Below, in pieces: positions 1 through 64,000 of a stretch of 64,000 nt of DNA. The notes beneath the pieces are model-generated. The model saw nothing but the letters and a program-made list of their open reading frames with translations, did not search any database and had not been told where the DNA came from. Made by a program: the position numbers and the translations under genes. This DNA is from Amoebophrya sp. A120 (lineage: Eukaryota; Protista; Dinoflagellata). The stretch covers positions 3,787,838 through 3,851,837 of the forward strand of contig CAJINV010000002.1 in the NCBI GenBank assembly GCA_905178155.1, written 5' to 3'. Position 1 is the first letter of the stretch. Each line of letters opens with the position of its first letter.

Positions 1-546
1 ATTCCCTTAGACCATTGCATTGCTGGCTTTGCTTCGATTTTGGTTTTTGCGCTGCATATTTCTTAGGGTTGCTTTACATTTTATTTTGCGCAAAGCCCCT
101 TTGTTTATGTTCTTTCGCCCATTGATTTCCCAAAGTTGCCTTTTGTTGGTTTCATATCAAAACGACAGCGGGGAAATCCTTTCGCTGATGTCGCGCCTTG
201 CTCTCTTTTTTTCGTGCGCGAAAGAAAATCACCACACCACAGCGAGGGAACTATGGGCGACTGTTGGTCAGCAGTTCATTTCTCCCGTAGACCATTGCAT
301 TGCTGTTTTTCCTTCGATTGTTCTTTTTCCGGCAATCGAATGCTTTGCGCAATCCACCGGCTTGGAGAGATGTGGGTCGTTTTCTCGGGTTCGGATGTTC
401 TGCTTTGCTTTCACAGGGAAAAAGGCACGCGATTGCTTCGCTTTTGCTTTTGCGATGCTTGCGTGCAAAAATCCTGTCGCAGTATATTTTCAACATTTCG
501 TAGTGATGCTCAACATCTCATCCTAAAACAACATTCCACCGTACTG
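1..546. mobile_element. Unclassified insertion (partial) inside a family A introner
   Basis: Family A internal sequence resumes at about 547 and ends with the TIR at 756. The preceding sequence is unrelated and contains AGACCATTGCATTGCTG twice (9-25 and 289-305). Confidence 0.45.
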
Positions 547-756
547 CATGCATGTCTGACATGACTCGAGAATCTGTGATGCATGGGCAGGAAAAGACTC
601 TCCTATCTGTCATGCAAAAACGCAGTTTCTCATGCGGAATACGCAACACATAGCAACTCAAAAACTTGTCATGCTGGGCTGCGTATTGCAGTCCGGCTAT
701 CTTCATCCACTTTTTGCATCACAAGTTTCCACACCCAGACATTTTTGCATTTGGTA

Positions 757-3700
757 CTTTGTCCGAGGGAACAAACAGCGTGATTGAGTTCGATAACGCG
801 ATGAGCAGCCGCTTTGGCAATCGCCGCACCATGTCCTGGCGACTCATCACGTACAGGGAGCAGAAACCGTCGGAAACAAGGGACACCGGGAGGAGCCGGC
901 TGTGCAGGATCTCCCGATGCCCGAAGAACTGGTTCGAAGAGAGGATCCCCACTTGCAGGAGCAGTTTTGCTATGCATTGCAAAAGTATCGCATTCGTACA
1001 AATGCATCACAAATTTCCTCAGCGTGAGAAATGAAATTTGTAATGCGGATTTACCTCAAGAAAAGAATTTGTAATGCATGATTGCAATACGAGTGCGATA
1101 CTTTTGCACAGGATATTTGCGTGCTCGATTTTCGTGTTTTGGTCGATCGTCGTACTGTTGAAATGGATATCAAATGCAAAAATGTCTGGGTCTGGAAGGT
1201 CGGAACTTGTCATGCTAAATCTGAATCACGCAAAAATCTGTGTTGCATGATTACCAAATGCTGTCCACTTTTGTTCAAGTTGAGAGGCAGTTTCTCATGC
1301 AGGATACGCATGACAGTGATCTCACGGAATCTCTTATGCTAGGTCCTCCATTACAGATCATATGGGGCATGGAAAACCTGCATGACAAGTCGCGCAAAGT
1401 TCCAGACCCAGACATTTTTGCATTTGATAATGGAACCGGGCGGTTTTCGAAGATGAACTCGCTGTCGTTGTTTTTTTCTCCGATGATGTAGTTGCTGATT
1501 TCCCGTTGCTCTCTTCGTCTTCGATAATTTTGCCGATTCCCTTGGTCTGCAGCCATTTTTTCACGTCGATATTTTCCATTTGCACTTTTTCCTCCTGGAT
1601 CAAGTGTAAAAAACGTGTCTGGGTCCTCGGGGGAGGTGGAACCTGTGTTGCGTGTCTGGCACTCCTGTAAAATCTGTATTGCGTGACCAACTACAAAAGC
1701 GCGAGCTCTTTTGTCATGCACGAATGCAGCAGTTTCTTTCGAATGCGCGCCACGCATGCGGAAGCATAGCGTCCTAAAAGCATGCCATGCTTGGCTGCAC
1801 TGAGGAGTATGCTCAATCATCGCGACTCAGCATCACAAGCTTATTGCAGACCCAGACCTATTCGCACTGGATATCCTGTAAAGTCGGCTGCAGCTTGTTC
1901 GTCGTCTCGCTCTATCCTGAGTAAAAACGTCCCCACCCCAGAGTTGTCATGCAGATTTGCAAAGACAGGAAGACTTCTAATGCGCATCCCCATGAGAGCC
2001 ATTTCCAATCGTGTTTTGGAATTTGTGATGCTGTGAACAGGATGAGCAGATGAATCTGTGATGCGGCTGCACTTGCTAACCTGCACTACACTGCGGAGCG
2101 CAACTTATCATGCGTGACTCACAAAACTCTTCGGTTTGTGTTGCAAAATCCCCATCCTGACTCTGGTGTGGGGATGTTTTTACTCAGGATACGCCCTCGA
2201 TAAAGTTGACCCCTCTCGTCAGGGTTTTCCGCGACACGCGGGTTCTGGAAGCGTTTTGCGGGACGCCGAGTGATCCATTCCCGTGAGATGGGGAACCGCC
2301 GGAAGCGGTGCTGATTGGACTGTCGTTTGATGTTACCCCACCACCGGTGGTAATCAGCGCCGCGTTAGAAGAAGAACTCGGGCTCGTTTGCGCGGATCCT
2401 AGTTGCACCCGGTTTGTGTTTATCAAAGTGAAAAAAGCCCTCTCCCCATAATAAAAACGGAAATTTCTGTTGCTGGATTTGCGTACACAAATCGGCCCTG
2501 TATCGCAGCGAGCGCTTGTAGGGATTTCCTAAGCCTGATTAGGTATGAAAAAGGCTAGCGCTCAGGCATGCCGGACAGCTTGGCAGCAGGCAAAAGCGCA
2601 TGACAGGTTGGCTGCGGAATGCGCCACACGCCTCCCATTTGCCTCATATGCAAGACAAAGCTGATCTGTGGCCACAAATCAGCATCACAAATTTCCACTG
2701 TGAGTACTTATGGGGAGGGGGGATTTTTTCTCACAGATAGTGTTATCGACCACCTCCCAACTGCTGTACTCAAACCGCTTGCCGTCTTATGCCAGAAAAA
2801 AACTGTGTAAGTGTAAATCTGTGATGCAGAACATGCAACAGAGTTGCGCCTGTCATGCCAGGCAGCCATGCAGTCCTCTTTTCGTGTGTGTTTTCCCTTA
2901 CTAACCACACATGACAGGTTTTCTCTGTCATGTAGAGCAAATTTGTGATGCTGTCAGCCAAAGAAAGTTACACTAACACAGTTTTTTTCTTGGATACGTC
3001 TACCCTTTTCCTCGTGCGGCGCAGACAGATCTCCCGGAGAATCAATAGACGGCCCGACCGAACGAAAAAAACGGAACTCGGCCGCGTGTCCTGCAGCTGC
3101 ACAAGTTTCAGTCCCCGAACGCATTCCTCGTTTAAACAGTTCGCCAAAGCTGCGATCTCCGTGTTTCCGGTGTTCTGGGGGAAGTAGTGGCAGGCGTTGA
3201 GAAAGTGGGACCGTTCCTCCACCATCTTTTTGTGGGATTGCCCAATCCATTCGTCATAGTCGTGCTTCCGTAAGCAAAGTAGCTCCGTTTTTTCCGCGGT
3301 GAGAATCGAAGCGGCCCTGGGAGCGTTGCTTTGCAGTGCAAGCTCGCCGAAGCATTTTCCCTGGTCAAGAAAAACCTCCGTTCGCCACGATGTTTTCTCC
3401 GCGTTCTCCGGCACCAGCACGCCCACGGAACCAGTGAACACGATGTAAAAGGTGTCACCAAAGTCCCCGAGCTCGAAAACGTACTCTCGTGGCTGGTACT
3501 CGCGCAGCTCCAAGTTCTTGCACAGCCCCCGCTTTTGATGTTCCTTCAGAGCTTGAAAAAATTCCAAGACCTGCACGTACTGCACGATCGCGTCGATTTG
3601 TTGCTCTGTCCGCTTTGTCAACTGCAAATCTGCCTCGGTCTGGAAAGTTGTGATGCAGGTCACTGAATAATAACCACACGACTGTAATGCGCCGCCGAGC

Positions 3701-4971
3701 ATGACAAGCTTTTTCATGCTTCTGTGTTGCGTATTCCGCATGAGAAACTGCGTGTTTGCATGACAGGCAAGAGGAGCTTTTGGTTGCCACGCAATACAGA
3801 TCCAAGAGTCATGCCAGACTAGCATGACAAATCTCACAATAACCAAAACATATTTGCAGTCCATACGCTTCTCCGGCTGCTGCTTGCAGGCCTCGCGGAC
3901 ATACTGGGTTTCCGACTGGATCCGGCTCGCCGCAATGGGTACAACTACGGGAGTGGTGCCCGCGGCTGCTGGAGACAGACCTTTGCTCGCGTCGGAGGAT
4001 GTCGCATTTCCGCTTCTTTCTCCCTCAATAGGAGTTGGAGCAGTGCCCTGATTGTTATCTCCTGGTTGATCTACTTCTGCGGGCGGTAATTTGTCCGTGA
4101 TACTGGAACGCCGGTGCCGCATGAAGCTCGACCGGCGGTTCATCGCAGTACCTTGGCTCTGCGTGGAAGGCGTGCCGAGCGAAGAGCTGGCCTCCACCAT
4201 CTGCAGACCTTGTTGCACCGCGGACTTGCGCAGACTGTCTTCCACTTCTTTCTCCAACGCATTTAAGTCGTCGCTTTTGCCCTGTGACGGCGAGGCCGGC
4301 GCAGTAGCTCTACCGAGAGATGATGAGGAGATAGCGGGGGCCGTGGTTCTGCTCGGACCGGGTTGAAGGACCACCCCGGAGGTCCTTATGGTCCCGGCGG
4401 TCTGATGACCTAGGTGCCCCTCTGCCGGCTGGATTTCCTCCTCCAGTTCGGCGATGGAGGACACGGGTAGGACTACCCCGGAAGAACCGGGCAGGCCACT
4501 GGTTCCCGCGATGAAGCTTGCTTTGTTCGGGTTCGGCCGGGTCGATTTCAGGTCGAACACCGATTTGCGGTGCTTGTTGCGCGGCGCGGGAACGGCCGGG
4601 GTCTGGTGGAAGGAAGCCGTCGTCGGAGGCGCATCAAGTGCCGGGCGAAGTTCTTGTGCCGGCGTCGTCGTCGCTGCGCGGTCGCTTGTCCGGTCTGTTG
4701 TTGCAGCTCCCGCGGTTGCTGATGCCGCCTCTTCGCTGCTGGACTTGCTGGAAGCGGGGTGGGACGAGGAAGACAGCTGCACCAAGTTCGCTGCAACGGC
4801 GCGGAGGTCGACGGCATTGGAGCTGCGGCGGCCGCGCGGCGGTGGCGGATTTTGTTCGTCCGGGGCGCGCGGCTCTGCCCCGCGGGGGCTACTGTGCGCT
4901 TCCGCGGTCGCGTGGGTCGTCGCTGCTAGCGTTCCGGCCGGGCCGGGGTCGGGAGGGTCGGTTGGAGGCAT
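757..4971 (-). CDS. Cyclic-nucleotide-binding domain protein (two cNMP domains, long low-complexity N-terminus), multi-exon, 3' end beyond window start
   Basis: ATG at 4971. Motifs YVFELGDFGDTFYIVFTGSV, CFGELALQSNAPRAASILT and a second split domain (VFFVRSG...VGILSSNQFFGHREIL). Intronic elements at 3616-3865 (repeat cgctt), 2788-2996 (cgtct), 2421-2739 (gtgtt), 1913-2191 (cgctc/cgccc), 1598-1873 (tcctg), 1168-1429 (atgga), 971-1115 (tttgc) and <1-756. Removing element plus one repeat gives a continuous frame: PEKR|TEQQID, RKRVD|GKRFEY, VVDN|TNRVQ, FIEG|ETTNK, TLQ|EEKVQ, ARFH|FNST, IEHA|KLLLQ. Confidence 0.88.
971..1115. mobile_element. Introner family E, representative copy (about 145-155 bp)
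   Basis: TATGCATTGCAAAAGTATCGCA ... TGCGATACTTTTGCACAGGATA; repeat TTTGC. Relatives at 10382, 22882, 29332 and 60676. Confidence 0.9.
1168..1429. mobile_element. Introner family A, representative copy (most abundant; about 250-280 bp)
   Basis: TIR TATCAAATGCAAAAATGTCTGGGTCTGGAA ... TTCCAGACCCAGACATTTTTGCATTTGATA; 5-bp repeat ATGGA on both sides. Other copies include 9611, 10918, 21449, 23162, 23530, 24143, 28522, 31210, 32034, 44576, 50163, 54816, 59526 and 62228. Confidence 0.93.
1913..2191. mobile_element. Introner family B, representative copy (about 260-320 bp)
   Basis: TATCCTGAGTAAAAACGTCCCCAC ... GTGGGGATGTTTTTACTCAGGATA; repeat CGCTC/CGCCC. Relatives at 9996, 17119, 20682, 24499, 27441 and 54492. 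Confidence 0.9.
2421..2739. mobile_element. Introner family C, representative copy (up to about 320 bp)
   Basis: TATCAAAGTGAAAAAAGCCCTCTCCCCATA ... TATGGGGAGGGGGGATTTTTTCTCACAGATA; repeat GTGTT. Relatives at 11242, 29945, 30301, 36912 and 45382. Confidence 0.9.
2788..2996. mobile_element. Introner family D, representative copy (about 210 bp)
   Basis: TATGCCAGAAAAAAACTGTGTAAGTGTAA ... TTACACTAACACAGTTTTTTTCTTGGATA; repeat CGTCT. Relatives at 11755, 30940 and 51109. Confidence 0.9.
3616..3865. mobile_element. Family A introner hidden in frame inside the 697-aa ORF
   Basis: Repeat CGCTT at 3611-3615 and 3866-3870, degenerate family A ends. Element plus one repeat is 255 nt with no stop in the minus-strand coding frame. 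Confidence 0.88.
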
Positions 4972-7900
4972 GTTTGGCTTCGCGCCTTTTGCGGAGGAAG
5001 GAGAGGGCTGTCGTTCTGTCTCTACTGGGAAGTAGTGCGGGGGATAACAACGCGACCGCAATTAATCTCCGATGGCTACACTCCTGCGTGGGAAAAAAGA
5101 CAGTGCGCGACCAACCGCATCCTTCGGTGCTTACAGCAAAAAAAACGAAAGGCGGGCCGCGCGCGGGCACAGCGCGCAATGAGCAAGACAGCACCCCCCC
5201 CCCCCCNNNNNNNNNNNNNNNNNNNNGGGGGGGGGGGGGGGGGTCCCACCGGGAGCAGCACCGCGCGGCCCTTACCAAGAACACCGCCGCGATGGCCCCG
5301 CTCGGGCGCCGGGTCTTAAACATCACCGCGAGGCGTCTTAGTCATGGCCGTGCGCCCTCTTTCGATCGTCCGGGAGCGAGCTACCGCGCCCGGCCGGCGT
5401 GGCGTGCGTGGCGCCCCAGCGGGCACCCGCTTGGAAATACGGGCGCCGGGCGCGCTGCCTATGACGTTGCGCCCTCTATTGATCGGCCGAAGCCGATCGC
5501 GCTGCCTTCCTGTTGGGGGGGGGGGGGGGGAAGGCTCACACAGATTTGCCGCGTCTGCCGTTGTCAGGTGTGATGACCGGCCTCCAAAATCGATTGGAAA
5601 ACCGCTGTAGAGGATCCCTGATGTGTGATTCTGCGCCATCTTTCCATTGGCTAATGCCAATGATATTGGTACCCACACAGTTTTACCCAAGTTCAAAAAA
5701 TTTGAAAAAGTCATCACGTGCACACATTGCCAAAATACTGAAAAATCAGCCACATGCAAGGGCTCCACGTGTCCGACGCGCTGCCCCGGGCCCATTTTCT
5801 GCACTATATTCCTCATATGGTAGACATTAACCAGCTCTATTCACCATTAAAAAATTCGAAAAAAATTCCAAAAAAATTGAGGAATGACAAAACTCGTAGC
5901 AATTGAGTCAAATGACAAACCAACTTACAAAATGCGCACAGTTTTGAGCTCTCTTTTTATTGGCAAATCCATACTAAAGTAGTACTAGCAAAATTTCCAT
6001 CATCCTCAGAAAATTCAAAAAAATCCAAGAAGTCAAATAATTGCTTTTCGGAGAATAATCCTGCAAATTAGCAGAAAAGTTGTACAGGTGTGGGCTTCTG
6101 GCAAATTTTTGATGCCATATATACATTTATTACATTACATTACAATGCACGAGCAGAATTTTTGTGCGCGGTGCACTTATCCAAAAAAAATGCCTCCCGG
6201 CAATTTTTGTTCGGTGGACTGATTTACTTTAGAAAAATTGTGGAAATGCACAAAGTCCATGCGCAGTGGTTGTATATAGATGCGATCTCCCTGCTTTTTC
6301 ATTATCAAAAAGCCCCCAAGTTGAGAACTAGGCTGATTTGCGAAATTCTAAAAAATTGGAAAAATGCCAATGATTTAAGTTGTGGAGATTCTGCCTATCT
6401 AACTGACTAAAACAGTGCTTAAGGAACGCGATTCGTATCGTTTTCTATGGTTGTTCGATCCGCCAACGCGAGCAAAGCGCTTCCTGTGAAGTTTTCTCAG
6501 TTCTAAAAACATATAAAAACCTTTGGGGCCCTGCTTTGGTGGGATAAGATGGCGCATCTGAAGAATCCAGGTAGAAGCTCCCTTAGGGGCCCGCTTTGCG
6601 ATGCTTGTGCGCACTGTTTTCATTGGCAAACACCGACCAAAACAGCCATGGCAGCCCCCTTCTTCCTTTTGTAAAATTCAACGAATCAGATCGGGCCACT
6701 TCTGGGATGACCAGGCTCCGGAACCCGATGCGGAATACCGTCGCCCGGGGCCCCGCCTATAGCTTTGCGCCCTCTTTCCATCGGCCGGAACCGATCGAAT
6801 CCGCCAAGGCGGCTTCGGGCTCGTTTGCAGAAGTCCCCGCAGATTCCGGCGGCCCGGAGATAATGGGGCGCCGGCGCTTCGTGGTATGCCCCCGCGCGGG
6901 GCGCCCTGCCTGCGCGGTTGCGCCCCCTTTCCATCCTCCCGGAAAGCCAGAAAGCTAGGCGCGACAGACACCGTGGGCCGGCGGATCCGTTTCGGCCCGC
7001 GCACCGGGCGAAAAATACCGCCGCGGAAAGTCCGACGGATGGTCTTGCGGCCTCCCCCCATCGGGCCCGGGCCGATTAAGTTCTCCCTGGTGGCTCCCGG
7101 CGTTGTTTGGAACATCTTGAAAGACGGGTCCTTTGGCGGTCGCGGCCCGGCGGCAGGCCTCGGCGAAGAATGCTGCCGCCTGGCGCGCTGCGTCTGATTT
7201 TGCACCCGGAAGCGATGCGATTTTTGCAAGGGCGCGCCGTTCTTTGACGGAGTTGCCCCCCTGGCGGTTTGAGGTAGTGCATCGCTCTGTGCAGTGTAGG
7301 TTTGAAGCCTGAGAAGTTTCGGCGAGAGGATCAGCATCAGTTGCCTGCCCGCTTTTCATTTTTCCGCCTAGAAGGCTCTTGCCGTCGTGTTTTACGTCGT
7401 TCTTCTACTATTGCAGTTTTGCTTTTGTGAAAAGGACCCGGGCACCAGGTCTGCCGGTTCAAAATTGGCGCCGTCTGTCGGTTCAAAATTGGTGGACCGA
7501 GGCACAGCAAGGACGAGACATTTTTTTGTTTTGTTTCTGATCCAATGTTTTACGCTTTCAAGGTAGTTCGAACGTTCTTTTGCTTCGTCGTCTATTTTGG
7601 CTTCTGTTGTGGGGTTCTTGTCGTTTTGTCTGAGTTCTTCCTGCATCGTGTTGCTATCAGTCTGACGTGTGTCACGACTACTTCTGCGCGGCGCTTGGTA
7701 CCAGAAAAAAAGCGAGAAGCAGTAACGTGGTCTACTTCTCTGTATGAAAAAATTACTGCATGAGGCCGGGATGATCGGCGAGTGCCAGCAGCTTATTTGT
7801 GTCAACACCCTTAGAATTATTATCGTCCAGTAGCTCGTCGGGGTCATCTCTATCTTAGAGAAAGTAGTTTTAAAAGGAATTTTTGGAAGTAGGAGCTGAG

Positions 7901-8136
7901 CTAAATTTACTTTTTTTCGTTGAATAAAGAACTCAGGCTAGTACTAGATGACATCTGCAACATGGCGTCGTTATTTTTATTGCCGTTTGTAGCTGCCCGC
8001 CCCGTTTGCGGTCGTGGTCAAAAGCAGCCGCGTTCCACGTCTTCGCGTGGCAATTTCATCCGTGATGAGACCACGGCTGAAGGATTTTATTTACCGGGGG
8101 AGGAGCACAACGTCCGTCCCCAGTAATCCGGGCAAC

Positions 8137-11100
8137 ATGGAAGTCGCCGAGGATAGTTGTACCCACATCCAGCGGGACGAGGGGCCCAGTGCCGACTGGT
8201 GTTGCGAGGCAGGGGCGCAAGAACGAAGCAGGCAGAAGGGTTGTCTTGGAAGAAACACTAACAGGTGGAGCAGGGGGCACGGATCGAAGCAGCGCCGAAG
8301 AAAGATGAACAAGAACCCCATACTGCAACTGCACCTCGCACTGTCGTGCGCAATGAAATCTTACAAGCGCGGCTCTGCGAGGTCGAGAACCAAACACGGA
8401 ACAGCAACAATGAAGACCATGTGCAGCAACTTTAATAAAGAAGCGAGCGAGATGAGAGCAAGACCACGAGCGGCGACGATGAGGCCGCCCGATAAAAGCA
8501 ATTCCTTTTTGCGGCTGGGTAGAAGTTGGCCGGTACAGCTGCGGCTCGTCTGGGAACTGTGCCTGGTGGTGGGGGTGCTCCTCTCCTGCTTCTCGTGCTT
8601 GGTGGTCATCGTCTTTTTGCTCCCTACTTGTTCCCCGCCTCCGTTCGCACTTGCGATGCGCTACATGTCGCTGCAGAACTGCAGCCGCTTTCTGCTCGAC
8701 GAGGATCTCGCCTCTATGGTATCGCAAGAAAATAAAACGAAAATTTGTCATGCGGGCTCCGCAACAAGGGTGGAAAATTTAAATTTTCTCATCCTAAAAT
8801 CCCCTATTCAGCAAAACGACCAGTACTGATCTTTCCACGCTCCACATAACAAGATCTCACTTGAAATTTCTTAGACGATACATGCGTGCGTCCCTGCAGT
8901 ACTTGTTCGAAAAAATCCACCGGTTCCGGCTGGTAAACGATTACTACCTACCGGGCAAACTCGGGATCAACGATCTGTATCGGGAGGGTGCGAGCCAGGG
9001 CGTGATCTTTGCTAACTTTGACGAGTGGCGGTTTCGCCATCTCTTCGACACGAATTTCACGGACGTAAATCTGCTCTTCAACCTGGATCTCCGGTCCCAT
9101 TTCGTCCCGATCCGCAGTCTTCTGACGCAGTTCACGCACACCCGCCCGATCGGGCGATTTGGGAAGGCGGAAAAGGAGGACGCACTGTATCAACTGCAAA
9201 AGTGTCTGGGTCTGGAAGAATGCCAGACTTGTCATGCAGGTTTTCCATAACGCATGAGGTCTACTATGTAGGACATAGCATGACAGATNTGTCTGGGTCT
9301 GGAAGAATGCCAGACTTGTCATGCAGGTTTTCCATAACGCATGAGGTCTACTATGTAGGACATAGCATGACAGATTCTGTGAGAGGTCTACCATCCCTAT
9401 CCTGCATGAGAAACTGCTTCCCGATATGGTCAAAAGTAGACAGCTTTTGGTAATCATGCAACACAGATCTTTACATGATTCAGATTTAGCAAAAAAAAAA
9501 TAAAAAAATTTAGCATGACAAGTTGCTTTGTTCCAGACCCAGATAGTTTTGCATTTGATACACTGAAGAGCTTGACAACGTACGACGCGACGACTGCGAA
9601 CCCGGACCCCTATGCATTGCAAATGTGTCTGGGTCTGGAAGATTGCGAAGGTTCTCATGCTAGTTTGGCATGACTCTGAACTCTGTATTGCGTGGCCACG
9701 AAGACCTCCTCTTGTCTGTCATGCAAAAACGATGTTTCTCATGCGGAATACGCAACACAGAGTCACGAGAAAATGCGTCATGCTTGGCGGTGCATTACAG
9801 TGAGCTTTCTGCTCACTGACATGCATCACAAGTTTCCAGACCCTTTCATATTTGCACTGGATAACCCCGAAACGAATCCAAAACTGTACATGAACAGCTT
9901 CTACCCGGCCGCAACGTCACATTTCGCACACGGGGAGGAGGAGATTCTGTTGCATGCATACGAGAAGAACCACCGAATAAACTTTAAAGTCCGCGTATCC
10001 TGTGTAAAAACGTCCCCGCCCCAGAGTTGTCATGCAGATGCGCAATGACAGGAACATTTGTAATGCGCACCCCCATGATATTATCATATATCATGGGGGT
10101 GGCAGTGCGCACCCCAATGTGATAAGCGTTTCCAGTCGTGTTTTGGCATTTGTAATGCTGTAAACAGGATGAGAAAATGGCTTTCTCATGCGGCTTCCCT
10201 TGCTAACCACCACTACACTGGAGATGGAAACTTGTCATGCACAACTCCCAAGGCCTGGATATTTGTGTTGCAGTTTTGCTAAACTCGACTATGGGGTGGT
10301 GGCGTTTTTACATAGGACACCGCGTAGGCTTCGAACACCACGTGCTCGAGAAGTTGCTGAAAATCGACCGCAGCGGAGTCGTATCCTGTGCAAAACTACC
10401 GTACTAGTATGAATTGCATTACAAATTTTCTCAGCATGAGAATTTTTTTCAAATTTGTAATGCGGGTTTACCTACAGAAATTAATTTGTAATGCGTGACT
10501 GCGATTACTACTAGTACGATACTTTTACAATGCATAGGTCGCCGCGGAATTTTGGCTCCGGCGCCGCGTGCACTGGAACTACCTATCGTAGAAAAAAAAG
10601 CTGTTTCACTCTATTATTAAACTTGTGATGCGTAGAATGGAACGCCGAGGTATTTGTCGTGCTACACACGCAAAAGCAAGACCTGCTTGGATATCCAGCC
10701 GCGTAAGTAGTTTTTCCGCGGCCCTATCGGAAATGCACGCAGAACAAGCTTTCTTCGTCGTGTGTAGCTGCGAACTTATGAAGTTGCAAAACTTGCAAAA
10801 AATTCTTGCAGAGTGAAAGAAGACTCTTTTCCTCCGATACCACCTACTGACGGTCTACTGCGCGCGGAGCCGGGGCCCGTTGTGGAGGAGCGCGCGGTTT
10901 CGAGAACTGCCGGAAATTATCAAATGTAAAAATGTCTGGGTCTGGAAGATTACCAGGTTTGTCATGCACATTTTGCATGACTCCTGATGTCTGTGATGCA
11001 TGCCCTAGCATCACAGATTTTGTGAGGGCTTCTTGATGCCTATACCGCATGACAAATGCTCTCTCCGTGTAGCAAAACTTGGGCTCTCTTTGCTGCCCAT

Positions 11101-14100
11101 GCAATACAGATTTTTTTAGAATCCAAAATCGGCATGACAAGTTGGATTCTTCCAGACCCAGACATTTTTACAGTTGATAGAAATAGGCAAAGACTGGCAG
11201 GAGGAGAAATTTCTTCGCAGTCGCAGGCAGCAAGACTCGGGTATCAAAACGAAAAATCCCTCCTCCCCATATCGAAAACGAAGTTTCTGATGCTGGATTT
11301 GCGTACACAAATCAGATTTGTATTGCTGGCGAGGACTGCAGCCTCACACTAAACCTAAGTAGAGAGGTTTTGGACTAGGCGTCTAGCATGAGGAACGTCC
11401 GTGCTGTAGGCCCATCAGCATCACAAACCGCCTGCACAATGCTGCGGAGCTTGTGGAGTTGCCTCCTTGCAAGACAGATTGGATTCGTGACCTCAAATCA
11501 GCAACGCAAATTTTCGGAGACATACCTTTTCAATATGGGGAGGGGGATTTTCCCTTACGATATCGGGAGCAGCAGCTTCTGGCTCGATAGCGCCAGCATC
11601 TAGTACCTCATCTTCCGCGACGTCTATGCCTGCGGGGCAAGAACAATCTCTGACCGCCGCACAACAAGAAGAAGCGTCTTCTAGTCCTGCCGCAAGTAGA
11701 GCTGGGATGAAGACCGCGGCGTTTGCGCTCCGGTACTACACGCAGAAGAAATTCTATCGCAAGAAAAAAGTGTTACAGTTACACATTGTGTTGCAGACCA
11801 AGCAAGACAGACAAGCTCTGTCATGCCGGATATGCATAGGAGCCTCGTTTCATAGGCGTTTTCCCGTAGGATTTCTGCATTGCAAGTTTTCTATTTCATG
11901 CAGAGAAATTAGTGTTGCTGAATTGACTACAAATGTGTAACTGTAACACTTTTTTCGTGGGATAAATTCAAATCCGAAGTTCTGCAGTCCGACCCAGAGT
12001 GCCTCTACTCGTTCCAACTAGGGTGCCTGCCGAAGTTATGCATTGCAAAAGTAATCTAAATATCTCGCTCTGGATCAGTTGTGATGCGGAAGTTGCGGGA
12101 CGTAGAGATGATCTGTATTGCCAGTCTGAAGGGGATAATTGGCCTTTTTGTCCTGCGAGAAGGCGGTTTGTCATTCTGGATACAAATGAACGCGCAATAA
12201 GATCCGAAAAACTTTTGTGGTGCGTTCCTCCCGTGCAAAAGCCTGCCTGGTCATGCAAGTTGTGGCTCAGCATGACCACTTTCATCCAGGCACAGGGACG
12301 TTGAAATTTGCAAAATGCATAGAAGTTCCAAGACGCTGACTTTTTGACCGGGGTAACGGAGGCAAAGCTGGAAGCGCGGGAAAAGCGGCAAGCGATGACG
12401 GTGTGGGCGCCCGAGTATCTATCGTATTCGTAAAAATGCATAAGTATCGTATTCGTAAAAATGCATTACAAATTTTCTCAGCATGAGAAAGAAAATTTGT
12501 AATGCGGATTTCACCTTAACAAAAAAATTTGTAATGCGTGGCTGCAATTACTACGTATGACTACGATACTTTTGTACAGGGCGCACCNNNNNNNNNNNNN
12601 NNNNNNNNNNNNNNNNNNNNNNNNNNNNNNNNNNNNNNNNNNNNNNNNNNNNNNNNNNNNNNNNNNNNNNNNNNNNNNNNNNNNNNNNNNNNNNNNNNNN
12701 NNNNNNNNNNNNNNNNNNNNNNNNNNNNNNNNNNNNNNNNNNNNNNNNNNNNNNNNNNNNNNNNNNNNNNNNNNNNNNNNNNNNNNNNNNNNNNNNNNNN
12801 NNNNNNNNNNNNNNNNNNNNNNNNNNNNNNNNNNNNNNNNNNNNNNNNNNNNNNNNNNNNNNNNNNNNNNNNNNNNNNNNNNNNNNNNNNNNNNNNNNNN
12901 NNNNNNNNNNNNNNNNNNNNNNNNNNNNNNNNNNNNNNNNNNNNNNNNNNNNNNNNNNNNNNNNNNNNNNNNNNNNNNNNNNNNNNNNNNNNNNNNNNNN
13001 NNNNNNNNNNNNNNNNNNNNNNNNNNNNNNNNNNNNNNNNNNNNNNNNNNNNNNNNNNNNNNNNNNNNNNNNNNNNNNNNNNNNNNNNNNNNNNNNNNNN
13101 NNNNNNNNNNNNNNNNNNNNNNNNNNNNNNNNNNNNNNNNNNNNNNNNNNNNNNNNNNNNNNNNNNNNNNNNNNNNNNNNNNNNNNNNNNNNNNNNNNNN
13201 NNNNNNNNNNNNNNNNNNNNNNNNNNNNNNNNNNNNNNNNNNNNNNNNNNNNNNNNNNNNNNNNNNNNNNNNNNNNNNNNNNNNNNNNNNNNNNNNNNNN
13301 NNNNNNNNNNNNNNNNNNNNNNNNNNNNNNNNNNNNNNNNNNNNNGGGCTCCGCAACAAGGGTGGAAAATTTAAATTTTCTCATCCTAAAATCCCCTATT
13401 CAGCAAAACGACCAGTACTGATCTTTCCACGCTCCACATAACAAGATCTCACTTGAAATTTCTTAGACGATACATGCGTGCGTCCCTGCAGTACTTGTTC
13501 GAAAAAATCCACCGGTTCCGGCTGGTAAACGATTACTACCTACCGGGCAAACTCGGGATCAACGATCTGTATCGGGAGGGTGCGAGCCAGGGCGTGATCT
13601 TTGCTAACTTTGACGAGTGGCGGTTTCGCCATCTCTTCGACACGAATTTCACGGACGTAAATCTGCTCTTCAACCTGGATCTCCGGTCCCATTTCGTCCC
13701 GATCCGCAGTCTTCTGACGCAGTTCACGCACACCCGCCCGATCGGGCGATTTGGGAAGGCGGAAAAGGAGGACGCACTGTATCAACTGCAAAAGTGTCTG
13801 GGTCTGGAAGAATGCCAGACTTGTCATGCAGGTTTTCCATAACGCATGAGGTCTACTATGTAGGACATAGCATGACAGATTCTGTGAGAGGTCTACCATC
13901 CCTATCCTGCATGAGAAACTGCTTCCCGATATGGTCAAAAGTAGACAGCTTTTGGTAATCATGCAACACAGATCTTTACATGATTCAGATTTAGCAAAAA
14001 AAAAATAAAAAAATTTAGCATGACAAGTTGCTTTGTTCCAGACCCAGATAGTTTTGCATTTGATACACTGAAGAGCTTGACAACGTACGACGCGACGACT

Positions 14101-17100
14101 GCGAACCCGGACCCCTATGCATTGCAAATGTGTCTGGGTCTGGAAGATTGCGAAGGTTCTCATGCTAGTTTGGCATGACTCTGAACTCTGTATTGCGTGG
14201 CCACGAAGACCTCCTCTTGTCTGTCATGCAAAAACGATGTTTCTCATGCGGAATACGCAACACAGAGTCACGAGAAAATGCGTCATGCTTGGCGGTGCAT
14301 TACAGTGAGCTTTCTGCTCACTGACATGCATCACAAGTTTCCAGACCCTTTCATATTTGCACTGGATAACCCCGAAACGAATCCAAAACTGTACATGAAC
14401 AGCTTCTACCCGGCCGCAACGTCACATTTCGCACACGGGGAGGAGGAGATTCTGTTGCATGCATACGAGAAGAACCACCGAATAAACTTTAAAGTCCGCG
14501 TATCCTGTGTAAAAACGTCCCCGCCCCAGAGTTGTCATGCAGATGCGCAATGACAGGAACATTTGTAATGCGCACCCCCATGATATTATCATATATCATG
14601 GGGGTGGCAGTGCGCACCCCAATGTGATAAGCGTTTCCAGTCGTGTTTTGGCATTTGTAATGCTGTAAACAGGATGAGAAAATGGCTTTCTCATGCGGCT
14701 TCCCTTGCTAACCACCACTACACTGGAGATGGAAACTTGTCATGCACAACTCCCAAGGCCTGGATATTTGTGTTGCAGTTTTGCTAAACTCGACTATGGG
14801 GTGGTGGCGTTTTTACATAGGACACCGCGTAGGCTTCGAACACCACGTGCTCGAGAAGTTGCTGAAAATCGACCGCAGCGGAGTCGTATCCTGTGCAAAA
14901 CTACCGTACTAGTATGAATTGCATTACAAATTTTCTCAGCATGAGAATTTTTTTCAAATTTGTAATGCGGGTTTACCTACAGAAATTAATTTGTAATGCG
15001 TGACTGCGATTACTACTAGTACGATACTTTTACAATGCATAGGTCGCCGCGGAATTTTGGCTCCGGCGCCGCGTGCACTGGAACTACCTATCGTAGAAAA
15101 AAAAGCTGTTTCACTCTATTATTAAACTTGTGATGCGTAGAATGGAACGCCGAGGTATTTGTCGTGCTACACACGCAAAAGCAAGACCTGCTTGGATATC
15201 CAGCCGCGTAAGTAGTTTTTCCGCGGCCCTATCGGAAATGCACGCAGAACAAGCTTTCTTCGTCGTGTGTAGCTGCGAACTTATGAAGTTGCAAAACTTG
15301 CAAAAAATTCTTGCAGAGTGAAAGAAGACTCTTTTCCTCCGATACCACCTACTGACGGTCTACTGCGCGCGGAGCCGGGGCCCGTTGTGGAGGAGCGCGC
15401 GGTTTCGAGAACTGCCGGAAATTATCAAATGTAAAAATGTCTGGGTCTGGAAGATTACCAGGTTTGTCATGCACATTTTGCATGACTCCTGATGTCTGTG
15501 ATGCATGCCCTAGCATCACAGATTTTGTGAGGGCTTCTTGATGCCTATACCGCATGACAAATGCTCTCTCCGTGTAGCAAAACTTGGGCTCTCTTTGCTG
15601 CCCATGCAATACAGATTTTTTTAGAATCCAAAATCGGCATGACAAGTTGGATTCTTCCAGACCCAGACATTTTTACAGTTGATAGAAATAGGCAAAGACT
15701 GGCAGGAGGAGAAATTTCTTCGCAGTCGCAGGCAGCAAGACTCGGGTATCAAAACGAAAAATCCCTCCTCCCCATATCGAAAACGAAGTTTCTGATGCTG
15801 GATTTGCGTACACAAATCAGATTTGTATTGCTGGCGAGGACTGCAGCCTCACACTAAACCTAAGTAGAGAGGTTTTGGACTAGGCGTCTAGCATGAGGAA
15901 CGTCCGTGCTGTAGGCCCATCAGCATCACAAACCGCCTGCACAATGCTGCGGAGCTTGTGGAGTTGCCTCCTTGCAAGACAGATTGGATTCGTGACCTCA
16001 AATCAGCAACGCAAATTTTCGGAGACATACCTTTTCAATATGGGGAGGGGGATTTTCCCTTACGATATCGGGAGCAGCAGCTTCTGGCTCGATAGCGCCA
16101 GCATCTAGTACCTCATCTTCCGCGACGTCTATGCCTGCGGGGCAAGAACAATCTCTGACCGCCGCACAACAAGAAGAAGCGTCTTCTAGTCCTGCCGCAA
16201 GTAGAGCTGGGATGAAGACCGCGGCGTTTGCGCTCCGGTACTACACGCAGAAGAAATTCTATCGCAAGAAAAAAGTGTTACAGTTACACATTGTGTTGCA
16301 GACCAAGCAAGACAGACAAGCTCTGTCATGCCGGATATGCATAGGAGCCTCGTTTCATAGGCGTTTTCCCGTAGGATTTCTGCATTGCAAGTTTTCTATT
16401 TCATGCAGAGAAATTAGTGTTGCTGAATTGACTACAAATGTGTAACTGTAACACTTTTTTCGTGGGATAAATTCAAATCCGAAGTTCTGCAGTCCGACCC
16501 AGAGTGCCTCTACTCGTTCCAACTAGGGTGCCTGCCGAAGTTATGCATTGCAAAAGTAATCTAAATATCTCGCTCTGGATCAGTTGTGATGCGGAAGTTG
16601 CGGGACGTAGAGATGATCTGTATTGCCAGTCTGAAGGGGATAATTGGCCTTTTTGTCCTGCGAGAAGGCGGTTTGTCATTCTGGATACAAATGAACGCGC
16701 AATAAGATCCGAAAAACTTTTGTGGTGCGTTCCTCCCGTGCAAAAGCCTGCCTGGTCATGCAAGTTGTGGCTCAGCATGACCACTTTCATCCAGGCACAG
16801 GGACGTTGAAATTTGCAAAATGCATAGAAGTTCCAAGACGCTGACTTTTTGACCGGGGTAACGGAGGCAAAGCTGGAAGCGCGGGAAAAGCGGCAAGCGA
16901 TGACGGTGTGGGCGCCCGAGTATCTATCGTATTCGTAAAAATGCATAAGTATCGTATTCGTAAAAATGCATTACAAATTTTCTCAGCATGAGAAAGAAAA
17001 TTTGTAATGCGGATTTCACCTTAACAAAAAAATTTGTAATGCGTGGCTGCAATTACTACGTATGACTACGATACTTTTGTACAGGGCGCACCGACCGGGG

Positions 17101-20100
17101 TCACGGGATCGACGGATCTATGCTGAGTAAAAACGTCCCCAGCCCAGAGTTGTCATGCAAATATGCAATGACAGGAACACTTTCAATGCGCAGCTCCATG
17201 AGAGGTATTTGCAATCGTGTTTTGGAATTTGTAATGCTGCAAGCAGGATGAGAAAATGGCTTTCTGATGCGGCTTCCCTTGCCAACCGGCACTACACTGC
17301 AGAGGGAAACTTGTCATGCACAGCTCCCAAAACATGGAGACTTGTGTTGCTAGATTTCCAACTTGACTATGGGATGGGGACGCTTTTGCTTAGGATAGGA
17401 TCGGTATGTGTCCGTGACGCCACCCATGACGGCGGACGAGATTTTGCAGTCCTGGGCCACGCAGACGACGGACTCGGAGCTCAACAGCAGGGAAAAGCAG
17501 ATCCAAGATCGAAATCAGGTGTTCCTGCACGACCTCCGCGCAATTGACCGGCACGAGACCCGCCGCGTCACCGATCTGCTGACGCACCCCGACATCACCC
17601 CGGGTTTCGTGCAGTACATGAACTACATGGTGCGAAAACCTCCGGCGCACCACTGGAAACCGCGGGCGAATTTGCTGACCGGCGTCGATTATGAACTGCA
17701 AAAGTATGATCGTACTCGTAGTAATCGCCGGCATGCATTACAAACAAGGTCCGAGCACGGGGACAGAGTCCCCGTGCAGCGACCTTCCGGCATTTGTCTG
17801 CGCGGTGGCACTGGGCAGACTGGTCGCTCGCAGCTAGGTATCCCGGTGCGCCTTGCATTCAATGACCCGCGACGGGCCTGCGGACACAGCTCCCTTGCTT
17901 GCGCGCACTAGCTTCATTAGCCTGCCGCGCGCAAAGATAAAAAGAAAAGAAGAAACGGGCACCGGGTCTGGAGCCGGCCCCCAGGTCATGGCGCGGCGAC
18001 AGAGTCCCCACATTGCCCTAGGGTTTTTCTTTGCCCCTTCCTTGGCCGCGCGGTGTGGTTCCCGGGGCGTGTTCGTAGCTAGCCCCTAGGCCATGCCGCG
18101 GGGACCGAGTCCCCGCGCTGGCCTAGGGTTTCCGCCCCTTGGCCGCGCGGTGTCCGGGAAGCGCTTACAGCTGGCCCCTAGGCTATGACGCGGGGACCGA
18201 GTCCCCGCGCTGGCCTAGGGCTTTCGCTCCTTGCTTGACCGCGCCGCGTCCGGGAAGCGCTCGCTGCCGGCCCGTAGGCCATGACGCAGGGACCGAGTCC
18301 CCGCGCTGGCCTAGGGCTTTCGCCCCTTGACCGCACGCGGCCCGGGAAACGCTCACAGCTGGCCCCTAGGCCATGACGCGGGGACCGAGTCCCCGCGCTG
18401 GCCTAGGGCTTTCGCCCCTTCCTTGGCCGCACGGTTCTCGGGAGGCGCATACAGCTGGCCCCTAGGCCATGACGCGGGGACCGAGCCCCCGCGCTGGCCT
18501 AGGGCTTGCGCCCCTTGGCCGCACGGTGTCCGGGAGACGCCCGCCCAGAGCTGGCCCCTAGGCCATGGCGCGGAGACCGAGCCCCCGCGCTGGCCTAGGG
18601 CTTTCGCCCCTTGGGCGCACGGTGTCCGGGAAGCGCCTGCAGCTGGCCCCTAGGCCATGGCGCGGGGACCGAGTCCCCGCGCTGGCCTAGGGCTTTCACC
18701 CCTTTGCCGCACGGTGTCCGGGGACGGAGCGCTTACAGCTGGCCCCTAGGCCATGACGCGGGGACCGAGTCCCCGCGCTGGCCTAGGGCTTTCACCCCTT
18801 TGCCACACGATGTCCGGGGACGGAGCGCTCACAGCTGGCCCCTAGGCCATGACGCGGGGACCGAGTCCCCGCGCTGGCCTAGGGCTTTCGCCCCTTGGCC
18901 GCACGGTGTCCGGGAAGCGCCTAGTTACAGCTGGCCCCTCGGCCATGACGCGGGGACCGAGTCCCCGCGCTGGCCTAGGGCTTTCGCCCCTTCCTTGGCC
19001 GCACGGTGCCCGGGAAGCGCTTCCAGCTGGCCCCTAGGCCATGACGCGGGGACCGAGTCCCCGCGCTGGCCTAGGGCTTTCGCCCCTTGGCCGCACGGTG
19101 CGGGAAGCGCTTGCAGCTGGCCCCTAGGCCATGACGCGGGGACCGAGTCCCCGCGCTGGCCTGGGGCTTTCGCCCCTTTCTTGGCCGCGCGGTGTCCGGG
19201 GAGGGAGCGCGCAAAGCTGGCCCTTAGGCCATGACGCGCGCTGGCCTAGGGCTTCCGCCCCTTGGCCGCACGGTGGCCGGGAACGAAGCGCCCAAAGCTG
19301 GCCCCTAGGCCATGGCGCGGAGACCGAGTCCCCGCGCTGGCCTAGGGCTTTCGCCCCTTGGCCGCACGGTGCCCGGGATCGGTGGAGGCGCTCACAGCTG
19401 GCCCCTAGGCCATGACGCGGGGACCGAGTCCCCGCGCTGGCCTAGGGCTTTCGCCCCTTGGCCTTGGCCGCACGTTGTCCGGGAGCGAAGCGCTCGCAGC
19501 TGGCCCCTAGGTCATGGCGCGGGGACATAGTCCCCGCGCTGACCTAGGGCTTTCGCTCGTCCCTTGGCCGCACGGTCTCGCGTGACAGACTGGGCTTCGG
19601 GTCCAAACCCCACATGACAATCAAAGTCCGAAAGCTTGGCCGGGGTGTGTCCGGAAGTCTGCCCGGGGTGTGTCCGACCGAAAGTCTGCCCGGGGTGTGT
19701 CCGAAAGTCTGCCCGGGGTGTGTCTGGGGTGTGTCTGGGGTATGTTCGGACTTTTTGCCTGGGGTGTGTTCGGGGGTCTGTCTGGGGTATGTCTGGGGTG
19801 TGTCTGGGGTATGTTTATACCCCACCTTCTGCTTTTTCGCCAAAAATTTGTACTCGGGTCGTGATTGACTTCCATTTGCATACCCCTGACACACCCCGGA
19901 ACATACCCCCGAGCATACCCCTCGCATGCATTTTTGACCAGCTGCTGCAGTTTAGATAGTAATCTCCATCCTAAGGTCAAACAGCATGACAAATTCCATT
20001 GGTCATGCTGAGCTAATTTGTATTGCAATTACTACTAGTCGTGCGGTACTTTTGCAATTCATATCGACCACCCGGTGGTGATCCAGGCCCTGCACAATAT

Positions 20101-23100
20101 AACGCGCTTAGCTGTTACAACCTCAAGCGTTACGATAGAATATGGAAATCTGTGATGCAGGGAGTGCATGATCTACCGTAGTCCCATAGGTTTGCGCATG
20201 ACAAGTTTCGGAACCCGAAACCCGACTGGTATCCGGCGAAATTTGTATTGCGAAAGGCGCAAAGCTACATACGTTCCTCATGCTCTTCATGCAAGACAAA
20301 ATCCAGACTCTATTGTAACGTTTGAGATTGTAACGTTTGAGCAGGTCATACACAACCAGCTCAGCTTCTGCGTGCAGAGACGGTACCCGCTTCTGCCGCC
20401 CGAGGCAGAGCTCGGGTACCTGTATTTGACAAAAGTCTTGAAAACCGAAGAAGAAGCACTGAAATTCTACTACGAGCCTGTGGTCAAGGTGGACGATGTA
20501 GAAGTAGTAGATTCTGGCGCTGGAAGTACGAGTACAACCGCCGCTGGTGGCTCAACTAGTGTGAAACAGGAACTACAAGGAGCTGCGAACGAAGCCACAG
20601 TGGTAGAGGACCCCACGAGCGACTCGTCCACACTAGACCAACTGCAGTTTTTGCCGCAGCTGGAGAAGAAAAAGCGGAAGGTATCGTTTGTGAAAACGTC
20701 CCCACCCCAGAGTTGTCATGCAAATCTGCATGCTGGGAACATTTGAAATGTTCTCAGCATGCAGATTTGCGAGAAATGTTACATTTCTCATGCGGAGCCC
20801 GATGAGAGGCGTTTTCTAGTCGTGTTTCGGAATTCTTCATGCTCCAATCAGCATTTCGTGCTAGATCTGTGATGCTGCTGAACTAGCTAAACAGCATTAC
20901 ACTACGAGGCCAAACTTGTCGCGCATAACTCCCAAAACTTGGAGATTTGTGTTGCAACTTTACCAACTTGACTATGGGGTGGACGTTTTTCCACAGGATA
21001 CAAGGCGAAGGCCTGGGCGAAGATTCTGCAGCTGCTGGACCGGAGTGCCAAGGTGTTTGAAAAGCTGGAAGCGGTTCAGCGGGAGTACCAAGAAGAGGAC
21101 AACAGTGTCGTGAGAACAAGTTCTACAGGTACTATAACGTCCCAACTTCTGGAACCCTCCGAGGAGAAGGAAATTCTGGCGAAAATGCGTCGGAAGCTGT
21201 TCCTCACCGAGAAAGTAACACCAAGTAGTAGCACAGTCACGGGTCTTTCTCGTGAAGGAGGGGAGCAGGTGGAGAAGATGGCCAGCGCAGCAGCGGCCAC
21301 CCCGTACGCGCGTCGCCAAAGGCAGCTGCATTTTGAACGGGTGCGGCAGTCGGAGTTTCGGCGGATCCGGGGGGTACCAGACGAATTTTGGATGAGTCCG
21401 GAGCAGTTGGAAACCCTGCACGACGTCCCGTTGCTGTTCGCGTTGCCGTATCAAGTGCAAATATCCCTGGATGTGGTCTGGAAGAACTCAAGTTGTGATG
21501 CCGCATTTGGATTCCAAAAAAATCTGTATTGGATGAGCAGCAAAGGGAAAAGTGCGTTTTTTTCTACGCGGAGAGGGCATTTGCCATGTGGAATGGGCAT
21601 CAAGAACCTTTCCAAAAATCTGTGACGCGAGGGCATGCATCACAGGCATCATGGCTCGTGCAAGACGTGCATGACAAGTGTCAGAACCTTCCAGAGGCCC
21701 GGGACATGTTTGCAGTTGATATGCCGATTTACGACTACGTGATCTCCAACTCGTTGCGGCTCTTCGGCACCTTTGTCGAAAACGAATTGCTATCCATTGC
21801 AAAGATGTCTCGGTCTGGAAGATTCTTGCAGGCATTTGCCATGCTGGTTTTGCATGACCCAGAAGTTCTGGAATGCGGGGTCTAGCATCACAAGCCTTGC
21901 GAGAGCTTTTCCATCATGCCTACTCCGCATGACAAATCCTGTCTCAAGGTGGCCAAAGATCATTGCCAGCTCTTGCTAAACACGCATGACAGATTTTTTT
22001 GTGGCTGTCAGACAGCATCACAAGCTTGTATCTTTCCACACCCAGACACATGTTTGCAATGCATAATTGCAGTTTTTGACCGGCCTGTCCATTCCGGGAG
22101 ACATTTTCGTGGACGTGGGCGCGAGTATCAGAGTGCACAAGAACTTGTTTTCTGTCTCCCTCATTTATCATGTGCTGACTTCTGCCCATTTAATTTCGCG
22201 TGCTGCCTTTCGGCACTGTTGGCATGAGCATGACAAAGTCTTGTAGCGCCGGCGGCGCAACAAGCAGGACTACAATCCGTGCGTTGATGGTGTGCGGTCA
22301 ACATATGCGGGAACTACTGTCAGTCTTGCGGGAAGAACGACGAGTCTGTTTTGCTTATTGTCTTTCTATGTCGCTGCTGCTCTACGCCTGCATCAAATGA
22401 TGATAATTAGGAGGAATGGACGAGCATCAAGTTCTTCTGTCCTCGCTCATAGCAAACCAGGGCGCCTACGCGATTCCGATGGCGAAATGGCTCTCCTTGG
22501 GCGGGATTCCCAGTTGGCACAAAGTCAAGCGGACGACGCCGAGTGTGTTTCGGGACGACGACGGCAAACTGCGGAAGAAATGGTGGGGAAAGGAGTTTTT
22601 TGATAAAGAAGCATCGAAGAGCGGAGGTGATGAAGATTATACCCCTCTTAAAGACGCACAAGCAGCGAAAAGAAATGCGGCAAGAGATGAAGAGGAACAG
22701 CCTGCTCAAAAAAGTACTGGATTCGTTGATAAAGGAAAGGGGAAGGGCGATAGAAGGGAAATGATAGAAATGAAGCAATTACCTTCCGCAGTCCCGGCGG
22801 CCCACGGAACAATCATCCCGGAGGAAACGCTGGCCGCGCAAGTGACCGCTGCGGCGACGACCACGATGGTGGATGGTATTCTATCCACTGCAAAAGTATC
22901 GTAGTCGTTGTATAAATGCACGTCTTGCATTACAAATCTTGTTCCCAAGGCAAAATAGCATGACAAATTCCATTGCTCGCGCTGACGAAATTTGTCATGC
23001 GTTTCGTACTAGTACGATGCTTTTGCATTTCATACATTCTCGCCCCAGTGCAGTACGAACCCGGCCACGTCTACGCCTTTGAGCCGTTCCGCACGCTGTA

Positions 23101-24944
23101 CCAAAAACTGTGCGGGAATGCCGCGATTAACGGGATCGAAAACTTGCACGCGTTCAATTTCTATCAATTGCAAATATGTCTGTGTCTGGAAGGTCGCAAA
23201 ACTTGTCATGCAGGTTTTCCATGACGCATGAGGCCTGTCATACATGATCTAGCATGACGCATTCTGTGCGACCTCTATCATGCCTCGCCTGCATGAGAAA
23301 CTGCCTCTCAACTTGGTCAAAAGTGCGCAGCTTTTGGTATTCACGGCGCAACATCACAGATTTTTTAACTATCCAGAATTAGCATGACAAGTTCCTGCTT
23401 TCCAGACCCAGACATATTTGCAATGTATAATTTCGGTTTGTCGGATCGGGAAAATCCAAACAAGTTCCTGTACAACATCCCCGGGCCGGACATGCGGCGG
23501 CTGAACTACCACCAAATGTATGTGACCGATATGAAATGCAAAAATGTCTGGGTCTGGAAAAAATGCCAAGTTTGTCATGCATATTTTCCAAGACCCATGA
23601 GGTCTGGAATGCAGGGCCTAGCATGACAGATTCTGTGCGATCTCTCATGCCTATCCTGCGTGAGAAACTCACTCCCGACTTTTTCAAAACTGGACGACTT
23701 TTGGTAATCATGCAACACAGATTTTTGCATGCTTCAGATTTAGCATGACCAGTTGCATTCTTCCAGACCCAGACATTTTTGCACTTGATAACCGAGCACT
23801 TGCAGCGCAAGCATGAAGACGCCTTCCGCGCGCACCACATCCAGCCGAAGATCGAGCTCCAGGCCCTGGATGAGTTGTACTTTCGAAAAGAATGTTTGCC
23901 GGAGGTCAGTTTGTTGACCGAACACGCGTGGAGCGTTCCACCGCCGAGACACCGGACTACTACGCAAGGAGCAGGAGGGCAGGAGGAACACCTCCGCCGG
24001 CATCAAGCAACTACGAAACGGGATTTTTCCTCCTGTCCGAACCGAAAGCATTTGGAAAAATTGTACTACCCAGAGGATCTTCAAGGAAAGATAAATCCCG
24101 TAGTTCCCCACCCACCCTTCTCCTCCCTTCCCGAATCTGAGATATGGAATGCAAAAATGTCTGGGTCTGGAAGGATGCAAGACTTGTCGCGCAGGTTTTC
24201 CATGACCCGGGAGGTCTGGAATGCAGCGCCTAGCATGACAGATTCTGTGAGACCTCTAGCATGCCTTTCCTGCATGAGAAATTCTTGCTCAACTTGGTAA
24301 AGAAGGAGGGCTCCTGTTGGTAATCATGCAACACAGATTTTTTGCATGATTCAGGTTTAATAGCATCACAACTTGCCAGCTTCCAGACCCAGACATGTCT
24401 GCTGTGGATATGAGATCCCCTTCAACGACTTTTTCCGCATCAACCGGGTGGATCTGATGAAGGTCGATATCGAGGGGCAGTTCGAGGCCTACTTCTACTA
24501 TCCTATGTAAAAACGTCTCCACACCAGAGTTGTAATGCAAATCTGCATGCTGAAAATGTTTGCCATGCCGAGACCCATGAGAAGCAGTTTCTAGTCGTCT
24601 TTTGGGCTCTGTGATGCTAGAATCAGCATGATGTGCCAGATCTGTGATGCTGCTGAACAACCTAAACAGGATTACACTACGAGGGCAAGCCTGTCATGTG
24701 AAACAACCAAAGCTGGTGGATTTGTCTAGCAGATTTCCCAACCGGACTCTGGTGTGGGGACGTTTTTACTTAGGATATCTACGGGGCCTGGTTCACGCTG
24801 GAGTACTGGCGCCCGACTTTAGTCTTCGAAAACGACGATCCGAACGGGAACATACCGACCATACTGGAAAAAGATCTGTCCTACGAGTGCGTCCCCCTAC
24901 CGGCCACGCTGAACGACGATCTGGTGTGTGTGGTTATTCTGTAA
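8137..24944 (+). CDS. FkbM-family (Methyltransf_21-like) SAM-dependent methyltransferase with N-terminal hydrophobic anchor; 23 element-introns; start codon uncertain
   Basis: Spliced translation gives DYVISNSLRLFGTFVENEL, FVDVGA|NQGAYAIP, HVYAFEPFRTLYQKLCGNAAING, VDLMKVDIEG and GAWFTLEYWRPTLVFE, with stop TAA at 24942-24944. Elements at 8720-8880, 9188-9560, 9611-9863, 9996-10319, 10382-10536, 10584-10839, 10918-11179, 11242-11562, 11755-11964, 12037-12321, 12416-gap (copy 16921-about 17084), 17119-17397, 17690-20063, 20098-20350, 20682-21000, 21449-21721, 21791-22065, 22126-22451, 22882-23034, 23162-23429, 23530-23790, 24143-24410, 24499-24777. The span includes a duplicated block that is probably an assembly artefact. 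Confidence 0.85.
8754..17092 (+). repeat. Apparently identical direct duplication, 8754-12587 = 13346-17092, either side of an N-gap
   Basis: ORF translations are identical at offset 4505/4592. The only visible difference is an 87-nt repeat around the N at 9289. Confidence 0.9.
17745..19962 (-). mobile_element. Non-autonomous Helitron-like element nested in an introner, carrying a tandem array
   Basis: Inserted at GCATTACAAA^TCT with no duplication (compare related element 22882-23034). Minus strand begins TTACTATCTAAACTGCAGCAG and ends with hairpin GCACGGGGAC-TCT-GTCCCCGTGC then ...GACCTTG. Confidence 0.7.
17980..19560. repeat. GC-rich minisatellite, about 17 units of about 90-100 bp, each with a hairpin
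   Basis: Core CCTAGGCCATGACGCGGGGACCGAGTCCCCGCGCTGGCCTAGGGCTTTCGCCCCTT repeated head to tail. Confidence 0.92.
20098..20350. mobile_element. Introner family G
   Basis: TATAAC...GTTACAACCTCAAGCGTTAC ... TTGTAACGTTTGAGCAGGTCATA; repeat CACAA. A relative lies at 55127-55395 (repeat CAGTG/CGGTG). Confidence 0.85.
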
Positions 24945-25779
24945 TTTTTGTAAGGGGGATTTGTATAGTATTTGATATTCGGTAGTTGCTCTCTGTTGAA
25001 GAGGCTGTTTTACAGAGCTAAGGGAAGTTTTTCGAAAAAATTGGAATTGATCATGGAGGTGCAGGTGTGGTATGTCACTGCTAAGCACAAGCTTTTTCTA
25101 CATAGATAGATCGTGACGAGACGGGGCGGTCACGCACTTTTGATGCGGATAATTGAATAGATGATTTGAGTACTACCACCTTCATGGATTGACATTGACA
25201 AGCGCGACATGTTGAAGCAGTTCTTTCTCTCAACTGTGAGTGTGCGCTGTGAAAGCTCACTTTTCGTTTACTGCAAGCAGGAACAGGAAGCCGCCCCAGG
25301 AGGACTTCGTTTGGCAGACCTGTGTTTGATAATGACGGGTAGGGTGGTTCTGCGGAATTTGTAGGCCGCTCAGGGTTTTACTTTTTCCTCGCGCTGATCG
25401 CGCCAAAATGCTTTCTCCGCTGGTCCGCGAGCGACTTTCATAGAGAGTGGAGAAAACTCCGACTCAAATGTCAGTGGAGGCGTCGTGACACAGCAGCTGT
25501 GCTGTTGAGAGCGCAGGAGATGCGGGTGCTAAAGGGGTGCTTTTTGACCGAAAGCGGTTCTTGTCTGAGTCGCTTTTCTTTGCAGCAGATGAAAAGGGGA
25601 TGACCGCATGGTGAAAAATTTTGTGCAGCGCCACTCAGGCGGATTTTTGCAGTTACTATACTGGAGCTGCTGCTGCTCTACGTGGTGTTTCCTTCGGAGG
25701 TGCTCTATGGCTGATTCCGATCTTGTTGTGCTGCTCGAATTATTCGAGTACGAGTTGATTTCACTACACTAGGGCGTGT

Positions 25780-28700
25780 ATGTTTGCCAAGATGTCTTTT
25801 GTCGTCTCGTCGTTCTTTTGCCATATGTTAAAAGGCCTGTTGCTCTTGGTGATGTGCTGTCATCCCACTCGTGCTCGCTGTGCCACGATTCGTTCAGCGT
25901 TTCTTCTTTTCCCGGTCGGCGCTGCGTTACAGCACGCGTCCTCAGCACCGATGGAGCTCCTGCCCGAGTCAGCGCCGCAACATCCTTCGCAGCAGATGAA
26001 ACCGAGCCTGCGTCGGGAGGTGTCCTCCGAGATCGTATCCAGTGCCGCGGAGGTTTTGTTTACCGATGCAGATCATGACCAGCACGCTGGGACGGGGGAT
26101 CATGTCGGCGATTTATCACGCGGGGATGAGGGCACTGGACGTACTACAATATCCGGCCCGGCAACTACACGAGGCCGAGAAGGAGCGACAGCGGTCGCGG
26201 CAACAGACTCGCATGAGGTGGATGCTTCGAATCAGGATCCACAAGGTGCTGATGCTGCAGCTCCTACACTTAGAAAACCACCACACGACGACGACGCTCA
26301 CCAACGGCGCTCTACTCCTGCGCAAAGGCAGCAGCAACAGCAGCAGCTTTTGCGCGGGGAGAAAACTCCAGCTCATCGAGTAGACGCTGCGACTTCCTCT
26401 ACACAAGATCCAGAAACGACCCGCCCGCAGAGTAGGTTACGACCAGAAGCAGAAGACGGCGCAAGAAAAATAAATCGCGGATACAGAGAGATAAAGGAAG
26501 AGCGGAAAAATGAAGCGAGAAAGGTACTTCACGGGGAAGAAACCACACAAACCGTAGAAGTTTCGGCAAGCGCAGCCGCAGGTTCGAGGAGAACAGCCAG
26601 GTTTATTTCAGCGGAGGAAGAACTGCAGGAGCAGCACGAGATAAAAAGTAGAATATCTGAAGCCGAAGCGGAACCCGAAGACGATATAACGCCTGCAGCC
26701 GGGTCCTCAAATGCAGCGACTGCGTCCAGTGAGAAAGAAGCGAGTATGGTGGCTGGAAACGTGTTGGATAGCGATAAAACAACGGAAATGGCCACAGGTT
26801 TGATGTTCTGACGTGCACAACGTGGATAAGCATCTTGTGTTTCATCTGTGAAGTTGCTTTTGCATCTTGATCTTTAATAGTACCGCAAGCGAAGTACATA
26901 GTGGTGCTTGGCGCCGGCGTCTTGGCAACATTTATTTCGAGGATCATTTTCACGTATCAAGGTATCTTTCGCACCACCACTGCCGGTGAATACGGGCAGA
27001 CGTGTCCCTGGCTCCAGATTGACCTCGGAGCGAACGGAACCTCGGCGTCCATTTCCCGGGTCGAACTAACCGCAGCCACGAGCCCGATGAAGTTGCGCTG
27101 GACGTTTTTCTCGCACGACGAAGCCAGTTTTTACTCGGACGGACGGCTGAAGGGCAACGCCGCCGCTTGGGACAGCAGCAACAGTCAAAATCCGGAGGCG
27201 GACAGTGCGCGAGACCAGGGGATCAGGATTTCGGTTGCGAAGACGGCGCGGGACCGAAGTGCCACGTGTGCGGTCCAAGCGGGCGTCTGTCAAGGCACTT
27301 CCGCGGGGGACGCCTGTCCCGCAATCACGGCGACAAACAGCTACGACGGCACGACGAACGGGCAGGCGGACGCGGAAAGTCCCGATATGCACGAGTGCGA
27401 GACGATCAAGTACACCAATTCGATAAGCGGGGACGGTCCATATCCTATGTAAAAACATCCCCACCCCATAGTTGTCATGCAGATTTGCAGTCACAGGAAG
27501 ATTTGTAAGGCGCATCCCAATGAGAGCGAGGCATTTCCAGTCATGTTTTGGACTTTGTAATGCCATAAACAGGATGAGTGTAGACGGCTTTGCGATGCGG
27601 CTGCACTTGCTAAACTGCACTACAATACAGAGAGGAACTTGTCATGCGTGACTCCCAAAACTTCTCGACTTGTGTTGCGAGATCCCCATCTTGACTGTGG
27701 TATGTAGTGAGGTCACCGAACGGTTCTAACCGGGGAGTTTTTTTGCCACCTACCGTGAAAAACGACCGGCAGTTTTCAAGCGGCCGGAAGGCTTTTTTGA
27801 CATAAAAAATTTCCAATTATCAAGCGGCCGGGGCTTTGATAGCAAACAAGCCCGGTCGAAAACTATCGATTCGCACTGGATAAAACGACGCAGGGAAGCC
27901 GGCAAAAGGGGCGCCCTTCTGAGGCGCCCACCGCCTTGGTTTCTGGCGATTTGGGGCGCCCAAAAAGGGGCGCGCAAAAAACGCGCCCAAAATCAGAACA
28001 GCGAAACAGCATGGCACGGCCGCGATTTCGGAGCATCTTGGGCGGCCGCGAAAGCGGCCGCCTTTTCGCCGGTTTTAGAGCCTGGGAAGCTTTGCAAAAA
28101 GCGCCGGCGTGAAAAATAAAAACGCGAAAAATAAAAAACGCCTCAGACGCGCAAAGCCAATCCGCATGCTATGGGCCCGGTTTTTCTTCGCTTTTTGGGC
28201 GCCCCCCGTGGCACCCGGATCGGCCCCATAGCATCGGGGCTGGCTTTCGGAAAGGAATTTGGGAAATGTGCCAAAATTTGTGATGTTTCCCAAGTGGCCG
28301 CCATACCGTGCGGCATAACGTTACTCACGGCGGTATGGCGAGCCCAGAAAAAACAAAGGCGCGGCCAAGGCGGCGGTCGGCAAAAAAACGCCCACGACCT
28401 CACTACCCCCGCCCCGGCGGCTATATTTGGTATGGGGACGTTTTTACTTAGGATAGCCCAGACCGCTTCGTCGCAGATACCGGCAGTGCCTTTGGCACCG
28501 CATCCGTCACCTGTCGAAACGTATCCACTGCAAATACGTCTGGGCCTGGAAGGATGCAAGGTTTGTCGTGCTTGTCTAGCATGACTGAAGAACTTGTGAC
28601 GCGTGTCCAAGTTAGAAGAGACCCTGTGCTTTCTTGTCATGCAAAGACGCAGCTTGTCATGCGGAAGCTGCCAGATTAAGCAGCGCAGATACACCTTCTC

Positions 28701-31700
28701 ATGCTTGGCTGTGCATTTTTACAGGGCATTCACTAGCACTCCCAACCCAGCATTACAAGTTTCCAGACCCAGACATCTACTTTGCAATGCATAAAACGCA
28801 ACCACAGACCACTTGTCCGGCTACCGCTACGTCGTAGTCGACCTTCCGGGACAGACAGACGCCAGCTATCCGAGGTTTCTGTCCGTCAGTATGGTGAAGG
28901 TTTTTGGCTCGAGTGGCGCAGAGGCAGGAACGACAGGTGCAAAGGTAGTCGCGAGTACCACCACGACCCCGCCCTTCGCCTCCGCCTGCCACGGCTGCTA
29001 TGAAATGCAAATATGTCCTCTGGGTCGGGAAGATTCTGAGATTTGTCATGCAGTTTTTCCAAGCTCCGCCGAGTCTGGAATGCAGAGCCTAGCACCACAG
29101 GATCTGCAGCCCCTTTGAGATGCCTGCTCTGCATGAGAAATGCCCTCCCAGCATGACCAGAAATGAGCACGACCTTTTGCAAGTCACGCAACACAGATTT
29201 TTGTACGATCCGCAACATGCATCACAAGTTCGCATCCTTCTAGACATCCAAGCATATTTGCAATGCATAGCTGCGGAGCGCGGACGAAAGAGTGCTGGAG
29301 CCAGTGCGGGAAATCGTCCAGCGCCGCCAAGTATTCTGTGCAAAAGTATCGTACTCGTATTGCAATCATGCATTACAAATCTTTTTCCTAAGGTAAATCA
29401 GCATTACAGATTTTCTTTCCCATGGTGAGGAGATTTGTAATGCATTTATACGAGTGCGATACTTTTGCAGTTCATAACAAGGAGTGGTGCGCAGCCTGCG
29501 CTACAGAGCCGAGCGAGAGTAACCGCAAGGGGAATTGCTGTTCGTTCGACAAAGCGACCGGGAAGGTGAAACCGGGCCAGGTCGAGGGCTGTATGGTGAT
29601 GAACCAAGATCTATGAACTGCAAATATCCCTGGATGTCTGGAATCTTGTGATGCAAGGAAGGGAATAATGAAAACACTGTAATGCGCTGCCCCGCATGAC
29701 AAGTTTTGCCGTGGTCTTGAGTTGCGTACTCCGCATGAGACGATGTTTTTTTTTTTTGCATGACAGGCACGACGAGGAGCTCTTCGCGGCCACGCAATAC
29801 AGAGTTCAGAGGCATGCCAGACTAGCATGACATATCTCGCATCAATCTTCCAGACCCAGAAATATTTGCAGTTGATAAGACCCCAATCCCGAGCGGTTTT
29901 TCACATCCGACTACTTGACGCATTCTCAGCAGAGCAGTTACGGTTATCGTAAGGGAAAATCCTTCCTCCCCATATCGAGAACGAAATATGTGATGCTGTA
30001 TTTGAGTACACAAGTCGACTTGTATTGCTAGAAGGCCAAGAGCCGCAGTTGTGGCCTCGTTTGCAGGCAATTTGTCATGCTGTTTCCCCCTTCCAGCTGC
30101 CTCCTGTCATGCTGAAGATGCAAGGCTTTCCCACGCCACCCAGCGCTACAGTCCGCATCTTTTCCCTTGTAGCATGACAAAATGATTTGTGTACACAAAT
30201 CCCGCACCACAGACTTCCATTTCGATATGGGGAGGGGGGATTTTTCATTTTGATGTCGGTGCCTGCGTGGTGTTCCCGTTTCCGCAGCCGGACGATCTGA
30301 TATCAAGAAGAAAAATCCCCCCTCCACGTATGAAAACGGAAATCTGTGATGCAGATTTGTGGTCACAGATCAGCTTTGTCATGCTAGAAGGAAAGGCATG
30401 CGGAGTGTAGTACTGGCTGGCGTGGGAAAGCCTTGCGCCTTCGGCATGACAGAGAGCAACTGGAAGTGGGAAACAGCTTGACAAATTGCCTACAAACGAG
30501 GCCACCTGCGGCTCTTGGCCTTCTAGCATTACAAGTCGACTTGTGTACTCAAATACAGCATCACAAATTTCGTTTTCGATATGGGGAGGGGGGTTTTTTC
30601 CTTTTGATATCTGATCCGCCCGGACGACACCTGCTTTTCGCCAAATAACGGTTGGTATGAGACGATTGCGCAACCCCACCCTCCCTCTCATTTGTCATGC
30701 AAAACCCGAAGTCTAGTGCTTGCTTTGTGGTATTTTTCGCATGACAAAATTTTTCCGCAATCCCAAGCAGTACTATGGTCGGCGCATGAACTTGTCATGC
30801 ACAGGCTCCACAAGTGCTGGTGTTTGTATTGCTGTCCATGCCATACAAGTACAACAAATGAGGGAGGGTTGTGGTCTCTCATAGATGGAGCAGTCTGGAC
30901 ACGAAGAGTTGCGAGTGCTGGCACACGTGCGGGGAAAAGTATGCAAGAAAAAAACTGTGTAAGTGTAAATCTGTGATGCAGAAGATGCAAAACAGTTACA
31001 CTTGTCATGCTGGAAGTGCGTCATAGGCTACTATCATACGTGTTTGCACGTACGTAGCTGCGCGTGACAGGTTTTCCCTGTAATGCAAAACAAACTTGTT
31101 ATGCTGCTCTTCCTACAAAGTTACACTTACACAGTTTTTTTCCTGGATAAAAAGAGCGGGAAGTGCAGTAAGTGCACCCCCGGGTCGCCGACCTCGGAGC
31201 ATTACGAGGTATGCATTGCAAATATGTCTGGGTCTGGAAAAATGTCAGGTTTGTCATGCTCTGCTAGCATGACTGTCAAGTCTGTCATGCAAGGTACTCA
31301 AAGCCGCCACTTTTGTGTCATGCAAAAACCTAGTTTCTCTTTCTCATGCAGAATAGGCAACACCTAGCAACTCAAAAACCTGTCATGCTGAGCGGTCATT
31401 TCTGGCGTTCTCTTGCTTCGCCAACCAGCATCACAAGTTTCCAGACCGAGAGGTATTTGCATTTGATACGAAGGTGCCTGCTGCAAGAAGGACGACGCAG
31501 CGAATGCAGCAGAGTGTGTATTACAATGAAAAATGCCCCCACCGCCCCCGAACTTGGCAGCATTTGTATTGCAAACCTTTCCAATGGAAACATTCCCCGT
31601 CTTGCATATCTCAGCATCACAAATTTTCCTTGCTGAAAAGCTCAAATTTGTGTTGCGAAGGAGCCCAACAGCAGTCGGATCTGTTATGCACAAGACACCT

Positions 31701-34211
31701 TGATGTGCACCTAGATTCTGCATTAGAAAGGCTCGCAGTCCTTTCATGCAAGACAAAAAGCTTTCACTTGGAAAAATTTGCATTACAAACTTCTGCAAAT
31801 TCCGGGGTGGGGGCATTTTTCACTGTAATAGTGTGCGCACACGGTGGCGTATCCGGTGGCAGATCTGACCAACGTGACGAGCTTTTGGTACCACGAGTGC
31901 GTGCTGCTCTCTACGAGCACGACGAGCACTACCAGCACGACTAGCACTTCCACGACCGGCACCATTGCACCGCAAGTGCGCGCGTTCGAGATGGGGATAC
32001 AGACGAGCAACGAAAATGGTTCGGATTTGGACGTATCAAATGCAAATATGTATGGGTCTGGAAAGTTGCAACTTGTAATGCTGGTCTTGCATTCCTGTGA
32101 AATCTGTGTTGCATGACCAACACAAGTGGCAGCCTCGCACGTCATACAAAAACGCAAGTTCTCATGCGGAGTTCGTATGATAAAGCGTTGCGCAGACTTG
32201 TCATGCTTTCCTGCATGAGGAAGTGTTTTCATCATGCACATTTTATCGTCACAAATTTCCAGACCCAGACATATTTGCAATGCATAGGACGCTATCACGA
32301 GCGACGCGCATTTCAAAGCCGCAATTGCAAAGGGCTTGGCGGGCTGGTTTGCCGCGGGCGGGGGCCAGGACGCGAGCAGCTTCGAAACCACGGAATTTCA
32401 GGACAGTTTGACGATAACGAAGAAAACATTTTCATCAAGTGCCGCAGCAGCAGCGTCGACGCTCCTGGACGGGGGCATGATGAAACACAACCATTCCGCC
32501 GGTGAAGATCTTCGCGCTACTAGTTTTCTGGAAGAAGTAGAAGTAGAACAGCGACTGCTGGACGACCACAACGAGAGCAGTGAGAGCAAAGTACTGCCTT
32601 CGAAAAGAACCGCCAATCGTCAACTACATGCAAGTATCGAATGCAAATATCCACCCTGGACGTCGTCTGGAAGGATGCAAGGTTTGTCATGCACATTTTG
32701 CATGACTCCTGACGTCTGTGATGCATGCCCTAGCATCACATTTGTGGAGGCTTCCTGATGCCTATTTACCGTATGAGAAATGCCGTCTCGCCGTGGCAAA
32801 AACGGGACCGCTTTTGCTGTTCATGCAGTACAGATTCTTGTAGTATCCAGATGCAGCATCACAAGTTACGTCCTGCCAGACCCAGACATATTTGCAATGC
32901 ATAGCAAGTAAAGAAAAACAACACCTTGTCCGCAGGTCGACATCATCGGTGCCAGCTCCTGCTTTCGGAAATAGTAAACTGCGAATGGTTGACCTGCAAC
33001 AGAAAACAGCTTTATCCAAAGCGGCGAGGCGGAAAAAAAGCGGTGCAGGTGTGGTCCTCGATATTTCCTTCACAGTCTATCCAACTTCCTTAACCGAGGC
33101 GGCGGCATTGAACAGCGCGTGGCCGTCCGCGCCCGTTGGCGGTGCGCCACCGGCGGTTATGACGGAGGGCAACATGAACGGCGGCGCGGCTGCCTTCGAC
33201 TCGCTGGTGTCCAATTTGAGCACTGAAATCACGAGTAGCTACGATGCCGCGCTCAGTGCGAGCACGGCAACGGACGTTACTAGCGGTATTTCTTCTATGG
33301 GGGTGTCAGGATCGAAATCGACAAAATCGAAAAATTTGCAATGCATAAAATGTAGGGCACGCAATGCCTGTGTTGGGGAGCAGGCAAATGAGACCGATTG
33401 CGAGCCTGTTTAGGGGAGGGCGATGCGCTGCCAGAGTAGCATGACAGGAGCAGTGTTCTTTGCCCAAACAGCATGACAGACTGGAATTTGGTGCTCCCGA
33501 AATTTGCCATGCGCCACTTGGAAACTGAGGCTCCAACCGGTATCGATTTTATGCATCACAAATTATTTCGATTTTGTTGATTTCGATCCTGACAGTTCCA
33601 TATCTTCTCAAGACGCGGCCGCGGTGGGAGCCAGTACTGAAACCCAAGGTGGCGCAACGTCGAGTAGTAGTGCTGGTGCGGTCGATGCTGGTGAAGATGA
33701 GAAAGCTGGCGCAAACAATGCCACTTCTGCGGGAGACGAGACAAACGCAGCGAAGGGAATTTCCATGGTGACCCTGCTCTACCTCGCTATCGGCTTCGTG
33801 GTTTTCATCATTGTTACGGGCGTCGCCCTCGCTTTGTTCTCCGGCGAAGATGCCTCAGCCGAAGTAGCGGCTGCGGGCCCAACGGTTGGAGCTGCTCCTG
33901 GTGCACGACCAAGCGCCTCAGGTCGTCCGCCGCTCGGGAGTACTAGTGCAGCGAAAGCAAAGCAAAAGAGTACAACTCCGGTAGCAGAAGTAAAACAAAC
34001 AGAACTGGCGCCGGATCAACATTCACCTGCGGATCAAGGAGAAACTCCCGAGGGGGCTGCTACAGGTACTCCTGCAGAGGCGGATGGTGCAGCTGCTCCT
34101 GGAACAGTAGGAACTACTCCTAGCGGCGAAGGACAAGAGAACGGAGCTGCGGGAGGACAAGAGACTGGAACAGTTGTAGAGGCTGGAGCTGCGGAAGGAC
34201 AGGAACAGTAG
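25780..34211 (+). CDS. Type I membrane surface protein: hydrophobic N-terminus, F5/8-type-C/fucolectin-like region, two Cys-rich modules, Thr/Ser linker, SEA-like segment, C-terminal TM helix
   Basis: Motifs CPWLQIDLG and GYRYVVVDL...LSVSMVKVFG; CWSQCG..WCAAC..GNCC and CWHTCG..KCSKC..GACC..HECV; TM LLYLAIGFVVFIIVTGVALALF; stop at 34211. One GT-AG intron (26798-26961) plus 14 elements: 27441-28455, 28522-28793, 28999-29269, 29332-29476, 29612-29877, 29945-30255, 30301-30609, 30656-30883, 30940-31149, 31210-31468, 31519-31830, 32034-32286, 32635-32903, 33296-33602. The frame is restored at each junction. Domain names are by motif recognition only. Confidence 0.8.
26798..26961 (+). other. Predicted canonical GT-AG intron without TIRs
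   Basis: ACAG|GTTTGA ... TATCAAG|GTATC joins ORF 25780 to ORF 26901 in frame (MAT-G-IFRT). Confidence 0.6.
27705..28427 (+). mobile_element. About 0.72-kb insertion with asymmetric inverted repeats (Helentron/DINE-like layout) nested in the right TIR of a family B introner
   Basis: GTAGTGAGGTC (27704-27714) and GACCTCACTAC (28396-28406), followed by hairpin CCGCC-CC-GGCGG. TGGTATG occurs on both sides. Confidence 0.6.
31519..31830. mobile_element. Introner family H
   Basis: TATTACAATGAAAAATGCCCCCACC ... GGTGGGGGCATTTTTCACTGTAATA; repeat GTGTG. A close relative lies at 44965-45281 (repeat CGACC). Confidence 0.9.
33296..33602. mobile_element. Introner family F (about 305 bp)
   Basis: TATGG...TGTCAGGATCGAAATCGACAAAATCGAAAA ... 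TTTTCGATTTTGTTGATTTCGATCCTGACAGTTCCATA; repeat TCTTC. Relatives at 43751, 51367, 59822 and 61528. Confidence 0.9.
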
Positions 34212-34842
34212 GGTGCCCGAAGGACAAGAGACTGGAGGTGCGGAAACAGAGAAAAAAACAGACGCGGAGCCACTTCAGGAGACGCAAGATAGTGCAGCGA
34301 CTACCTCGTAGAACAATGGTGCCAGGAGCATAATTCAATAAAGCACGAATGCGTCGTGGTCATTATTTGGAAATCCGAGCTGGTTCATTTTGTTGTTACT
34401 TCATCTCTACTTAGGCCCCACGACGAGGCGGCATTGATGCTGCTACAGCAGGAATCGAAAGGGCCGAGATTTTGGCCGGGGCGCTCATCAAATATAACAA
34501 GTGGCACCACCCCCACGCGTTCTTTGTTGTGGTCCGCTTGGCAACATCCGTGCACAGGCCGCTCCTTCGGGATGATCCGTTTTTTTTCTTGATAGTAGAG
34601 AGAAGCTCGCTGTAGAGGTTTCCTCCTCCCCCTGTACGCAAGTAGAGGAGGGGCGGGAGAAATTCTAGTCAACACCGTAACTTCCTTCCACCTCCAAGTC
34701 GTTTGCGTAGAACAGCCTTCAGCTCACTTTTACTGAAGTAAGACCTCCACAGCGCACCAGTGCAGATTCGATTTCTGTAACTACGTATTCTAACTCAGCA
34801 GTACACTACTTGCTGCTCTCCGCTTTTATTCTTTGCAAAAAA

Positions 34843-35808
34843 ATGGTTCGCGCTTCCAGCCTGGTTCTCGTGCTGCAGGCTTTTATGAAATGCAAAAATG
34901 TCTGCGTCTGGAAGAATCCGAAATTTGTTATGCTGTTTTTGCATGACACAGAATGTCTGTCATGGAAGCCCTAGCATCACAGATTTTCAGAGGCCTCCCT
35001 GATGCCTATTCCGCATGACAAATGCCCTCCACCACGCGTAGCACAAACCGGACTCCTCTTGCTGGTCATGCAAGACAAAATTTTTTAGAGTCCAAAGTTA
35101 GCATCACAAGTTCCAACCTTCCAGACCCAGACATTTTTGCAATCCATGGCTTTGTCTCTGCAACAAGAAGTGCAGAATGTGTTCGGACTGCGTTTGCAGG
35201 CACGTGCACGTGCTCGCTCGGCTTCCCCGACCTACGGTCGCCGCCTGCCGCTCCTGAACACACGCGACGATCATGCCCGACCGTCGCGTTCCGGAACCCC
35301 TCCGGCCGCCGGGGCAGTAGCCACTCACAATGCTGCCCCCGCCGGTCCGTCTGCGGTTCTAGTAGGTCCGCAATCCTGCTTGAAGGGTGCTGCTCGTACT
35401 CCGGCCCGCGCCATTCCCCATGAGCCCCGCCGCGTGTGTTTGCCCCCGCCTGGAGCGAAACCTGAAGTGAGAGAGGTTGACATAGCGGTGACAGGGAGGT
35501 TCGTAACGGCAGACCCAAATTGGGAAGAATTGGAAGACGTCGAAGGAAGTTGTCCCGACCCAGATTCATCTTTCGCCTCTCTGCATAACGATTTGAACGT
35601 GGCAGCAACAAATGCAGCAACAAATGCTTCTCGGGCTCAGACTCGGGCGGAGATTCTGGCTCAGACAACTGCGGCTCAGGCTCCGGAGCAGATTTCGATG
35701 GGGCAACGCTGTTCGAGGCGCTGCAGTTCTCGGTGCTCTGCGTGCCGCCATTCTCGGTGCGGTGCGTGCTTAGGATCGGGGTCTACCGCAATTGCCGCTT
35801 ACGGATAG
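34843..35808 (+). CDS. Small putative secreted protein, paralogue A (one element-intron at 34884-35148)
   Basis: Spliced N-terminus MVRASSLVLVLQA|LSLQQEVQNVFGLRLQ nearly matches the intronless paralogue at 38611. Both share a Cys/Arg-rich C-terminus ending AYG. Confidence 0.75.
34884..35148. mobile_element. Family A introner absent from the paralogous gene
   Basis: Repeat GCTTT on both sides. The paralogue reads CAGGCTCTGTCTCTG uninterrupted at about 38644-38658. Confidence 0.92.
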
Positions 35809-36911
35809 GCCACTTGGGAATTTTCTGAATCTTGGAAACAGATTTGGCATGTGTCGATATAAATCTGATGCGAAGCAGCTCCGTGAAGGCTTTATTCAAG
35901 CGCGTCATTGCAAAAATCTCCAAATTATCCGTCGTGCTGATGAGCTCACACGGATCGGAATCAGTCGTGTTTTGCAATGCGAAGTCTTATCGGGTCGTTT
36001 GGTGCCGCAGAAAGCTAGCAGCATGCCACGCGTCGCTTGCGCTGTGAATCAAGAATTCACAGAGCAAGCGACAGCACGTGGGGCACTCATTATTTGAAAG
36101 TCTCGCATGCAACAGGGAACAAACTCAGGGTTTGGGAATAAATTGCGCAAGAAATAAGTACGAGACACTGAGTTCTTACACATGCTTACTTGTGGTCCTT
36201 TACCAATTGTGCTATGCAAGAGAATGATCGTCATGGCCGATAAAAACTTGGTCCTTTGTTTTGGAAAATTCCCACTTGGCGCTGTCATGCCGTCACTTTT
36301 GGCGGACTCTCTTGTGCGGGCGCGGCTGTTGGAGGTTGTATTACGGGACCAGCCCAGATTCCTGTTGGTGTTGTCGGAGCAGCCAGCTTTCTTACCGGCA
36401 TGGCCCGTCTTAAATGCCTAGAACAATAGATACACTTCTACTTCTTCGACGGTGATTGCGCACTTTTGCAGCTCATATGAATATGATACGGACACCAGAA
36501 TGAAGGAAAGGAAGTTCTCGAGCTCGATGTAAGTTTTACTTTTACTTCGAAACAAACAAGTATTTAATATAATAAAACAAGTATTTCATGGGTTCTTTCC
36601 AGCAGGCCGTATTTATTTTTAAAGCAAGTTGTACACTACCGGTAGCAGTGACTAAGCATTTTTTCAAGTAGCTTCTTTGCGTAGAGGGATTTTTATTGAA
36701 ATAGCGCTAAAGAAAAAAGGTGAGTAATCGCGTTTCCACCTTGCCGCATGTCTACAAACAAACAAACAAGCATTTCATAAAAAAACAAGTATTCAAAACT
36801 AGAATACATCTCACGGAAAAAAAAGGCCCCGTCTTCGGGCGTGATATTTCCGCGCGGCCTACAGGGGCACTTTAAGTATTTATCACCGGAAACTGAGGAA
36901 ACTGATGCTTT

Positions 36912-37234
36912 TATTGAGAGGAAAAATCCCCCTTCCCCATTATTGAAAAGGTATGCTTCCGAAAATTTGCGTTGCTGATTTGAGACCACAAATCACGTCT
37001 GTCTTGCAAGAAGACAAGCGCAGAGGTTTCCGCGCCAATATGGATGCGATTTGGCATGCTCTTGGGCCTAGGCGACAACCGTTTCTAGTGCTAAACAACT
37101 AGACCCAAACTCCCCTACCTAGGCTGAGGATCTGGCTGCGATGCCTTACTGCAATACAGCGCGCATTTGTGTACGGAAATCCAGCGTCAGAGGCTTCGCG
37201 TCGATATGGGGAGGGCGGGTTTTTCCTTATGATA
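36912..37234. mobile_element. Family C element outside any recognised CDS
   Basis: Family C TIRs with GCTTT on both sides. The paralogous empty site near 39910-39930 has a single GCTTT. Confidence 0.9.
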
Positions 37235-38610
37235 GCTTTGCTGACTGCTGTATGCTCGGGCGTGACCAAAGAATGCACTCCGCCGTCCGTAGTTTTTGAA
37301 AATTAAAATTTTGAGTTATGTATTAGCTGCGCTTTATTCTTTCCTAAGGACATTCTAAAGCGACAGCTCCGAACAGAGTACAACATCCATCAAGTGCGGC
37401 GCTTTTGCTTTGTATTTAATACGTGTGTTGTATTTATACGCGGCAGAAGATCACGATAGCACCACCTCCGACGACGAGCTCTAGCCCCATGTCGGGGACC
37501 AGTAGAGCTGCTAGTAGGATTATACTAGTTCGGTTTTGTGAAAAAAAGTACACTGCTCCTGCAAGCACAGGCAGCGGCATCCGCTAGAGTGCAGGATGCA
37601 CGATGAAAGTGGAATCAGGGTTGTAGCCCGCCACAGCCATCGAAAGACCGTTGGAAAATCAAAAATCAACACGACGCTACTAGTAGCGAAGACACATTGA
37701 AAGATGCTGCCACCAGAAACATGTTGGAACAGAGCCCGCCTCCAGAGCGCATTAAGTGGGCCGCCCGCCCCAGTCAGGGAGGCCCGGGCAATCCCTCCAG
37801 GATCCGTGTTCACTTCTTGAGACGTTCGTCGTTGTTGCAAAGCGAATGCGGACGGTAGTTCTGCACACTCTTGCTCGTCACTTGTAATGCACTCCTGGAT
37901 CCGAGCAAAGTCTATCCGTTGTAAATCGATCATACGAGGAAGCACGCGCCTTGGTATGGAGTGAGGTCGTATTCTGGAAAAATCGAAGAACACGCTTCAA
38001 GGTCGGTCGTTGGTAGTCGCGATACATGATCTTGATAGAAGTGTTGTGGAATTTAATTGTCTCCCGTGGAGCTTATGCAATGAGAGGACGCCAGAAGATC
38101 CAGGTCGGTTTGTCATCCCCCGAAGAAGATGTCGGCTTTTGTATTAAGTAGTGCTGTCCGTAGTTTCAAAATATGATGCAGAAGATCATCTTCACGGAAA
38201 AAATTATGTTGACAGAAGTCGAAAGATCCACCTCTTGAAAATTTTTCCGTTCCATCTACCATTACCAGAAAACCCCCCAAATCTTCTCCTCGTAGTCCGG
38301 TAATACGTCGGCAAAGGAAAACCTTTTCTCATCTTCAAAAAAGCAACAGCTTAGCATCTCAGTATTAAAACATCGCAAACAGAAGTCGCAGTATAGAAAA
38401 AAAACGCGTGATATAATCATCGCCACCAACAACTACTTCGAAGTCAGTACTTAATCAAGTAGCTTTAACTTCCTGTTGAAAACTCCTTCCTTCCACCTCC
38501 AAGTTGTTTGCGTAGAACAGCCTTCAGCTCACTTTTACTGAAGACCCCCACAGCGCAGTCCAGATTTGATTGCAACTACGTATTCTAACTCAGCTTTTCT
38601 TTGCAAAAAA

Positions 38611-39108
38611 ATGGTTCGCGCTTCCAGCCTGGTTCTCGTGCTGCAGGCTCTGTCTCTGCAACAGGAAGTGCAGAATGTTTTGGGGCTTCGTTTGCAGATG
38701 GGACCTAGTTCATCTCCGCTCCTCGTCGTAGACGAAAATGGTGACCTGCACCCGCCCACCGGAGCGTCGTCGTCTTCCGGCGGAACAACGCCACCGGCCG
38801 CCGTGGCAGTAACGAATCACACTCCTCCTCCTGCTGAGGCGTCCGGTTCTCTGGCTGATGGGCCCAGTGCCGCTGCCTCTAGCGCTCGCCGGAAAAGTCT
38901 TCCTCCGAGCATGCCCGTGATTCGTGAAGACGGTTCCTTTCATGTTCCGGCTCCTGGTTCTTTTCATGCTCCGGCTCCTGCTTCGGCGCCCCCTCAGATG
39001 TCGATGGAGGCAGGCCCGTCTCGGTGCCGTCAATGTTTGCAAGGCTGCAGGTCTCGGTGCTGTGCGTGCTTGCAGTCGCCCAAAATAGCGGTTGGCGCTT
39101 ACGGATAG
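38611..39108 (+). CDS. Small putative secreted protein, paralogue B (intronless)
   Basis: ATG at 38611; MVRASSLVLVLQALSLQQEVQNVLGLRLQ...RCRQCLQGCRSRCCACL...GAYG. Flanks are homologous to those of 34843-35808. Confidence 0.75.
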   Translation: MVRASSLVLVLQALSLQQEVQNVLGLRLQMGPSSSPLLVVDENGDLHPPTGASSSSGGTTPPAAVAVTNHTPPPAEASGSLADGPSAAASSARRKSLPPSMPVIREDGSFHVPAPGSFHAPAPASAPPQMSMEAGPSRCRQCLQGCRSRCCACLQSPKIAVGAYG

Positions 39109-40019
39109 GCCAGTTGGGAATTTTCTGAGTCGTGGAACCTCGTGGAAACAGATTTCTTGGCATGTGTCGGAATAGATCTGATGCGAAGCACCGTGAAGGC
39201 TTTGAAGCGTGTCGTTGCAATGCTCAGATTCGTTGAGCTGATGAGCTCACTCGGATCAGAAATTAGTTCTACCGGGTTTGGTGCCCCAGAAAGCTAGCAG
39301 CGCCCCACGTGTCGCTTGCTCTGCGAATTATTGTTCAGAGAGCAAGCGACACGTGGGGCGCTCATTTGCAAGTCTCGCAGGCGACAGGGAAAATCTGGGT
39401 TTGGAGAGTTGCGCAAGAAAGTATGACTCACTTAAACTTAGTTGCACGTGCTGACTTGTGGTCCTTCACCAATCGTGCTATGCAACAGAATAGACAACAT
39501 GACCCACAACATGATCCTCCGTTTTGGAAAATTCCCACTTGGCGCTGTGACACCATCGCACACGTCGGATGCGGTGGTCTCGTGGCGGGAGCGTTTTTGA
39601 CGGGAACAGCCCAGGCTTCTGCTGTTGTTACTGGAACAGCCTGTTGCTGCATTGCGGGTGCCCATGGTACCTGCGTACGTCACTGCGGTAACCACGATAG
39701 AAGGTAAAAATCTGTGGTGCGCTAACGCTCTGCAGAGATTGGAGGGCTTCAGCCAGGAGCGTGGAACTAAGTACTTATTTCTGCAGCAGTCGCGTGAACG
39801 GAAATCCCACTTTATTCGGAACTATGTTACTTAGTTTTACATGTGACGCAAGCACTCCCGATGTTGGTGTTTATTTCGTAAGCTGCGGGAGAGCAACTTT
39901 TCACGATGTTGATGCTTTGCTGACTGCTGTATGCTCGGGCGTGACCAAAGAATGCACTCCACCGTCCGTAGTTCATGAAAGACTATTTCCAGTGCGCTTT
40001 TTCTTTTTTTTAAGGACAT

Positions 40020-41493
40020 TATCTGGTAACCAAATGCGTGCGCGCGCGCGCGCAGAGCGCGCGCCGGCCCACGAAGCCGGCGCGCGCGNNNNNNNNNNNN
40101 NNNNNNNNNNNNNNNNNNNNNNNNNNNNNNNNNNNNNNNNNNNNNNNNNNNNNNNNNNNNNNNNNNNNNNNNNNNNNNNNNNNNNNNNNNNNNNNNNNNN
40201 NNNNNNNNNNNNNNNNNNNNNNNNNNNNNNNNNNNNNNNNNNNNNNNNNNNNNNNNNNNNNNNNNNNNNNNNNNNNNNNNNNNNNNNNNNNNNNNNNNNN
40301 NNNNNNNNNNNNNNNNNNNNNNNNNNNNNNNNNNNNNNNNNNNNNNNNNNNNNNNNNNNNNNNNNNNNNNNNNNNNNNNNNNNNNNNNNNNNNNNNNNNN
40401 NNNNNNNNNNNNNNNNNNNNNNNNNNNNNNNNNNNNNNNNNNNNNNNNNNNNNNNNNNNNNNNNNNNNNNNNNNNNNNNNNNNNNNNNNNNNNNNNNNNN
40501 NNNNNNNNNNNNNNNNNNNNNNNNNNNNNNNNNNNNNNNNNNNNNNNNNNNNNNNNNNNNNNNNNNNNNNNNNNNNNNNNNNNNNNNNNNNNNNNNNNNN
40601 NNNNNNNNNNNNNNNNNNNNNNNNNNNNNNNNNNNNNNNNNNNNNNNNNNNNNNNNNNNNNNNNNNNNNNNNNNNNNNNNNNNNNNNNNNNNNNNNNNNN
40701 NNNNNNNNNNNNNNNNNNNNNNNNNNNNNNNNNNNNNNNNNNNNNNNNNNNNNNNNNNNNNNNNNNNNNNNNNNNNNNNNNNNNNNNNNNNNNNNNNNNN
40801 NNNNNNNNNNNNNNNNNNNNNNNNNNNNNNNNNNNNNNNNNNNNNNNNNNNNNNNNNNNNNNNNNNNNNNNNNNNNNNNNNNNNNNNNNNNNNNNNNNNN
40901 NNNNNNNNNNNNNNNNNNNNNNNNNNNNNNNNNNNNNNNNNNNNNNNNNNNNNNNNNNNNNNNNNNNNNNNNNNNNNNNNNNNNNNNNNNNNNNNNNNNN
41001 NNNNNNNNNNNNNNNNNNNNNNNNNNNNNNNNNNAAAAAAAAAACGCATTAGAAGCGGGCGGAGGGATGTCACAAAATCCCTATTTGCCCTGGTTTGTGG
41101 GCACAAATCCTGCACCTCCGCCGCGTCTGAAATGCCCGATTTTGGTGGCCCGGAAGGGTCCGCGGAGATTCGGCCTTCCGCATACCATCTTGGCCAGGCG
41201 GCCAGTTTGTCACGCAGGGGGCTAGAAAGGATGCCCCGCTGCGAAATAGCAGACCGGATTTCGCCTTCAATGCTTATCGCAGGAGCCTGCGGGCCGCCGC
41301 GGGCGACAGTAGTTGTCCGCGGCCCTTTAGGGCCGCGGATTCTAATTAAAAAAAATGGTGGTGGCAGCCGCGCGGCGAAAGCGCGGCCTGCAGGGCCGCG
41401 CGTTCGCCGCGCGGCTGGTTTGGCTTTCGCGCTGGTTTGATTTTCGCGCACGCATTTGGTTACCAATATCGCCCTCCGGGCGCGATCTTCATA
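40020..41493 (+). mobile_element. Helentron/DINE-like non-autonomous element spanning an assembly gap
   Basis: 21-bp perfect IR TGGTAACCAAATGCGTGCGCG (40024-40044 and 41445-41465), then a short hairpin (about 41468-41486). Absent from the paralogous site near 37348-37362; inserted at T^T with no duplication. Confidence 0.7.
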
Positions 41494-43112
41494 TTTAAAA
41501 CGACAGCCCCGAACAGAGTACATCGACATCCATCAAGTGCGGCGCTTTTGCTTTGTACTATTCACGTGTGTTGTATTTATACACGGGGGCAGAAGATGAT
41601 AGCATCGCCGACGACGAGCTCCACCCTCATGTGGTCGGGGAGGACCACTAGTAGAGCTGTTAGCGAGATACTAGTTCGGTAGTTTTGTAAAAAAAAAGCA
41701 CAGTGCTCCTCCCACAGCACAGGCAGCAGCATCCGCTAGAGTGCAGGATGCACGATGAAAGTGGCATCAGGCTTGTACAAGCCGGCCACAGCCATCGAAA
41801 GACCGTTGTATAATCAAAAATCAACACGACGCTACTAGTAGCGAAGACGCATTGATGCTGCCATCAGGAAAATATAGGATCAGAGCCCGGCGGAGCGCCC
41901 TAAGTGGGTCGCCGCCCCCAGTCAGGCGGGAGGCCCGGGCAATTTTTCCAGGAGCCGTGTTCTCATTTCTTGCGACGTTCGTCGCTGTTGCAAGGCGAAT
42001 GCAGACGGTAGTTCTGCACACTCTTGCTCGTCTGTCACTTGTTCATCACCACTGGAGCTGCGAAGCGATTATACGAAAACAAAAACGATCCTTGCCCTGG
42101 CAAATCCTGGGTTTTGCGTGATATCTTGCTTCCCACAATTAATGTTTGTCCGATTGAACAACAAGCTTCACCCTCCGTCGCTGAAGCTGCTGCACCCACA
42201 TGTTAAAAGCTGCACTGACACAAAATGCCTGCGTTGGCAGCGCTGGTGAACTGCTGCTAAAGATCTTTTACAGAGAGGACGGAGGTGGCAGCACGACAGG
42301 CTATACATAGTCAGATCCGAAGGACATCAGCCTCACAGTGGAAATGTTGCATGAAGGACGTTGTAGTTCTGCTGACAAGTAGTGCAGACGTTGTGTGGAT
42401 CTACTTTATTCAGTAGAGAGCGCCGCTCTGATTGCGGCTTCATGGCAGGGCCAATGCCTCGTGCGTTTAGACCTACAACGCAAGTGATAGGACATAGGAG
42501 CTAAGTATGATCCGGAGGTCCTAGTACTTATGATTTGTCCTGAGTTATACGTTCTCGATATTGATAAACGGTGAAGTTGAAAGTTGAAATTCTCACGAAA
42601 CCGATAAAATTTGCTCCTGTGTTGTTGATTTCAAGAGAGCCACTACTTAGGTGGGGGCGTAGTCACAAGAAAACATCACGAGGAGGTAGAGTAAAAAGGT
42701 ATAAAAGTACTATGTTCTTCATCTGTTGATACTGAAACAGTTCTTCTGCTACGCGTGGAGGTTCTGCACCGTGCACAGCTTGATTAGAAGGTCGCAACAG
42801 AAGTACATAGAAGACTACTGGAGATCATTAATGAATGGAACCTCGTGCTGGTGAGGACGAGGTCGTGTTCCTGACCACCACCTATCCGCTCACGACCCGT
42901 CGAGTTATTTTCCAATGAACGCGTCGCCGATGCCCTACTTTTCATGTCGCTCCGAGCACAAGGTACTACATGAAGATAATCATGCGCCGTTCGTCTTTTT
43001 CCACGACAGGATCAAGATGTGCAGCCGGTCCACGACGACCTGAAGAGGAGTTGTGCTACTTCCAGTTCCGATTCTTGTTTTACATTAACGTTACAACCTA
43101 CGGGAAAGAAAA

Positions 43113-46100
43113 ATGAGACCTCCACTGCTGCGGCACTGCAACCTGTTTCCCTTTCGGACAAAAGGGAACAAGCAGACGATTGTTCGTGCTAGTAGATCTG
43201 GAGAAGCAATAGCTGCTGTAGTAGGAGCACTGTTTCGAAGATTTTTTCGAGCAACTTTTTTCGAAATATTGCTACCAGCTCGACCGTCCAGTACTTCTTC
43301 TACCCGCCGCGCAAGAAGTAGGAGTTCTTCTATTGCGAAAAGTTGGTGGAGCAGAGGAAGAGGAAGAACAGCTGCGGCGGCCGGGGAAATATTAAATATC
43401 AGCAATAAAGAACACCGTAGTGGTGGTCCTTTTGTGGTGGGAACATTATGTAGACCACGACGTGGAGGCCGCTGCTTTTGGTCACGCCGAAGAAGTTGCC
43501 CAGCCTCCCGATTAAAGGTTCTTTCTCTTGTAACTCTCCTCCTCTGCTTGTTCGTCCTGCTGCTGCGGGACGAGGGGATTTATTTTAGTACGAGCTTCAG
43601 TTCGTGTTCCACTTCCACGGAGGATGTTCATGTTGCCGATTCGGAGGCAAAGAGCACGTTTTGGGGCGGGACTAGCACGACAAGGGCACGATGTTGTAGT
43701 TCTACTGGTAGTTCTTGTACGACTTCAGCATCTACTTCGCACAGCGTCTTTATGGATGTGTCAGGATCGAAATCGACAAAGTTGCAATGATTTGCCATGC
43801 ATAAAACGCAACCCACAAAGTGCCTGTCTTGCAGAGTAGGCAAGTGAGACAGATTGTAAGCCTGGTGAGGGGTAGAAATGGAGCTGCCAAAGTAGCGTGA
43901 CAAAAGGCGTCGCCCATACCCAAACAGCATGACGAACTGGATTTCGGTTCTGCCCAAATTTGTCATGCGCTAATTGGAAACTGGGTTACAACTGGCATCC
44001 ATTTTATGCATGACAAATCACTTCAACTTTGACGATTTCGATCCTGACAGTTCCATAGTCTTCAACATTTTTGTAAATGTGGTTTACGCCCTGCAGGACC
44101 CCGGTCGCGGCAGAACCATCCGGCGGGAGCTGCGGGATGTTGAAAATGGAACACCAGGAGCAGCAGTAGACACTGCAAATTATGAAATCGTCGAGGACAT
44201 GATCCACGATGCGACTAGTGTTCCAACCGGACGACAGCAGCCGCGTGGGACTGCATCTTCTAGAAGAAGCACCACTTCTGCAGGAGCCCTTGTTTCCAGA
44301 TCTGGTTCGAACGAGGACCAGGAGGTGTTTATTTCGAGCGACGGGCCCGAGCACTCGGATGGGTCTTTATCATCCGGGCGGTTTTTTGCAAACGAGGGCG
44401 GCGAGGTTGTCAGTACAACTACAACTTCCACCGAGAAGATGAACAAGGGGGGCGCGGCTCGAGGGCGGGGGAGGGCTTCTGGCGTTCCTGGTCAAGAACG
44501 CATACTTCATCGAAGCGACCTCCAGCTGGTGCAGGCATCGCGTGCTGTGAAAACAAATAGTGCGCAAGTCGCCACTATCAAATGCAAAAATGTCTGGGTC
44601 TGGAAGATTGGTAGGTTTGTCATGCACATTTTGCATGACTCCTGATGTATGTGATGCATGCCCTAGCATCACAGATTTTGTGAGGGCTTCCTGATGCCTA
44701 TACCGCATGACAAATGCTCTTGCCGTGTAGCAAAACTTGGGCTCTCTTTGCTGCTCATGCAATACAGATTTTTTTAGAATCCAAAATCAGCATGACAAGT
44801 TGGATTCTTCCAGACCCAGACATTTTTACCTTTGATAGCCACGACGACCACTACCACGATCACGTATTTGACCAAGTCAGAAATGTTTCAGACCTACTAC
44901 CTGTTTGGCAACCGGGGCACCGACATGTCCAGGTGTACGGGTTCCGAGAATACGAGGACCGACCTATTACAATGAAAAATGCCCCCACCCCTCACTTGGC
45001 AGCATTTGTATTGCAAACTACCTTTCCAATAGAAACATTTTCCGTCTTGCATATCTCAGCATCACAAATTTTCCATGCTGAATAGCTCGAATTTGTGTTG
45101 CGAAGGGGCCCAACAGCAGCCGGATCTGTTATGCACAAGGCACCTTGCGCAGTCTAGGTTCTGCATCAGAAGCGCTCGCATAATCGATCCTTTTATGCAA
45201 GACAAAAAGCTTTCATTTCGAAACTTTGCATGACAAACTTTTGCAAATTCGAGGGTGGGTGCATAATTTTTCACTGCAATACGACCGCCTCTTTTTTTCG
45301 AAGTCCAACTTTCGTCTCGTTTTCGACGAATCCGCTGGCGACACTTATGGATACCCCAGGGCGGACACTCTGGGCGTGCCCTATCAAAAGGAAAATTCCC
45401 CCCTCCCCATATCAAAACGAAGTTTCTGATGCTGGATTTGCGTACAAAAATCAGATTTGTCTTGCCATGACAAACGTGTATGCTCTAAGCCCAACAACAT
45501 CACAAACCGCCTGCAAAATACGGAACGCTTCCTGGACTTGCCTTCTTGCAAGACAGACAGGATTTGAGGTCACAAATGCGCATCACAAATTTTCGGACGG
45601 ATACGTTTTCGATATGGGGAGGGGCGATTTTTCCTTACGATATGGCCGAGGCGGAATTCACCGACGAATGGTGCGCGACGCACTGCAGCATTGCCAACGA
45701 TCAAGGGGGCACGCCGTGTTACGGATTTTCCATTCATCTGTATGCCAGAGGCAGCATCACTGCAACCATGTGCGAGTTCTGGAACTACGAGCACGCTTTC
45801 TGCGAGTGGGATAAATCCGGGGGCGATAGCAATGGCAACAGCGCCACAGTGGCGATTCGAAAAGATGTCTATGATAAGCCGGGCGCGACCTGGGGGTGGT
45901 CCGAGAACCTCCGGGTGCCCTATTGCCACGACGGACATCATATGCATTGCAAATATCGATCTGGGGTTTGGAAGAATGTAAACTTGTCATGCAGGAGGTT
46001 TTCCAAGACTCATGAGGTCTGCAGTGCGGGTGAACCTAGCGTGACAGACTTTGTGAGGTCTCTGTCATGCCTATCCTGCGGCGGGAGAAACTCTCTCCCA

Positions 46101-48287
46101 ACTTGGTCGAAGGTGGACAGCTTTTCTTGGCACTCATGCAACACAAATTTTTGCATGATCCGGATTTAGTATGACAAGTTTTAATCTTCCAGGAGACCCA
46201 GACATATTTGCAATGCATACACCATGGGTCTACTCCGGACACTAGGATCGAGCTGTTGTCTATCAAATGTAAAAATGTCTGGGTCTGGAAGATTGGAACT
46301 TCTCATGCTGCATTTGGATGTCTAAAAAATTTGTGTTGCATGAGCAGCAAAAGGATTCTAATTTTTGCTACGCGGAGAGGGCCTTTGTCATGCGGAATAG
46401 GCATCAAGAATCCTTCAAAAAACCTGTGATGCTAGGGCATGCATCACAGACATCATGGCGCATGTGTCCCAGTTCGAGAAGGTACCCCCGGAGCGGTAAG
46501 GTACCTCTGGAGAAAGAGAACCCCCCGAAAAGCAACCACCAACATACGAAAAGGACAGGTGGAAACCGCGAAGCGAACAATCTCCGCGCACAAGAGACGC
46601 ACTCGCAGCGCCATACTTTACAAAACGTAGGAAGAGAAGGGGCGCAAGGACAAGAAGCGTCGCTGCGAGCCAAACAGCGCGGAACTTTGGCGTGCGTGAT
46701 TCCTAGCGCGCGCGCGCGCGACTTCGACGCCAGCGGCTCTTGTCGGTCTGTTTATTTGTTTTTGGCGCGCGCGCGCGCGATGCAGTACGACGCAGCACGC
46801 AGCGCATTTGAAGATACTTCTCGAGGCGCGCGCAACGGTAGCGCGCGTCGCACTTTTAAAGCAAGTGAGTGAGGGGCGGACAGGAAGTAGGCGTCACCAT
46901 CTAAAACGACTTCGCTGCGGCATTGCAGGTACCGACCCGAACCGGGGTCGGAGAACATCCGACCCCCGCGTTGGGAACGTACCAGACAGTTTGAGAAGGT
47001 ACCTGCCGGAGAAAATAGGCGCCCCCCCATACGAATGAGGAGCGCCTTTTCGTCATACTAAAGCGCTATTTGTTCTAGCATTTTTAGGCACGGGGCCGGT
47101 TTTGAACTGGGGGTACAATGCTGAACCGGGGACCCGTTTGAACGGCTACACATGCAAACCATGCATGACAAGTCTCTCTCAGAATCTTCCAGACCCAGAC
47201 ATTTTTACAGTTGATATTGTCGCAGACGAAAACCGCCCCGGAGTGCCGCGCGGCTTGCGTACCAAATGCAAATATGTCTTGGTCTGGAAGGTTCCAACTT
47301 GTGATGCTGTTTTTGGATTCAAAAAATATCTGTGTTGCATGAGCAGCAAGAGGAGTCAGCTCTTGGCACGGGGAGAGGGCATTTCTCATGCGTAACTAGC
47401 ATCAAGAAGCTCTCAAAAGATCTGTCATGATAGCACCAGCATCACAGACGTCCCGGGTGATGCAAAATGTGCATGACAAACCCCAACTCTTCCAGACCCA
47501 GACATATTTGCAGTGCATATTGCGAAGCTAACGACCAGTGCGGAGGTGTGTACTTCGTGTTTCCTCACGGGGATTACTGTACACTATGCATTTCGTACAC
47601 AATGTCTGGGTCTCCTGGAAGGTTGCCAGATTTGCCATGCAGGTTTTCCATATAAAGAACCCGTGAGGTCTGCTGGTATGCAGGACATAATTGCATGACA
47701 GATTCTGCGAAATAACCTTTCCAATGCCTATCCTGCATGAGTAGAAACTGCCTCTCGGTTAGGCTACAAAAGTGCACAACTTTTGTCAATCACGCAACAC
47801 AGATTTTTACATGAATGATATAAGATTTAGCATGACAAGCTATGCATTCTTCCAGAGGACCCAGACACTTTTACATTTGATATTCAAACGACGCCGACGA
47901 TATGTACTTTAGCAAATATAATCATGTCAACGGGGAGGCCATCTCTTGGAAAAAATGGAACTTGTAATGTGCTACTTTTGGAGGATCGTAAAAAAGTCTA
48001 TCTATGTTGCTTGAACAGCAAGACGAAAAATGATCCAGTTCTTTCATCTGGACAGTGGAGAGGCGGGCCAGTTTCTTCATGCGGGATAAGTACAAGCATC
48101 AAGAAGAAGCACAACTCAGAAATAAATCTGTGATGGTTATAGAGCATACATCACATCAGACGATATGGGTTATGTAAAATTTGCAAGACAAGTCAGTGGT
48201 CTCATCTCGCAGTAGTCCTCTTCCAGAGGTGGAGGACCCAGACGACATATTTGCGGTTGATACACGTTTATCGAACGCTTGACCCGC
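43113..48287 (+). CDS. Surface protein, N-terminal part (signal/anchor helix, PAN/apple-like Cys modules), interrupted by an assembly gap
   Basis: Hydrophobic VLSLVTLLLCLFVLLL; WCATHCS...PCYGFSIH...CEFW and ECRAAC|EANDQCGGVYF...CT patterns. Elements at 43751-44057, 44576-44837, 44965-45281, 45382-45642, 45941-46219, 46261-47216, 47260-47519, 47585-47882, 47901-48262 and 48288-(interrupted). May be the same gene as the one after the gap. Confidence 0.7.
46465..47150. mobile_element. Putative solo LTR (686 bp) nested in a family A introner
   Basis: TGT...ACA termini with a 4-bp duplication CATG (46461-46464 and 47151-47154). The host element sequence resumes exactly afterwards. Confidence 0.7.
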
Positions 48288-50143
48288 TATCAAATGTAAA
48301 AATGTCTGGGTCTGGAAGGTTAGAACTTGTCATGCTAAATCTGAATGATGCAAAAATCTGTGTTGCGTGAGTACCAAAAGCTGTCCGCTTTTGACCCAGT
48401 TGAGAGGGAGTTTCTCATGCAGGAAAGGCATGACAGAGACCTCACAAAATCTGTCATGCTGGGTCTCACATTCCAGACCTCATGGGTCATGGAAAACCTG
48501 CCTCATGGGTCATTTTCTGTAGGGCAATGCCACCCTCGATTCTTCACCCCCAGGGGGTTGGGGTCCCCTCTTCCAATGTGTATTGGTTGAGGACTGCCCC
48601 CTTCATCCTAAGTGCCATCAGCCATGGTATCTGGAAAANNNNNNNNNNNNNNNNNNNNNNNNNNNNNNNNNNNNNNNNNNNNNNNNNNNNNNNNNNNNNN
48701 NNNNNNNNNNNNNNNNNNNNNNNNNNNNNNNNNNNNNNNNNNNNNNNNNNNNNNNNNNNNNNNNNNNNNNNNNNNNNNNNNNNNNNNNNNNNNNNNNNNN
48801 NNNNNNNNNNNNNNNNNNNNNNNNNNNNNNNNNNNNNNNNNNNNNNNNNNNNNNNNNNNNNNNNNNNNNNNNNNNNNNNNNNNNNNNNNNNNNNNNNNNN
48901 NNNNNNNNNNNNNNNNNNNNNNNNNNNNNNNNNNNNNNNNNNNNNNNNNNNNNNNNNNNNNNNNNNNNNNNNNNNNNNNNNNNNNNNNNNNNNNNNNNNN
49001 NNNNNNNNNNNNNNNNNNNNNNNNNNNNNNNNNNNNNNNNNNNNNNNNNNNNNNNNNNNNNNNNNNNNNNNNNNNNNNNNNNNNNNNNNNNNNNNNNNNN
49101 NNNNNNNNNCTGGTCTACGGGCCAGTAGCTGGAAGAATAAAAAGCCCTTTCTCTCCGTAGTACCTACTAGGTAGGTGCTTAGATAGTAACTCTGTTCTCT
49201 ATCTTCGGACAGCATGCTAGTGAGCATGCCTAGTCCCTGACGCTTGAGACGTCCACAGAGTTATGAGCCCAACCATTCCCCAAGTGGGAAAGGTAAGAAC
49301 TACTAGCCCCCTTCCCCCGTAGGTCCCTGCATAAGAGCAGCGGACGAGCCACCCATGCTCAGGGCTGTAGTCGCCTCCCTGTGTGGCTATGCCGCGCTTG
49401 GAGTGCCAGAATAGCGCAAGGCGCTAGAAAGGGCAAAAGTCCCCTCGCACTGATTGGAGAAGAAAGATCTTCTGGGGATCTGGTCACGGTCTTGGTTTCA
49501 CTAAGATCTTTGCTTGGGGTCCTCATAAGAAGTTCTACACTGTGGTGGAGAAGATCTCATCAGCGTGGGGTCTTCTACAAATTCTGGGTTCACGCGCCCA
49601 AAGGTTCCTGATCTTAATTCAGGATCGACATTAGGTTTCTCGTAAGAAGCTATTTAATAGCTGTAGCACAGATTTCGAATCTGCTCCCTGGGGCGCTTAA
49701 CAAACTTCACTCAGGTGGTGCAAGCTAGCGGGGAACTGCAACAAGCTCGCACAAGTGCCAACGCGGTGCGTTGGTGGAAAGCAAGCAAGCTCGGGGTAGC
49801 TGTTCGAGAAACAGCTTGCAGGTCCAGTCGACGCCTCTGTAGGGACAGAGGCGAATGAGGATTGAGGTTGAGCAACGAGCTCAGGCTCGTGTGAGAAGTA
49901 TAATGTAGTCTGAGTCGGGCCTATTACGGCTCGAAGTCGTAGCTTCGGTTGTCTCGGTGCATCGAAGGAATGCCGCGAAGGCGCTGCCACCGGGAGTGGT
50001 AGCCGCCTACCGCGAGAACGGTTTTGATGTTCACAGATTGGAGGCACATGCTGTGCATGGCAATTTTTGTGACGCGTTCTTTTGTGATGCATTCCGCTTC
50101 ATGACAAATTCCGTTCTTTACGCGAACGCTTTTTTCTGTTATG

Positions 50144-53100
50144 GAGGTACTGAAAGAGGACTTATCAAATGCAAAAGTGTCTGGGTCTGGAAGATTCTAA
50201 ACTTGTGATGCTGTCCGTGGAAGATTCCAAAACACTTTGTATTGCATGACCCGCAATAGGGGCCGGGCTGGTAGTCCCACTTAAGGACGAGGGCATCTCT
50301 CATGCGGTAGAGATTATATCACAAAGCTTTCTAAAAATCTCTGATGCTGCGGCATGCATCACAGACATCATGGCTCATGTTATTTAAGATATGCATGACC
50401 ATAAATCTAGAACTCTTCCAGACCCAGACATTTTTGCATGTGATAGGACTGCTTGGCAAACTATTTGACTGGCGCGTGCATTCTGTACAGCAAATGCGAG
50501 CCTAAAAGGTTGGACAGGCAATACAAACCCGAGTTTTTCGAAACCGTGCCCGGACTGGTTTGTGACGACGGCAGCTGCGTGTTCAACGATGCGACACCAA
50601 TCGCACTTCTCCTCACCTCCTACGTGCGGTTCGGCCGTCCCGGTGGCGTGCCCGAAATGGAGCCCCCGCAAGACTGCACGGGGTCATGGAGTGTAGCAGC
50701 TTCGGACGCGGAGTTGGAGCAACAGTGCACCGGCACGGGAGAGACCCTCACGCGCAAGTACACGCAGACCCAAGCCGCGGCAAACGGCGGTGCCCCCTGC
50801 GAGGCCGCAGACGGAGCTGAGAGCAGTTTGAAGTATCAAATGCAAAAATGTCTGGGTCTGGAAGAATGCAAGTTTGTCATGCTTGTCTGGCATGACTCGA
50901 GAATCTGTGTTGCATAGGCGCGATACGGCCCTCTTACCTGTCATGCAAAAACGCAGTTTGCCATGCGGAATACGTAAGACATGGCACCCAAAAAATTTGC
51001 CATGCATAGCTGCGTATTGTAGTGCGTCTCTCATTCACTTTTGGCATTACACCCAGACATGTTTGCAATCCATATTGAGTGTCCTTGTGATAAAGCCGGA
51101 TACCATGATATGCAAGAAAAAAACTGTGTAACTCTGTAATGCAGACGCAGAGCATGCAACAGAGTTACACCTGTCATGCCAGACAAGCGTGAAGTCCTCT
51201 TTTCATGTGTGTTTTCCCTCACATGTAGAGCCACGCATGACAGGTTTTCTCTGTCATGTAGAGCAAACTTGTGATGCTGTCAGCCAAAGAAAGTTACACG
51301 AGCACAATTTTTGTCTTGGATACACGAGGACACCGCTGCAGGCACTTGCACGCAGAATGTCTGCACTATGGAAGCGTCAGGTGCGGAATCGACAAAGTTG
51401 CAGCATTTTTTTGTCACGCATAAAGACGATGATGCCACCAGTTTGGCCCCCAATTTCTAAGCGGCGCATCACAAATGTTGGCAACACCTAAATGTAGTTT
51501 GCCGCGCTGTTTGGTGGGCAAAGAAGACTGTCTCTGTCATGCTACTTGAGCAGCTCTAGTATCTCTAGCCCCAAACAGTCCTCTTTACGCATTACGACTT
51601 ACTGCTCTGTCGATTTGTTCAAACCTGACACCCTCATATTGAAATGTGAGCACGGCGAGGAGGCGACTGGCACCGCTTGCACCTCGCGTGATGCGGTGAT
51701 CTGCACTGCTTGCACTACGGCCGGCTATCACAAAAGCGGGAACAACTGCGTGCAGAACGACTGCACTTGCCCGCACGGCAATGAGGCGACGGGGGCGGCC
51801 TGCACCTCGCATAATACGGAGATTTGCCACGATTGCGATGCTGGATACCACCTAGACGCTGCAAACTGCGTCGTGAATACCTGCAAATGCGAGCACGGAA
51901 CAGCATTAACGGGGCCACCGACGTGCGTAAACGACGATGTGACGGTTGGCTGTCAGCAAGGCACTTGCAACTCGGGGTATCACTTCGAAGACGATGGCTC
52001 AGCCAAAAACTGCGTCGTGAATACCTGCAAATGCGAGCACGGAACGCCGTTAACCGGGCCGCCGACGTGCGTCGACCATCAGACGACGGCTGGCTGTCAG
52101 CAAGGCACTTGCAACTCGGGGCATCACTTCGAAGACGATGGCTCAGCCAAAAACTGCGTCGTGAATACCTGCAAATGCGAGCACGGAACGCCGTTAACCG
52201 GGCCGCCGACGTGCGTCGACCATCAGACGACGGCTGGCTGTCAGCAAGGCACTTGCAACTCGGGGCATCACTTCGAAGACGATGGCTCAGCCAAAAACTG
52301 CGTCGTGAATACCTGCAAATGCGAGCACGGAACGCCGTTAACCGGGCCGCCGACGTGCGTCGACCATCAGACGACGGCTGGCTGTCAGCAAGGCACTTGC
52401 AACTCGGGGCATCACTTCGAAGACGATGGCTCAACCAAAAACTGCGTCGTGAATACCTGCAAATGCGAGCACGGAACGCCGTTAACCGGGCCGCCGACGT
52501 GCGTCGACCATCAGACGACGGCTGGCTGTCAGCAAGGCACTTGCAACTCGGGGCATCACTTCGAAGACGATGGCTCAACCAAAAACTGCGTCGTGAATAC
52601 CTGCAAATGCGAGCACGGAACGCCGTTAACCGGGCCGCCGACGTGCGTCGACCATCAGACGACGGTTGGCTGTCAGCAAGGCACTTGCAACTCGGGGCAT
52701 CACTTCGAAGACGATGGCTCAACCAAAAACTGCGTCGTGAATACCTGCAAATGCGAGCACGGAACGCCGTTAACCGGGCCGCCGACGTGCGTCGACCATC
52801 AGACGACGGTTGGCTGTCAGCAAGGCACTTGCAACTCGGGGCATCACTTCGAAGACGATGGCTCAACCAAAAACTGCGTCGTGAATACCTGCAAATGCGA
52901 GCACGGAACGCCGTTAACCGGGCCGCCGACGTGCGTCGACCATCAGACGACGGTTGGCTGTCAGCAAGGCACTTGCAACTCGGGGCATCACTTCGAAGAC
53001 GATGGCTCAACCAAAAACTGCGTCGTGAATACCTGCAAATGCGAGCACGGAACGCCGTTAACCGGGCCGCCGACGTGCGTCGACCATCAGACGACGGTTG

Positions 53101-56100
53101 GCTGTCAGCAAGGCACTTGCAACTCGGGGCATCACTTCGAAGACGATGGCTCAACCAAAAACTGCGTCGTGAATACCTGCAAATGCGAGCACGGAACGCC
53201 GTTAACCGGGCCGCCGACGTGCGTCGACCATCAGACGACGGTTGGCTGTCAGCAAGGCACTTGCAACTCGGGGCATCACTTCGAAGACGATGGCTCAACC
53301 AAAAACTGCGTCGTGAATACCTGCAAATGCGAGCACGGAACGCCGTTAACCGGGCCGCCGACGTGCGTCGACCATCAGACGACGGTTGGCTGTCAGCAAG
53401 GCACTTGCAACTCGGGGCATCACTTCGAAGACGATGGCTCAACCAAAAACTGCGTCGTGAATACCTGCAAATGCGAGCACGGAACGCCGTTAACCGGGCC
53501 GCCGACGTGCGTCGACCATCAGACGACGGTTGGCTGTCAGCAAGGCACTTGCAACTCGGGGCATCACTTCGAAGACGATGGCTCAACCAAAAACTGCGTC
53601 GTGAATACCTGCAAATGCGAGCACGGAACGCCGTTAACCGGGCCGCCGACGTGCGTCGACCATCAGACGACGGTTGGCTGTCAGCAAGGCACTTGCAACT
53701 CGGGGCATCACTTCGAAGACGATGGCTCAACCAAAAACTGCGTCGTGAATACCTGCAAATGCGAGCACGGAACGCCGTTAACCGGGCCGCCGACGTGCGT
53801 CGACCATCAGACGACGGTTGGCTGTCAGCAAGGCACTTGCAACTCGGGGCATCACTTCGAAGACGATGGCTCAACCAAAAACTGCGTCGTGAATACCTGC
53901 AAATGCGAGCACGGAACGCCGTTAACCGGGCCGCCGACGTGCGTCGACCATCAGACGACGGTTGGCTGTCAGCAAGGCACTTGCAACTCGGGGCATCACT
54001 TCGAAGACGATGGCTCAACCAAAAACTGCGTCGTGAATACCTGCAAATGCGAGCACGGAACGCCTTTAACCAGGCCGCCGACGTGCGTAAGCGACGGTGT
54101 GACGATTGGGTGTCAGCAAGACAGTTGCAATTCTGGGCATCACTACCAGGACGATGGCTCAACCAAAAATTGTGTGCTGAATCTCGCGAACCCAGTGTTA
54201 CCGCGCGGGTTTGGTATGCATTGCAAATCTAGTATCGTACTACCTAGTAGTAATCATTGCGTTACAAATTTCATATTTGTCAACTTGTTGGTGAAAAGTG
54301 GACTACGTGTAAAAATGCTGATTTTTTATTCCCTGCACATTTCTGTCATGCGAAGATATTGCAACTACTACGAAATGAAACTACGCAGGCGATAGTACTT
54401 TTGCACAGGATGTTCGACCTCCATCTGCAGCTGGCGGACGGTGTCACGGACGTGGCTGCGGCTTTGCAGACCTTGAAAACGGCTGTGAAAGTATCCTGTG
54501 TAAAAACGTCCCCACCCGAGAGTTGTCATGCAAATCTGCATGCTGAAAATGTTTCTCATGCGGAGCCCCATGAGAAGCATTTTCCAGTCATGTTTTGGGA
54601 TTTGTCATGCTCCAATCAGCATGATATACTAGATCTGTGATGCTGCTGAGCTAGCTCAAACAGCACTACGATACGAGTCCACATTTGTCATGCAAAACAG
54701 CCGAAGCTTGTGGATCTTGACTATGGGGCGGGGACGTTTTTACATAGGATAGAAAGCTACGGTCGGCGAGTTTTTCCAACAAACCGCGGGCATCGCGTTG
54801 ACACCGGAACAAATCTATCAAATGCAAAAATGTCTGGGTCGTCTGGAAGAGTATACACTTGTCATGCGGGTTTTCCATGACCCATGTGGTCTGGAATGCG
54901 GGACCTAGCATGACAGACTCTGTGAGGTCTTTGCCATGTGTGTCCTGCATGAGAAAGAACTTCGTCCCAACTGGGTTGACAGTGGACAGCTTTTGGTAAT
55001 CATGCAACACAAGTTTTCGCAGGATTCGGACTCAGCATGACAAGTTCCAACCTTCCAGACCCAGACATATTTGCAGTTCATAAAATCGAAAATGTCGAAA
55101 TCACGTTAAAAGACCCGAACGCAGTGTGTGTCCCGCTCAAATGGTACAGTCTCAAACGTTACAACAGAATAAATGGAAATGATCTGTGATGCAAGAAGTG
55201 CTGGATCTAGCCAAGCCTACGCCCACAGGGAGATTGCGCATGACAAGTGTAGTTTGAGTCCCAAGCCGCGCTAGAACCTGGCGAAATTCGTAATGTAGAG
55301 AGTGGAACGCTCTGCGATTCTATCATGCTCGTCATGCAACACAAGTTCCAGATGCTATTGTAACGCTTGAGGTTGTAATACCTGAGTAGGTTATACGGTG
55401 CCGCCGAATGTTGAAGTCGAAATAACCTTCGGCGTGCGCGTGGACAGCTCCGATGTGGATGAAATCAATGCCGTATGCATAGCAAATATCCATCTGGGTG
55501 TGGATTTGTGATGCGAGAGGTGAAGGACAGCAAGATCTGTAATGCCTGAGTACGATTGTTACCAATTTTGAATATGTCGTACAGGAAGGCAGTTTGTCAT
55601 GCGTTCTACGCTTAATTCTGCAACAAGCCTCGCGCAACTTCTGATGCTGTTATGCCGTGTAAGTGGCTACTCTGCGACGTGAGTATCAGCAACACAATAA
55701 ATTTTTCCCAGACGTCCACGGATATTTGCAGTTGATATGCCGCGTGGGCTCCCGATGCGGAGTTGTCCCCGACCGGGACTGAGGTGCAAGCGTTAAATTC
55801 GGCAGTAAAGAAAGCGGTCAATGAGGACCCGGCTATGAGTAACCAAATGACAGTCCCCGACACGAATGCAGTGCCAGGAACGGTCATCGTTACAACAACG
55901 ACAACCACGACGACCACGCCAACGCTTCTCCCAAGGGGCTTCGACCTGAAATTAGATCTCCCAGCCGGTGCTGACGTCGCGACTGCGCTGAGTGACCCTG
56001 TGTTGAGAAGCAGTGTGGCGGCCGGTCTGGTCGAATATCTAAACGCGAAACAGGTCGGGGTGACGCTGACAGCTGATCAGATTGCGAATTTGCAAATCAC

Positions 56101-59100
56101 GGAAAAGGAGGGACTCCTGGGTCAATTCGAAGTTCATTTTGATGTTGAGATTGATCCGGCGCATGTATGAAGTGCAAAAGCTTATCGTACAAGTCGGATT
56201 TGACAAGTTCTTCAGTGTTGTGTGACAGCACGATCTTTGTTTTTTCACCTGAAAATTCGCATGGCAATTTCCATTCCCGCATTTGAAAAAATGTGTTACT
56301 ACGGAAAATACTTCCTTACTTTTGCAATGCACATTAGTACTTCCTTACTTTTACTTTTTTACGGTGATGCTTTTGCAATGCACATTAGGCTGGACAAATC
56401 GATTTCGCCTGGGATCCTCATGCGGCTTTGACCGAAGCCGCGATGCAGAATTTAGGAGCAGAGCTGCGGACTGCCGTTAGCAACAATGCGGCTAACATGA
56501 GTATGAGTATATCAGTTCCCGATACTGACGCAGTGCCAGGAACGGTCATCGTTACAACAACCACAACCACGACGACCACGCCGACACTGCTACCCAGGGG
56601 CTTCGACCTGAAACTGCAACTTCCAGACGGTACTGACGTTGCGACTGCGCTTCGTGATCCTGCACTGAAAAGCAGCCTGGTGGCCGGGTTGGTTGAATTT
56701 TTGAACGGGCAGCCGGGTGGGGTAACGCTGACAGCTGACCAGATCGAGAATTTGCAAATCAGGGAGAAGGAGAATGCCCAGGGGCAATATGAAGTGCTTT
56801 TTGATATTGAAGTCGACCCTGCGGATGTATGCAGAGTGAAAGTTTTTTATCGTGCTGGGGCGAGAAGTTCTGCAATGTCGCATGACAAGTTTTTGCTTTC
56901 TATGTCTGAATCTGCATGAGAAACAAGGTCATGGCGCGGGGACAGAGTCCCCGCGCTGCGACCTTGCGGCGAAGAAGGGCCACCCGCGGCGGCTTTTCTT
57001 GCCCATGATGCGGCAGGTTTTTTTTTTGCGACAGAACGGGGTAGCTTGGCGCTCGTGGTGCCGGCGCCCCCCCTGGAAAAATGCGCCTTTTTCTGCGCCC
57101 CTGGGCGGGGCGCCCCCCCCAAAGGACTACCCACGACCAACCGAGGGCGCGGCCGTCCGGGAGGTTGTTTTCCCGAACCAGGGCGCGCGGGCCTGTTTCT
57201 GCGCCCCTGGGCGGGGCGCCCCCCCCAAAGGACTACCCCCGACCATGCGAGGGGGGGCGCGGCCACCTTCCTGGAGCCTGTTCTCCGAACCAGGGCGCAC
57301 AGACCTGTTTCTGCGCCCCTTGGCGGGGCCCCCCCAGCAGGACTACCCACGACCAAGTGAGGGGGGGGCGCGGCCTTCCTGGGGGCTGTTAGTTCGCTTC
57401 GCACTCCCGAATCAGGCCGCGCGGACCTGTTTCTGCGCCCCTGGGCGGGGCGCCCCCCCCCCAATGAATAGGCAGCCAATCTTTGGCCCCCGGGGTCGGG
57501 CCTGACTCTTGAAAAGCGGCCCCCGGGGTCGGGTGTTCCTTTTCCGAAGTCAGGTGGGGAGCATGTTTTGAGTTGTGCAGGAGGTTTTTGCCGATTCGGG
57601 TCGTGTTGGATACCCCCGAACAGGGGTCGGAACATACCCCGGAACACACCCCAGAACACACCCCGAAACACACCCCAGACCATGCCCCGAAAGCCACTTT
57701 CCGACAGTCAGGTCCGGGGTCGGGCCAGACTCTCGAAAAGTGACCTCCGGGGCCGGGTGTCACTTTTGCCGAGTCAGGTGTGGGGTATGTTTTGGGGGGT
57801 GCGTGAGGAAATGGCCGAGTTAGGTCGTGTTTGATACCCCGGAACAGGGGTCGGAACATACCCCGGAACACCCCCCGAAAACTCATTTTTGGGCAGTTGC
57901 TGCAGTTTAAATAGTAATTTCATTTTTACTTCTGCAAAAATTTTCAATCGCAGTACTAATTTCTAGTGCGATAGTACATCTTTTGCAAATGCATACCCTG
58001 CTGAAAAAGTCGACTACGCCTGGCATCCCGATGTGGCTTTAACTGCAGACGAGATGGAGACTTTGGGAACAAAGCTCCAGACGGCCGTTAGCGCAAATGC
58101 GGCCAACATGACCACGCAAGTAACTGTACCTGATCCCGCCGATGCTGTAACAGGAACGGTCCTCGTTACAACGACCACCACAACCACTACCACACCAACA
58201 CTGCTACCCAGGGGCTTTGACTTGAAATTGAACCTTCCAGCAGGTGTCAACAACGTTGCGAAAGCGCTGGAAGATCCCGTGCTACGAAGCAGCGTGGTTG
58301 CGGGTGTATTGGAATTTTTAAACGGGCAGCCGGGTGGGGTAACGCTGACAGCTGATCAGATCGCGAATTTGCAAATCAGGGAAAAGCCGGGGGTGTCGGG
58401 GGAGTTTGAAGTGCTTTTTGATATTGAAGTGGACCCTGCGGATCTATGCAGAGTGAAAGTTTTGTCGTGCTGGGGCGAGAGGTTCTGCAGTGTCGCATGA
58501 CAGATCTGGTTTTTATGTGTGAATCTGCATGACAAATTTCCAATTTTTGCTTCTGCAAAAATTTTCAATCGCAGTACTAATTTCTAGTGCGATACGACTT
58601 TTGCAAATGCATACCCTGCTGAAAAAGTCGACTACGCGTGGCATCCCGATGTGGCTTTAACCGCAGACGAGATGGAGACTTTGGGAACAAAGCTCCAGAC
58701 GGCCGTTAGCGCAAATGCGGCCAACATGACCACCCAGGTAACAGTACCTGATCCCGCCGATGCTGTAACAGGAACGGTCCTCGTTACAACGACCACCACA
58801 ACCACTACCACTCCGACACTGCTACCCAGGGGCTTCGACTTGAAGTTGAACCTTCCAGCAGGTGTCAACAACGTTGCGAAAGCGCTGGAAGATCCCGTGC
58901 TGAGGAGCAGTGTGGTTGCGGGTGTATTGGAATTTCTAAATGGGCAGCCGGGTGGTGTAACGCTGACAGCTGATCAGATCGAGAATTTGCAAATCAGGGA
59001 AAAGCCGGGGGTGTCGGGGGAGTTTGAAGTGCTTTTTGATATTGAAGTGGACCCTGCGGATCTATGCATTGCAAAAGTTTATTTATCGTGCTCAGGCGAG

Positions 59101-62100
59101 TAGAGGTTCTGCAGTGTCGCATGACAGATCTGATTTTTATGTGTGAATCTGCATGACAAATTCCCAATTTTTGCTTCTGCAAAAATTTTCACACGCAGTA
59201 CTAATTTCTAGTGCGATACGACTTTTGCAAATGCATACCCTGCTGAAAAAGTCGACTACGCGTGGCATCCCGATGTGGCTTTAACTGCAGACGAGATGGA
59301 GACTTTGGGAACAAAGCTCCAGACGGCCGTTAGCGCAAATGCGGCCAACATGACCACGCAAGTAACTGTACCTGATCCCGCCGATGCTGTAACAGGAACG
59401 CTTATTGTCACAACGACCACGTCCACAACCACCACGCCAACACTTCTACCGAGGGGCTTCGATCTGAGCTTGAATTTGGATCTCCCAGGGGACGGCAGCA
59501 CTGATGTCGCGACTGCGCTGAGTGATATCAAATGCAAATATGTCTGGGTCTGGAAGATTCTGAGACTTGTCATGCGCGTTTTGCATAAGACACGATGTCT
59601 GTGATGCATGCCCCAGCGCCACGGACTTTCTGAGGGCTTCTTGATGCCTATTCCGCATCACAAATTATGCCCTCTCAGCGTAGCAAAAATTGCATTCGCT
59701 TTGCTGCTCATGCGATACAGACTTTTTTGGAGTCCAAATGTAGCATCACAAGTTGCATTTTTCCAGACCCAGACATATGTGCAATTCATAAGTGACCCCG
59801 CACTACGAAGCAGCGTGGTTATATGGAACTGTCAGGATCGAAATTGACAAAATCGAAAAACTTGTGATGCATAAAATGCATGACGCGAAATACGTGTGTT
59901 GCAGAACAGGCAAGTGAGGCCGATTGTGAGCCTGTTTGAGGTTATAGCTCGAGCTGCTAGAGCAGCATGAGAGAATCAGTCTTCTTTGCCTAAACAGCAT
60001 TACAAACTGGATTTAGGCACCACCAGAATTTGTGATGCGCCACTTAGAAACTGGGTTCGAACTGGAATCCATCTTATGCATGACAAATCCTTTCGATTTT
60101 GTCAATTTCGATTCTGACACTTCCATAGGTTGCCGGTCTTGTGAAGTTTTTGAACGACCAGCCGGGAATGGGTGGCGTCACCCTGACCGCTGACCAGATC
60201 GTGAATTTACAAATCCGGCAAAAGGAGGGGGGAGAATCGGGGCAATTCGAAGTGCATTTTGATGTCGAAATTGATCCGGCGCATGTATGCAGTGCAAAAG
60301 CTTTTTTTTACTACAACTCGGATGTTGACGAGTTCTGCGCTGTTGCATGTAGACGCGATCTACCTTGCTTTCTTACTGGAAAAATCTGCATGATTTTATT
60401 CTGTTCTTGTTCCGTAAAACTAAAAACAACTTTGCAAATTGCACTTTAAGTGCAACTCTCATCAACTCGTGAGAAAGCCCGTGATGTGAAAGAAGTGCTT
60501 TTGGACCACTGCACACCATGCTGATTCAATCAACTCCGCCTGGGATCCCGCCTCGGACTTGCCAGAAACCGCGATGCAAAATTTGGGAGAAAAGCTGCAA
60601 ACGGCCGTTAGCGACAATGCGGCTAATATGAGCACTAACATCACGGTGCCCAGCACAGCTGTAGGCGGAACGGTCTATGCATTGCAAAAGTATCGTACTC
60701 GTGTAAATGCATTGCAAATTTCCTCAGCGTGAGAAATAAAATTTGTAATGCGGATTTCGATTTACCTTAGGAAAAAGATTTGTAATGCAAGTCTTTATAC
60801 GAATGCGATACTTTTGCACAGGATACGGTCATCGTGACAACGACGACCACTACCACCACCACACCAACACTGCTACCAAGGGGCTTTGACTTAACACTGC
60901 AGGTGCCAGCGGACTCCTCCGACGCCGAGATCGACGATGCGCTGCGAACATTGCCGCTACGCGACGCGATAAGGACGGCAGTGGTGCAGTTTTTTGTATG
61001 AAAGAGGCCAGTGAAAAGAGTGACTCGATCTGCTGGTGACAAGGCCCTTCTTGTGCAAAGAGGTTGTTTAAATTTGCCACGCAGCTTCAAGTTCAATCAT
61101 CTGTATAAAGAAAAATTGCCTCGACGAAGAAGATTCATGAAAAGTCAATGAATAGTCTTTTTGCAGTTGATGTTTTATTCGTCCAAGCTTAGGTTGTAGA
61201 GGACCTCCATGCAGTAGATCGATACATTTTTTTAGAAAATGCATAGTCTGAAAATAAATTGAACGACGTGACTCTGACGGAGGAGGAGATAGAAAATTTG
61301 CAAATCACCAAAAAGCTCGACGCCAGCACCCCTCCCACGGTGGAGGTGGAAGTGACTTTTGCGGTCCGCATTGACCCCGCGCATGCGAGTGCAGTAAACG
61401 AGGCTTGGGATCCGGACGCTGTTTTGGGGGGCGAGGCGCTGGAAACGTTAGTCGAGGCAGTGAGAACCGCGTTTAATGCCATGGAGGAGGATCCTATTAC
61501 CGGTCCTAGTATAATCACGCTGCCCGATATGGAAGCGTCAGAATCGAGATTCGCAAAATCGAAAAACTTGTGATGCACAAAACCGATGCCAGTTGGGGCC
61601 TCAGTTTGCAAGCGGCGCAAGACAAATTGCGGGAGCACCCAAATCCAGTCTGTGATGCTGTTTGGACAAAGAAGAGTGCTCCTGTCATGCTACTCTGGCA
61701 GCACATTGCATACCCCTAAACAGGCTTGAAGTCGGTCTCTCTTGCCTGCTCCCCAATACAGGCCTGCAGTGCCCTACATTTTGCGCATCACAAATTTTTC
61801 GATTTTGTTGATTTCGATCCTGACAGATCCATACCCGAGGCAGGTGCTGGTACAACAGTGGTACAGCCAGTGATTGTGACCACGACCACAATATGCCTTG
61901 CAAATACGTCTAGGTCTGGAAGTATGCAACTTGTGATGCTGCATTTGGATTCTACAAAAATCTGTATTGCATGAAAAGCAAAAGAGGTCCAGTTTTTGCC
62001 ACGGCGAGAGGGCATTTCTGATGCGGTATAAGCATCAGGAAGCCCTCACAAAATCTGTGATGCTAGGGCCTGCATCACAGACATCAGGAGTCATGCAAAA

Positions 62101-64000
62101 TGTAAATGACAAACCTTGCATCCTTGCAGACCCAGCCATATTTGCATTTGATACACAACTACCACTACCACGACCACCACCACGACCCACCCGTTACTAC
62201 CCCGGGGTTTTGATCTGCAGCTGAACATATCAAATGCAAAAGTGTCTGGGTCTGGAAGAATGCAACTTGTGTGTGATGCTGCATTTGGAAGTCTAAAAAA
62301 TTTGTGTTGCATGAGCAGCAAAAGGAGAGGGCATCTGTCATGCGGAGTAGGCGGGAAGAATCCCTTTAAATAATTGTGATGCTAGAAGGGCATGCATCTG
62401 AGACATCAGGGCTCATGCAAACCGTGCATGACAATTTCCAGACCCGGACATTTTTGCTTTTGATAGAACATTCCCACAGCTAATGTCGCCGATGCGCTCG
62501 CGGATCCGGACTTGGCAAACGCAATGATAGGACAGTGCACAACTCCCCCTCCCCCTCATTGGGATGGTATCCGCAGCATTGCAAGTTCTGGCAGAAATGT
62601 AGCTTTTGCATGACAGACAAATTTACGACTGATTGTAGTGCTGTTTCGGCTTCGGGAATCTGTCATGCATAGTAGTGGCACAAGGCAGAAGGTGGAGTTG
62701 GTGTTTTGCATGAGAAATGAGAACGAGGGGGAGTTGTGCAGTGTCATAAACGAAGGCCGCGGTTGTGAAATTTTTGCAGACCACAGCGGGGTTGAGCGAC
62801 CTCACTATGGAACAGGTGGAAGACTTAGAGATTAGGCCGAAGGAAGGGACGCAACCACCCAACGTAGAAGTGGAAGTGACTTTTCAGCTGCGGGTATTGT
62901 GAGGAAAAGCGTCCCCAAGAACCCAGAGGAAAGATTTGGGGATTTTTTCGCTACACAAACCTAGAAGTTTTTGGAGTCAACACGCATGACAGTTTATTTG
63001 GCGTCGGAGTGTAAAAGCTGTGTTTCGTAAAAGTGCATCCACAATAAATTTCAAAACACCGCTAGAAAACGTTTCTTATGGGGCTGCGCATGAGAAACAC
63101 TTTGAGATTGCAGGTTCTTCGCGTGGCAAGTTCATGGGGTTTTCTGACGTTTTTCCTCAGGATAGCGGGTTGAGCCAGACCTGGTTGACCAGGTCAATGC
63201 AGTTTGGAATCCCGACGAACCGATGGCACAGGGTAGCGACGCACTGGCTGCGTTGGGGAGTGCGCTCAAAGAGAGCGTGAATGAGAACGACGAGCTAAAC
63301 ACAGACATGACGGTGCCGGAGACTGGGGGTGTGGAAACAGTCATTGTGACAACGACGACAATATCCAGTGGATAATGATGATGTCGTGCTCTTTGGGTCT
63401 GGAAAATAAATGAACTTGTGATGCAAGCCTGGGCAGGATGTCTGTGCGCACTGCAAGACGCAACCAAGCATGACAAGTTTCTCAGCTCCTATGTTTTATT
63501 CTTGCGTATAATTCCGCATCGCAGGAGTGGCAAACTGTGTTTTTTCCTGACAGGCATTCTTCGTGACCATATGCGTCTTCACAGCAAATGCAGGATCATG
63601 CCAGACAAGCAGGACAAAAGATCTAGCCTTTTTCCGGACCCAAAGATCAATATTTCCGAATCCATAGACCACCACGACGACCCTCGATCCAAACAGTTCC
63701 CCACCGCCCACGCAGCTCCGGGCCTTGCAATTTGGTCTCAACGCGGGGGAAACCAAGACAACCGAGGAAAGCCAGGCGCTGCTTGCCAGCGCGGATTTCC
63801 GGAATGCGATTGTGATCGGGTTGCGAACGTTTTTCGTGGAAAAAAATCCGGAATTGAGTGAGGATTTATCGCTGGAAGACTTTCACCCCGTGGACATCAG
63901 CTTGGCGAGTGGCGGTGGTGCTGCGTCTGCTCTGTCGTCGTTCATACAAATGAAGCAGAAAAAGACTGGTCTGTGGTCCAGCACGACAACACGGGGCAGT
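50144..64000 (+). CDS. Very large repetitive surface/mucin-like protein: TSP1/spondin-like module, 16 x 48-aa Cys-rich repeats, then about 8 SEA-like modules separated by poly-Thr linkers; both ends incomplete
   Basis: DCTGSWS...C...TRKY...NGGAPC; repeated TTTTTTPTLLPRGFDL...LRSSVVAG...LTADQI.NLQI...FEV.FD.E.DP. Elements at 50163-50445, 50834-51074, 51109-51322, 51367-51638, 54215-54412, 54492-54751, 54816-55082, 55127-55395, 55474-55737, 56166-56384, 56828-57995, 58445-58613, 59063-59237, 59526-59790, 59822-60127, 60286-60515, 60676-60825, 60997-61245, 61528-61833, 61892-62153, 62228-62465, 62528-62748, 62895-63164, 63362-63666. The frame stays open to the window end. Confidence 0.8.
51864..54167 (+). 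repeat. Coding tandem repeat, 16 x 144 bp (48-aa, 6-Cys unit)
   Basis: Unit NCVVNTCKCEHGTPLTGPPTCVDHQTTVGCQQGTCNSGHHFEDDGSTK. Central copies appear identical and edge copies are diverged. Confidence 0.95.
56924..57917 (-). mobile_element. Second Helitron-like element of the same family nested in an introner
   Basis: Same termini on the + strand (CAAGGTC...GCGCGGGGACAGAGTCCCCGCGC ... GCTGCAGTTTAAATAGTAA). Inserted at GCATGAGAAA^TTTC; sister introns 58445-58613 and 59063-59237 show the empty site. Confidence 0.75.
62528..62748. mobile_element. Introner family I
   Basis: TAGGACAGTGCACAACTCCCCCTC ... GAGGGGGAGTTGTGCAGTGTCATA; repeat AATGA/AACGA. Possible relative at 30656-30883. Confidence 0.8.

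Follow-up and report, generated by a model that had tools for sequence, protein, structure and literature searches.

Genes in the window (the whole 64,000-nucleotide stretch of Amoebophrya sp. A120 DNA that was analysed) are interrupted by short, non-coding, transposon-like inserts, and the evidence supports that these behave as non-canonical introns. We are confident that the elements are removed at the RNA level, and it is likely that all are cut in one fixed register, N-TAT...ATA-NNNN, one base before TAT and four after ATA. The phenomenon is already described, and the elements match the A120 introner elements of Farhat et al. (2021, PMC7789003); the splice rule was left open there. Should the register hold genome-wide, tens of thousands of 'variable' junctions would reduce to one rule, which predicts the position of a branch point or cleavage site, permits correct gene models and lets the Amoebophrya ends be compared directly with both the Euglena code and the relaxed spliceosome of Fritillaria. 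The best joint explanation, combining transposon-like inserts, a fixed register and an altered spliceosome, is one that we hold with about even confidence.

Transposon-like inserts with a 5-bp target duplication

Across the window 88 complete elements were listed, of which 79 are distinct once nine copies in a duplicated segment are removed (Table 1), in agreement with the roughly 80 TAT...ATA elements of a first-pass annotation; of two further partial copies, one ends at 756 and the other starts at 48288. The duplicated segment, whose copies are identical (100% over 535 and 3298 nt), is probably an assembly duplication and was excluded from every count. All but one of the distinct elements (78/79) sit within rebuilt reading frames. 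The annotated size of 145-330 bp holds for 73/78, with a median of 266 nt; the five outliers measure 362, 956, 1015, 1168 and 2374 nt, and all of these except the 362-nt element contain nested inserts. Read in the transcript direction, 75/78 start with TAT and 69/78 end with ATA. In the terminal profile, whose seed set consists of elements picked for TAT, T, A and T each reach 0.99 and the A at positions 11-13 reaches 0.89-0.99. The ends carry a TAT terminal inverted repeat (TIR), seven variable bases and a run of A, and the proposed link to Amoebophrya introners is closer than claimed, this being the end motif given for A120 by Farhat et al. (TAT, 7 variable bases and at least three A; PMC7789003). 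Clustering of the 78 elements gave 11 groups with more than one member, the largest of 21, and left 18 singletons; the most alike pair shares 95.4% identity. Two elements with uncertain ends (16921 and 47901) were still counted; the frame-tested left boundary of the latter may lie at 47901 or 47910, either being in frame.

The 5-bp direct repeat reported at the borders is perfect in 45/78 elements; in 33/78 it is mismatched, at one position in 20 and at two to four in 13, so the claim stands in part. Automatic detection in the window yielded 71 TAT..ATA inverted-repeat pairs, 41 of them with a perfect flush 5-nt repeat and none of the 71 with a repeat of 4, 6, 7 or 8 nt. Three mononucleotide shuffles inside 1-kb blocks gave 5, 1 and 2 pairs, zero with a direct repeat, and in related loci 239/325 pairs have a perfect flush 5-nt repeat. 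Because paralogous empty sites (38647, 39914, 55991, 58296, 58157 and others) carry one 5-mer, the repeat is a target duplication. It is strictly 5 bp, an addition to the published account, which puts the border repeats at 3-5 nt and, in the legend to Fig. S19, at 5 bp (PMC7789003). Empty sites and register constraints within gene E were derived from its internal repeat units. With TIRs, a short non-coding body and a target-site duplication visible at empty sites, the elements have the features of MITEs.

MITE-style spread would depend on an enzyme, a transposase or integrase, whose gene lies outside the elements, and the subterminal TGTNATGC motif is its likely binding site; the motif is absent from the consulted sections of Farhat et al. 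2021 (PMC7789003). Pfam searches revealed no transposase, integrase or reverse transcriptase domain in 22 ORFs or exons of the window, nor in 77 long ORFs of the related loci; these 529 kb hold 94 such ORFs, of which a codon filter had removed 17. The longest perfect-repeat element within the loci is 834 nt, a pattern scan of viral contigs gave 0 matches, and the top matches in the loci include no exon orthologous to the window.

The best match of a gene A exon is from Amoebophrya sp. AT5.2 (EP00392; 74% identical across 45% of the query), with one other match only, at 39%. The C-terminal part of gene B contains a methyltransferase-like DVGANxG motif; single gene B exons gave no Pfam match. 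Gene E is possibly one gene spanning the N gap at 48639-49109. Loose ends at 27700 and 28432 indicate that the insert nested in element 27441-28455 has copies elsewhere. The ends of the other insert listed in Table 1 (46465..47150) are presumably solo-LTR-like or Ginger-like; one ORF overlapping it had no Pfam match.

Table 1. Genes, elements and inserts of the window (positions in the window; element rows list start-end)
Feature	Position	Strand	Evidence or remark
Gene A, cNMP-binding protein, runs off left edge	757..5061	-	843 codons open after removal; PF00027
Gene A elements (7)	971-1115, 1168-1429, 1598-1873, 1913-2191, 2421-2739, 2788-2996, 3616-3865	-	
Gene B	7993..24945	+	open frames; contig X3 record 9
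Gene B elements (23 distinct), first 12	8720-8880, 13780-14065, 14116-14368, 14501-14824, 14887-15041, 15089-15344, 15423-15684, 15747-16067, 16260-16469, 16542-16826, 16921-17088, 17119-17397	+	
Gene B elements, last 11	17690-20063, 20098-20350, 20682-21000, 21449-21721, 21791-22065, 22126-22451, 22882-23034, 23162-23429, 23530-23790, 24143-24410, 24499-24777	+	
Duplicate segment, first copy	8754..12587	+	repeated at 13346-17092; adjoins N gap
Duplicate-segment elements (9)	9188-9560, 9611-9863, 9996-10319, 10382-10536, 10584-10839, 10918-11179, 11242-11562, 11755-11964, 12037-12321	+	
Gene C	25759..34211	+	open frame; elements skipped in contigs X3-X6
Gene C elements (14)	27441-28455, 28522-28793, 28999-29269, 29332-29476, 29612-29877, 29945-30255, 30301-30609, 30656-30883, 30940-31149, 31210-31468, 31519-31830, 32034-32286, 32635-32903, 33296-33602	+	
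Ordinary GT-AG intron of gene C (83 nt), the only one seen in the window	26798..26880	+	sequence and in-frame join
Nested insert inside element 27441-28455	27703..28427	.	TGGTA duplication at flanks
Gene D, one element (34884-35148)	34843..35808	+	paralog empty site, single 5-mer at 38647
Element outside any rebuilt frame	36912..37234	.	paralogous empty site, single GCTTT at 39914
Gene E, large repeat protein, 33 elements	43089..64000	+	617 + 2323 codons open
Gene E elements, first 17	43751-44057, 44576-44837, 44965-45281, 45382-45642, 45941-46219, 46261-47216, 47260-47519, 47585-47882, 47901-48262, 50163-50445, 50834-51074, 51109-51322, 51367-51638, 54215-54412, 54492-54751, 54816-55082, 55127-55395	+	
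Gene E elements, last 16	55474-55737, 56166-56384, 56828-57995, 58445-58613, 59063-59237, 59526-59790, 59822-60127, 60286-60515, 60676-60825, 60997-61245, 61528-61833, 61892-62153, 62228-62465, 62528-62748, 62895-63164, 63362-63666	+	
TGT...ACA insert nested in element 46261-47216	46465..47150	.	4-nt CATG duplication; sequence
Register element, repeats GCGAG / GCAAA	22126..22451	+	left-copy base 3 and right-copy base 5 kept in contig
Register element, repeats AGATC / AGACC	29612..29877	+	left-copy base 4 kept in transcript contigs
Register element, repeats CGAGG / CGAAG	31210..31468	+	left-copy base 4 kept in transcript contigs
Register element, drifted repeats GCATG / TTAGG	56166..56384	+	base-4 register reads GT...AG

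Removal from transcripts and the cut register

The non-canonical transcript junctions that the annotation had anticipated are present in exon-joined contigs, where the element plus 5 nt, that is, one repeat, is absent at 22/22 junctions tested; these come from genes B and C, and the contigs, which hide minor splice forms, all belong to a single sample that is only presumed to be RNA. In gene B, X3 record 9 lacks 889 nt (278+280+331) and 1254 nt (158+273+266+273+284). In gene C, 14/14 elements are skipped as element plus 5 nt, 12 joints being listed directly, that at 33296 coming from a separate alignment and that at 32635 from record positions. The 1015-nt composite 27441-28455 is skipped precisely with its nested insert (joint 27437 to 28458, 3/4 runs), and elements in either orientation are removed alike. 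A contig piece of X3 ends at 26795, consistent with the ordinary intron of gene C (a piece end, not a join). Removal of the element plus one repeat leaves an open frame at 78/78 genic junctions, one better than annotated, the single exception claimed earlier having disappeared, and the expected motifs FVDVGA/NQGAY and PEKR/TEQQ are rebuilt; the frame test sets the extra length modulo 3 only, and it is the direct repeats, together with the transcript contigs, that give the value 5. Removal of the element plus 0, 3, 4, 6 or 7 nt was rejected, the frames of every multi-element gene being broken; gene D, with its single element, is uninformative for alternative lengths.

Excision from DNA before transcription, as for ciliate IESs, would make the exon-joined contigs copies of element-free templates. 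Inverted and direct repeats are typical of DNA transposons, the RNA nature of X3-X6 is a guess, and, with 15 of 1746 X1 joints listed and rare forms dropped during contig assembly, rare element-free DNA is possible. Against this, the DNA-like X1 contigs retain the elements, exon-element borders being crossed at an even depth of 40-50 and one contig covering 22126-22451 entire, in line with the earlier judgement that DNA excision is the less likely route. The register and an invariant T (below) track transcript direction, not element orientation; 66,565 A120 introns were validated by RNA-seq against the genome by Farhat et al. (PMC7789003); and a one-nucleus cell could presumably not retain elements after excising them. 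As expected of transcripts, the X3 contigs end 200-350 nt beyond stop codons, and their depth varies from gene to gene (33.5, 11.2). Two raw RNA runs of the same species label, X9 and X10, left the window genes uncovered and matched only 36630-36770 and 37569-37607, mostly at 90-95% identity. We consider excision from DNA very improbable.

The single register, a cut after base 4 of the repeat, was inferred for all elements by intersecting three decisive transcript junctions with five protein-motif junctions. At 22126, left base 3 and right base 5 are retained, which leaves the third or the fourth repeat base as the last one before the cut; the base 5 evidence is this one transcript junction, taken from a piece boundary, the contig piece beginning at 22455 without mismatch. 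Element 29612 is joined from 29610 to 29882 and element 31210 from 31208 to 31473, with both = 1 for each joint in 4/4 runs; retention of left base 4 at 29612 means a cut after base 4 or 5, and the joint at 31210 permits the same. These two elements belong to one family in opposite orientations. Protein repeats require right-copy base 5 at 54215, 58445, 59063 and 59822, the join at 54215 giving PRGFD as in 7 other repeat units, and left-copy base 4 at 56166, where registers 0-1 give a stop and registers 2-3 turn DPAH into DPAQ. No published map of the A120 cut register was found in the open-access literature on Amoebophrya introns.

If the cut instead wandered inside the 5-nt repeat, removal would still be at the RNA level and the fixed register would be an artefact of few informative junctions. 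The decisive transcript junctions number only three, contigs report the majority form, and splice sites are called variable in the Fig. 3 legend of Farhat et al. Yet no junction speaks against the base-4 register among 10 mismatched-repeat transcript junctions and the protein-motif set, and the classes in Table S4 of the same paper cluster on NT. A wandering cut is improbable.

Signals at the element ends and candidate mechanisms

As annotated, most elements cannot be drawn as GT-AG introns: 4/78 can be drawn as GT/GC-AG in any register, the base-4 register yields GT-AG in 2/78 window and 6/166 locus elements, and there is no GT-AG enrichment at the mapped register. Under a fixed register, the elements could spread so freely because a target site need supply neither G nor AG. 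End signals were scored in transcript direction in 244 elements, 78 from the window and 166 from related loci, the latter oriented by a codon model and detected under a limit of one altered base across both TAT ends. The U at +2 (first T) is invariant (244/244; 78/78 and 166/166), whereas its mirror A is changed in 10/244 (Fisher p 0.002; about 0.06 in each set alone). Since 8 of these 10 changes are to G and keep a U-G pair, a hairpin model accounts equally well for the asymmetry. G occupies +1 in 94/244 versus a 29% background (p 0.001), but its excess over the mirror position is not significant (p 0.07); as position +1 and the opening base of the following exon are repeat copies, a G at the one is indistinguishable from a G at the other. 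That exon base is a purine in 157/244 versus a 54% background (p 0.0005). The A at -7 is present in 241/244, but it is no better kept than its mirror T (3 versus 7 changes, p 0.34), so a branch point there is a guess. The elements end in AG about as often as background predicts (17/244, 7.0% versus 6.5%), and an acceptor check therefore leaves no visible trace.

The most likely remover, in our view at roughly even confidence, is an altered spliceosome for which GT and AG have ceased to be signals. It would read N-UAU-(C/G) as donor, with U+2 and A+3 as in GUA, use the A at -7 as branch point and choose the acceptor by distance instead of AG; the terminal hairpin may help to join the two ends. 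In Farhat et al. (PMC7789003), T is the second base of all nine predominant A120 non-canonical classes of Table S4 (GT-, CT-, AT-, TT-), none begins or ends with TA, and nearly all spliceosomal proteins were found, whereas U1 snRNA was not. Comparable introns of Fritillaria are removed by the U2 spliceosome (PMC13326754).

A tentative alternative, which we think somewhat less probable, is a dedicated spliceosome-independent system that recognises paired UAU/AUA hairpin ends, cuts at a distance of 1 nt on the 5' side and 4 nt on the 3' side and ligates the exons, like the one proposed for the nonconventional introns of Euglena or a precise form of SOS splicing with RTCB-type ligation. The layout resembles the Euglena signature 5'-N3 CDG...CH'G N5-6/R (PMC12501133) in its paired triplet, fixed spacers and longer 3' spacer; the purine at the next exon, the missing AG preference, removal in either orientation and exact removal of the 1015-nt composite all fit, as does a predicted mean pairing probability above 0.5 for the three terminal pairs in 54/74 elements. 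SOS splicing is set off by the pairing of inverted repeats (PMC12779559). However, terminal stems in transcript direction show no excess of G-U over A-C (49 versus 46) and the sense strand folds no better than the antisense (45/74, p 0.11), in an analysis whose z-scores are rough (8 shuffles). ATA is changed to ACA, breaking the middle pair, in 6/244, whereas single CAG/CTG changes abolish Euglena splicing; element 22126 is removed exactly although its predicted fold is no better than that of shuffles (z -0.57; -4.5 for element 29612); and SOS splicing leaves indels and uses many sites (PMC12779559), against 22/22 exact junctions here. Five weak Rfam hairpin matches were rejected, all far under gathering scores. 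Were removal spliceosome-independent, a precise transposon-removing RNA system would exist in a second eukaryotic lineage.

Comparison with known systems

The A120 non-canonical introns of Farhat et al. (PMC7789003) average 240 nt, form many families, are removed with RNA-seq support and lack an internal transposase; splice sites are called variable, the border is left unknown and repeats vary in length. The window elements share the end motif, border repeats, families, RNA-supported removal and missing internal transposase, but their repeats are strictly 5 bp and flush with TAT/ATA, and the cut would fall at one register. As the annotation had stated, this literature, in the portions cited here, gives neither a removal mechanism nor a mobilising enzyme for A120 introners. 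The TIR introners of Micromonas and Aureococcus are likewise MITE-like, with a target duplication that partly supplies the splice site, but keep canonical splice motifs (PMC11282704); 74/78 elements here are undrawable as GT/GC-AG and lack the U2-type pairing of a GT/GC donor with an AG acceptor. Fritillaria borealis (PMC13326754; PMC11282704) also has mass transposon-derived introns with TIRs, target-site duplications and diverse end dinucleotides beside GT-AG introns; their ends are mostly AG-AC/AG-AT, U1 is conserved there, and the U2 spliceosome was shown to be needed, with U2AF duplicated. SOS splicing (PMC12779559) similarly takes inverted-repeat transposons from mRNA without GU-AG, but in animals, with many cut sites and indels, and the paper is silent on Amoebophrya, Euglena and introners; here element plus one duplication is removed exactly and multiple cut sites and indels were not seen at 22/22 junctions, the contigs giving the majority form only.

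The nonconventional introns of Euglena (Nomura et al. 2025, PMC12501133) share a paired triplet, a longer 3' spacer, a purine in the next exon and a proposed MITE origin, and circular excision products are reported for them. They belong to an unrelated lineage. The window elements are alike in layout, not members: their ends are N1-TAT...ATA-N4, not N3-CDG...CH'G-N5-6/R, with TAT/ATA and spacers of 1 and 4 nt in place of CAG/CTG and 3 and 5-6 nt, and the triplet is essential in Euglena whereas the 3' end tolerates changes in Amoebophrya. It is conceivable, at rather less than even confidence, that a second, precise splicing system arose in Amoebophrya separately from that of euglenids, one that is blind to GT and AG, measures its cuts from a paired UAU/AUA transposon end and leaves no scar at any 5-base target in either orientation; the 3+5 code of Euglena and the 1+4 code of Amoebophrya would then represent alternative versions of a single chemistry for excising transposons.

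Inverted-repeat elements and their insertion

An unbiased scan of the window for inverted ends recovered 71 TAT...ATA pairs of 100–450 nt, with perfectly matching 5-nt direct repeats abutting the two ends in 41, or in 55 when one mismatch is allowed; none of the 71 has a direct repeat of 4, 6, 7 or 8 nt. Three shuffled controls yielded 5, 1 and 2 pairs, all lacking a direct repeat. Addition of an end profile and manual curation brought the complete elements to 88, nine of which were dropped from the counts because they sit in a segment whose two copies, on either side of an N gap, are 100% identical. The 79 distinct elements agree with the roughly 80 proposed in the first-pass annotation, and 78 of them lie within reading frames. 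Removal of each element plus 5 nt produces uninterrupted frames of 843, 280, 1170, 946, 230, 617 and 2323 codons, as expected from the earlier claim that loss of the element and one repeat restores the frame. Alternative lengths disrupt the frames of multi-element genes, although this test sets the length only modulo 3. Most elements had been judged impossible to draw as GT-AG introns, and only 4 of the 78 fit GT/GC-AG in some register; a single ordinary GT-AG intron was found (26798–26880). Most elements are predicted to fold as end-to-end hairpins. An ORF of 697 codons (2968–5061) runs through the element at 3616–3865 with no stop, so ORF callers could count the element as coding.

Paralogous empty sites in the window, available for elements 34884 and 36912 and for several repeat units of the repeat-protein gene E, carry a single 5-mer, identifying the direct repeat as a target-site duplication. 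Pattern scanning of metagenome contigs yielded at least 164 loci; the 72 matches listed all derive from assembly JACKZZ01. Across 156 loci (529 kb), the 325 TAT...ATA pairs include 239 whose 5-nt repeat is perfect and five with a 3-nt repeat; repeats of 4, 6, 7 or 8 nt occur in none of the 325. Element families occur in either orientation relative to transcription. The motif TGTNATGC, a putative transposase-binding site, is present in 70 of 74 elements of the window and in 277 of 284 elements of the loci; its frequency is highest 30–40 nt from the ends, and 14.8 kb of exons contain no copy. No transposase was found in the searched ORFs of the window and loci.

Nested inserts, repeats and other stretches of the window
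Coordinates	Feature	Remarks
46465–47150	686-nt TGT...ACA insert inside an element	4-nt CATG duplication; no second copy in window or loci
27703–28427	725-nt insert inside an element	TGGTA duplication; copies elsewhere with other flanks, from contig loose ends
18041–19556	GC-rich satellite-like array in element 17690–20063	92–96-nt unit; similar GGGGACAGAGTCCCCG palindrome common to both arrays
56900–57880	GC-rich satellite-like array in element 56828–57995	
51719–54178	Cysteine-rich unit of 144 nt (48 residues) repeated in frame about 16 times, then some eight longer units containing threonine runs	Copies element-free; no Pfam match for scanned pieces
5207–7900; 48500–50020	Non-genic, partly repetitive stretches adjoining N gaps	Resemble relics of other mobile elements; scanned ORFs free of Pfam domains
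34843–37900; 38613–39980; 41496–42032	Tandem paralogs, now diverged, of a small gene whose product looks secreted, with flanks	Source of two empty insertion sites
8754–12587; 13346–17092	Segment repeated at 100% identity, flanking an N gap	Probably an assembly artefact, as is the next; element count inflated by nine
9289	Second small duplication, at a single N	Probably an assembly artefact

Absence from transcripts and position of the cut

Exon-joined contigs from four runs (X3–X6; one sample, whose RNA label is a guess) omit all 12 elements in 27250–32660, each as the element plus 5 nt and including a 1015-nt nested composite. Elements 33296 and 32635 (the latter via shared record positions) are likewise omitted, as are eight elements of gene B, judged from summed lengths of 889 and 1254 nt, both exact. 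Removal was thus exact at 22 of 22 tested junctions, from among 78 elements, and within this one sample the proposal that the elements are non-canonical introns missing from transcripts holds. The exon-joined contigs stop a few hundred bases beyond stop codons, and their depth varies between genes. Two raw RNA runs that are not of this genotype (X9 and X10) covered no gene but placed hundreds of reads, mostly at 90–95% identity, on 36630–36770 and 37569–37607; these stretches, which have a second copy near 41691–41795 and no match in Rfam, may be a conserved repeat or a small RNA.

At junctions with mismatched repeat copies, each differing base in the transcript can be traced to the left or the right copy. 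In elements 29612 and 31210, which belong to the same family in opposite orientations, the left copy supplies base 4 in all four runs; in element 22126, the left copy provides base 3 and the right copy base 5. The sole cut compatible with all three falls after repeat base 4, and seven further mismatched junctions with transcript data are consistent with it. The protein repeats point the same way: a cut after base 5 would disrupt PRGFD (54215), DPADA (58445 and 59063) and SSVVAG (59822), and a cut ahead of base 4 would alter DPAH at 56166. The register is probably fixed at one base before TAT and four after ATA, with base 5 assigned from one transcript junction only, and the intron would then be N-TAT...ATA-NNNN. 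Independently, in Table S4 of Farhat et al. (PMC7789003), which aligner preferences may have shaped, T is second in all nine predominant non-canonical A120 classes and TA stands at the start or end of none.

Conservation at the intron ends

The ends were compared over 78 window and 166 locus elements, the latter oriented by a codon model that called 166 of 214. The first T (intron +2) shows no change in 244 elements, against 10 changes at the mirror A (p 0.002). G at +1 is modestly enriched (94/244; p 0.001 relative to background and p 0.07 relative to the mirror base), and the next exon begins with a purine in 157 of 244 (p 0.0005); the two signals are inseparable because both bases are repeat copies. 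Terminal AG is at background level (17/244). The A at −7 is retained in 241 of 244, a conservation no greater than that of its mirror base. Stems show no excess of G-U over A-C (49 versus 46), and element 22126 folds no differently from its own shuffles, yet is exactly removed.

Mode of removal and relation to known systems

Element removal very probably occurs at the RNA level, the RNA label of X3–X6 being a guess. Precise excision from DNA, which the first-pass annotation had ranked as the lesser option, is highly improbable: contigs of the DNA-like run X1 traverse exon–element borders at an even depth of 40–50, and one spans 22126–22451 unbroken, although rare element-free DNA may exist, since contigs omit rare forms and the X1 joints covered were 15 of 1746.

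Our best guess, to which we would give an even chance, is a spliceosome that would have lost its checks on G and AG, with NUAU serving as donor, branching falling near the intron end and the acceptor chosen by distance. This reading draws on U at +2 and A at +3, on the near-complete spliceosome with no detectable U1 snRNA described for A120 (Farhat, PMC7789003), and on the precedent cited from Fritillaria (PMC13326754). A close rival, tentatively held, is a dedicated system that measures its cuts from the paired ends, either Euglena-like or a precise form of SOS splicing; SOS splicing as described in animals is imprecise (PMC12779559). The observations do not discriminate between the spliceosome and this rival. 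A review (PMC11282704) treats removal in Amoebophrya as open.

The class of element is already known, as had been suspected; the observation is confirmed and its first reading supported. A120 introner elements are described with an inverted repeat in which TAT is followed by seven variable bases and three or more A, and with 3–5-nt direct repeats (Farhat et al., 2021, PMC7789003), and the end profile in the window matches. The authors of that paper detected no transposase in A120, and their Fig. 3 legend describes the splice sites as variable and the border as unknown. Gozashti et al. (2025, PMC12130899) assign the introners of A120 to several transposon classes and report a TIR family (family 38) whose ORFs are integrase-like. 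By identity, the cNMP-domain exon is closest to an Amoebophrya sp. AT5.2 protein (74% identity across 45% of the query). This predicted homolog of gene A ceases to match midway through the cNMP domain and ends a little further on, which could reflect an intron missed in a genome whose introns are reported as almost all canonical.

Relative to the literature searched, in which figures S19–S25 of PMC7789003 may show the register, the new points are the strict 5-bp duplication seen from empty sites, the probably fixed 1+4 register, the invariant U at +2 with no preference for AG, and a parallel with Euglena, whose code N3-CDG...CH'G-N5-6/R (the slash marking a cut before R; PMC12501133) resembles the N-TAT...ATA-NNNN arrangement proposed here.

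Follow-up and report, generated by a model that had tools for sequence, protein, structure and literature searches.

The 64,000-nt stretch of DNA analyzed here (the window) belongs to Amoebophrya sp. A120, which parasitizes marine algae; three public proteins (P0001, P0002 and P0003) match it with 100% identity. It carries 78 TAT...ATA introner elements (final list) with 5-bp duplications at their flanks, and the following genes:

8065..24944, plus strand: host gene of P0003 (1392 aa), with an FkbM methyltransferase domain
25850..34400 (approximate bounds), plus strand: host gene for a membrane-anchored, Cys/Thr-rich protein, with 14 element introns
26798-26880, plus strand: candidate GT-AG intron inside the preceding gene
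43600..64000, plus strand: one or more host genes encoding a long repeat protein (with P0002 and P0001 as its public pieces), interrupted by an N gap; the start is approximate and the sequence continues past the window end
760..5000 (approximate bounds), minus strand: gene with a cNMP-binding domain and 7 elements

The P0003 gene holds 22 element introns in the curated list, plus the intron at 16920-17077. Part of its region (13347-17073) repeats 9000-12568, with an N gap between the copies; the 12 duplicated elements there were left out of the counts, as was an element at 48288 that enters an N gap. The strand-ambiguous element at 36912 was excluded from the oriented counts. In the minus-strand gene, removal of each element plus 5 nt opens 821 codons.

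The elements are repeated in families, with ends common to copies within the window and 262 related elements in loci L001-L139 of a second assembly. From the latter, 17 of 262 were dropped (fewer than 3/5 repeat matches) and 33 of 245 proved unorientable, leaving 212 oriented elements. Paralogous copies near 38650 and 39915 carry empty sites. The terminal inverted repeat starts with TAT in 73/77 oriented window elements and ends with ATA in 69/77. Both orientations are equally used (78 versus 72 by internal motif, with 62 ties).

The direct repeat at the boundaries is 5 bp long, and this length is not chance. In a first list of 73 elements, which included two wrongly bounded ones (16921 and 60998), repeats of 5 bp have a mean identity of 0.86, with 45 perfect copies; lengths of 3, 4, 6, 7 and 8 bp give 0.25-0.28 and no more than one perfect copy. 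In the final list, 46 of 78 duplications are perfect and 66 of 78 are identical at four or more of five positions. In the window, mismatches at position 4 are scarce (5 versus 9-13); this did not recur in the second assembly (10, 10, 8, 8 and 5) and was dropped as a candidate feature.

Where the two copies differ, the spliced product tells how many letters the upstream copy supplies, and we number the six candidate cuts 0 to 5 accordingly. The first-pass annotation had proposed cut 4, between positions 4 and 5, over a span starting at 8715, the first repeat base of element 8720-8880, and ending at 61250, the last repeat base of 60997-61245. The five mismatched repeats that it cited are present (22126 GCGAG/GCAAA, 54215 TTTGG/TTCGA, 59822 GGTTA/GGTTG, 51367 TGCAC/TTGAA and 58445 GGATC/CCCTG). 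As sole proof they fall short: in every one of them the two copies share the same letter at position 4, so they only place the cut between positions 3 and 5. Further junctions are seen in RNA contigs:

20681..21004, plus strand: intron, GAAGG/CAAGG; RNA position 1 upstream (inferred from the piece start); stem extendable by 1 pair
22125..22455, plus strand: intron (earlier example), GCGAG/GCAAA; RNA position 3 upstream, position 5 downstream; ends GT..AA
22881..23038, plus strand: intron, TATTC/CATTC; RNA position 1 upstream
24142..24414, plus strand: intron, perfect repeat; RNA lacks element plus 5; stem extendable by 1 pair
29331..29480, plus strand: intron, CCAAG/ACAAG; RNA joint 29327>29478, position 1 upstream
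29611..29881, plus strand: intron, AGATC/AGACC; RNA joint 29610>29882 in 4/4 runs, position 4 upstream; ends CT..AC
29944..30259, plus strand: intron with 3' end ATG, ACGGT/TCGGT; RNA joint 29940>30257
30300..30613, plus strand: intron, perfect repeat; RNA skip of 314, equal to element plus 5; stem extendable by 2 pairs
30655..30887, plus strand: intron, GTTGG/GATGG; RNA joint 30652>30886, position 2 upstream
31209..31472, plus strand: intron, CGAGG/CGAAG; RNA joint 31208>31473 in 4/4 runs, position 4 upstream; ends GT..AA; stem extendable by 1 pair

Contigs of runs X1-X4 lack the element plus 5 nt at 17 junctions, and an 18th (20682) shows the downstream side only; the elements are intact in the DNA-type run X5, indicating that they are removed from RNA as introns. 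X1-X4 represent one sample that we presume to be RNA (a guess), possibly not independent of the RNA underlying the annotation. The comparison covered 19950-35300, where position-4 mismatches occur, and some junctions were read from pieces of contigs and from record offsets; the latter, of 122, 216 and 83 letters, all agree with the model. A raw RNA run with the same species label (X9) contributed only two matching reads.

Cut 4 alone of the six candidates fits all eight informative RNA junctions (P = 0.012 under cuts uniform over six places), an intersection of junctions in which no single one rules out both neighbouring cuts. The proposed switch is borne out: 29612 and 31210 take position 4 from the upstream copy, and 22126 takes position 5 from the downstream copy. 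At 22126 the RNA yields the predicted Asn of DVGAN, and Ser, the contrary outcome, is absent. The protein annotation of A120 is transcript-based (method in section 25 of PMC7789003) and, together with sister repeats, adds these junctions:

8719..8884 (element 8720-8880), plus strand: intron, TATGG/CATGC; protein permits cuts 0-4, position 5 downstream
10583..10843, plus strand: intron, CTACC/CCACC; protein permits cuts 2-5
16920..17077, plus strand: intron without duplication (CCGAG/CTTTT), G+TAT...ATA+CTTT; sole tested cut yielding P0003
45381..45646, plus strand: intron, TGCCC/TGGCC; protein permits cuts 3-5
47584..47886, plus strand: intron, TACAC/TTCAA; protein permits cuts 2-4
47909..48266, plus strand: intron with 5' end TAG, TACTT/CACGT; protein permits cuts 4-5, position 4 upstream
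51366..51642, plus strand: predicted intron (earlier example), TGCAC/TTGAA
54214..54416, plus strand: predicted intron (earlier example) with 3' end ATG, TTTGG/TTCGA; sister motif PRGFDL requires a cut at or before 4
56165..56388, plus strand: intron with 3' end ACA, GCATG/TTAGG; protein permits cuts 4-5, and cuts 0-1 give a stop
56827..57999, plus strand: intron with nested insertion, GGATG/CCCTG; protein permits cuts 3-5
58444..58617, plus strand: predicted intron (earlier example), GGATC/CCCTG; sister repeats favour cuts 3-4
59062..59241, plus strand: predicted intron, sister copy of 58444-58617
59821..60131, plus strand: intron (earlier example), GGTTA/GGTTG; protein permits cuts 0-4
60996..61249, plus strand: intron, TTTTG/GTCTG; protein permits cuts 3-5

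All ten further junctions in transcript-based proteins allow cut 4 (P = 0.0005), which brings the informative junctions to 18/18, with no other cut required by any. The elements at 58445 and 59063 were excluded from the protein count, their repeat being collapsed in the public protein. Only the annotation-based case at 16920, in a region with assembly duplication, fixes cut 4 by itself, and in this one case a duplication is not required for removal. Among the earlier examples, the VVAG predicted at 59822 agrees with the public protein. The Cys at 51367 does require a cut at or after 3, while its support for position 5 is weak because the same protein holds both CKCEHG and CTCPHG repeats. The element at 54215, placed by its sister motif, ends in ATG rather than ATA, and 58445 is placed by sister repeats. 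A coding-model test on the second assembly favours the upstream copy in 13/34 mismatches at positions 1-4 and the downstream copy in 4/4 at position 5; we treat it as uninformative since it picks the known copy in just 11/18 window cases.

One removal thus fits every testable junction, from 1 nt before TAT through 4 nt after ATA as the first-pass annotation had it, and the intron has the form N-TAT...ATA-NNNN with free boundary dinucleotides. Cut 4 might be no more than the commonest choice, with a smaller share of introns or molecules spliced at other positions of the duplication, in line with the published description of variable sites. Minor forms could hide in contigs, which have depths of 3-34 and lose rare variants, and the perfect repeats are uninformative. 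The full agreement of the informative junctions makes this quite unlikely, as does the lack of any alternative joint or letter at seven junctions in each of four runs. Perfect repeats would moreover give an aligner six equal placements, which may account for an apparent spread of 1-5 nt.

The ruler that had been proposed to run from the stem is indeed fixed, and it counts from the TAT/ATA letters, not from the physical stem end. Most elements form stems (mean pairing probability of the terminal pairs 0.60-0.68 in 73 elements), so a purely structural ruler could be imagined that counts from the last base pair and ignores letters. Yet four RNA-verified introns (20682, 24143, 30301 and 31210) whose stems can be extended outward by 1-2 pairs are removed normally: chance pairing outside TAT/ATA leaves the cut unmoved. 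Between +1 and -4, pairing is a little less frequent than in exons, as such a ruler would have it, without significance (55/289 versus 0.227, P = 0.14). Mismatched terminal pairs are tolerated one-sidedly (C+4:A-7 and A+3:C-6), and the wobble U+4:G-7 is not seen among oriented elements. The 16920-17077 intron points both ways, its 3' site lying 4 nt beyond an inner ATA that can pair with a shortened 5' arm and its minimum-energy fold leaving the first 9 bases unpaired. We regard the structural ruler as largely refuted and highly improbable.

The boundary bases themselves are unconstrained, as had been claimed. The +1 base is A16/C22/G30/T9 in 77 window elements and A51/C52/G61/T48 in the 212 of the second assembly. 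The GT (GC)...AG ends of U2-type introns are not a feature of these elements, GT..AG occurring at the true register in 2/77 and 7/212 and in at most 2/72 at any register. The next exon begins with A or G in 49/77 and 109/212, without purine preference. In both sets there is no preference for G+1, AG at -2/-1 or G+5, bases that matter in the standard spliceosomal reaction, and this speaks against a spliceosomal step. The U+2 and purine +3 of U2-type introns are nevertheless there: T at +2 in 77/77 and 211/212, and A at +3 in 76/77 and 212/212. A at -7 is invariant among oriented elements (77/77 and 212/212), a hint of a branch adenosine and no more. Terminal changes spare these three positions and fall on +4, -5 or -6 in 11/12 variant ends of the window and likewise in 11/12 among the 212 oriented elements (P = 0.006 each, for a split chosen from the window first). 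Two variant ends of the second assembly (L083 and L125), of ambiguous strand, may break this asymmetry.

The sparing of +2, +3 and -7 is a hint that the spliceosome lacks U1 and uses a branch adenosine at -7; the three positions coincide with the U+2, A+3 and branch A that a spliceosome reads. We propose, with a probability of roughly 0.5, that the one fixed removal of A120 introner elements is carried out by such a spliceosome guided by the element hairpin. The elements would insert like MITEs, and the coding sequence would be restored in either orientation because the intron takes one base of one copy and four of the other. The hairpin would unite both ends in place of U1 and U2AF. The 5' site is predicted to be read as N/N-U-A (slash at the cut), with U+2 and A+3 kept and G+1 dropped, the branch adenosine to be the first A of the terminal ATA, at intron position -7, and the 3' site to be set by distance from this A instead of by AG. 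Compared by eye, the bases around A-7 are a poor fit to the consensus for U2 pairing, and they sit inside the stem, which argues against this step. According to the text of PMC7789003, A120 has 83/89 spliceosomal proteins plus U2, U4, U5 and U6, but no U1, and its nine top non-canonical donors are all N-T, as the fixed-cut rule predicts. The same text reports no cognate transposase in A120.

The same 1+4 register could also be produced outside the spliceosome, by a separate endonuclease-ligase recognizing the base of the TAT/ATA stem; such a route is suspected for the nonconventional introns of Euglena. Free dinucleotides at both boundaries and the equal use of orientations would suit such an enzyme, and the protected bases could be protein contacts. 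There, constant spacers of 3 and 5-6 nt separate the splice sites from a paired CAG/CTG motif (PMC12501133), and the introns are released as circles (review PMC11282704). The coincidence with spliceosome-read bases and the near-complete spliceosome described for A120 (PMC7789003) weigh against it, and we hold this alternative to be plausible but less likely than the spliceosome.

Returning to the U1-less spliceosome, we tentatively speculate that transposon termini supplied a second splicing code, N/N-UAU...AUA-NNNN/N, in which only U+2, A+3 and a hairpin-presented branch A-7 are read and both sites are counted off without G+1 or AG. Since only termini would be read and bases counted, any insertion, in any orientation and target, would be an exact intron from birth.

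A single fixed cut in introns that ignore GT-AG is likely the mark of rewired splicing machinery. The rule permits exact re-annotation of A120 introns, singles out three bases for mutation and -7 as the place to seek a lariat, and explains how the elements could invade genes yet leave them intact. The available text of PMC7789003 (Farhat et al. 2021) describes A120 introners with TAT-starting inverted repeats, direct repeats of 3-5 nt (5 bp in the Fig. S19 legend), a hairpin and no GT-AG, and leaves open how tens of thousands of introns are removed without a splice consensus. Organism (100% protein identity), inverted repeats, direct repeats and hairpin are the same here. That text describes variable splice sites ('unprecedented variability') with an unknown border; we find one register at all tested junctions, a uniform 5-bp duplication wholly outside the inverted repeat and protected +2, +3 and -7, so that seemingly random sites become a single positional rule. 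The texts searched hold no statement of the fixed 1+4 rule; Fig. 3 and Figs S19-S23 of PMC7789003, outside that search, may show part of it.

TIR-type introners of Polarella and Aureococcus are, in the portion of bioRxiv 2020.10.14.339549 available, likewise MITE-like, with a target duplication resolved by a consistent cut, but they use G[TCA] and AG from element or duplication, whereas A120 ends need neither. The non-GT/AG introns of Fritillaria borealis (PMC11282704, PMC13326754) are also transposon-derived, with an adapted spliceosome thought responsible, yet Fritillaria keeps preferred AG-AC and AG-AT ends and U1, in contrast to the free +1, -2 and -1 of A120, where U1 was not found. Nonconventional introns of Euglena (5'-N3CDG...CH'GN5-6/R; PMC12501133) share splice sites set at constant distances from a paired motif at the intron ends (18/18 informative junctions in A120), a 3' spacer longer than the 5' one and free boundary dinucleotides. 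A120 elements do not fit N3-CDG...CH'G-N5-6 itself: their spacers are 1 and 4 rather than 3 and 5-6, the motif is TAT/ATA rather than CAG/CTG, and the next exon lacks the preference for a purine that the Euglena motif has (R). As the lineages are unrelated, this parallel suggests more than one origin of hairpin-plus-ruler splicing.

The window holds 78 elements, most of them 145-375 nt long, collected by a scan for TAT...ATA inverted repeats with manual curation. A 5-bp direct repeat directly flanks them (perfect in 46 of the 78), and other repeat lengths occur at chance level. This repeat is a target duplication, since two element-less paralogous copies near 38650 and 39915 carry the 5-mer only once. 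The empty-site pairs come from paralogous gene copies at 34640-37400 and 38480-40000, of which some carry an element (34884, 36912) and others do not; the one at 36912 apparently does not interrupt a coding frame. Once every element plus 5 nt is removed, frames of 821, 489, 717, 947, 443 and 2306 codons open. Three single-exon queries each matched one Amoebophrya sp. A120 public protein at 100% identity. A 3.6-kb block with 12 elements (9000-12568) recurs across an N gap at 13347-17073, probably an assembly duplication because the public protein P0003 contains the block just once. Four elements are much longer.

Long elements of the window (1.0-2.4 kb)
17690-20063, nested insertion or satellite-like array
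27441-28455, nested insertion or satellite-like array
46261-47216, nested insertion or satellite-like array
56828-57995, nested insertion or satellite-like array

At three of these, loss of the element plus 5 nt agrees with the public proteins P0003, P0002 and P0001, so the ends function across long loops.

The first-pass annotation had used five mismatched duplications to place the cut between positions 4 and 5, with positions 1-4 from the upstream copy and position 5 from the downstream copy. The letters are as described, but position 4 is identical between the copies in all five, so they narrow the cut no further than to the stretch between positions 3 and 5. Position 4 differs at 29612 and 31210; both mismatches are synonymous, and therefore RNA alone can decide them.

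Four contig sets (X1-X4) derive from one sample, which we guessed to be RNA, and contain 33-42% of the words of 20500-30400. Across 19950-35300, X1 and X2 are spliced and the DNA-type run X5 is continuous through an element; RNA piece ends and record offsets there agree with removal of the element plus 5 nt. At 22126 the RNA gives the Asn that had been predicted. The downstream piece begins at 22455 without other letters, so position 3 is taken from the upstream copy and position 5 from the downstream copy. Between 29270 and 31518, seven of seven elements are skipped, each together with 5 nt. The joints 29610>29882 and 31208>31473 take position 4 from the upstream copy in all four runs, with no alternative joint or letter listed at either site in their contigs. 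Eight RNA junctions are informative; none singly excludes the neighbouring cuts on both sides, and their intersection is the 4|5 cut alone (P=0.012 if uniform over six cuts). Adjacent same-family elements at 29945-30255 and 30301-30609 lie in opposite orientation on either side of a 40-nt exon, together making up an inverted repeat of 665 bp, and each is spliced separately (4/4 runs). A candidate 83-nt GT-AG intron (26798-26880) shares its gene with 14 element introns, and an RNA piece ending at 26795 agrees with it.

A120 gene models were made from transcripts aligned with BLAT, the splice sites being non-canonical (PMC7789003, section 25), so A120 proteins hold junction information. Ten further informative junctions in these proteins all allow the 4|5 cut (P=0.0005), which upholds its original placement. 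The upstream copy supplies position 4 at 47910 and 56166, and the downstream copy supplies position 5 at 8720, 47585 and 59822. The element at 16921-17073 lacks a duplication (flanks CCGAG/CTTTT), and 16919|17078 is the sole frame-keeping cut tested that yields P0003, starting G+TAT and ending ATA+4; this case is annotation-based and adjoins the assembly duplication. The element seems damaged: its 5' arm is shortened and the 3' site comes after an inner ATA, and its former terminus appears to have turned into exon. The feature is real: RNA supports it at three decisive junctions, and a further ten are backed by transcript-based proteins. We put the probability of the rule itself, removal from 1 nt before TAT to 4 nt after ATA, at about 0.88.

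A ~200-aa protein repeat has five copies that share a single intron position (56166, 56828, 58445, 59063, 60286); their duplications are now down to 1-4 of 5 matches. A further copy, at about 61370, has no intron there, and some 300 residues of these repeats are missing from P0001. The array at 51980-54100 consists of about 17 near-identical exonic repeats of 120 bp that encode a Cys-rich unit of 40 aa, and it contains no element.

A collection scan yielded 139 loci of a second assembly, whose elements belong to the same families, at about 75% identity. They include genes which we take from motifs to be SNF2 helicase-like (L014), protein kinase-like (L112) and temptin-like (L133). Of the 262 elements in these loci, 240 have intact ends, and the 5-bp repeat is perfect in 192 of those; in all, 212 elements could be oriented (neighbour strand agreement 78 to 5). 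The first intron base is A16, C22, G30, T9 in the window (n=77; GT..AG in 2) and A51, C52, G61, T48 in the second assembly (n=212; GT..AG in 7), so boundary dinucleotides are indeed free, as the first-pass annotation held. Its ruler measured from the terminal inverted-repeat stem stands as a fixed register, but the zero point is not the physical end of the helix, because stems extendable by one pair (20682, 24143, 31210) or two (30301) still lose the normal length in RNA (one side alone visible at 20682). Junctions fall between codons above chance (phase 0 in 133 of 287 across both sets, P=1.5e-5), which may reflect a target preference.

Twelve variant ends in the window change +4 (three), -5 (four), -6 (four, two being sister copies) or +3 (one), and none changes +2 or -7. 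Twelve variants in the second assembly change +4 (four), -5 (four), -6 (three) or +2 (one, L083, of doubtful strand), a one-sidedness of 1 vs 11 (P=0.006). This is a replication, since the split was taken from the window before the second assembly was counted. Among three variants not automatically oriented, L112 and L077 agree with the one-sided pattern and L125 perhaps does not. Pairing alone cannot explain it, because C:A mismatches are tolerated at element ends but U:G wobble at -7 is absent among oriented elements.

The intron reads N-TAT...ATA-NNNN, with a single base from the upstream copy and four from the downstream one; as both ends read TAT, it would restore the target in either orientation. 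U+2 and A+3 occupy positions of the spliceosomal 5' site. The A at -7 is invariant and would be well placed as a branch point that fixes the 3' site by distance, making it a candidate lariat site on sequence grounds; short fixed 3' structures are known among intron-poor lineages. A120 retains 83 of 89 spliceosomal proteins and U2, U4, U5 and U6, with U1 not detected (PMC7789003). Together, these protected bases and the near-complete set lead us to favour, with considerable reserve, a hairpin-guided, U1-less spliceosome. Against it stand the lack of any G+1, AG or G+5 preference and a poor U2 match; removal by a separate endonuclease-ligase is a weaker, tentative alternative.

The introners of A120 and their repeats starting TAT are described in PMC7789003, and the nine top non-canonical classes of its Table S4, all N-T donors, fit the rule; the portions of its text available to us draw no such rule, and its figures may bear on novelty. 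PMC12130899, PMC11282704, PMC11453091 and PMC12005148, in their available parts, repeat the view of 'variable' splice sites or do not address the register. No statement of a fixed register was found in the literature searched, subscription papers lying outside it. The elements were already known, and the fixed register and three protected bases appear not to have been. Among working analogues the Euglena code, with spacers of 3 and 5-6 nt (PMC12501133), comes nearest; diplonemid and Fritillaria introns are further analogues.

Follow-up and report, generated by a model that had tools for sequence, protein, structure and literature searches.

Introners and genes of the window

The window – the whole stretch of 64,000 nucleotides from Amoebophrya sp. 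A120 that was analysed, and to which coordinates refer unless stated otherwise – is gene-dense, and its introns are mostly introners: elements of 150-310 bp with terminal inverted repeats (TIRs) that start with TAT and end with ATA. One of these (17690..20063) follows a plus-strand exon (17399..17689) whose open frame ends ...LLTGVD and precedes a second plus-strand exon (20063..20140), which starts IDHPVV... and, once 17690-20062 is taken out, continues the frame of the upstream exon. Without the insert that it carries, this introner is a TATG...CATA element of 156 bp, with TIRs that match at 13 of 14 positions and a flanking TCGA direct repeat. A second introner with an insert (56828..57995) belongs to a different family; this intron has been tandemly duplicated into three copies, of which one is filled and two are empty. 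The gene that holds it (55851-60900) consists of tandem exon-plus-introner units, in which the introner copy at 56828 is filled and those at 58445 and 59063 are empty.

From the exon frames only, we infer that the element would be removed by splicing together with its host introner. A 1276-base contig of X4 (a run that is RNA only by guess) spans 17398-17661 without differences, and the spliced joint 17689-20063 is absent among the 15 joints listed (of 44).

Elsewhere in the window, positions 9290-12587 are repeated at 13795-17092 (100% identity) and 8754-9288 at 13346-13880, with a gap of Ns (12588-13345) in between: this is likely to be an assembly duplication, and one copy of the duplicated block (8754-12587 / 13346-17092) was masked in the counts given below. 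A coding repeat of 144 bp occurs 16 times (51863-54169; 98% alike) within a frame of 965 amino acids; the Pfam matches there contain no stretch that passes and look spurious. On the minus strand, a frame of 697 amino acids (2968-5061) encodes a cyclic-nucleotide-binding domain (E 3e-14).

Two inserts and two further copies

The insert in the first host introner (e1; 17745..19962, plus strand) is 2218 bp long and that in the second (e2; 56924..57917, plus strand) 994 bp, and the two have both termini in common, as the first-pass annotation had reported. Both are GC-rich. Their left ends are 85% identical over 47 bp and their conserved right ends (19897..19962 in e1; 57852..57917 in e2, by comparison with e1) 79% identical over 66 bp; the interiors are unrelated except for short C-rich repeats and copies of a hairpin, and e2 has internal repeats of its own (106 bp and 12/24 bp). 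The window contains no third copy.

A scan of metagenome contigs with an element-internal pattern that was blind to the flanks gave two further loci, L001 and L002; patterns of the element ends had no match in the viral contig or genome contig collections. L002 is a copy of 379 bp that keeps both ends and lies after GCATTACAAA and before T, in a host that represents a third introner family. L001 (5955-6843 of its contig), inserted after GCATCACAAA, comprises the left 797 bp only: the right end is missing and in its place stands a 46-bp perfect repeat of the left flank, followed by T, with no obvious microhomology. This is a single observation, and the contig stops 44 bases later; within that contig the flank has no BLAST match to introners of the window and no TIR call. 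Three of the four copies are therefore known to lie in introners and L001 is not recognisably so. The same three keep both ends, with at most two ambiguous bases and no tail.

By sequence identity L002 pairs with e1 (70% over 249 bp; subfamily A) and L001 with e2 (86% over 151 bp; subfamily B), so that two diverged subfamilies share one target. L002 appears to derive from an e1-like element by internal deletion. Copies of subfamily A hold internal hairpins of subfamily B type, and at about position 5055-5075 L002 retains a stub of one such unit.

Structure of the ends

The left end forms a fold-back of 43 nt that extends to the terminal base and has an inner stem of 10-11 bp (17745..17787 in e1, predicted at -17.2 kcal/mol with DNA parameters; 56924..56966 in e2, -19.9 kcal/mol, where CAAGGTC pairs with GACCTTG). 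One pair in it is compensated, being A-T in e1 (subfamily A) and G-C in subfamily B. The hairpin that the first-pass annotation placed about 10 nt before the end corresponds to the inner stem, but this stem is part of the larger fold-back that reaches the terminus. Fold energies are alike on the two strands and indicate no strand preference. The inner stems show seven A-C and no G-T departures on the plus strand (about 3-4 independent events); by eye, the outer stems and the subfamily B end do have G-T on that strand, so wobble pairs give no strand call.

Copies of the terminal hairpin recur inside e1 as an array of 16 units of ~94-96 bp on the plus strand (17979..19550; 15.8 copies of 96 bp according to TRF). 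These units are nearer to the subfamily B end (88-97% identity to the left end of e2), and most of the 16 terminate in CTAG, which reads alike on both strands. To the right of the array lie the subterminal short repeats GGGGTGTGT and CATACCCC (19626..19921 in e1), which also occur near the right ends of e2 and L002. The right end itself follows the consensus ...GCTGCAGT(T/C)TA(A/G)ATAGTAA in all three full-length copies, and has a conserved tip of 19 bases besides the short CATACCCC repeats.

The element ends carry no TIRs, and a TIR transposon or MITE was excluded on this ground. A search of e1, e2 and L002 for an inverted repeat of Helitron2 type gave at best 4-7 bp exact, or 7-8 bp with one mismatch, and the best direct repeats within the terminal 30 nt are of 3-4 bp and not terminal, leaving only an AA overlap. 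Depending on how the junction is parsed, the element starts with TT, TA or AC on the minus strand, or with CA on the plus strand, and never with a 5' TC; the other terminus is in all full copies CTTG (minus) or GTAA (plus), and never CTRR. The last six bases of the element match the last six of the target at four positions (e1, e2 and L002).

Empty sites and junctions

Minus their inserts, both host introners align to paralogous introners right through the insertion point. Empty paralogues of the first host (for example 22887-23034 and 29339-29476) are 71-75% identical to it; those of the second are found at 58438-58618 and 59056-59242. The inserts thus interrupt introners that are empty at the same position in their paralogues. 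Since the sister introner copies are empty, the insertion of e2 is likely to postdate the tandem duplication of the exon-plus-introner unit. A contig joint that skips exactly 2218 bases is present in X1, X2 and X4 and may represent a paralogue, not an empty allele. With two diverged subfamilies, four loci and empty paralogues at hand, an assembly artefact was excluded for e1 and e2.

The exact junction is less certain. With AAA at the end of the left flank and TAGTAA at that of the insert, the junction can slide by two letters in e1 (to the left), e2 and L002. An insertion between A and T without duplication – the original description – is one valid parsing, but insertion between T and T, a duplication of 1 bp and a duplication of two bases (AA) fit equally well.

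Insertion next to a ten-base word

All four copies directly adjoin the 3' end of the word GCAT(G/T/C)A(C/G)AAA, before a T and in a single orientation (the C variant entered the motif only once L001 had been seen). In the window the word is GCATTACAAA at 17735..17744, directly 5' of e1, and GCATGAGAAA at 56914..56923, directly 5' of e2, both on the plus strand and both followed by T; the shared motif position and orientation of the two inserts had been recognised in the first-pass annotation, which regarded targeting as unproven. The four locations comprise three introner families and the site of L001, which is outside any recognisable introner. For the two out-of-sample copies the probability of such co-location by chance is 7.5e-5 if all AT sites of the window are admitted, 3.8e-4 if any AT inside introners is a target, and 0.02 if AAA^T is already required; chance co-location of element and word was rejected on these low probabilities (7.5e-5 to 0.02). 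T follows the word in 56 of 93 cases in the window, so its presence at all four copies adds little.

The word itself is common. There are 94 occurrences in the window, compared to 0-2 in each of five shuffles, and 74 of the 94 fall inside 59 hand-listed introner intervals that make up 14,272 of 55,294 bases (26%). A single introner may contain several occurrences, both orientations are found, and families with unrelated TIRs share the word; its candidate roles are those of a binding site in transposition (transposase), splicing or chromatin. The earlier claim that the motif recurs in all introner families goes too far: the exact motif is present in 35 of 47 automatically called TIR elements (a rough figure, given that the caller yields 6-13 elements per shuffled window) and a family of ~210 bp (2788, 16260, 30940 and 51109) lacks it.

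Contig depth in X1, a DNA run, bears on the same question. There are 28 X1 contigs on 17725-17835. Among the eight pieces listed, one contig of 59 bases, which starts at AAA, has a depth of 1943, ~48 times the ~40 of unique contigs. Followed upstream from the element, summed depth is 9884 at 17745-48, 9342 at 17741-44, 5999 at 17737-40 and 4132 at 17733-36, then 74.5 at 17729-32, values in which overlapping contigs are summed, which are not copy numbers, and from which flank contigs without the word, matching fewer bases, may be missing. Shared depth thus starts at 17733-17736, where the word begins. This suggests that the copies in X1 with the word at their flank number in the tens, and that their flanks diverge past it.

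Together, with L001 and L002 adjoining the word and shared depth in X1 stopping upstream of it, these data support targeting of insertion by sequence. Since L001 lies outside a recognisable introner, the target would be the word and not the introner, and the niche in introners would then follow from where the word is concentrated. Copies outside introners, or with target-site duplications or TIRs, had been named in advance as evidence against the first interpretation; L001, with its 46-bp duplication, is such a copy, one of the four.

Relationship to known mobile elements

The comparisons made here and in the next section refer to the available portions of the cited sources. Helitron1 elements share with the present family the lack of TIRs, a GC hairpin near one end, a possible A^T site, and short conserved ends with captured or repeat-filled interiors (PMC11417382, PMC5148889); their 5' TC and CTRR are absent here, where instead there is a fold-back to the terminus, a target of ten bases and, once, a duplication of 46 bp. 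A Helitron1-like 3' hairpin 10-12 nt before the end is present on the minus strand, but within the 43-nt fold-back. Helitron2/Helentron elements and the FoHeli1/2 elements of Fusarium resemble the family in having a hairpin at the terminus, a target word on the 5' side, a T-ambiguous junction and repeated copies of the hairpin end: FoHeli1/2 have the hairpin at the extreme 5' end, insert after TNAT and may have duplicated 5' termini (PMC5148889). Helitron2/Helentron insertion in TT or T(T/C) corresponds to T^T on the minus strand, one valid parsing here; the asymmetric terminal inverted repeat of 11-18 nt (PMC11417382) is not found and the target is longer. By the ends tested, this is a mobile family that belongs neither to Helitron1 nor to Helitron2. 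"Helitron-like", as the first-pass annotation had it, can stand only as a possible way of working, given that 5' TC, CTRR and the Helitron2 repeat are all missing.

Insertions of Replitron-1 lie 3' of RG and in one orientation; their target duplications vary, and the right end is sometimes truncated (PMC10288648), a geometry like that of L001. Replitron-1 and N1 thus share with the family a left end fixed 3' of the target, a single orientation, right-end truncation and, at the right end, a duplicated stretch of upstream flank that varies; they differ in their terminal direct repeat and in the target (RG vs ten bases), and no Rep was found in the 63 frames searched here. IS91 requires a CTTG target by oriIS; its terIS is cut at a target-like site, and termination is leaky (PMC13181058). 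The target at the origin end, the target-like cut site at the terminator and the leaky far end would be points of likeness; IS91, however, makes no target-site duplication and has a target of four bases, and the element described here is eukaryotic and non-coding.

Transposons that parasitise other transposons at a fixed place are known: Tx1 inserts into Tx1D, and SINEU-3 and Tx1-Mar into Mariner-N4_AMi, at long specific targets, with target-site duplication, truncation or no target change (PMC4494074). As here, the host is a non-autonomous TIR transposon, and R2 SIDEs provide a likeness to copies with both ends and an internal deletion. SINEU-3/Tx1-Mar and R2 SIDEs differ in that no snRNA or tRNA head, ribozyme or tail was detected in the present family, and its hosts are several unrelated introner families with only a word in common. 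The introners themselves agree with those described for Amoebophrya A120 by Farhat et al. (PMC7789003), since the hosts start with TAT, seven variable bases and As, and have direct repeats of 4 nt; that paper, in its available text and one supplement, differs in mentioning no Helitron or nested element. DIRS, Crypton and two motifs are likewise without a match in the supplement. The element end strings are absent from the available contents of supplementary files 1-12 of PMC12130899, and none of the 18 mentions of Helitron in file 8 is in an Amoebophrya row. No report of an element that targets introners was found among the papers listed on introners and Amoebophrya or on Amoebophrya and Helitrons, a scope outside which subscription papers fall.

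Mode of transposition

The explanation that we put first, and hold tentatively, is a non-coding, TIR-less mobile family of two subfamilies that inserts 3' of the word and would be mobilised as single-stranded DNA by an HUH (rolling-circle-type) enzyme acting in trans. The putative enzyme would bind the hairpin end and nick the plus strand at word^CAAGG (the origin end); the strand would be copied as far as TAGTAA, a leaky terminator similar to the last bases of the target, and then joined to another occurrence of the word. In this scheme L001 would stem from an event that was broken off and then repaired, with a duplication of 46 bp. Since the word is found mainly in introners, insertions would for the most part come to lie inside introns and be removed with them. 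An HUH origin at the hairpin end is favored because the ends are asymmetric, tail-less and precise in three of four copies and it is the far end that fails, because the word stands 5' of the joint on the plus strand, as in IS91, FoHeli1/2 and Replitron-1, and because duplications of the upstream flank like that of L001 are known from Replitron-1. The first-pass annotation assumed the opposite polarity, with the hairpin as 3' terminator: this fits less well, for the hairpin end is fixed and adjacent to the target and the other end was lost in L001. Several observations sit uneasily with an HUH enzyme. The ten-base target is longer than the HUH targets AT, TT, TTTT, TNAT, RG and CTTG, terminal direct repeats of Replitron type are missing (3-4 bp at best), fold energies choose no strand, and L001, on which the far-end failure is seen, is a single observation 44 bases from a contig end. 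No transposase, Rep, reverse transcriptase, helicase or recombinase was found by Pfam match in 63 frames (55 of the 133 in the window and eight of L001 and L002).

Moreover, truncation together with a long duplication that starts from the nick, as in L001, is what target-primed reverse transcription classically leaves behind, and it is this geometry (in one of four copies) that would be explained by a SINE- or SIDE-like element carried as a passenger by a site-specific non-LTR retrotransposon, the main rival and in our judgement a possible but rather unlikely origin. The minus strand would correspond to the RNA and the hairpin to its 3' recognition signal; a plus-strand nick after ...AAA would prime reverse transcription, with a second nick 2 nt away producing the AA, or 46 nt away in L001. 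Such a passenger has the best ecological precedent (SINEU-3, Tx1-Mar and Tx1), passengers with both ends but an internal deletion exist (R2 SIDEs; PMC3414825), and long target-site duplications are known from Dualen and R9 (PMC9977147). Yet three of the four copies share an identical far end with at most two duplicated bases, and the hairpin end has no poly(A) or simple-repeat tail. No RNA-gene head, ribozyme or tail was detected: the A/B box pattern has no match, no tRNA was predicted and no Rfam family reaches the gathering score (the best E-values being 0.78 and 0.64; divergent boxes would escape). Summed depth in X1 is alike near the left and the right interior of e1, 956 (17820-17923) vs 958 (19588-19691), which speaks weakly against an abundance of truncated copies.

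A Helitron-type element read on the minus strand, with a T(T)ACTA start, a hairpin-CTTG end, an A^T or T^T site and the motif 3' of the nick, appears improbable. Both sites do suit the junction, and the inner stem ends 9-10 nt short of the CTTG end. Helitrons of Paramecium carry satellites and target telomeric repeats in a fixed orientation (PMC13085455). Against this, there is no 5' TC, 3' CTRR or asymmetric terminal inverted repeat of 11-18 nt, and in Helitrons it is the 3' end that leaks (PMC5148889); in the present family the hairpin end stays fixed and it is the opposite one that is lost, in L001, with the 46-bp duplication. Of the 16 hairpin units most have CTAG at the end, a terminus canonical for Helitron1, but this tetranucleotide is a palindrome that takes part in the fold-back of the unit itself, which makes it weak evidence. 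Least probable of all, in our view, is a recombinase (serine-recombinase or Crypton-like) that integrates a circle via a 2-bp AA core. It would account for the overlap of two bases at both junctions and for the strict orientation. Cryptons have a terminal donor word near-identical to the target (PMC9977147), and the four matches among the last six bases in e1, e2 and L002 point in the same direction; the near-identity in Cryptons, however, extends over 5-6 bp, and here AA alone is common to both junctions. In all three full-length copies TAGTAA is retained at the right junction and the whole target at the left one, leaving no shared core of 5-6 bp; L001 would demand a separate repair event, and no recombinase is among the 63 frames.

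Implications

The copies described here constitute a real mobile family, non-autonomous, that parasitises a word in which introners are rich. Parasites of transposons are already known (Tx1 in Tx1D, SINEU-3 in Mariner-N4), which limits the surprise; strict targeting by a DNA-type element, on the other hand, is rare in eukaryotes. At its most far-reaching, and this we consider doubtful, the preferred HUH explanation would make this a eukaryotic HUH family that reads a ten-base word, far in excess of the targets described for Helitrons, Replitrons or IS91, has become locked onto a motif of many unrelated introner families and rides in a niche that is spliced out, and its transposase would be a new sequence-specific integrase. 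A parasite of introners is a handle on what the recurring introner word does, and on whether the non-canonical splicing of hairpin introns tolerates a GC-rich insert of 1-2 kb. The enzyme that inserts at a defined ten-base site in a fixed orientation, whether HUH enzyme, site-specific reverse transcriptase or recombinase, would be worth finding.

Follow-up and report, generated by a model that had tools for sequence, protein, structure and literature searches.

A spliced introner with GT-AG ends in Amoebophrya sp. A120 and a candidate splicing code for its element family

The window analysed here is a stretch of 64,000 nucleotides of Amoebophrya sp. A120, and the focal intron lies in a gene whose product has Cys-rich repeats, runs of Thr and a domain of about 150 residues that is itself repeated (three repeat exons matched no Pfam family, and the matches of the Cys-rich exon were short and implausible). 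The intron occupies positions 56165-56388, is 224 nt long, sits between a His and an Ala codon and, as read from the sequence and a spliced contig, begins with GT and ends with AG. Its border letters, CAT/GTATGA...CACATTAG/GCT (slashes mark splice borders), with GCATG upstream and TTAGG downstream, are those given in the first-pass annotation, and the proposed 56164/56389 junction is carried by a single 391-nt RNA-type contig from run X1 (depth 4.5; 218 + 173 letters, 0 other letters). The joint can be slid by 1 nt, and with that latitude the ends are the GT..AG of U2-type introns. Run X1 is labelled 'RNA?'; we regard it as cDNA-like because in a second of its contigs, of 3,438 nt, eleven elements are skipped at equal depth, and because the joined frame is open.

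Read along the + strand, the locus begins with the upstream copy of a target duplication, GCATG (56161..56165), whose first four bases are exonic and whose last G is intron position +1; an intronless paralogue reads GCG CAT GCG. The 5' terminal inverted repeat TATGAAGTGCAAAAGC (56166..56181) provides the T at +2 and is predicted to pair with the distal of two 3'-end copies, which is the one spliced. The proximal copy (56309..56337) ends in a second TTAG, 51 nt upstream of the acceptor, differs from the distal copy by a 22-nt insert and is unused in the one contig seen; splicing there would add an in-frame stop. Between the two copies lies a pyrimidine-rich stretch (56338..56368) with three YTNAY-like words at -42, -36 and -28, which are weak 5-nt motifs. 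The 3' terminal inverted repeat GCTTTTGCAATGCACA (56369..56384), its ATA decayed to ACA, is followed by the downstream copy of the duplication, now TTAGG (56385..56389), of which TTAG is intronic and the final G exonic. The direct repeats have decayed to two of five matching bases, and the terminal inverted repeats keep 12 of 15 terminal pairs in an intact hairpin, which is predicted to bring the intron ends together (z=-2.37). The 3' end is among the three most pyrimidine-rich of 77 elements in the window; a branch-point-like word is present in 25 of those 77, and any use of such words in the focal intron is a candidate function only. With terminal inverted repeats of 8-20 nt that start with TAT and carry a later A-run, direct repeats of 3-5 nt at the exon borders and removal from the transcript in one contig, the focal intron is genuine: it is spliced, was made by a transposon and belongs to a known type, the Amoebophrya A120-type introner.

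Paralogous introns occupy this site in five repeats of the gene (starting at 56165, 56827, 58444, 59062 and 60285, all on the + strand), and the sixth repeat is intronless. The empty target (61367..61400, + strand; IDPAHA) is continuous in a spliced contig, 61249-61522, and its GCG CAT GCG indicates that the target was GCATG and that the donor G was inherited. Nearest to the ancestral pair of copies, GCATG and CCATG, is the intron at 60285..60519 (GT..AT), whose junction is found in runs X1 and X2. The others have borders predicted from sequence: 56827..57999 (GT..CT), which is enlarged by a nested GC-rich insertion, and 58444..58617 and 59062..59241 (both CT..CT), which lost the donor G to C in a single shared event. 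Polarised by the four other introns, the change of the downstream copy from CCAT to TTAG took place in the focal intron alone. Since introns at this site are about 70% identical between lineages (identity ~0.7), several changes in the four free bases are unremarkable. The first-pass claim that this element had been converted to a canonical intron is therefore half right, in that the AG was gained and the GT donor was inherited from GCATG; the paralogue cited as retaining GCATG and CCATG without AG is indeed so built, shares the GT donor and lacks the AG alone. The annotation overlooked the three further paralogous introns, the intronless paralogue near 61375, and changes in the opposite direction (58444/59062, 59821 and 31209-31472). 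One of these, a neighbouring introner at 59821..60131 (+ strand, AT..TT), has lost its +1 G.

The window holds at least 77 elements with the form of a 5-nt copy, TAT...ATA and a second 5-nt copy, and in 45 of the 77 the copies are identical. Excising the elements yields long open frames in four genes. The spliced frame at 760-5000 (- strand) resembles, by its motifs, a putative cyclic-nucleotide-binding protein, and that at 22066-24950 (+ strand) presumably ends in an FkbM-like methyltransferase domain, likewise judged by motifs. Paralogous sites without an element have the 5-mer once, as at 39911 with its single GCTTT, which establishes the 5-nt duplication. Filled and empty sites are paired in two paralogous small genes (34884-35148 with 38643, and 36912-37234 with 39911). 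We also weighed a 3-nt duplication with G..C-ended repeats and rejected it, since the copies of most elements are 5 nt long and can start with any base. An unrestricted inverted-repeat scan proved too noisy. Not counted among the 77 are the duplicate segment 13795-17092, an element at 36912 that has no gene context, the intron at 16920, which is rearranged, and the one at 26798, which is canonical and has no TAT repeats; nor are two elements, at 48288 and about 756, for each of which one end was not found.

Several features of the window lie beside the introner population proper. Segments 9290-12587 and 13795-17092 are 3,298 nt each, 100% identical and flank an N gap, and are likely an assembly duplicate. 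The introners at 17689-20067 and 56827-57999 contain nested GC-rich insertions (about 17742-19965 and 56921-57920) with ends common to both, a GC hairpin beside one end and satellite arrays within, and these represent a second mobile element. The GT-AG intron at 26798-26961 lacks TAT..ATA repeats; its inverted repeat is short and imperfect, GGT stands at each border, and it may be ancient or belong to another family. At 16920-17083 (and 12419) an introner has lost the outer parts of both terminal repeats; its frame is kept as GT..CA, and an AG close by is not in frame with the GT. The element at 48288-50140 opens as an introner and runs into an N gap, after which comes about 1 kb of unrelated sequence, either non-coding or mobile; its right end was not found. 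About 16 tandem Cys-rich coding repeats of 144 nt (51719-54182; 94-98% identity) have no introner inside.

To enlarge the sample, we used a pattern scan that yielded 150 loci (551 kb) in JACKZZ01 contigs; their elements belong to the same families as those of the window, which they resemble at 75-95% identity; the focal copy could be grouped no further than with its four paralogues. Viral contigs gave 0 matches. The element caller recovered 70 of 73 short elements of the window and called 490 in the contigs, of which 304 could be oriented by coding score; strands in this contig set are thus predicted ones, and a check on the window gave 0 wrong strands in 51 and 1 false call. After dropping 14 contig calls with three repeat mismatches, several of them mis-paired ends, and two near-identical paralogues, the pooled set comprised 365 elements (75 from the window and 290 from the related contigs).

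Where these elements are cut can be read from RNA-type contigs covering 54300-63900, a region with 19 elements and 15 listed junctions, 8 of which are uninformative as their two copies are identical. Letting r be the number of upstream-copy bases retained in the exon, the seven informative junctions allow r = 2-5, 4-5, 0-4, 1-5, 3-5, 3-5 and 4-5. Only r = 4 fits all seven, which has a probability of 0.013 under a uniform random register, the data being seven junctions of one gene and one sample, as assembled contigs; a mixture of registers 4 and 5 would fit six of the seven. In register 4 the intron starts 1 nt before the 5' repeat and ends 4 nt after the 3' repeat, so that the first T of the repeat falls at intron +2 and GT-AG ends result if, and only if, the 5-mer is NNAGG. 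The element at 20681..21004 (+ strand, borders predicted from sequence), rightly described before as GT-AG compatible, would on this register have been canonical from its insertion, its target being GAAGG. At 31209-31472 the exon copy reads AGG and the intron has no AG, a candidate loss of canonical ends in which the difference is synonymous in the exon and the direction of change uncertain; L005:306, L020:4232 and L027:3777, where the exon copy is NNAGG yet the intron is not GT-AG, are further candidate losses. We found no fixed register in the text of the Amoebophrya literature, of which Fig. 3 and S19-S25 of PMC7789003 may show the +2 T, and none is given in the accessible parts of PMC12130899, PMC11282704 and PMC13326754.

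The pattern of decay also sets the two ends of the element apart. Because the caller is blind to strand, both ends would be expected to decay alike. In the pooled set, however, the T at +2 had changed once (to a GC donor) against 14 changes of its 3' mirror base (p=0.001; 3 vs 14 with two doubtful calls included), and the A at +3 had changed twice against 10 for its mirror (p=0.04). The control position, +4 T, changed 8 times against 3, which speaks against strand-biased mutation. L003:1358 is the sole credible element with a base other than T at +2. The first dinucleotides of the 365 elements are accordingly GT (124), AT (94), CT (83), TT (63) and GC (1). U at +2 contacts U6 in the catalytic core of the spliceosome, and the fixed register together with the U at +2 would favour a spliceosomal route over a tRNA-like or self-splicing one. 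In Table S4 of PMC7789003, which is affected by aligner choices, T is the second base in each of the 18 predominant non-canonical classes (9 per strain), and all 9 of those from A120 begin NT.

At the neighbouring position, +1, a weak preference for G may act on the donor alone, at insertion or later, leaving the 3' end free and the focal AG a product of drift. We consider this doubtful, though it is the alternative with the most in its favour. G stands at +1 in 125 of the 365 elements (34%) as against 29% in the flanks (p=0.044, uncorrected); changes to and from G number 9 and 5 (6 from G if the dropped paralogues are counted), which is not significant; and the one +2 exception (GC) and the RNA-confirmed +3 exception (GTG) both carry G at +1. 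Against a donor preference, the test on all four bases at +1 gives p=0.18, and the exon copies of the contig set have G almost as often (96 vs 98 of 304), which codon position could explain. At 8719, 22125 and 54214, which the first-pass annotation had singled out, the fifth base of the upstream copy is indeed G where the downstream copy has C, A and A, and these are the three G gains among the +1 changes of the window, beside two independent losses and four other changes. In the window, the 32 elements with unequal copies have G at +1 in 15 intronic and 15 exonic copies; the weak, uncorrected excess is that of the pooled set. Compensation between +1 and -1, as in AT-AC introns, was not found (p=0.88), and although position 4 of the duplication had fewer mismatches in the window (4 vs 10-13), the pooled set did not bear this out.

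A second alternative holds that the cut can fall anywhere in the 5-nt duplication, the bias to T at +2 having another cause such as strand-biased mutation. The Fig. 3 legend of PMC7789003 suggests such variable borders, more than half of the junctions seen here are uninformative, and the element at 59821 can also be read as GT..AG in register 1. We think it unlikely, given the one register common to all seven informative junctions and the lack at +4 T of the asymmetry seen at +2. The register is likewise limited to 4 or less by the +1 change at 59821 and by paralogue-conserved residues at 54214, 51366 and 58444.

A third alternative, proposed in the first-pass annotation as a general process, is that introners are driven stepwise to GT-AG ends by selection as their hairpins decay, and so enter the ordinary spliceosomal route. 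There are observations that would suit it: the focal intron gained an AG, a pyrimidine-rich tract and YTNAY-like words; a second GT-AG gain is found in the contig set (L018:281); the three gains and the pooled excess of G at +1 have been described above; and a biased conversion of GA to GC is reported in Symbiodinium, according to the available text of bioRxiv 10.1101/2020.10.14.339549. The most decayed contig calls also tilt slightly this way, the 14 dropped for three mismatches having AG in 4 vs 2 and -1 G in 7 vs 4. The counts as a whole speak against it. In the 32 unequal-copy elements of the window, AG occurs in 2 intronic and 2 exonic copies and A at -2 in 8 and 11, and a simulation of these elements expects 0.40 new canonical introns where 1 is seen, so that the single focal conversion is no more than chance. 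Among the 365 pooled elements there is no net movement toward GT-AG: 25 end in AG against 24.9 expected, 10 are GT-AG, canonical status was gained twice and lost four times, and changes to and from the consensus number 6 and 13 for G at -1 and 5 and 7 for A at -2. In the contig set, the 80 elements that carry one or two mismatches show 1 gain and 3 losses, matching the 1.0 and 2.7 of a neutral simulation. Nor did AG or +1 G show a trend across repeat-decay classes in the 304 oriented contig elements, and the enrichment of GT or AG in older copies beyond base composition, which the annotation had itself made the test of its proposal, is absent from the 365 for AG and for GT-AG. The counts cover elements with recognisable repeats, the oldest introns, whose repeats are gone, being invisible to the method, and taking the exon copy as the ancestral one does not work at synonymous sites. 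With the sister copies at 58444 and 59062 having lost the donor G, and the focal hairpin intact, general stepwise conversion appears decidedly improbable. Selection confined to the focal locus, which has a pyrimidine-rich 3' end and three branch-point-like words, is possible.

That the TTAG and the duplicated 3' end stem from mis-assembly of a gappy short-read scaffold is highly implausible: the window does contain N gaps and a 3,298-nt perfect duplicate, but the RNA-type contig agrees with both exons throughout (0 differences) and TTAG is present in both 3'-end copies, which are told apart by the 22-nt insert.

Taken together, we regard it as quite probable that the focal intron, derived from a non-autonomous transposon in a population with no net movement toward GT-AG, owes its GT..AG ends to inheritance and drift. 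An A120-type introner would have inserted at GCATG and then been copied along with the protein repeat; the donor G would have been supplied by the target, and the 3' AG was likely produced by neutral drift in the intronic duplication copy. Elements of this kind would share one fixed register, N/[N-TAT...ATA-NNNN]/N, with the paired inverted repeats possibly setting, like a ruler, where both cuts fall, and would read GT-AG exactly when target or drift gives NNAGG. The spliceosome would depend on U at +2, and probably on a purine at +3, but on neither G at +1 nor a 3' AG; if it is indifferent to the latter two, canonical ends would carry no detectable advantage. We lean, with more reserve, toward a single splicing code, exon/N-U-A...hairpin...NNNN/exon, in which a U1-less spliceosome measures both cuts from the terminal hairpin, retains of the donor only U at +2 (and a purine at +3) and has dropped +1 G and AG, leaving GT-AG ends selectively invisible. 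This candidate code matters more than the focal GT-AG intron, and bears on how Amoebophrya splices without detectable U1. The fixed register and invariant +2 U would turn an unknown border into a testable rule and permit correct re-annotation of genes. If the code is true, any target gives a clean intron, which would explain how tens of thousands of elements have invaded coding exons.

The element class and its canonical-looking members are already in print. As far as the available text of Farhat et al. (2021, PMC7789003) goes, the A120 introners described there share with ours the inverted repeats that start with TAT and carry an A-run after about seven variable bases, the direct repeats of 3-5 nt, a length of about 240-270 nt and mostly non-canonical ends, and 15% of canonical A120 introns carry the same repeats; over 60% of Amoebophrya introns are non-canonical, and most spliceosome parts are reported, U1 not among them. 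In that text the borders are variable or unknown and no conversion test is given, whereas one register and a constraint at +2 U would apply here. More broadly, we found no conversion test in the Amoebophrya literature within a scope of openly available text, outside figures and subscription papers. In euglenids, the 'intermediate' intron 9 of Euglena agilis hsp90 (Milanowski et al. 2016, PMC4770533, in the portions available) is likewise one homologous hairpin-type copy with near-canonical ends, GC-AG, for which possible conversion was proposed, and GT/C donors were judged no sign of kinship with conventional introns; it differs in lineage, in its conserved pairing of +4..+6 with -8..-6, in the purine at +1 and in the lack of conservation at +2. 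The Euglena nonconventional code (Nomura et al. 2025, PMC12501133, as far as its accessible text shows) also has a paired motif whose spacing to the two exon borders is fixed, but reads N3CDG..CH'G N5-6/R, has been shown genetically and has no U at +2, where the form here would be N-TA..N4, inferred only. Euglena-type CAG/CTG pairing at +4..+6 with a purine after the 3' border was not found in the window or pooled elements, whose pairing starts at +2 with TAT and in which all four letters occur at +1 and at the first base of the exon. Closest in mechanism are the Polarella class 12 and Symbiodinium introners, for which Roy et al. (bioRxiv 10.1101/2020.10.14.339549) scored splice-site conversions and, in the text available, describe a 5-nt NNAGG duplication whose last base and the first base of the element together form the donor. 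Their targets are restricted to usable sites and conversion is biased from GA to GC, whereas A120-type targets are unrestricted and no bias is seen at the acceptor. The null conversion result also sets this lineage apart from Symbiodinium, where splice sites convert directionally.
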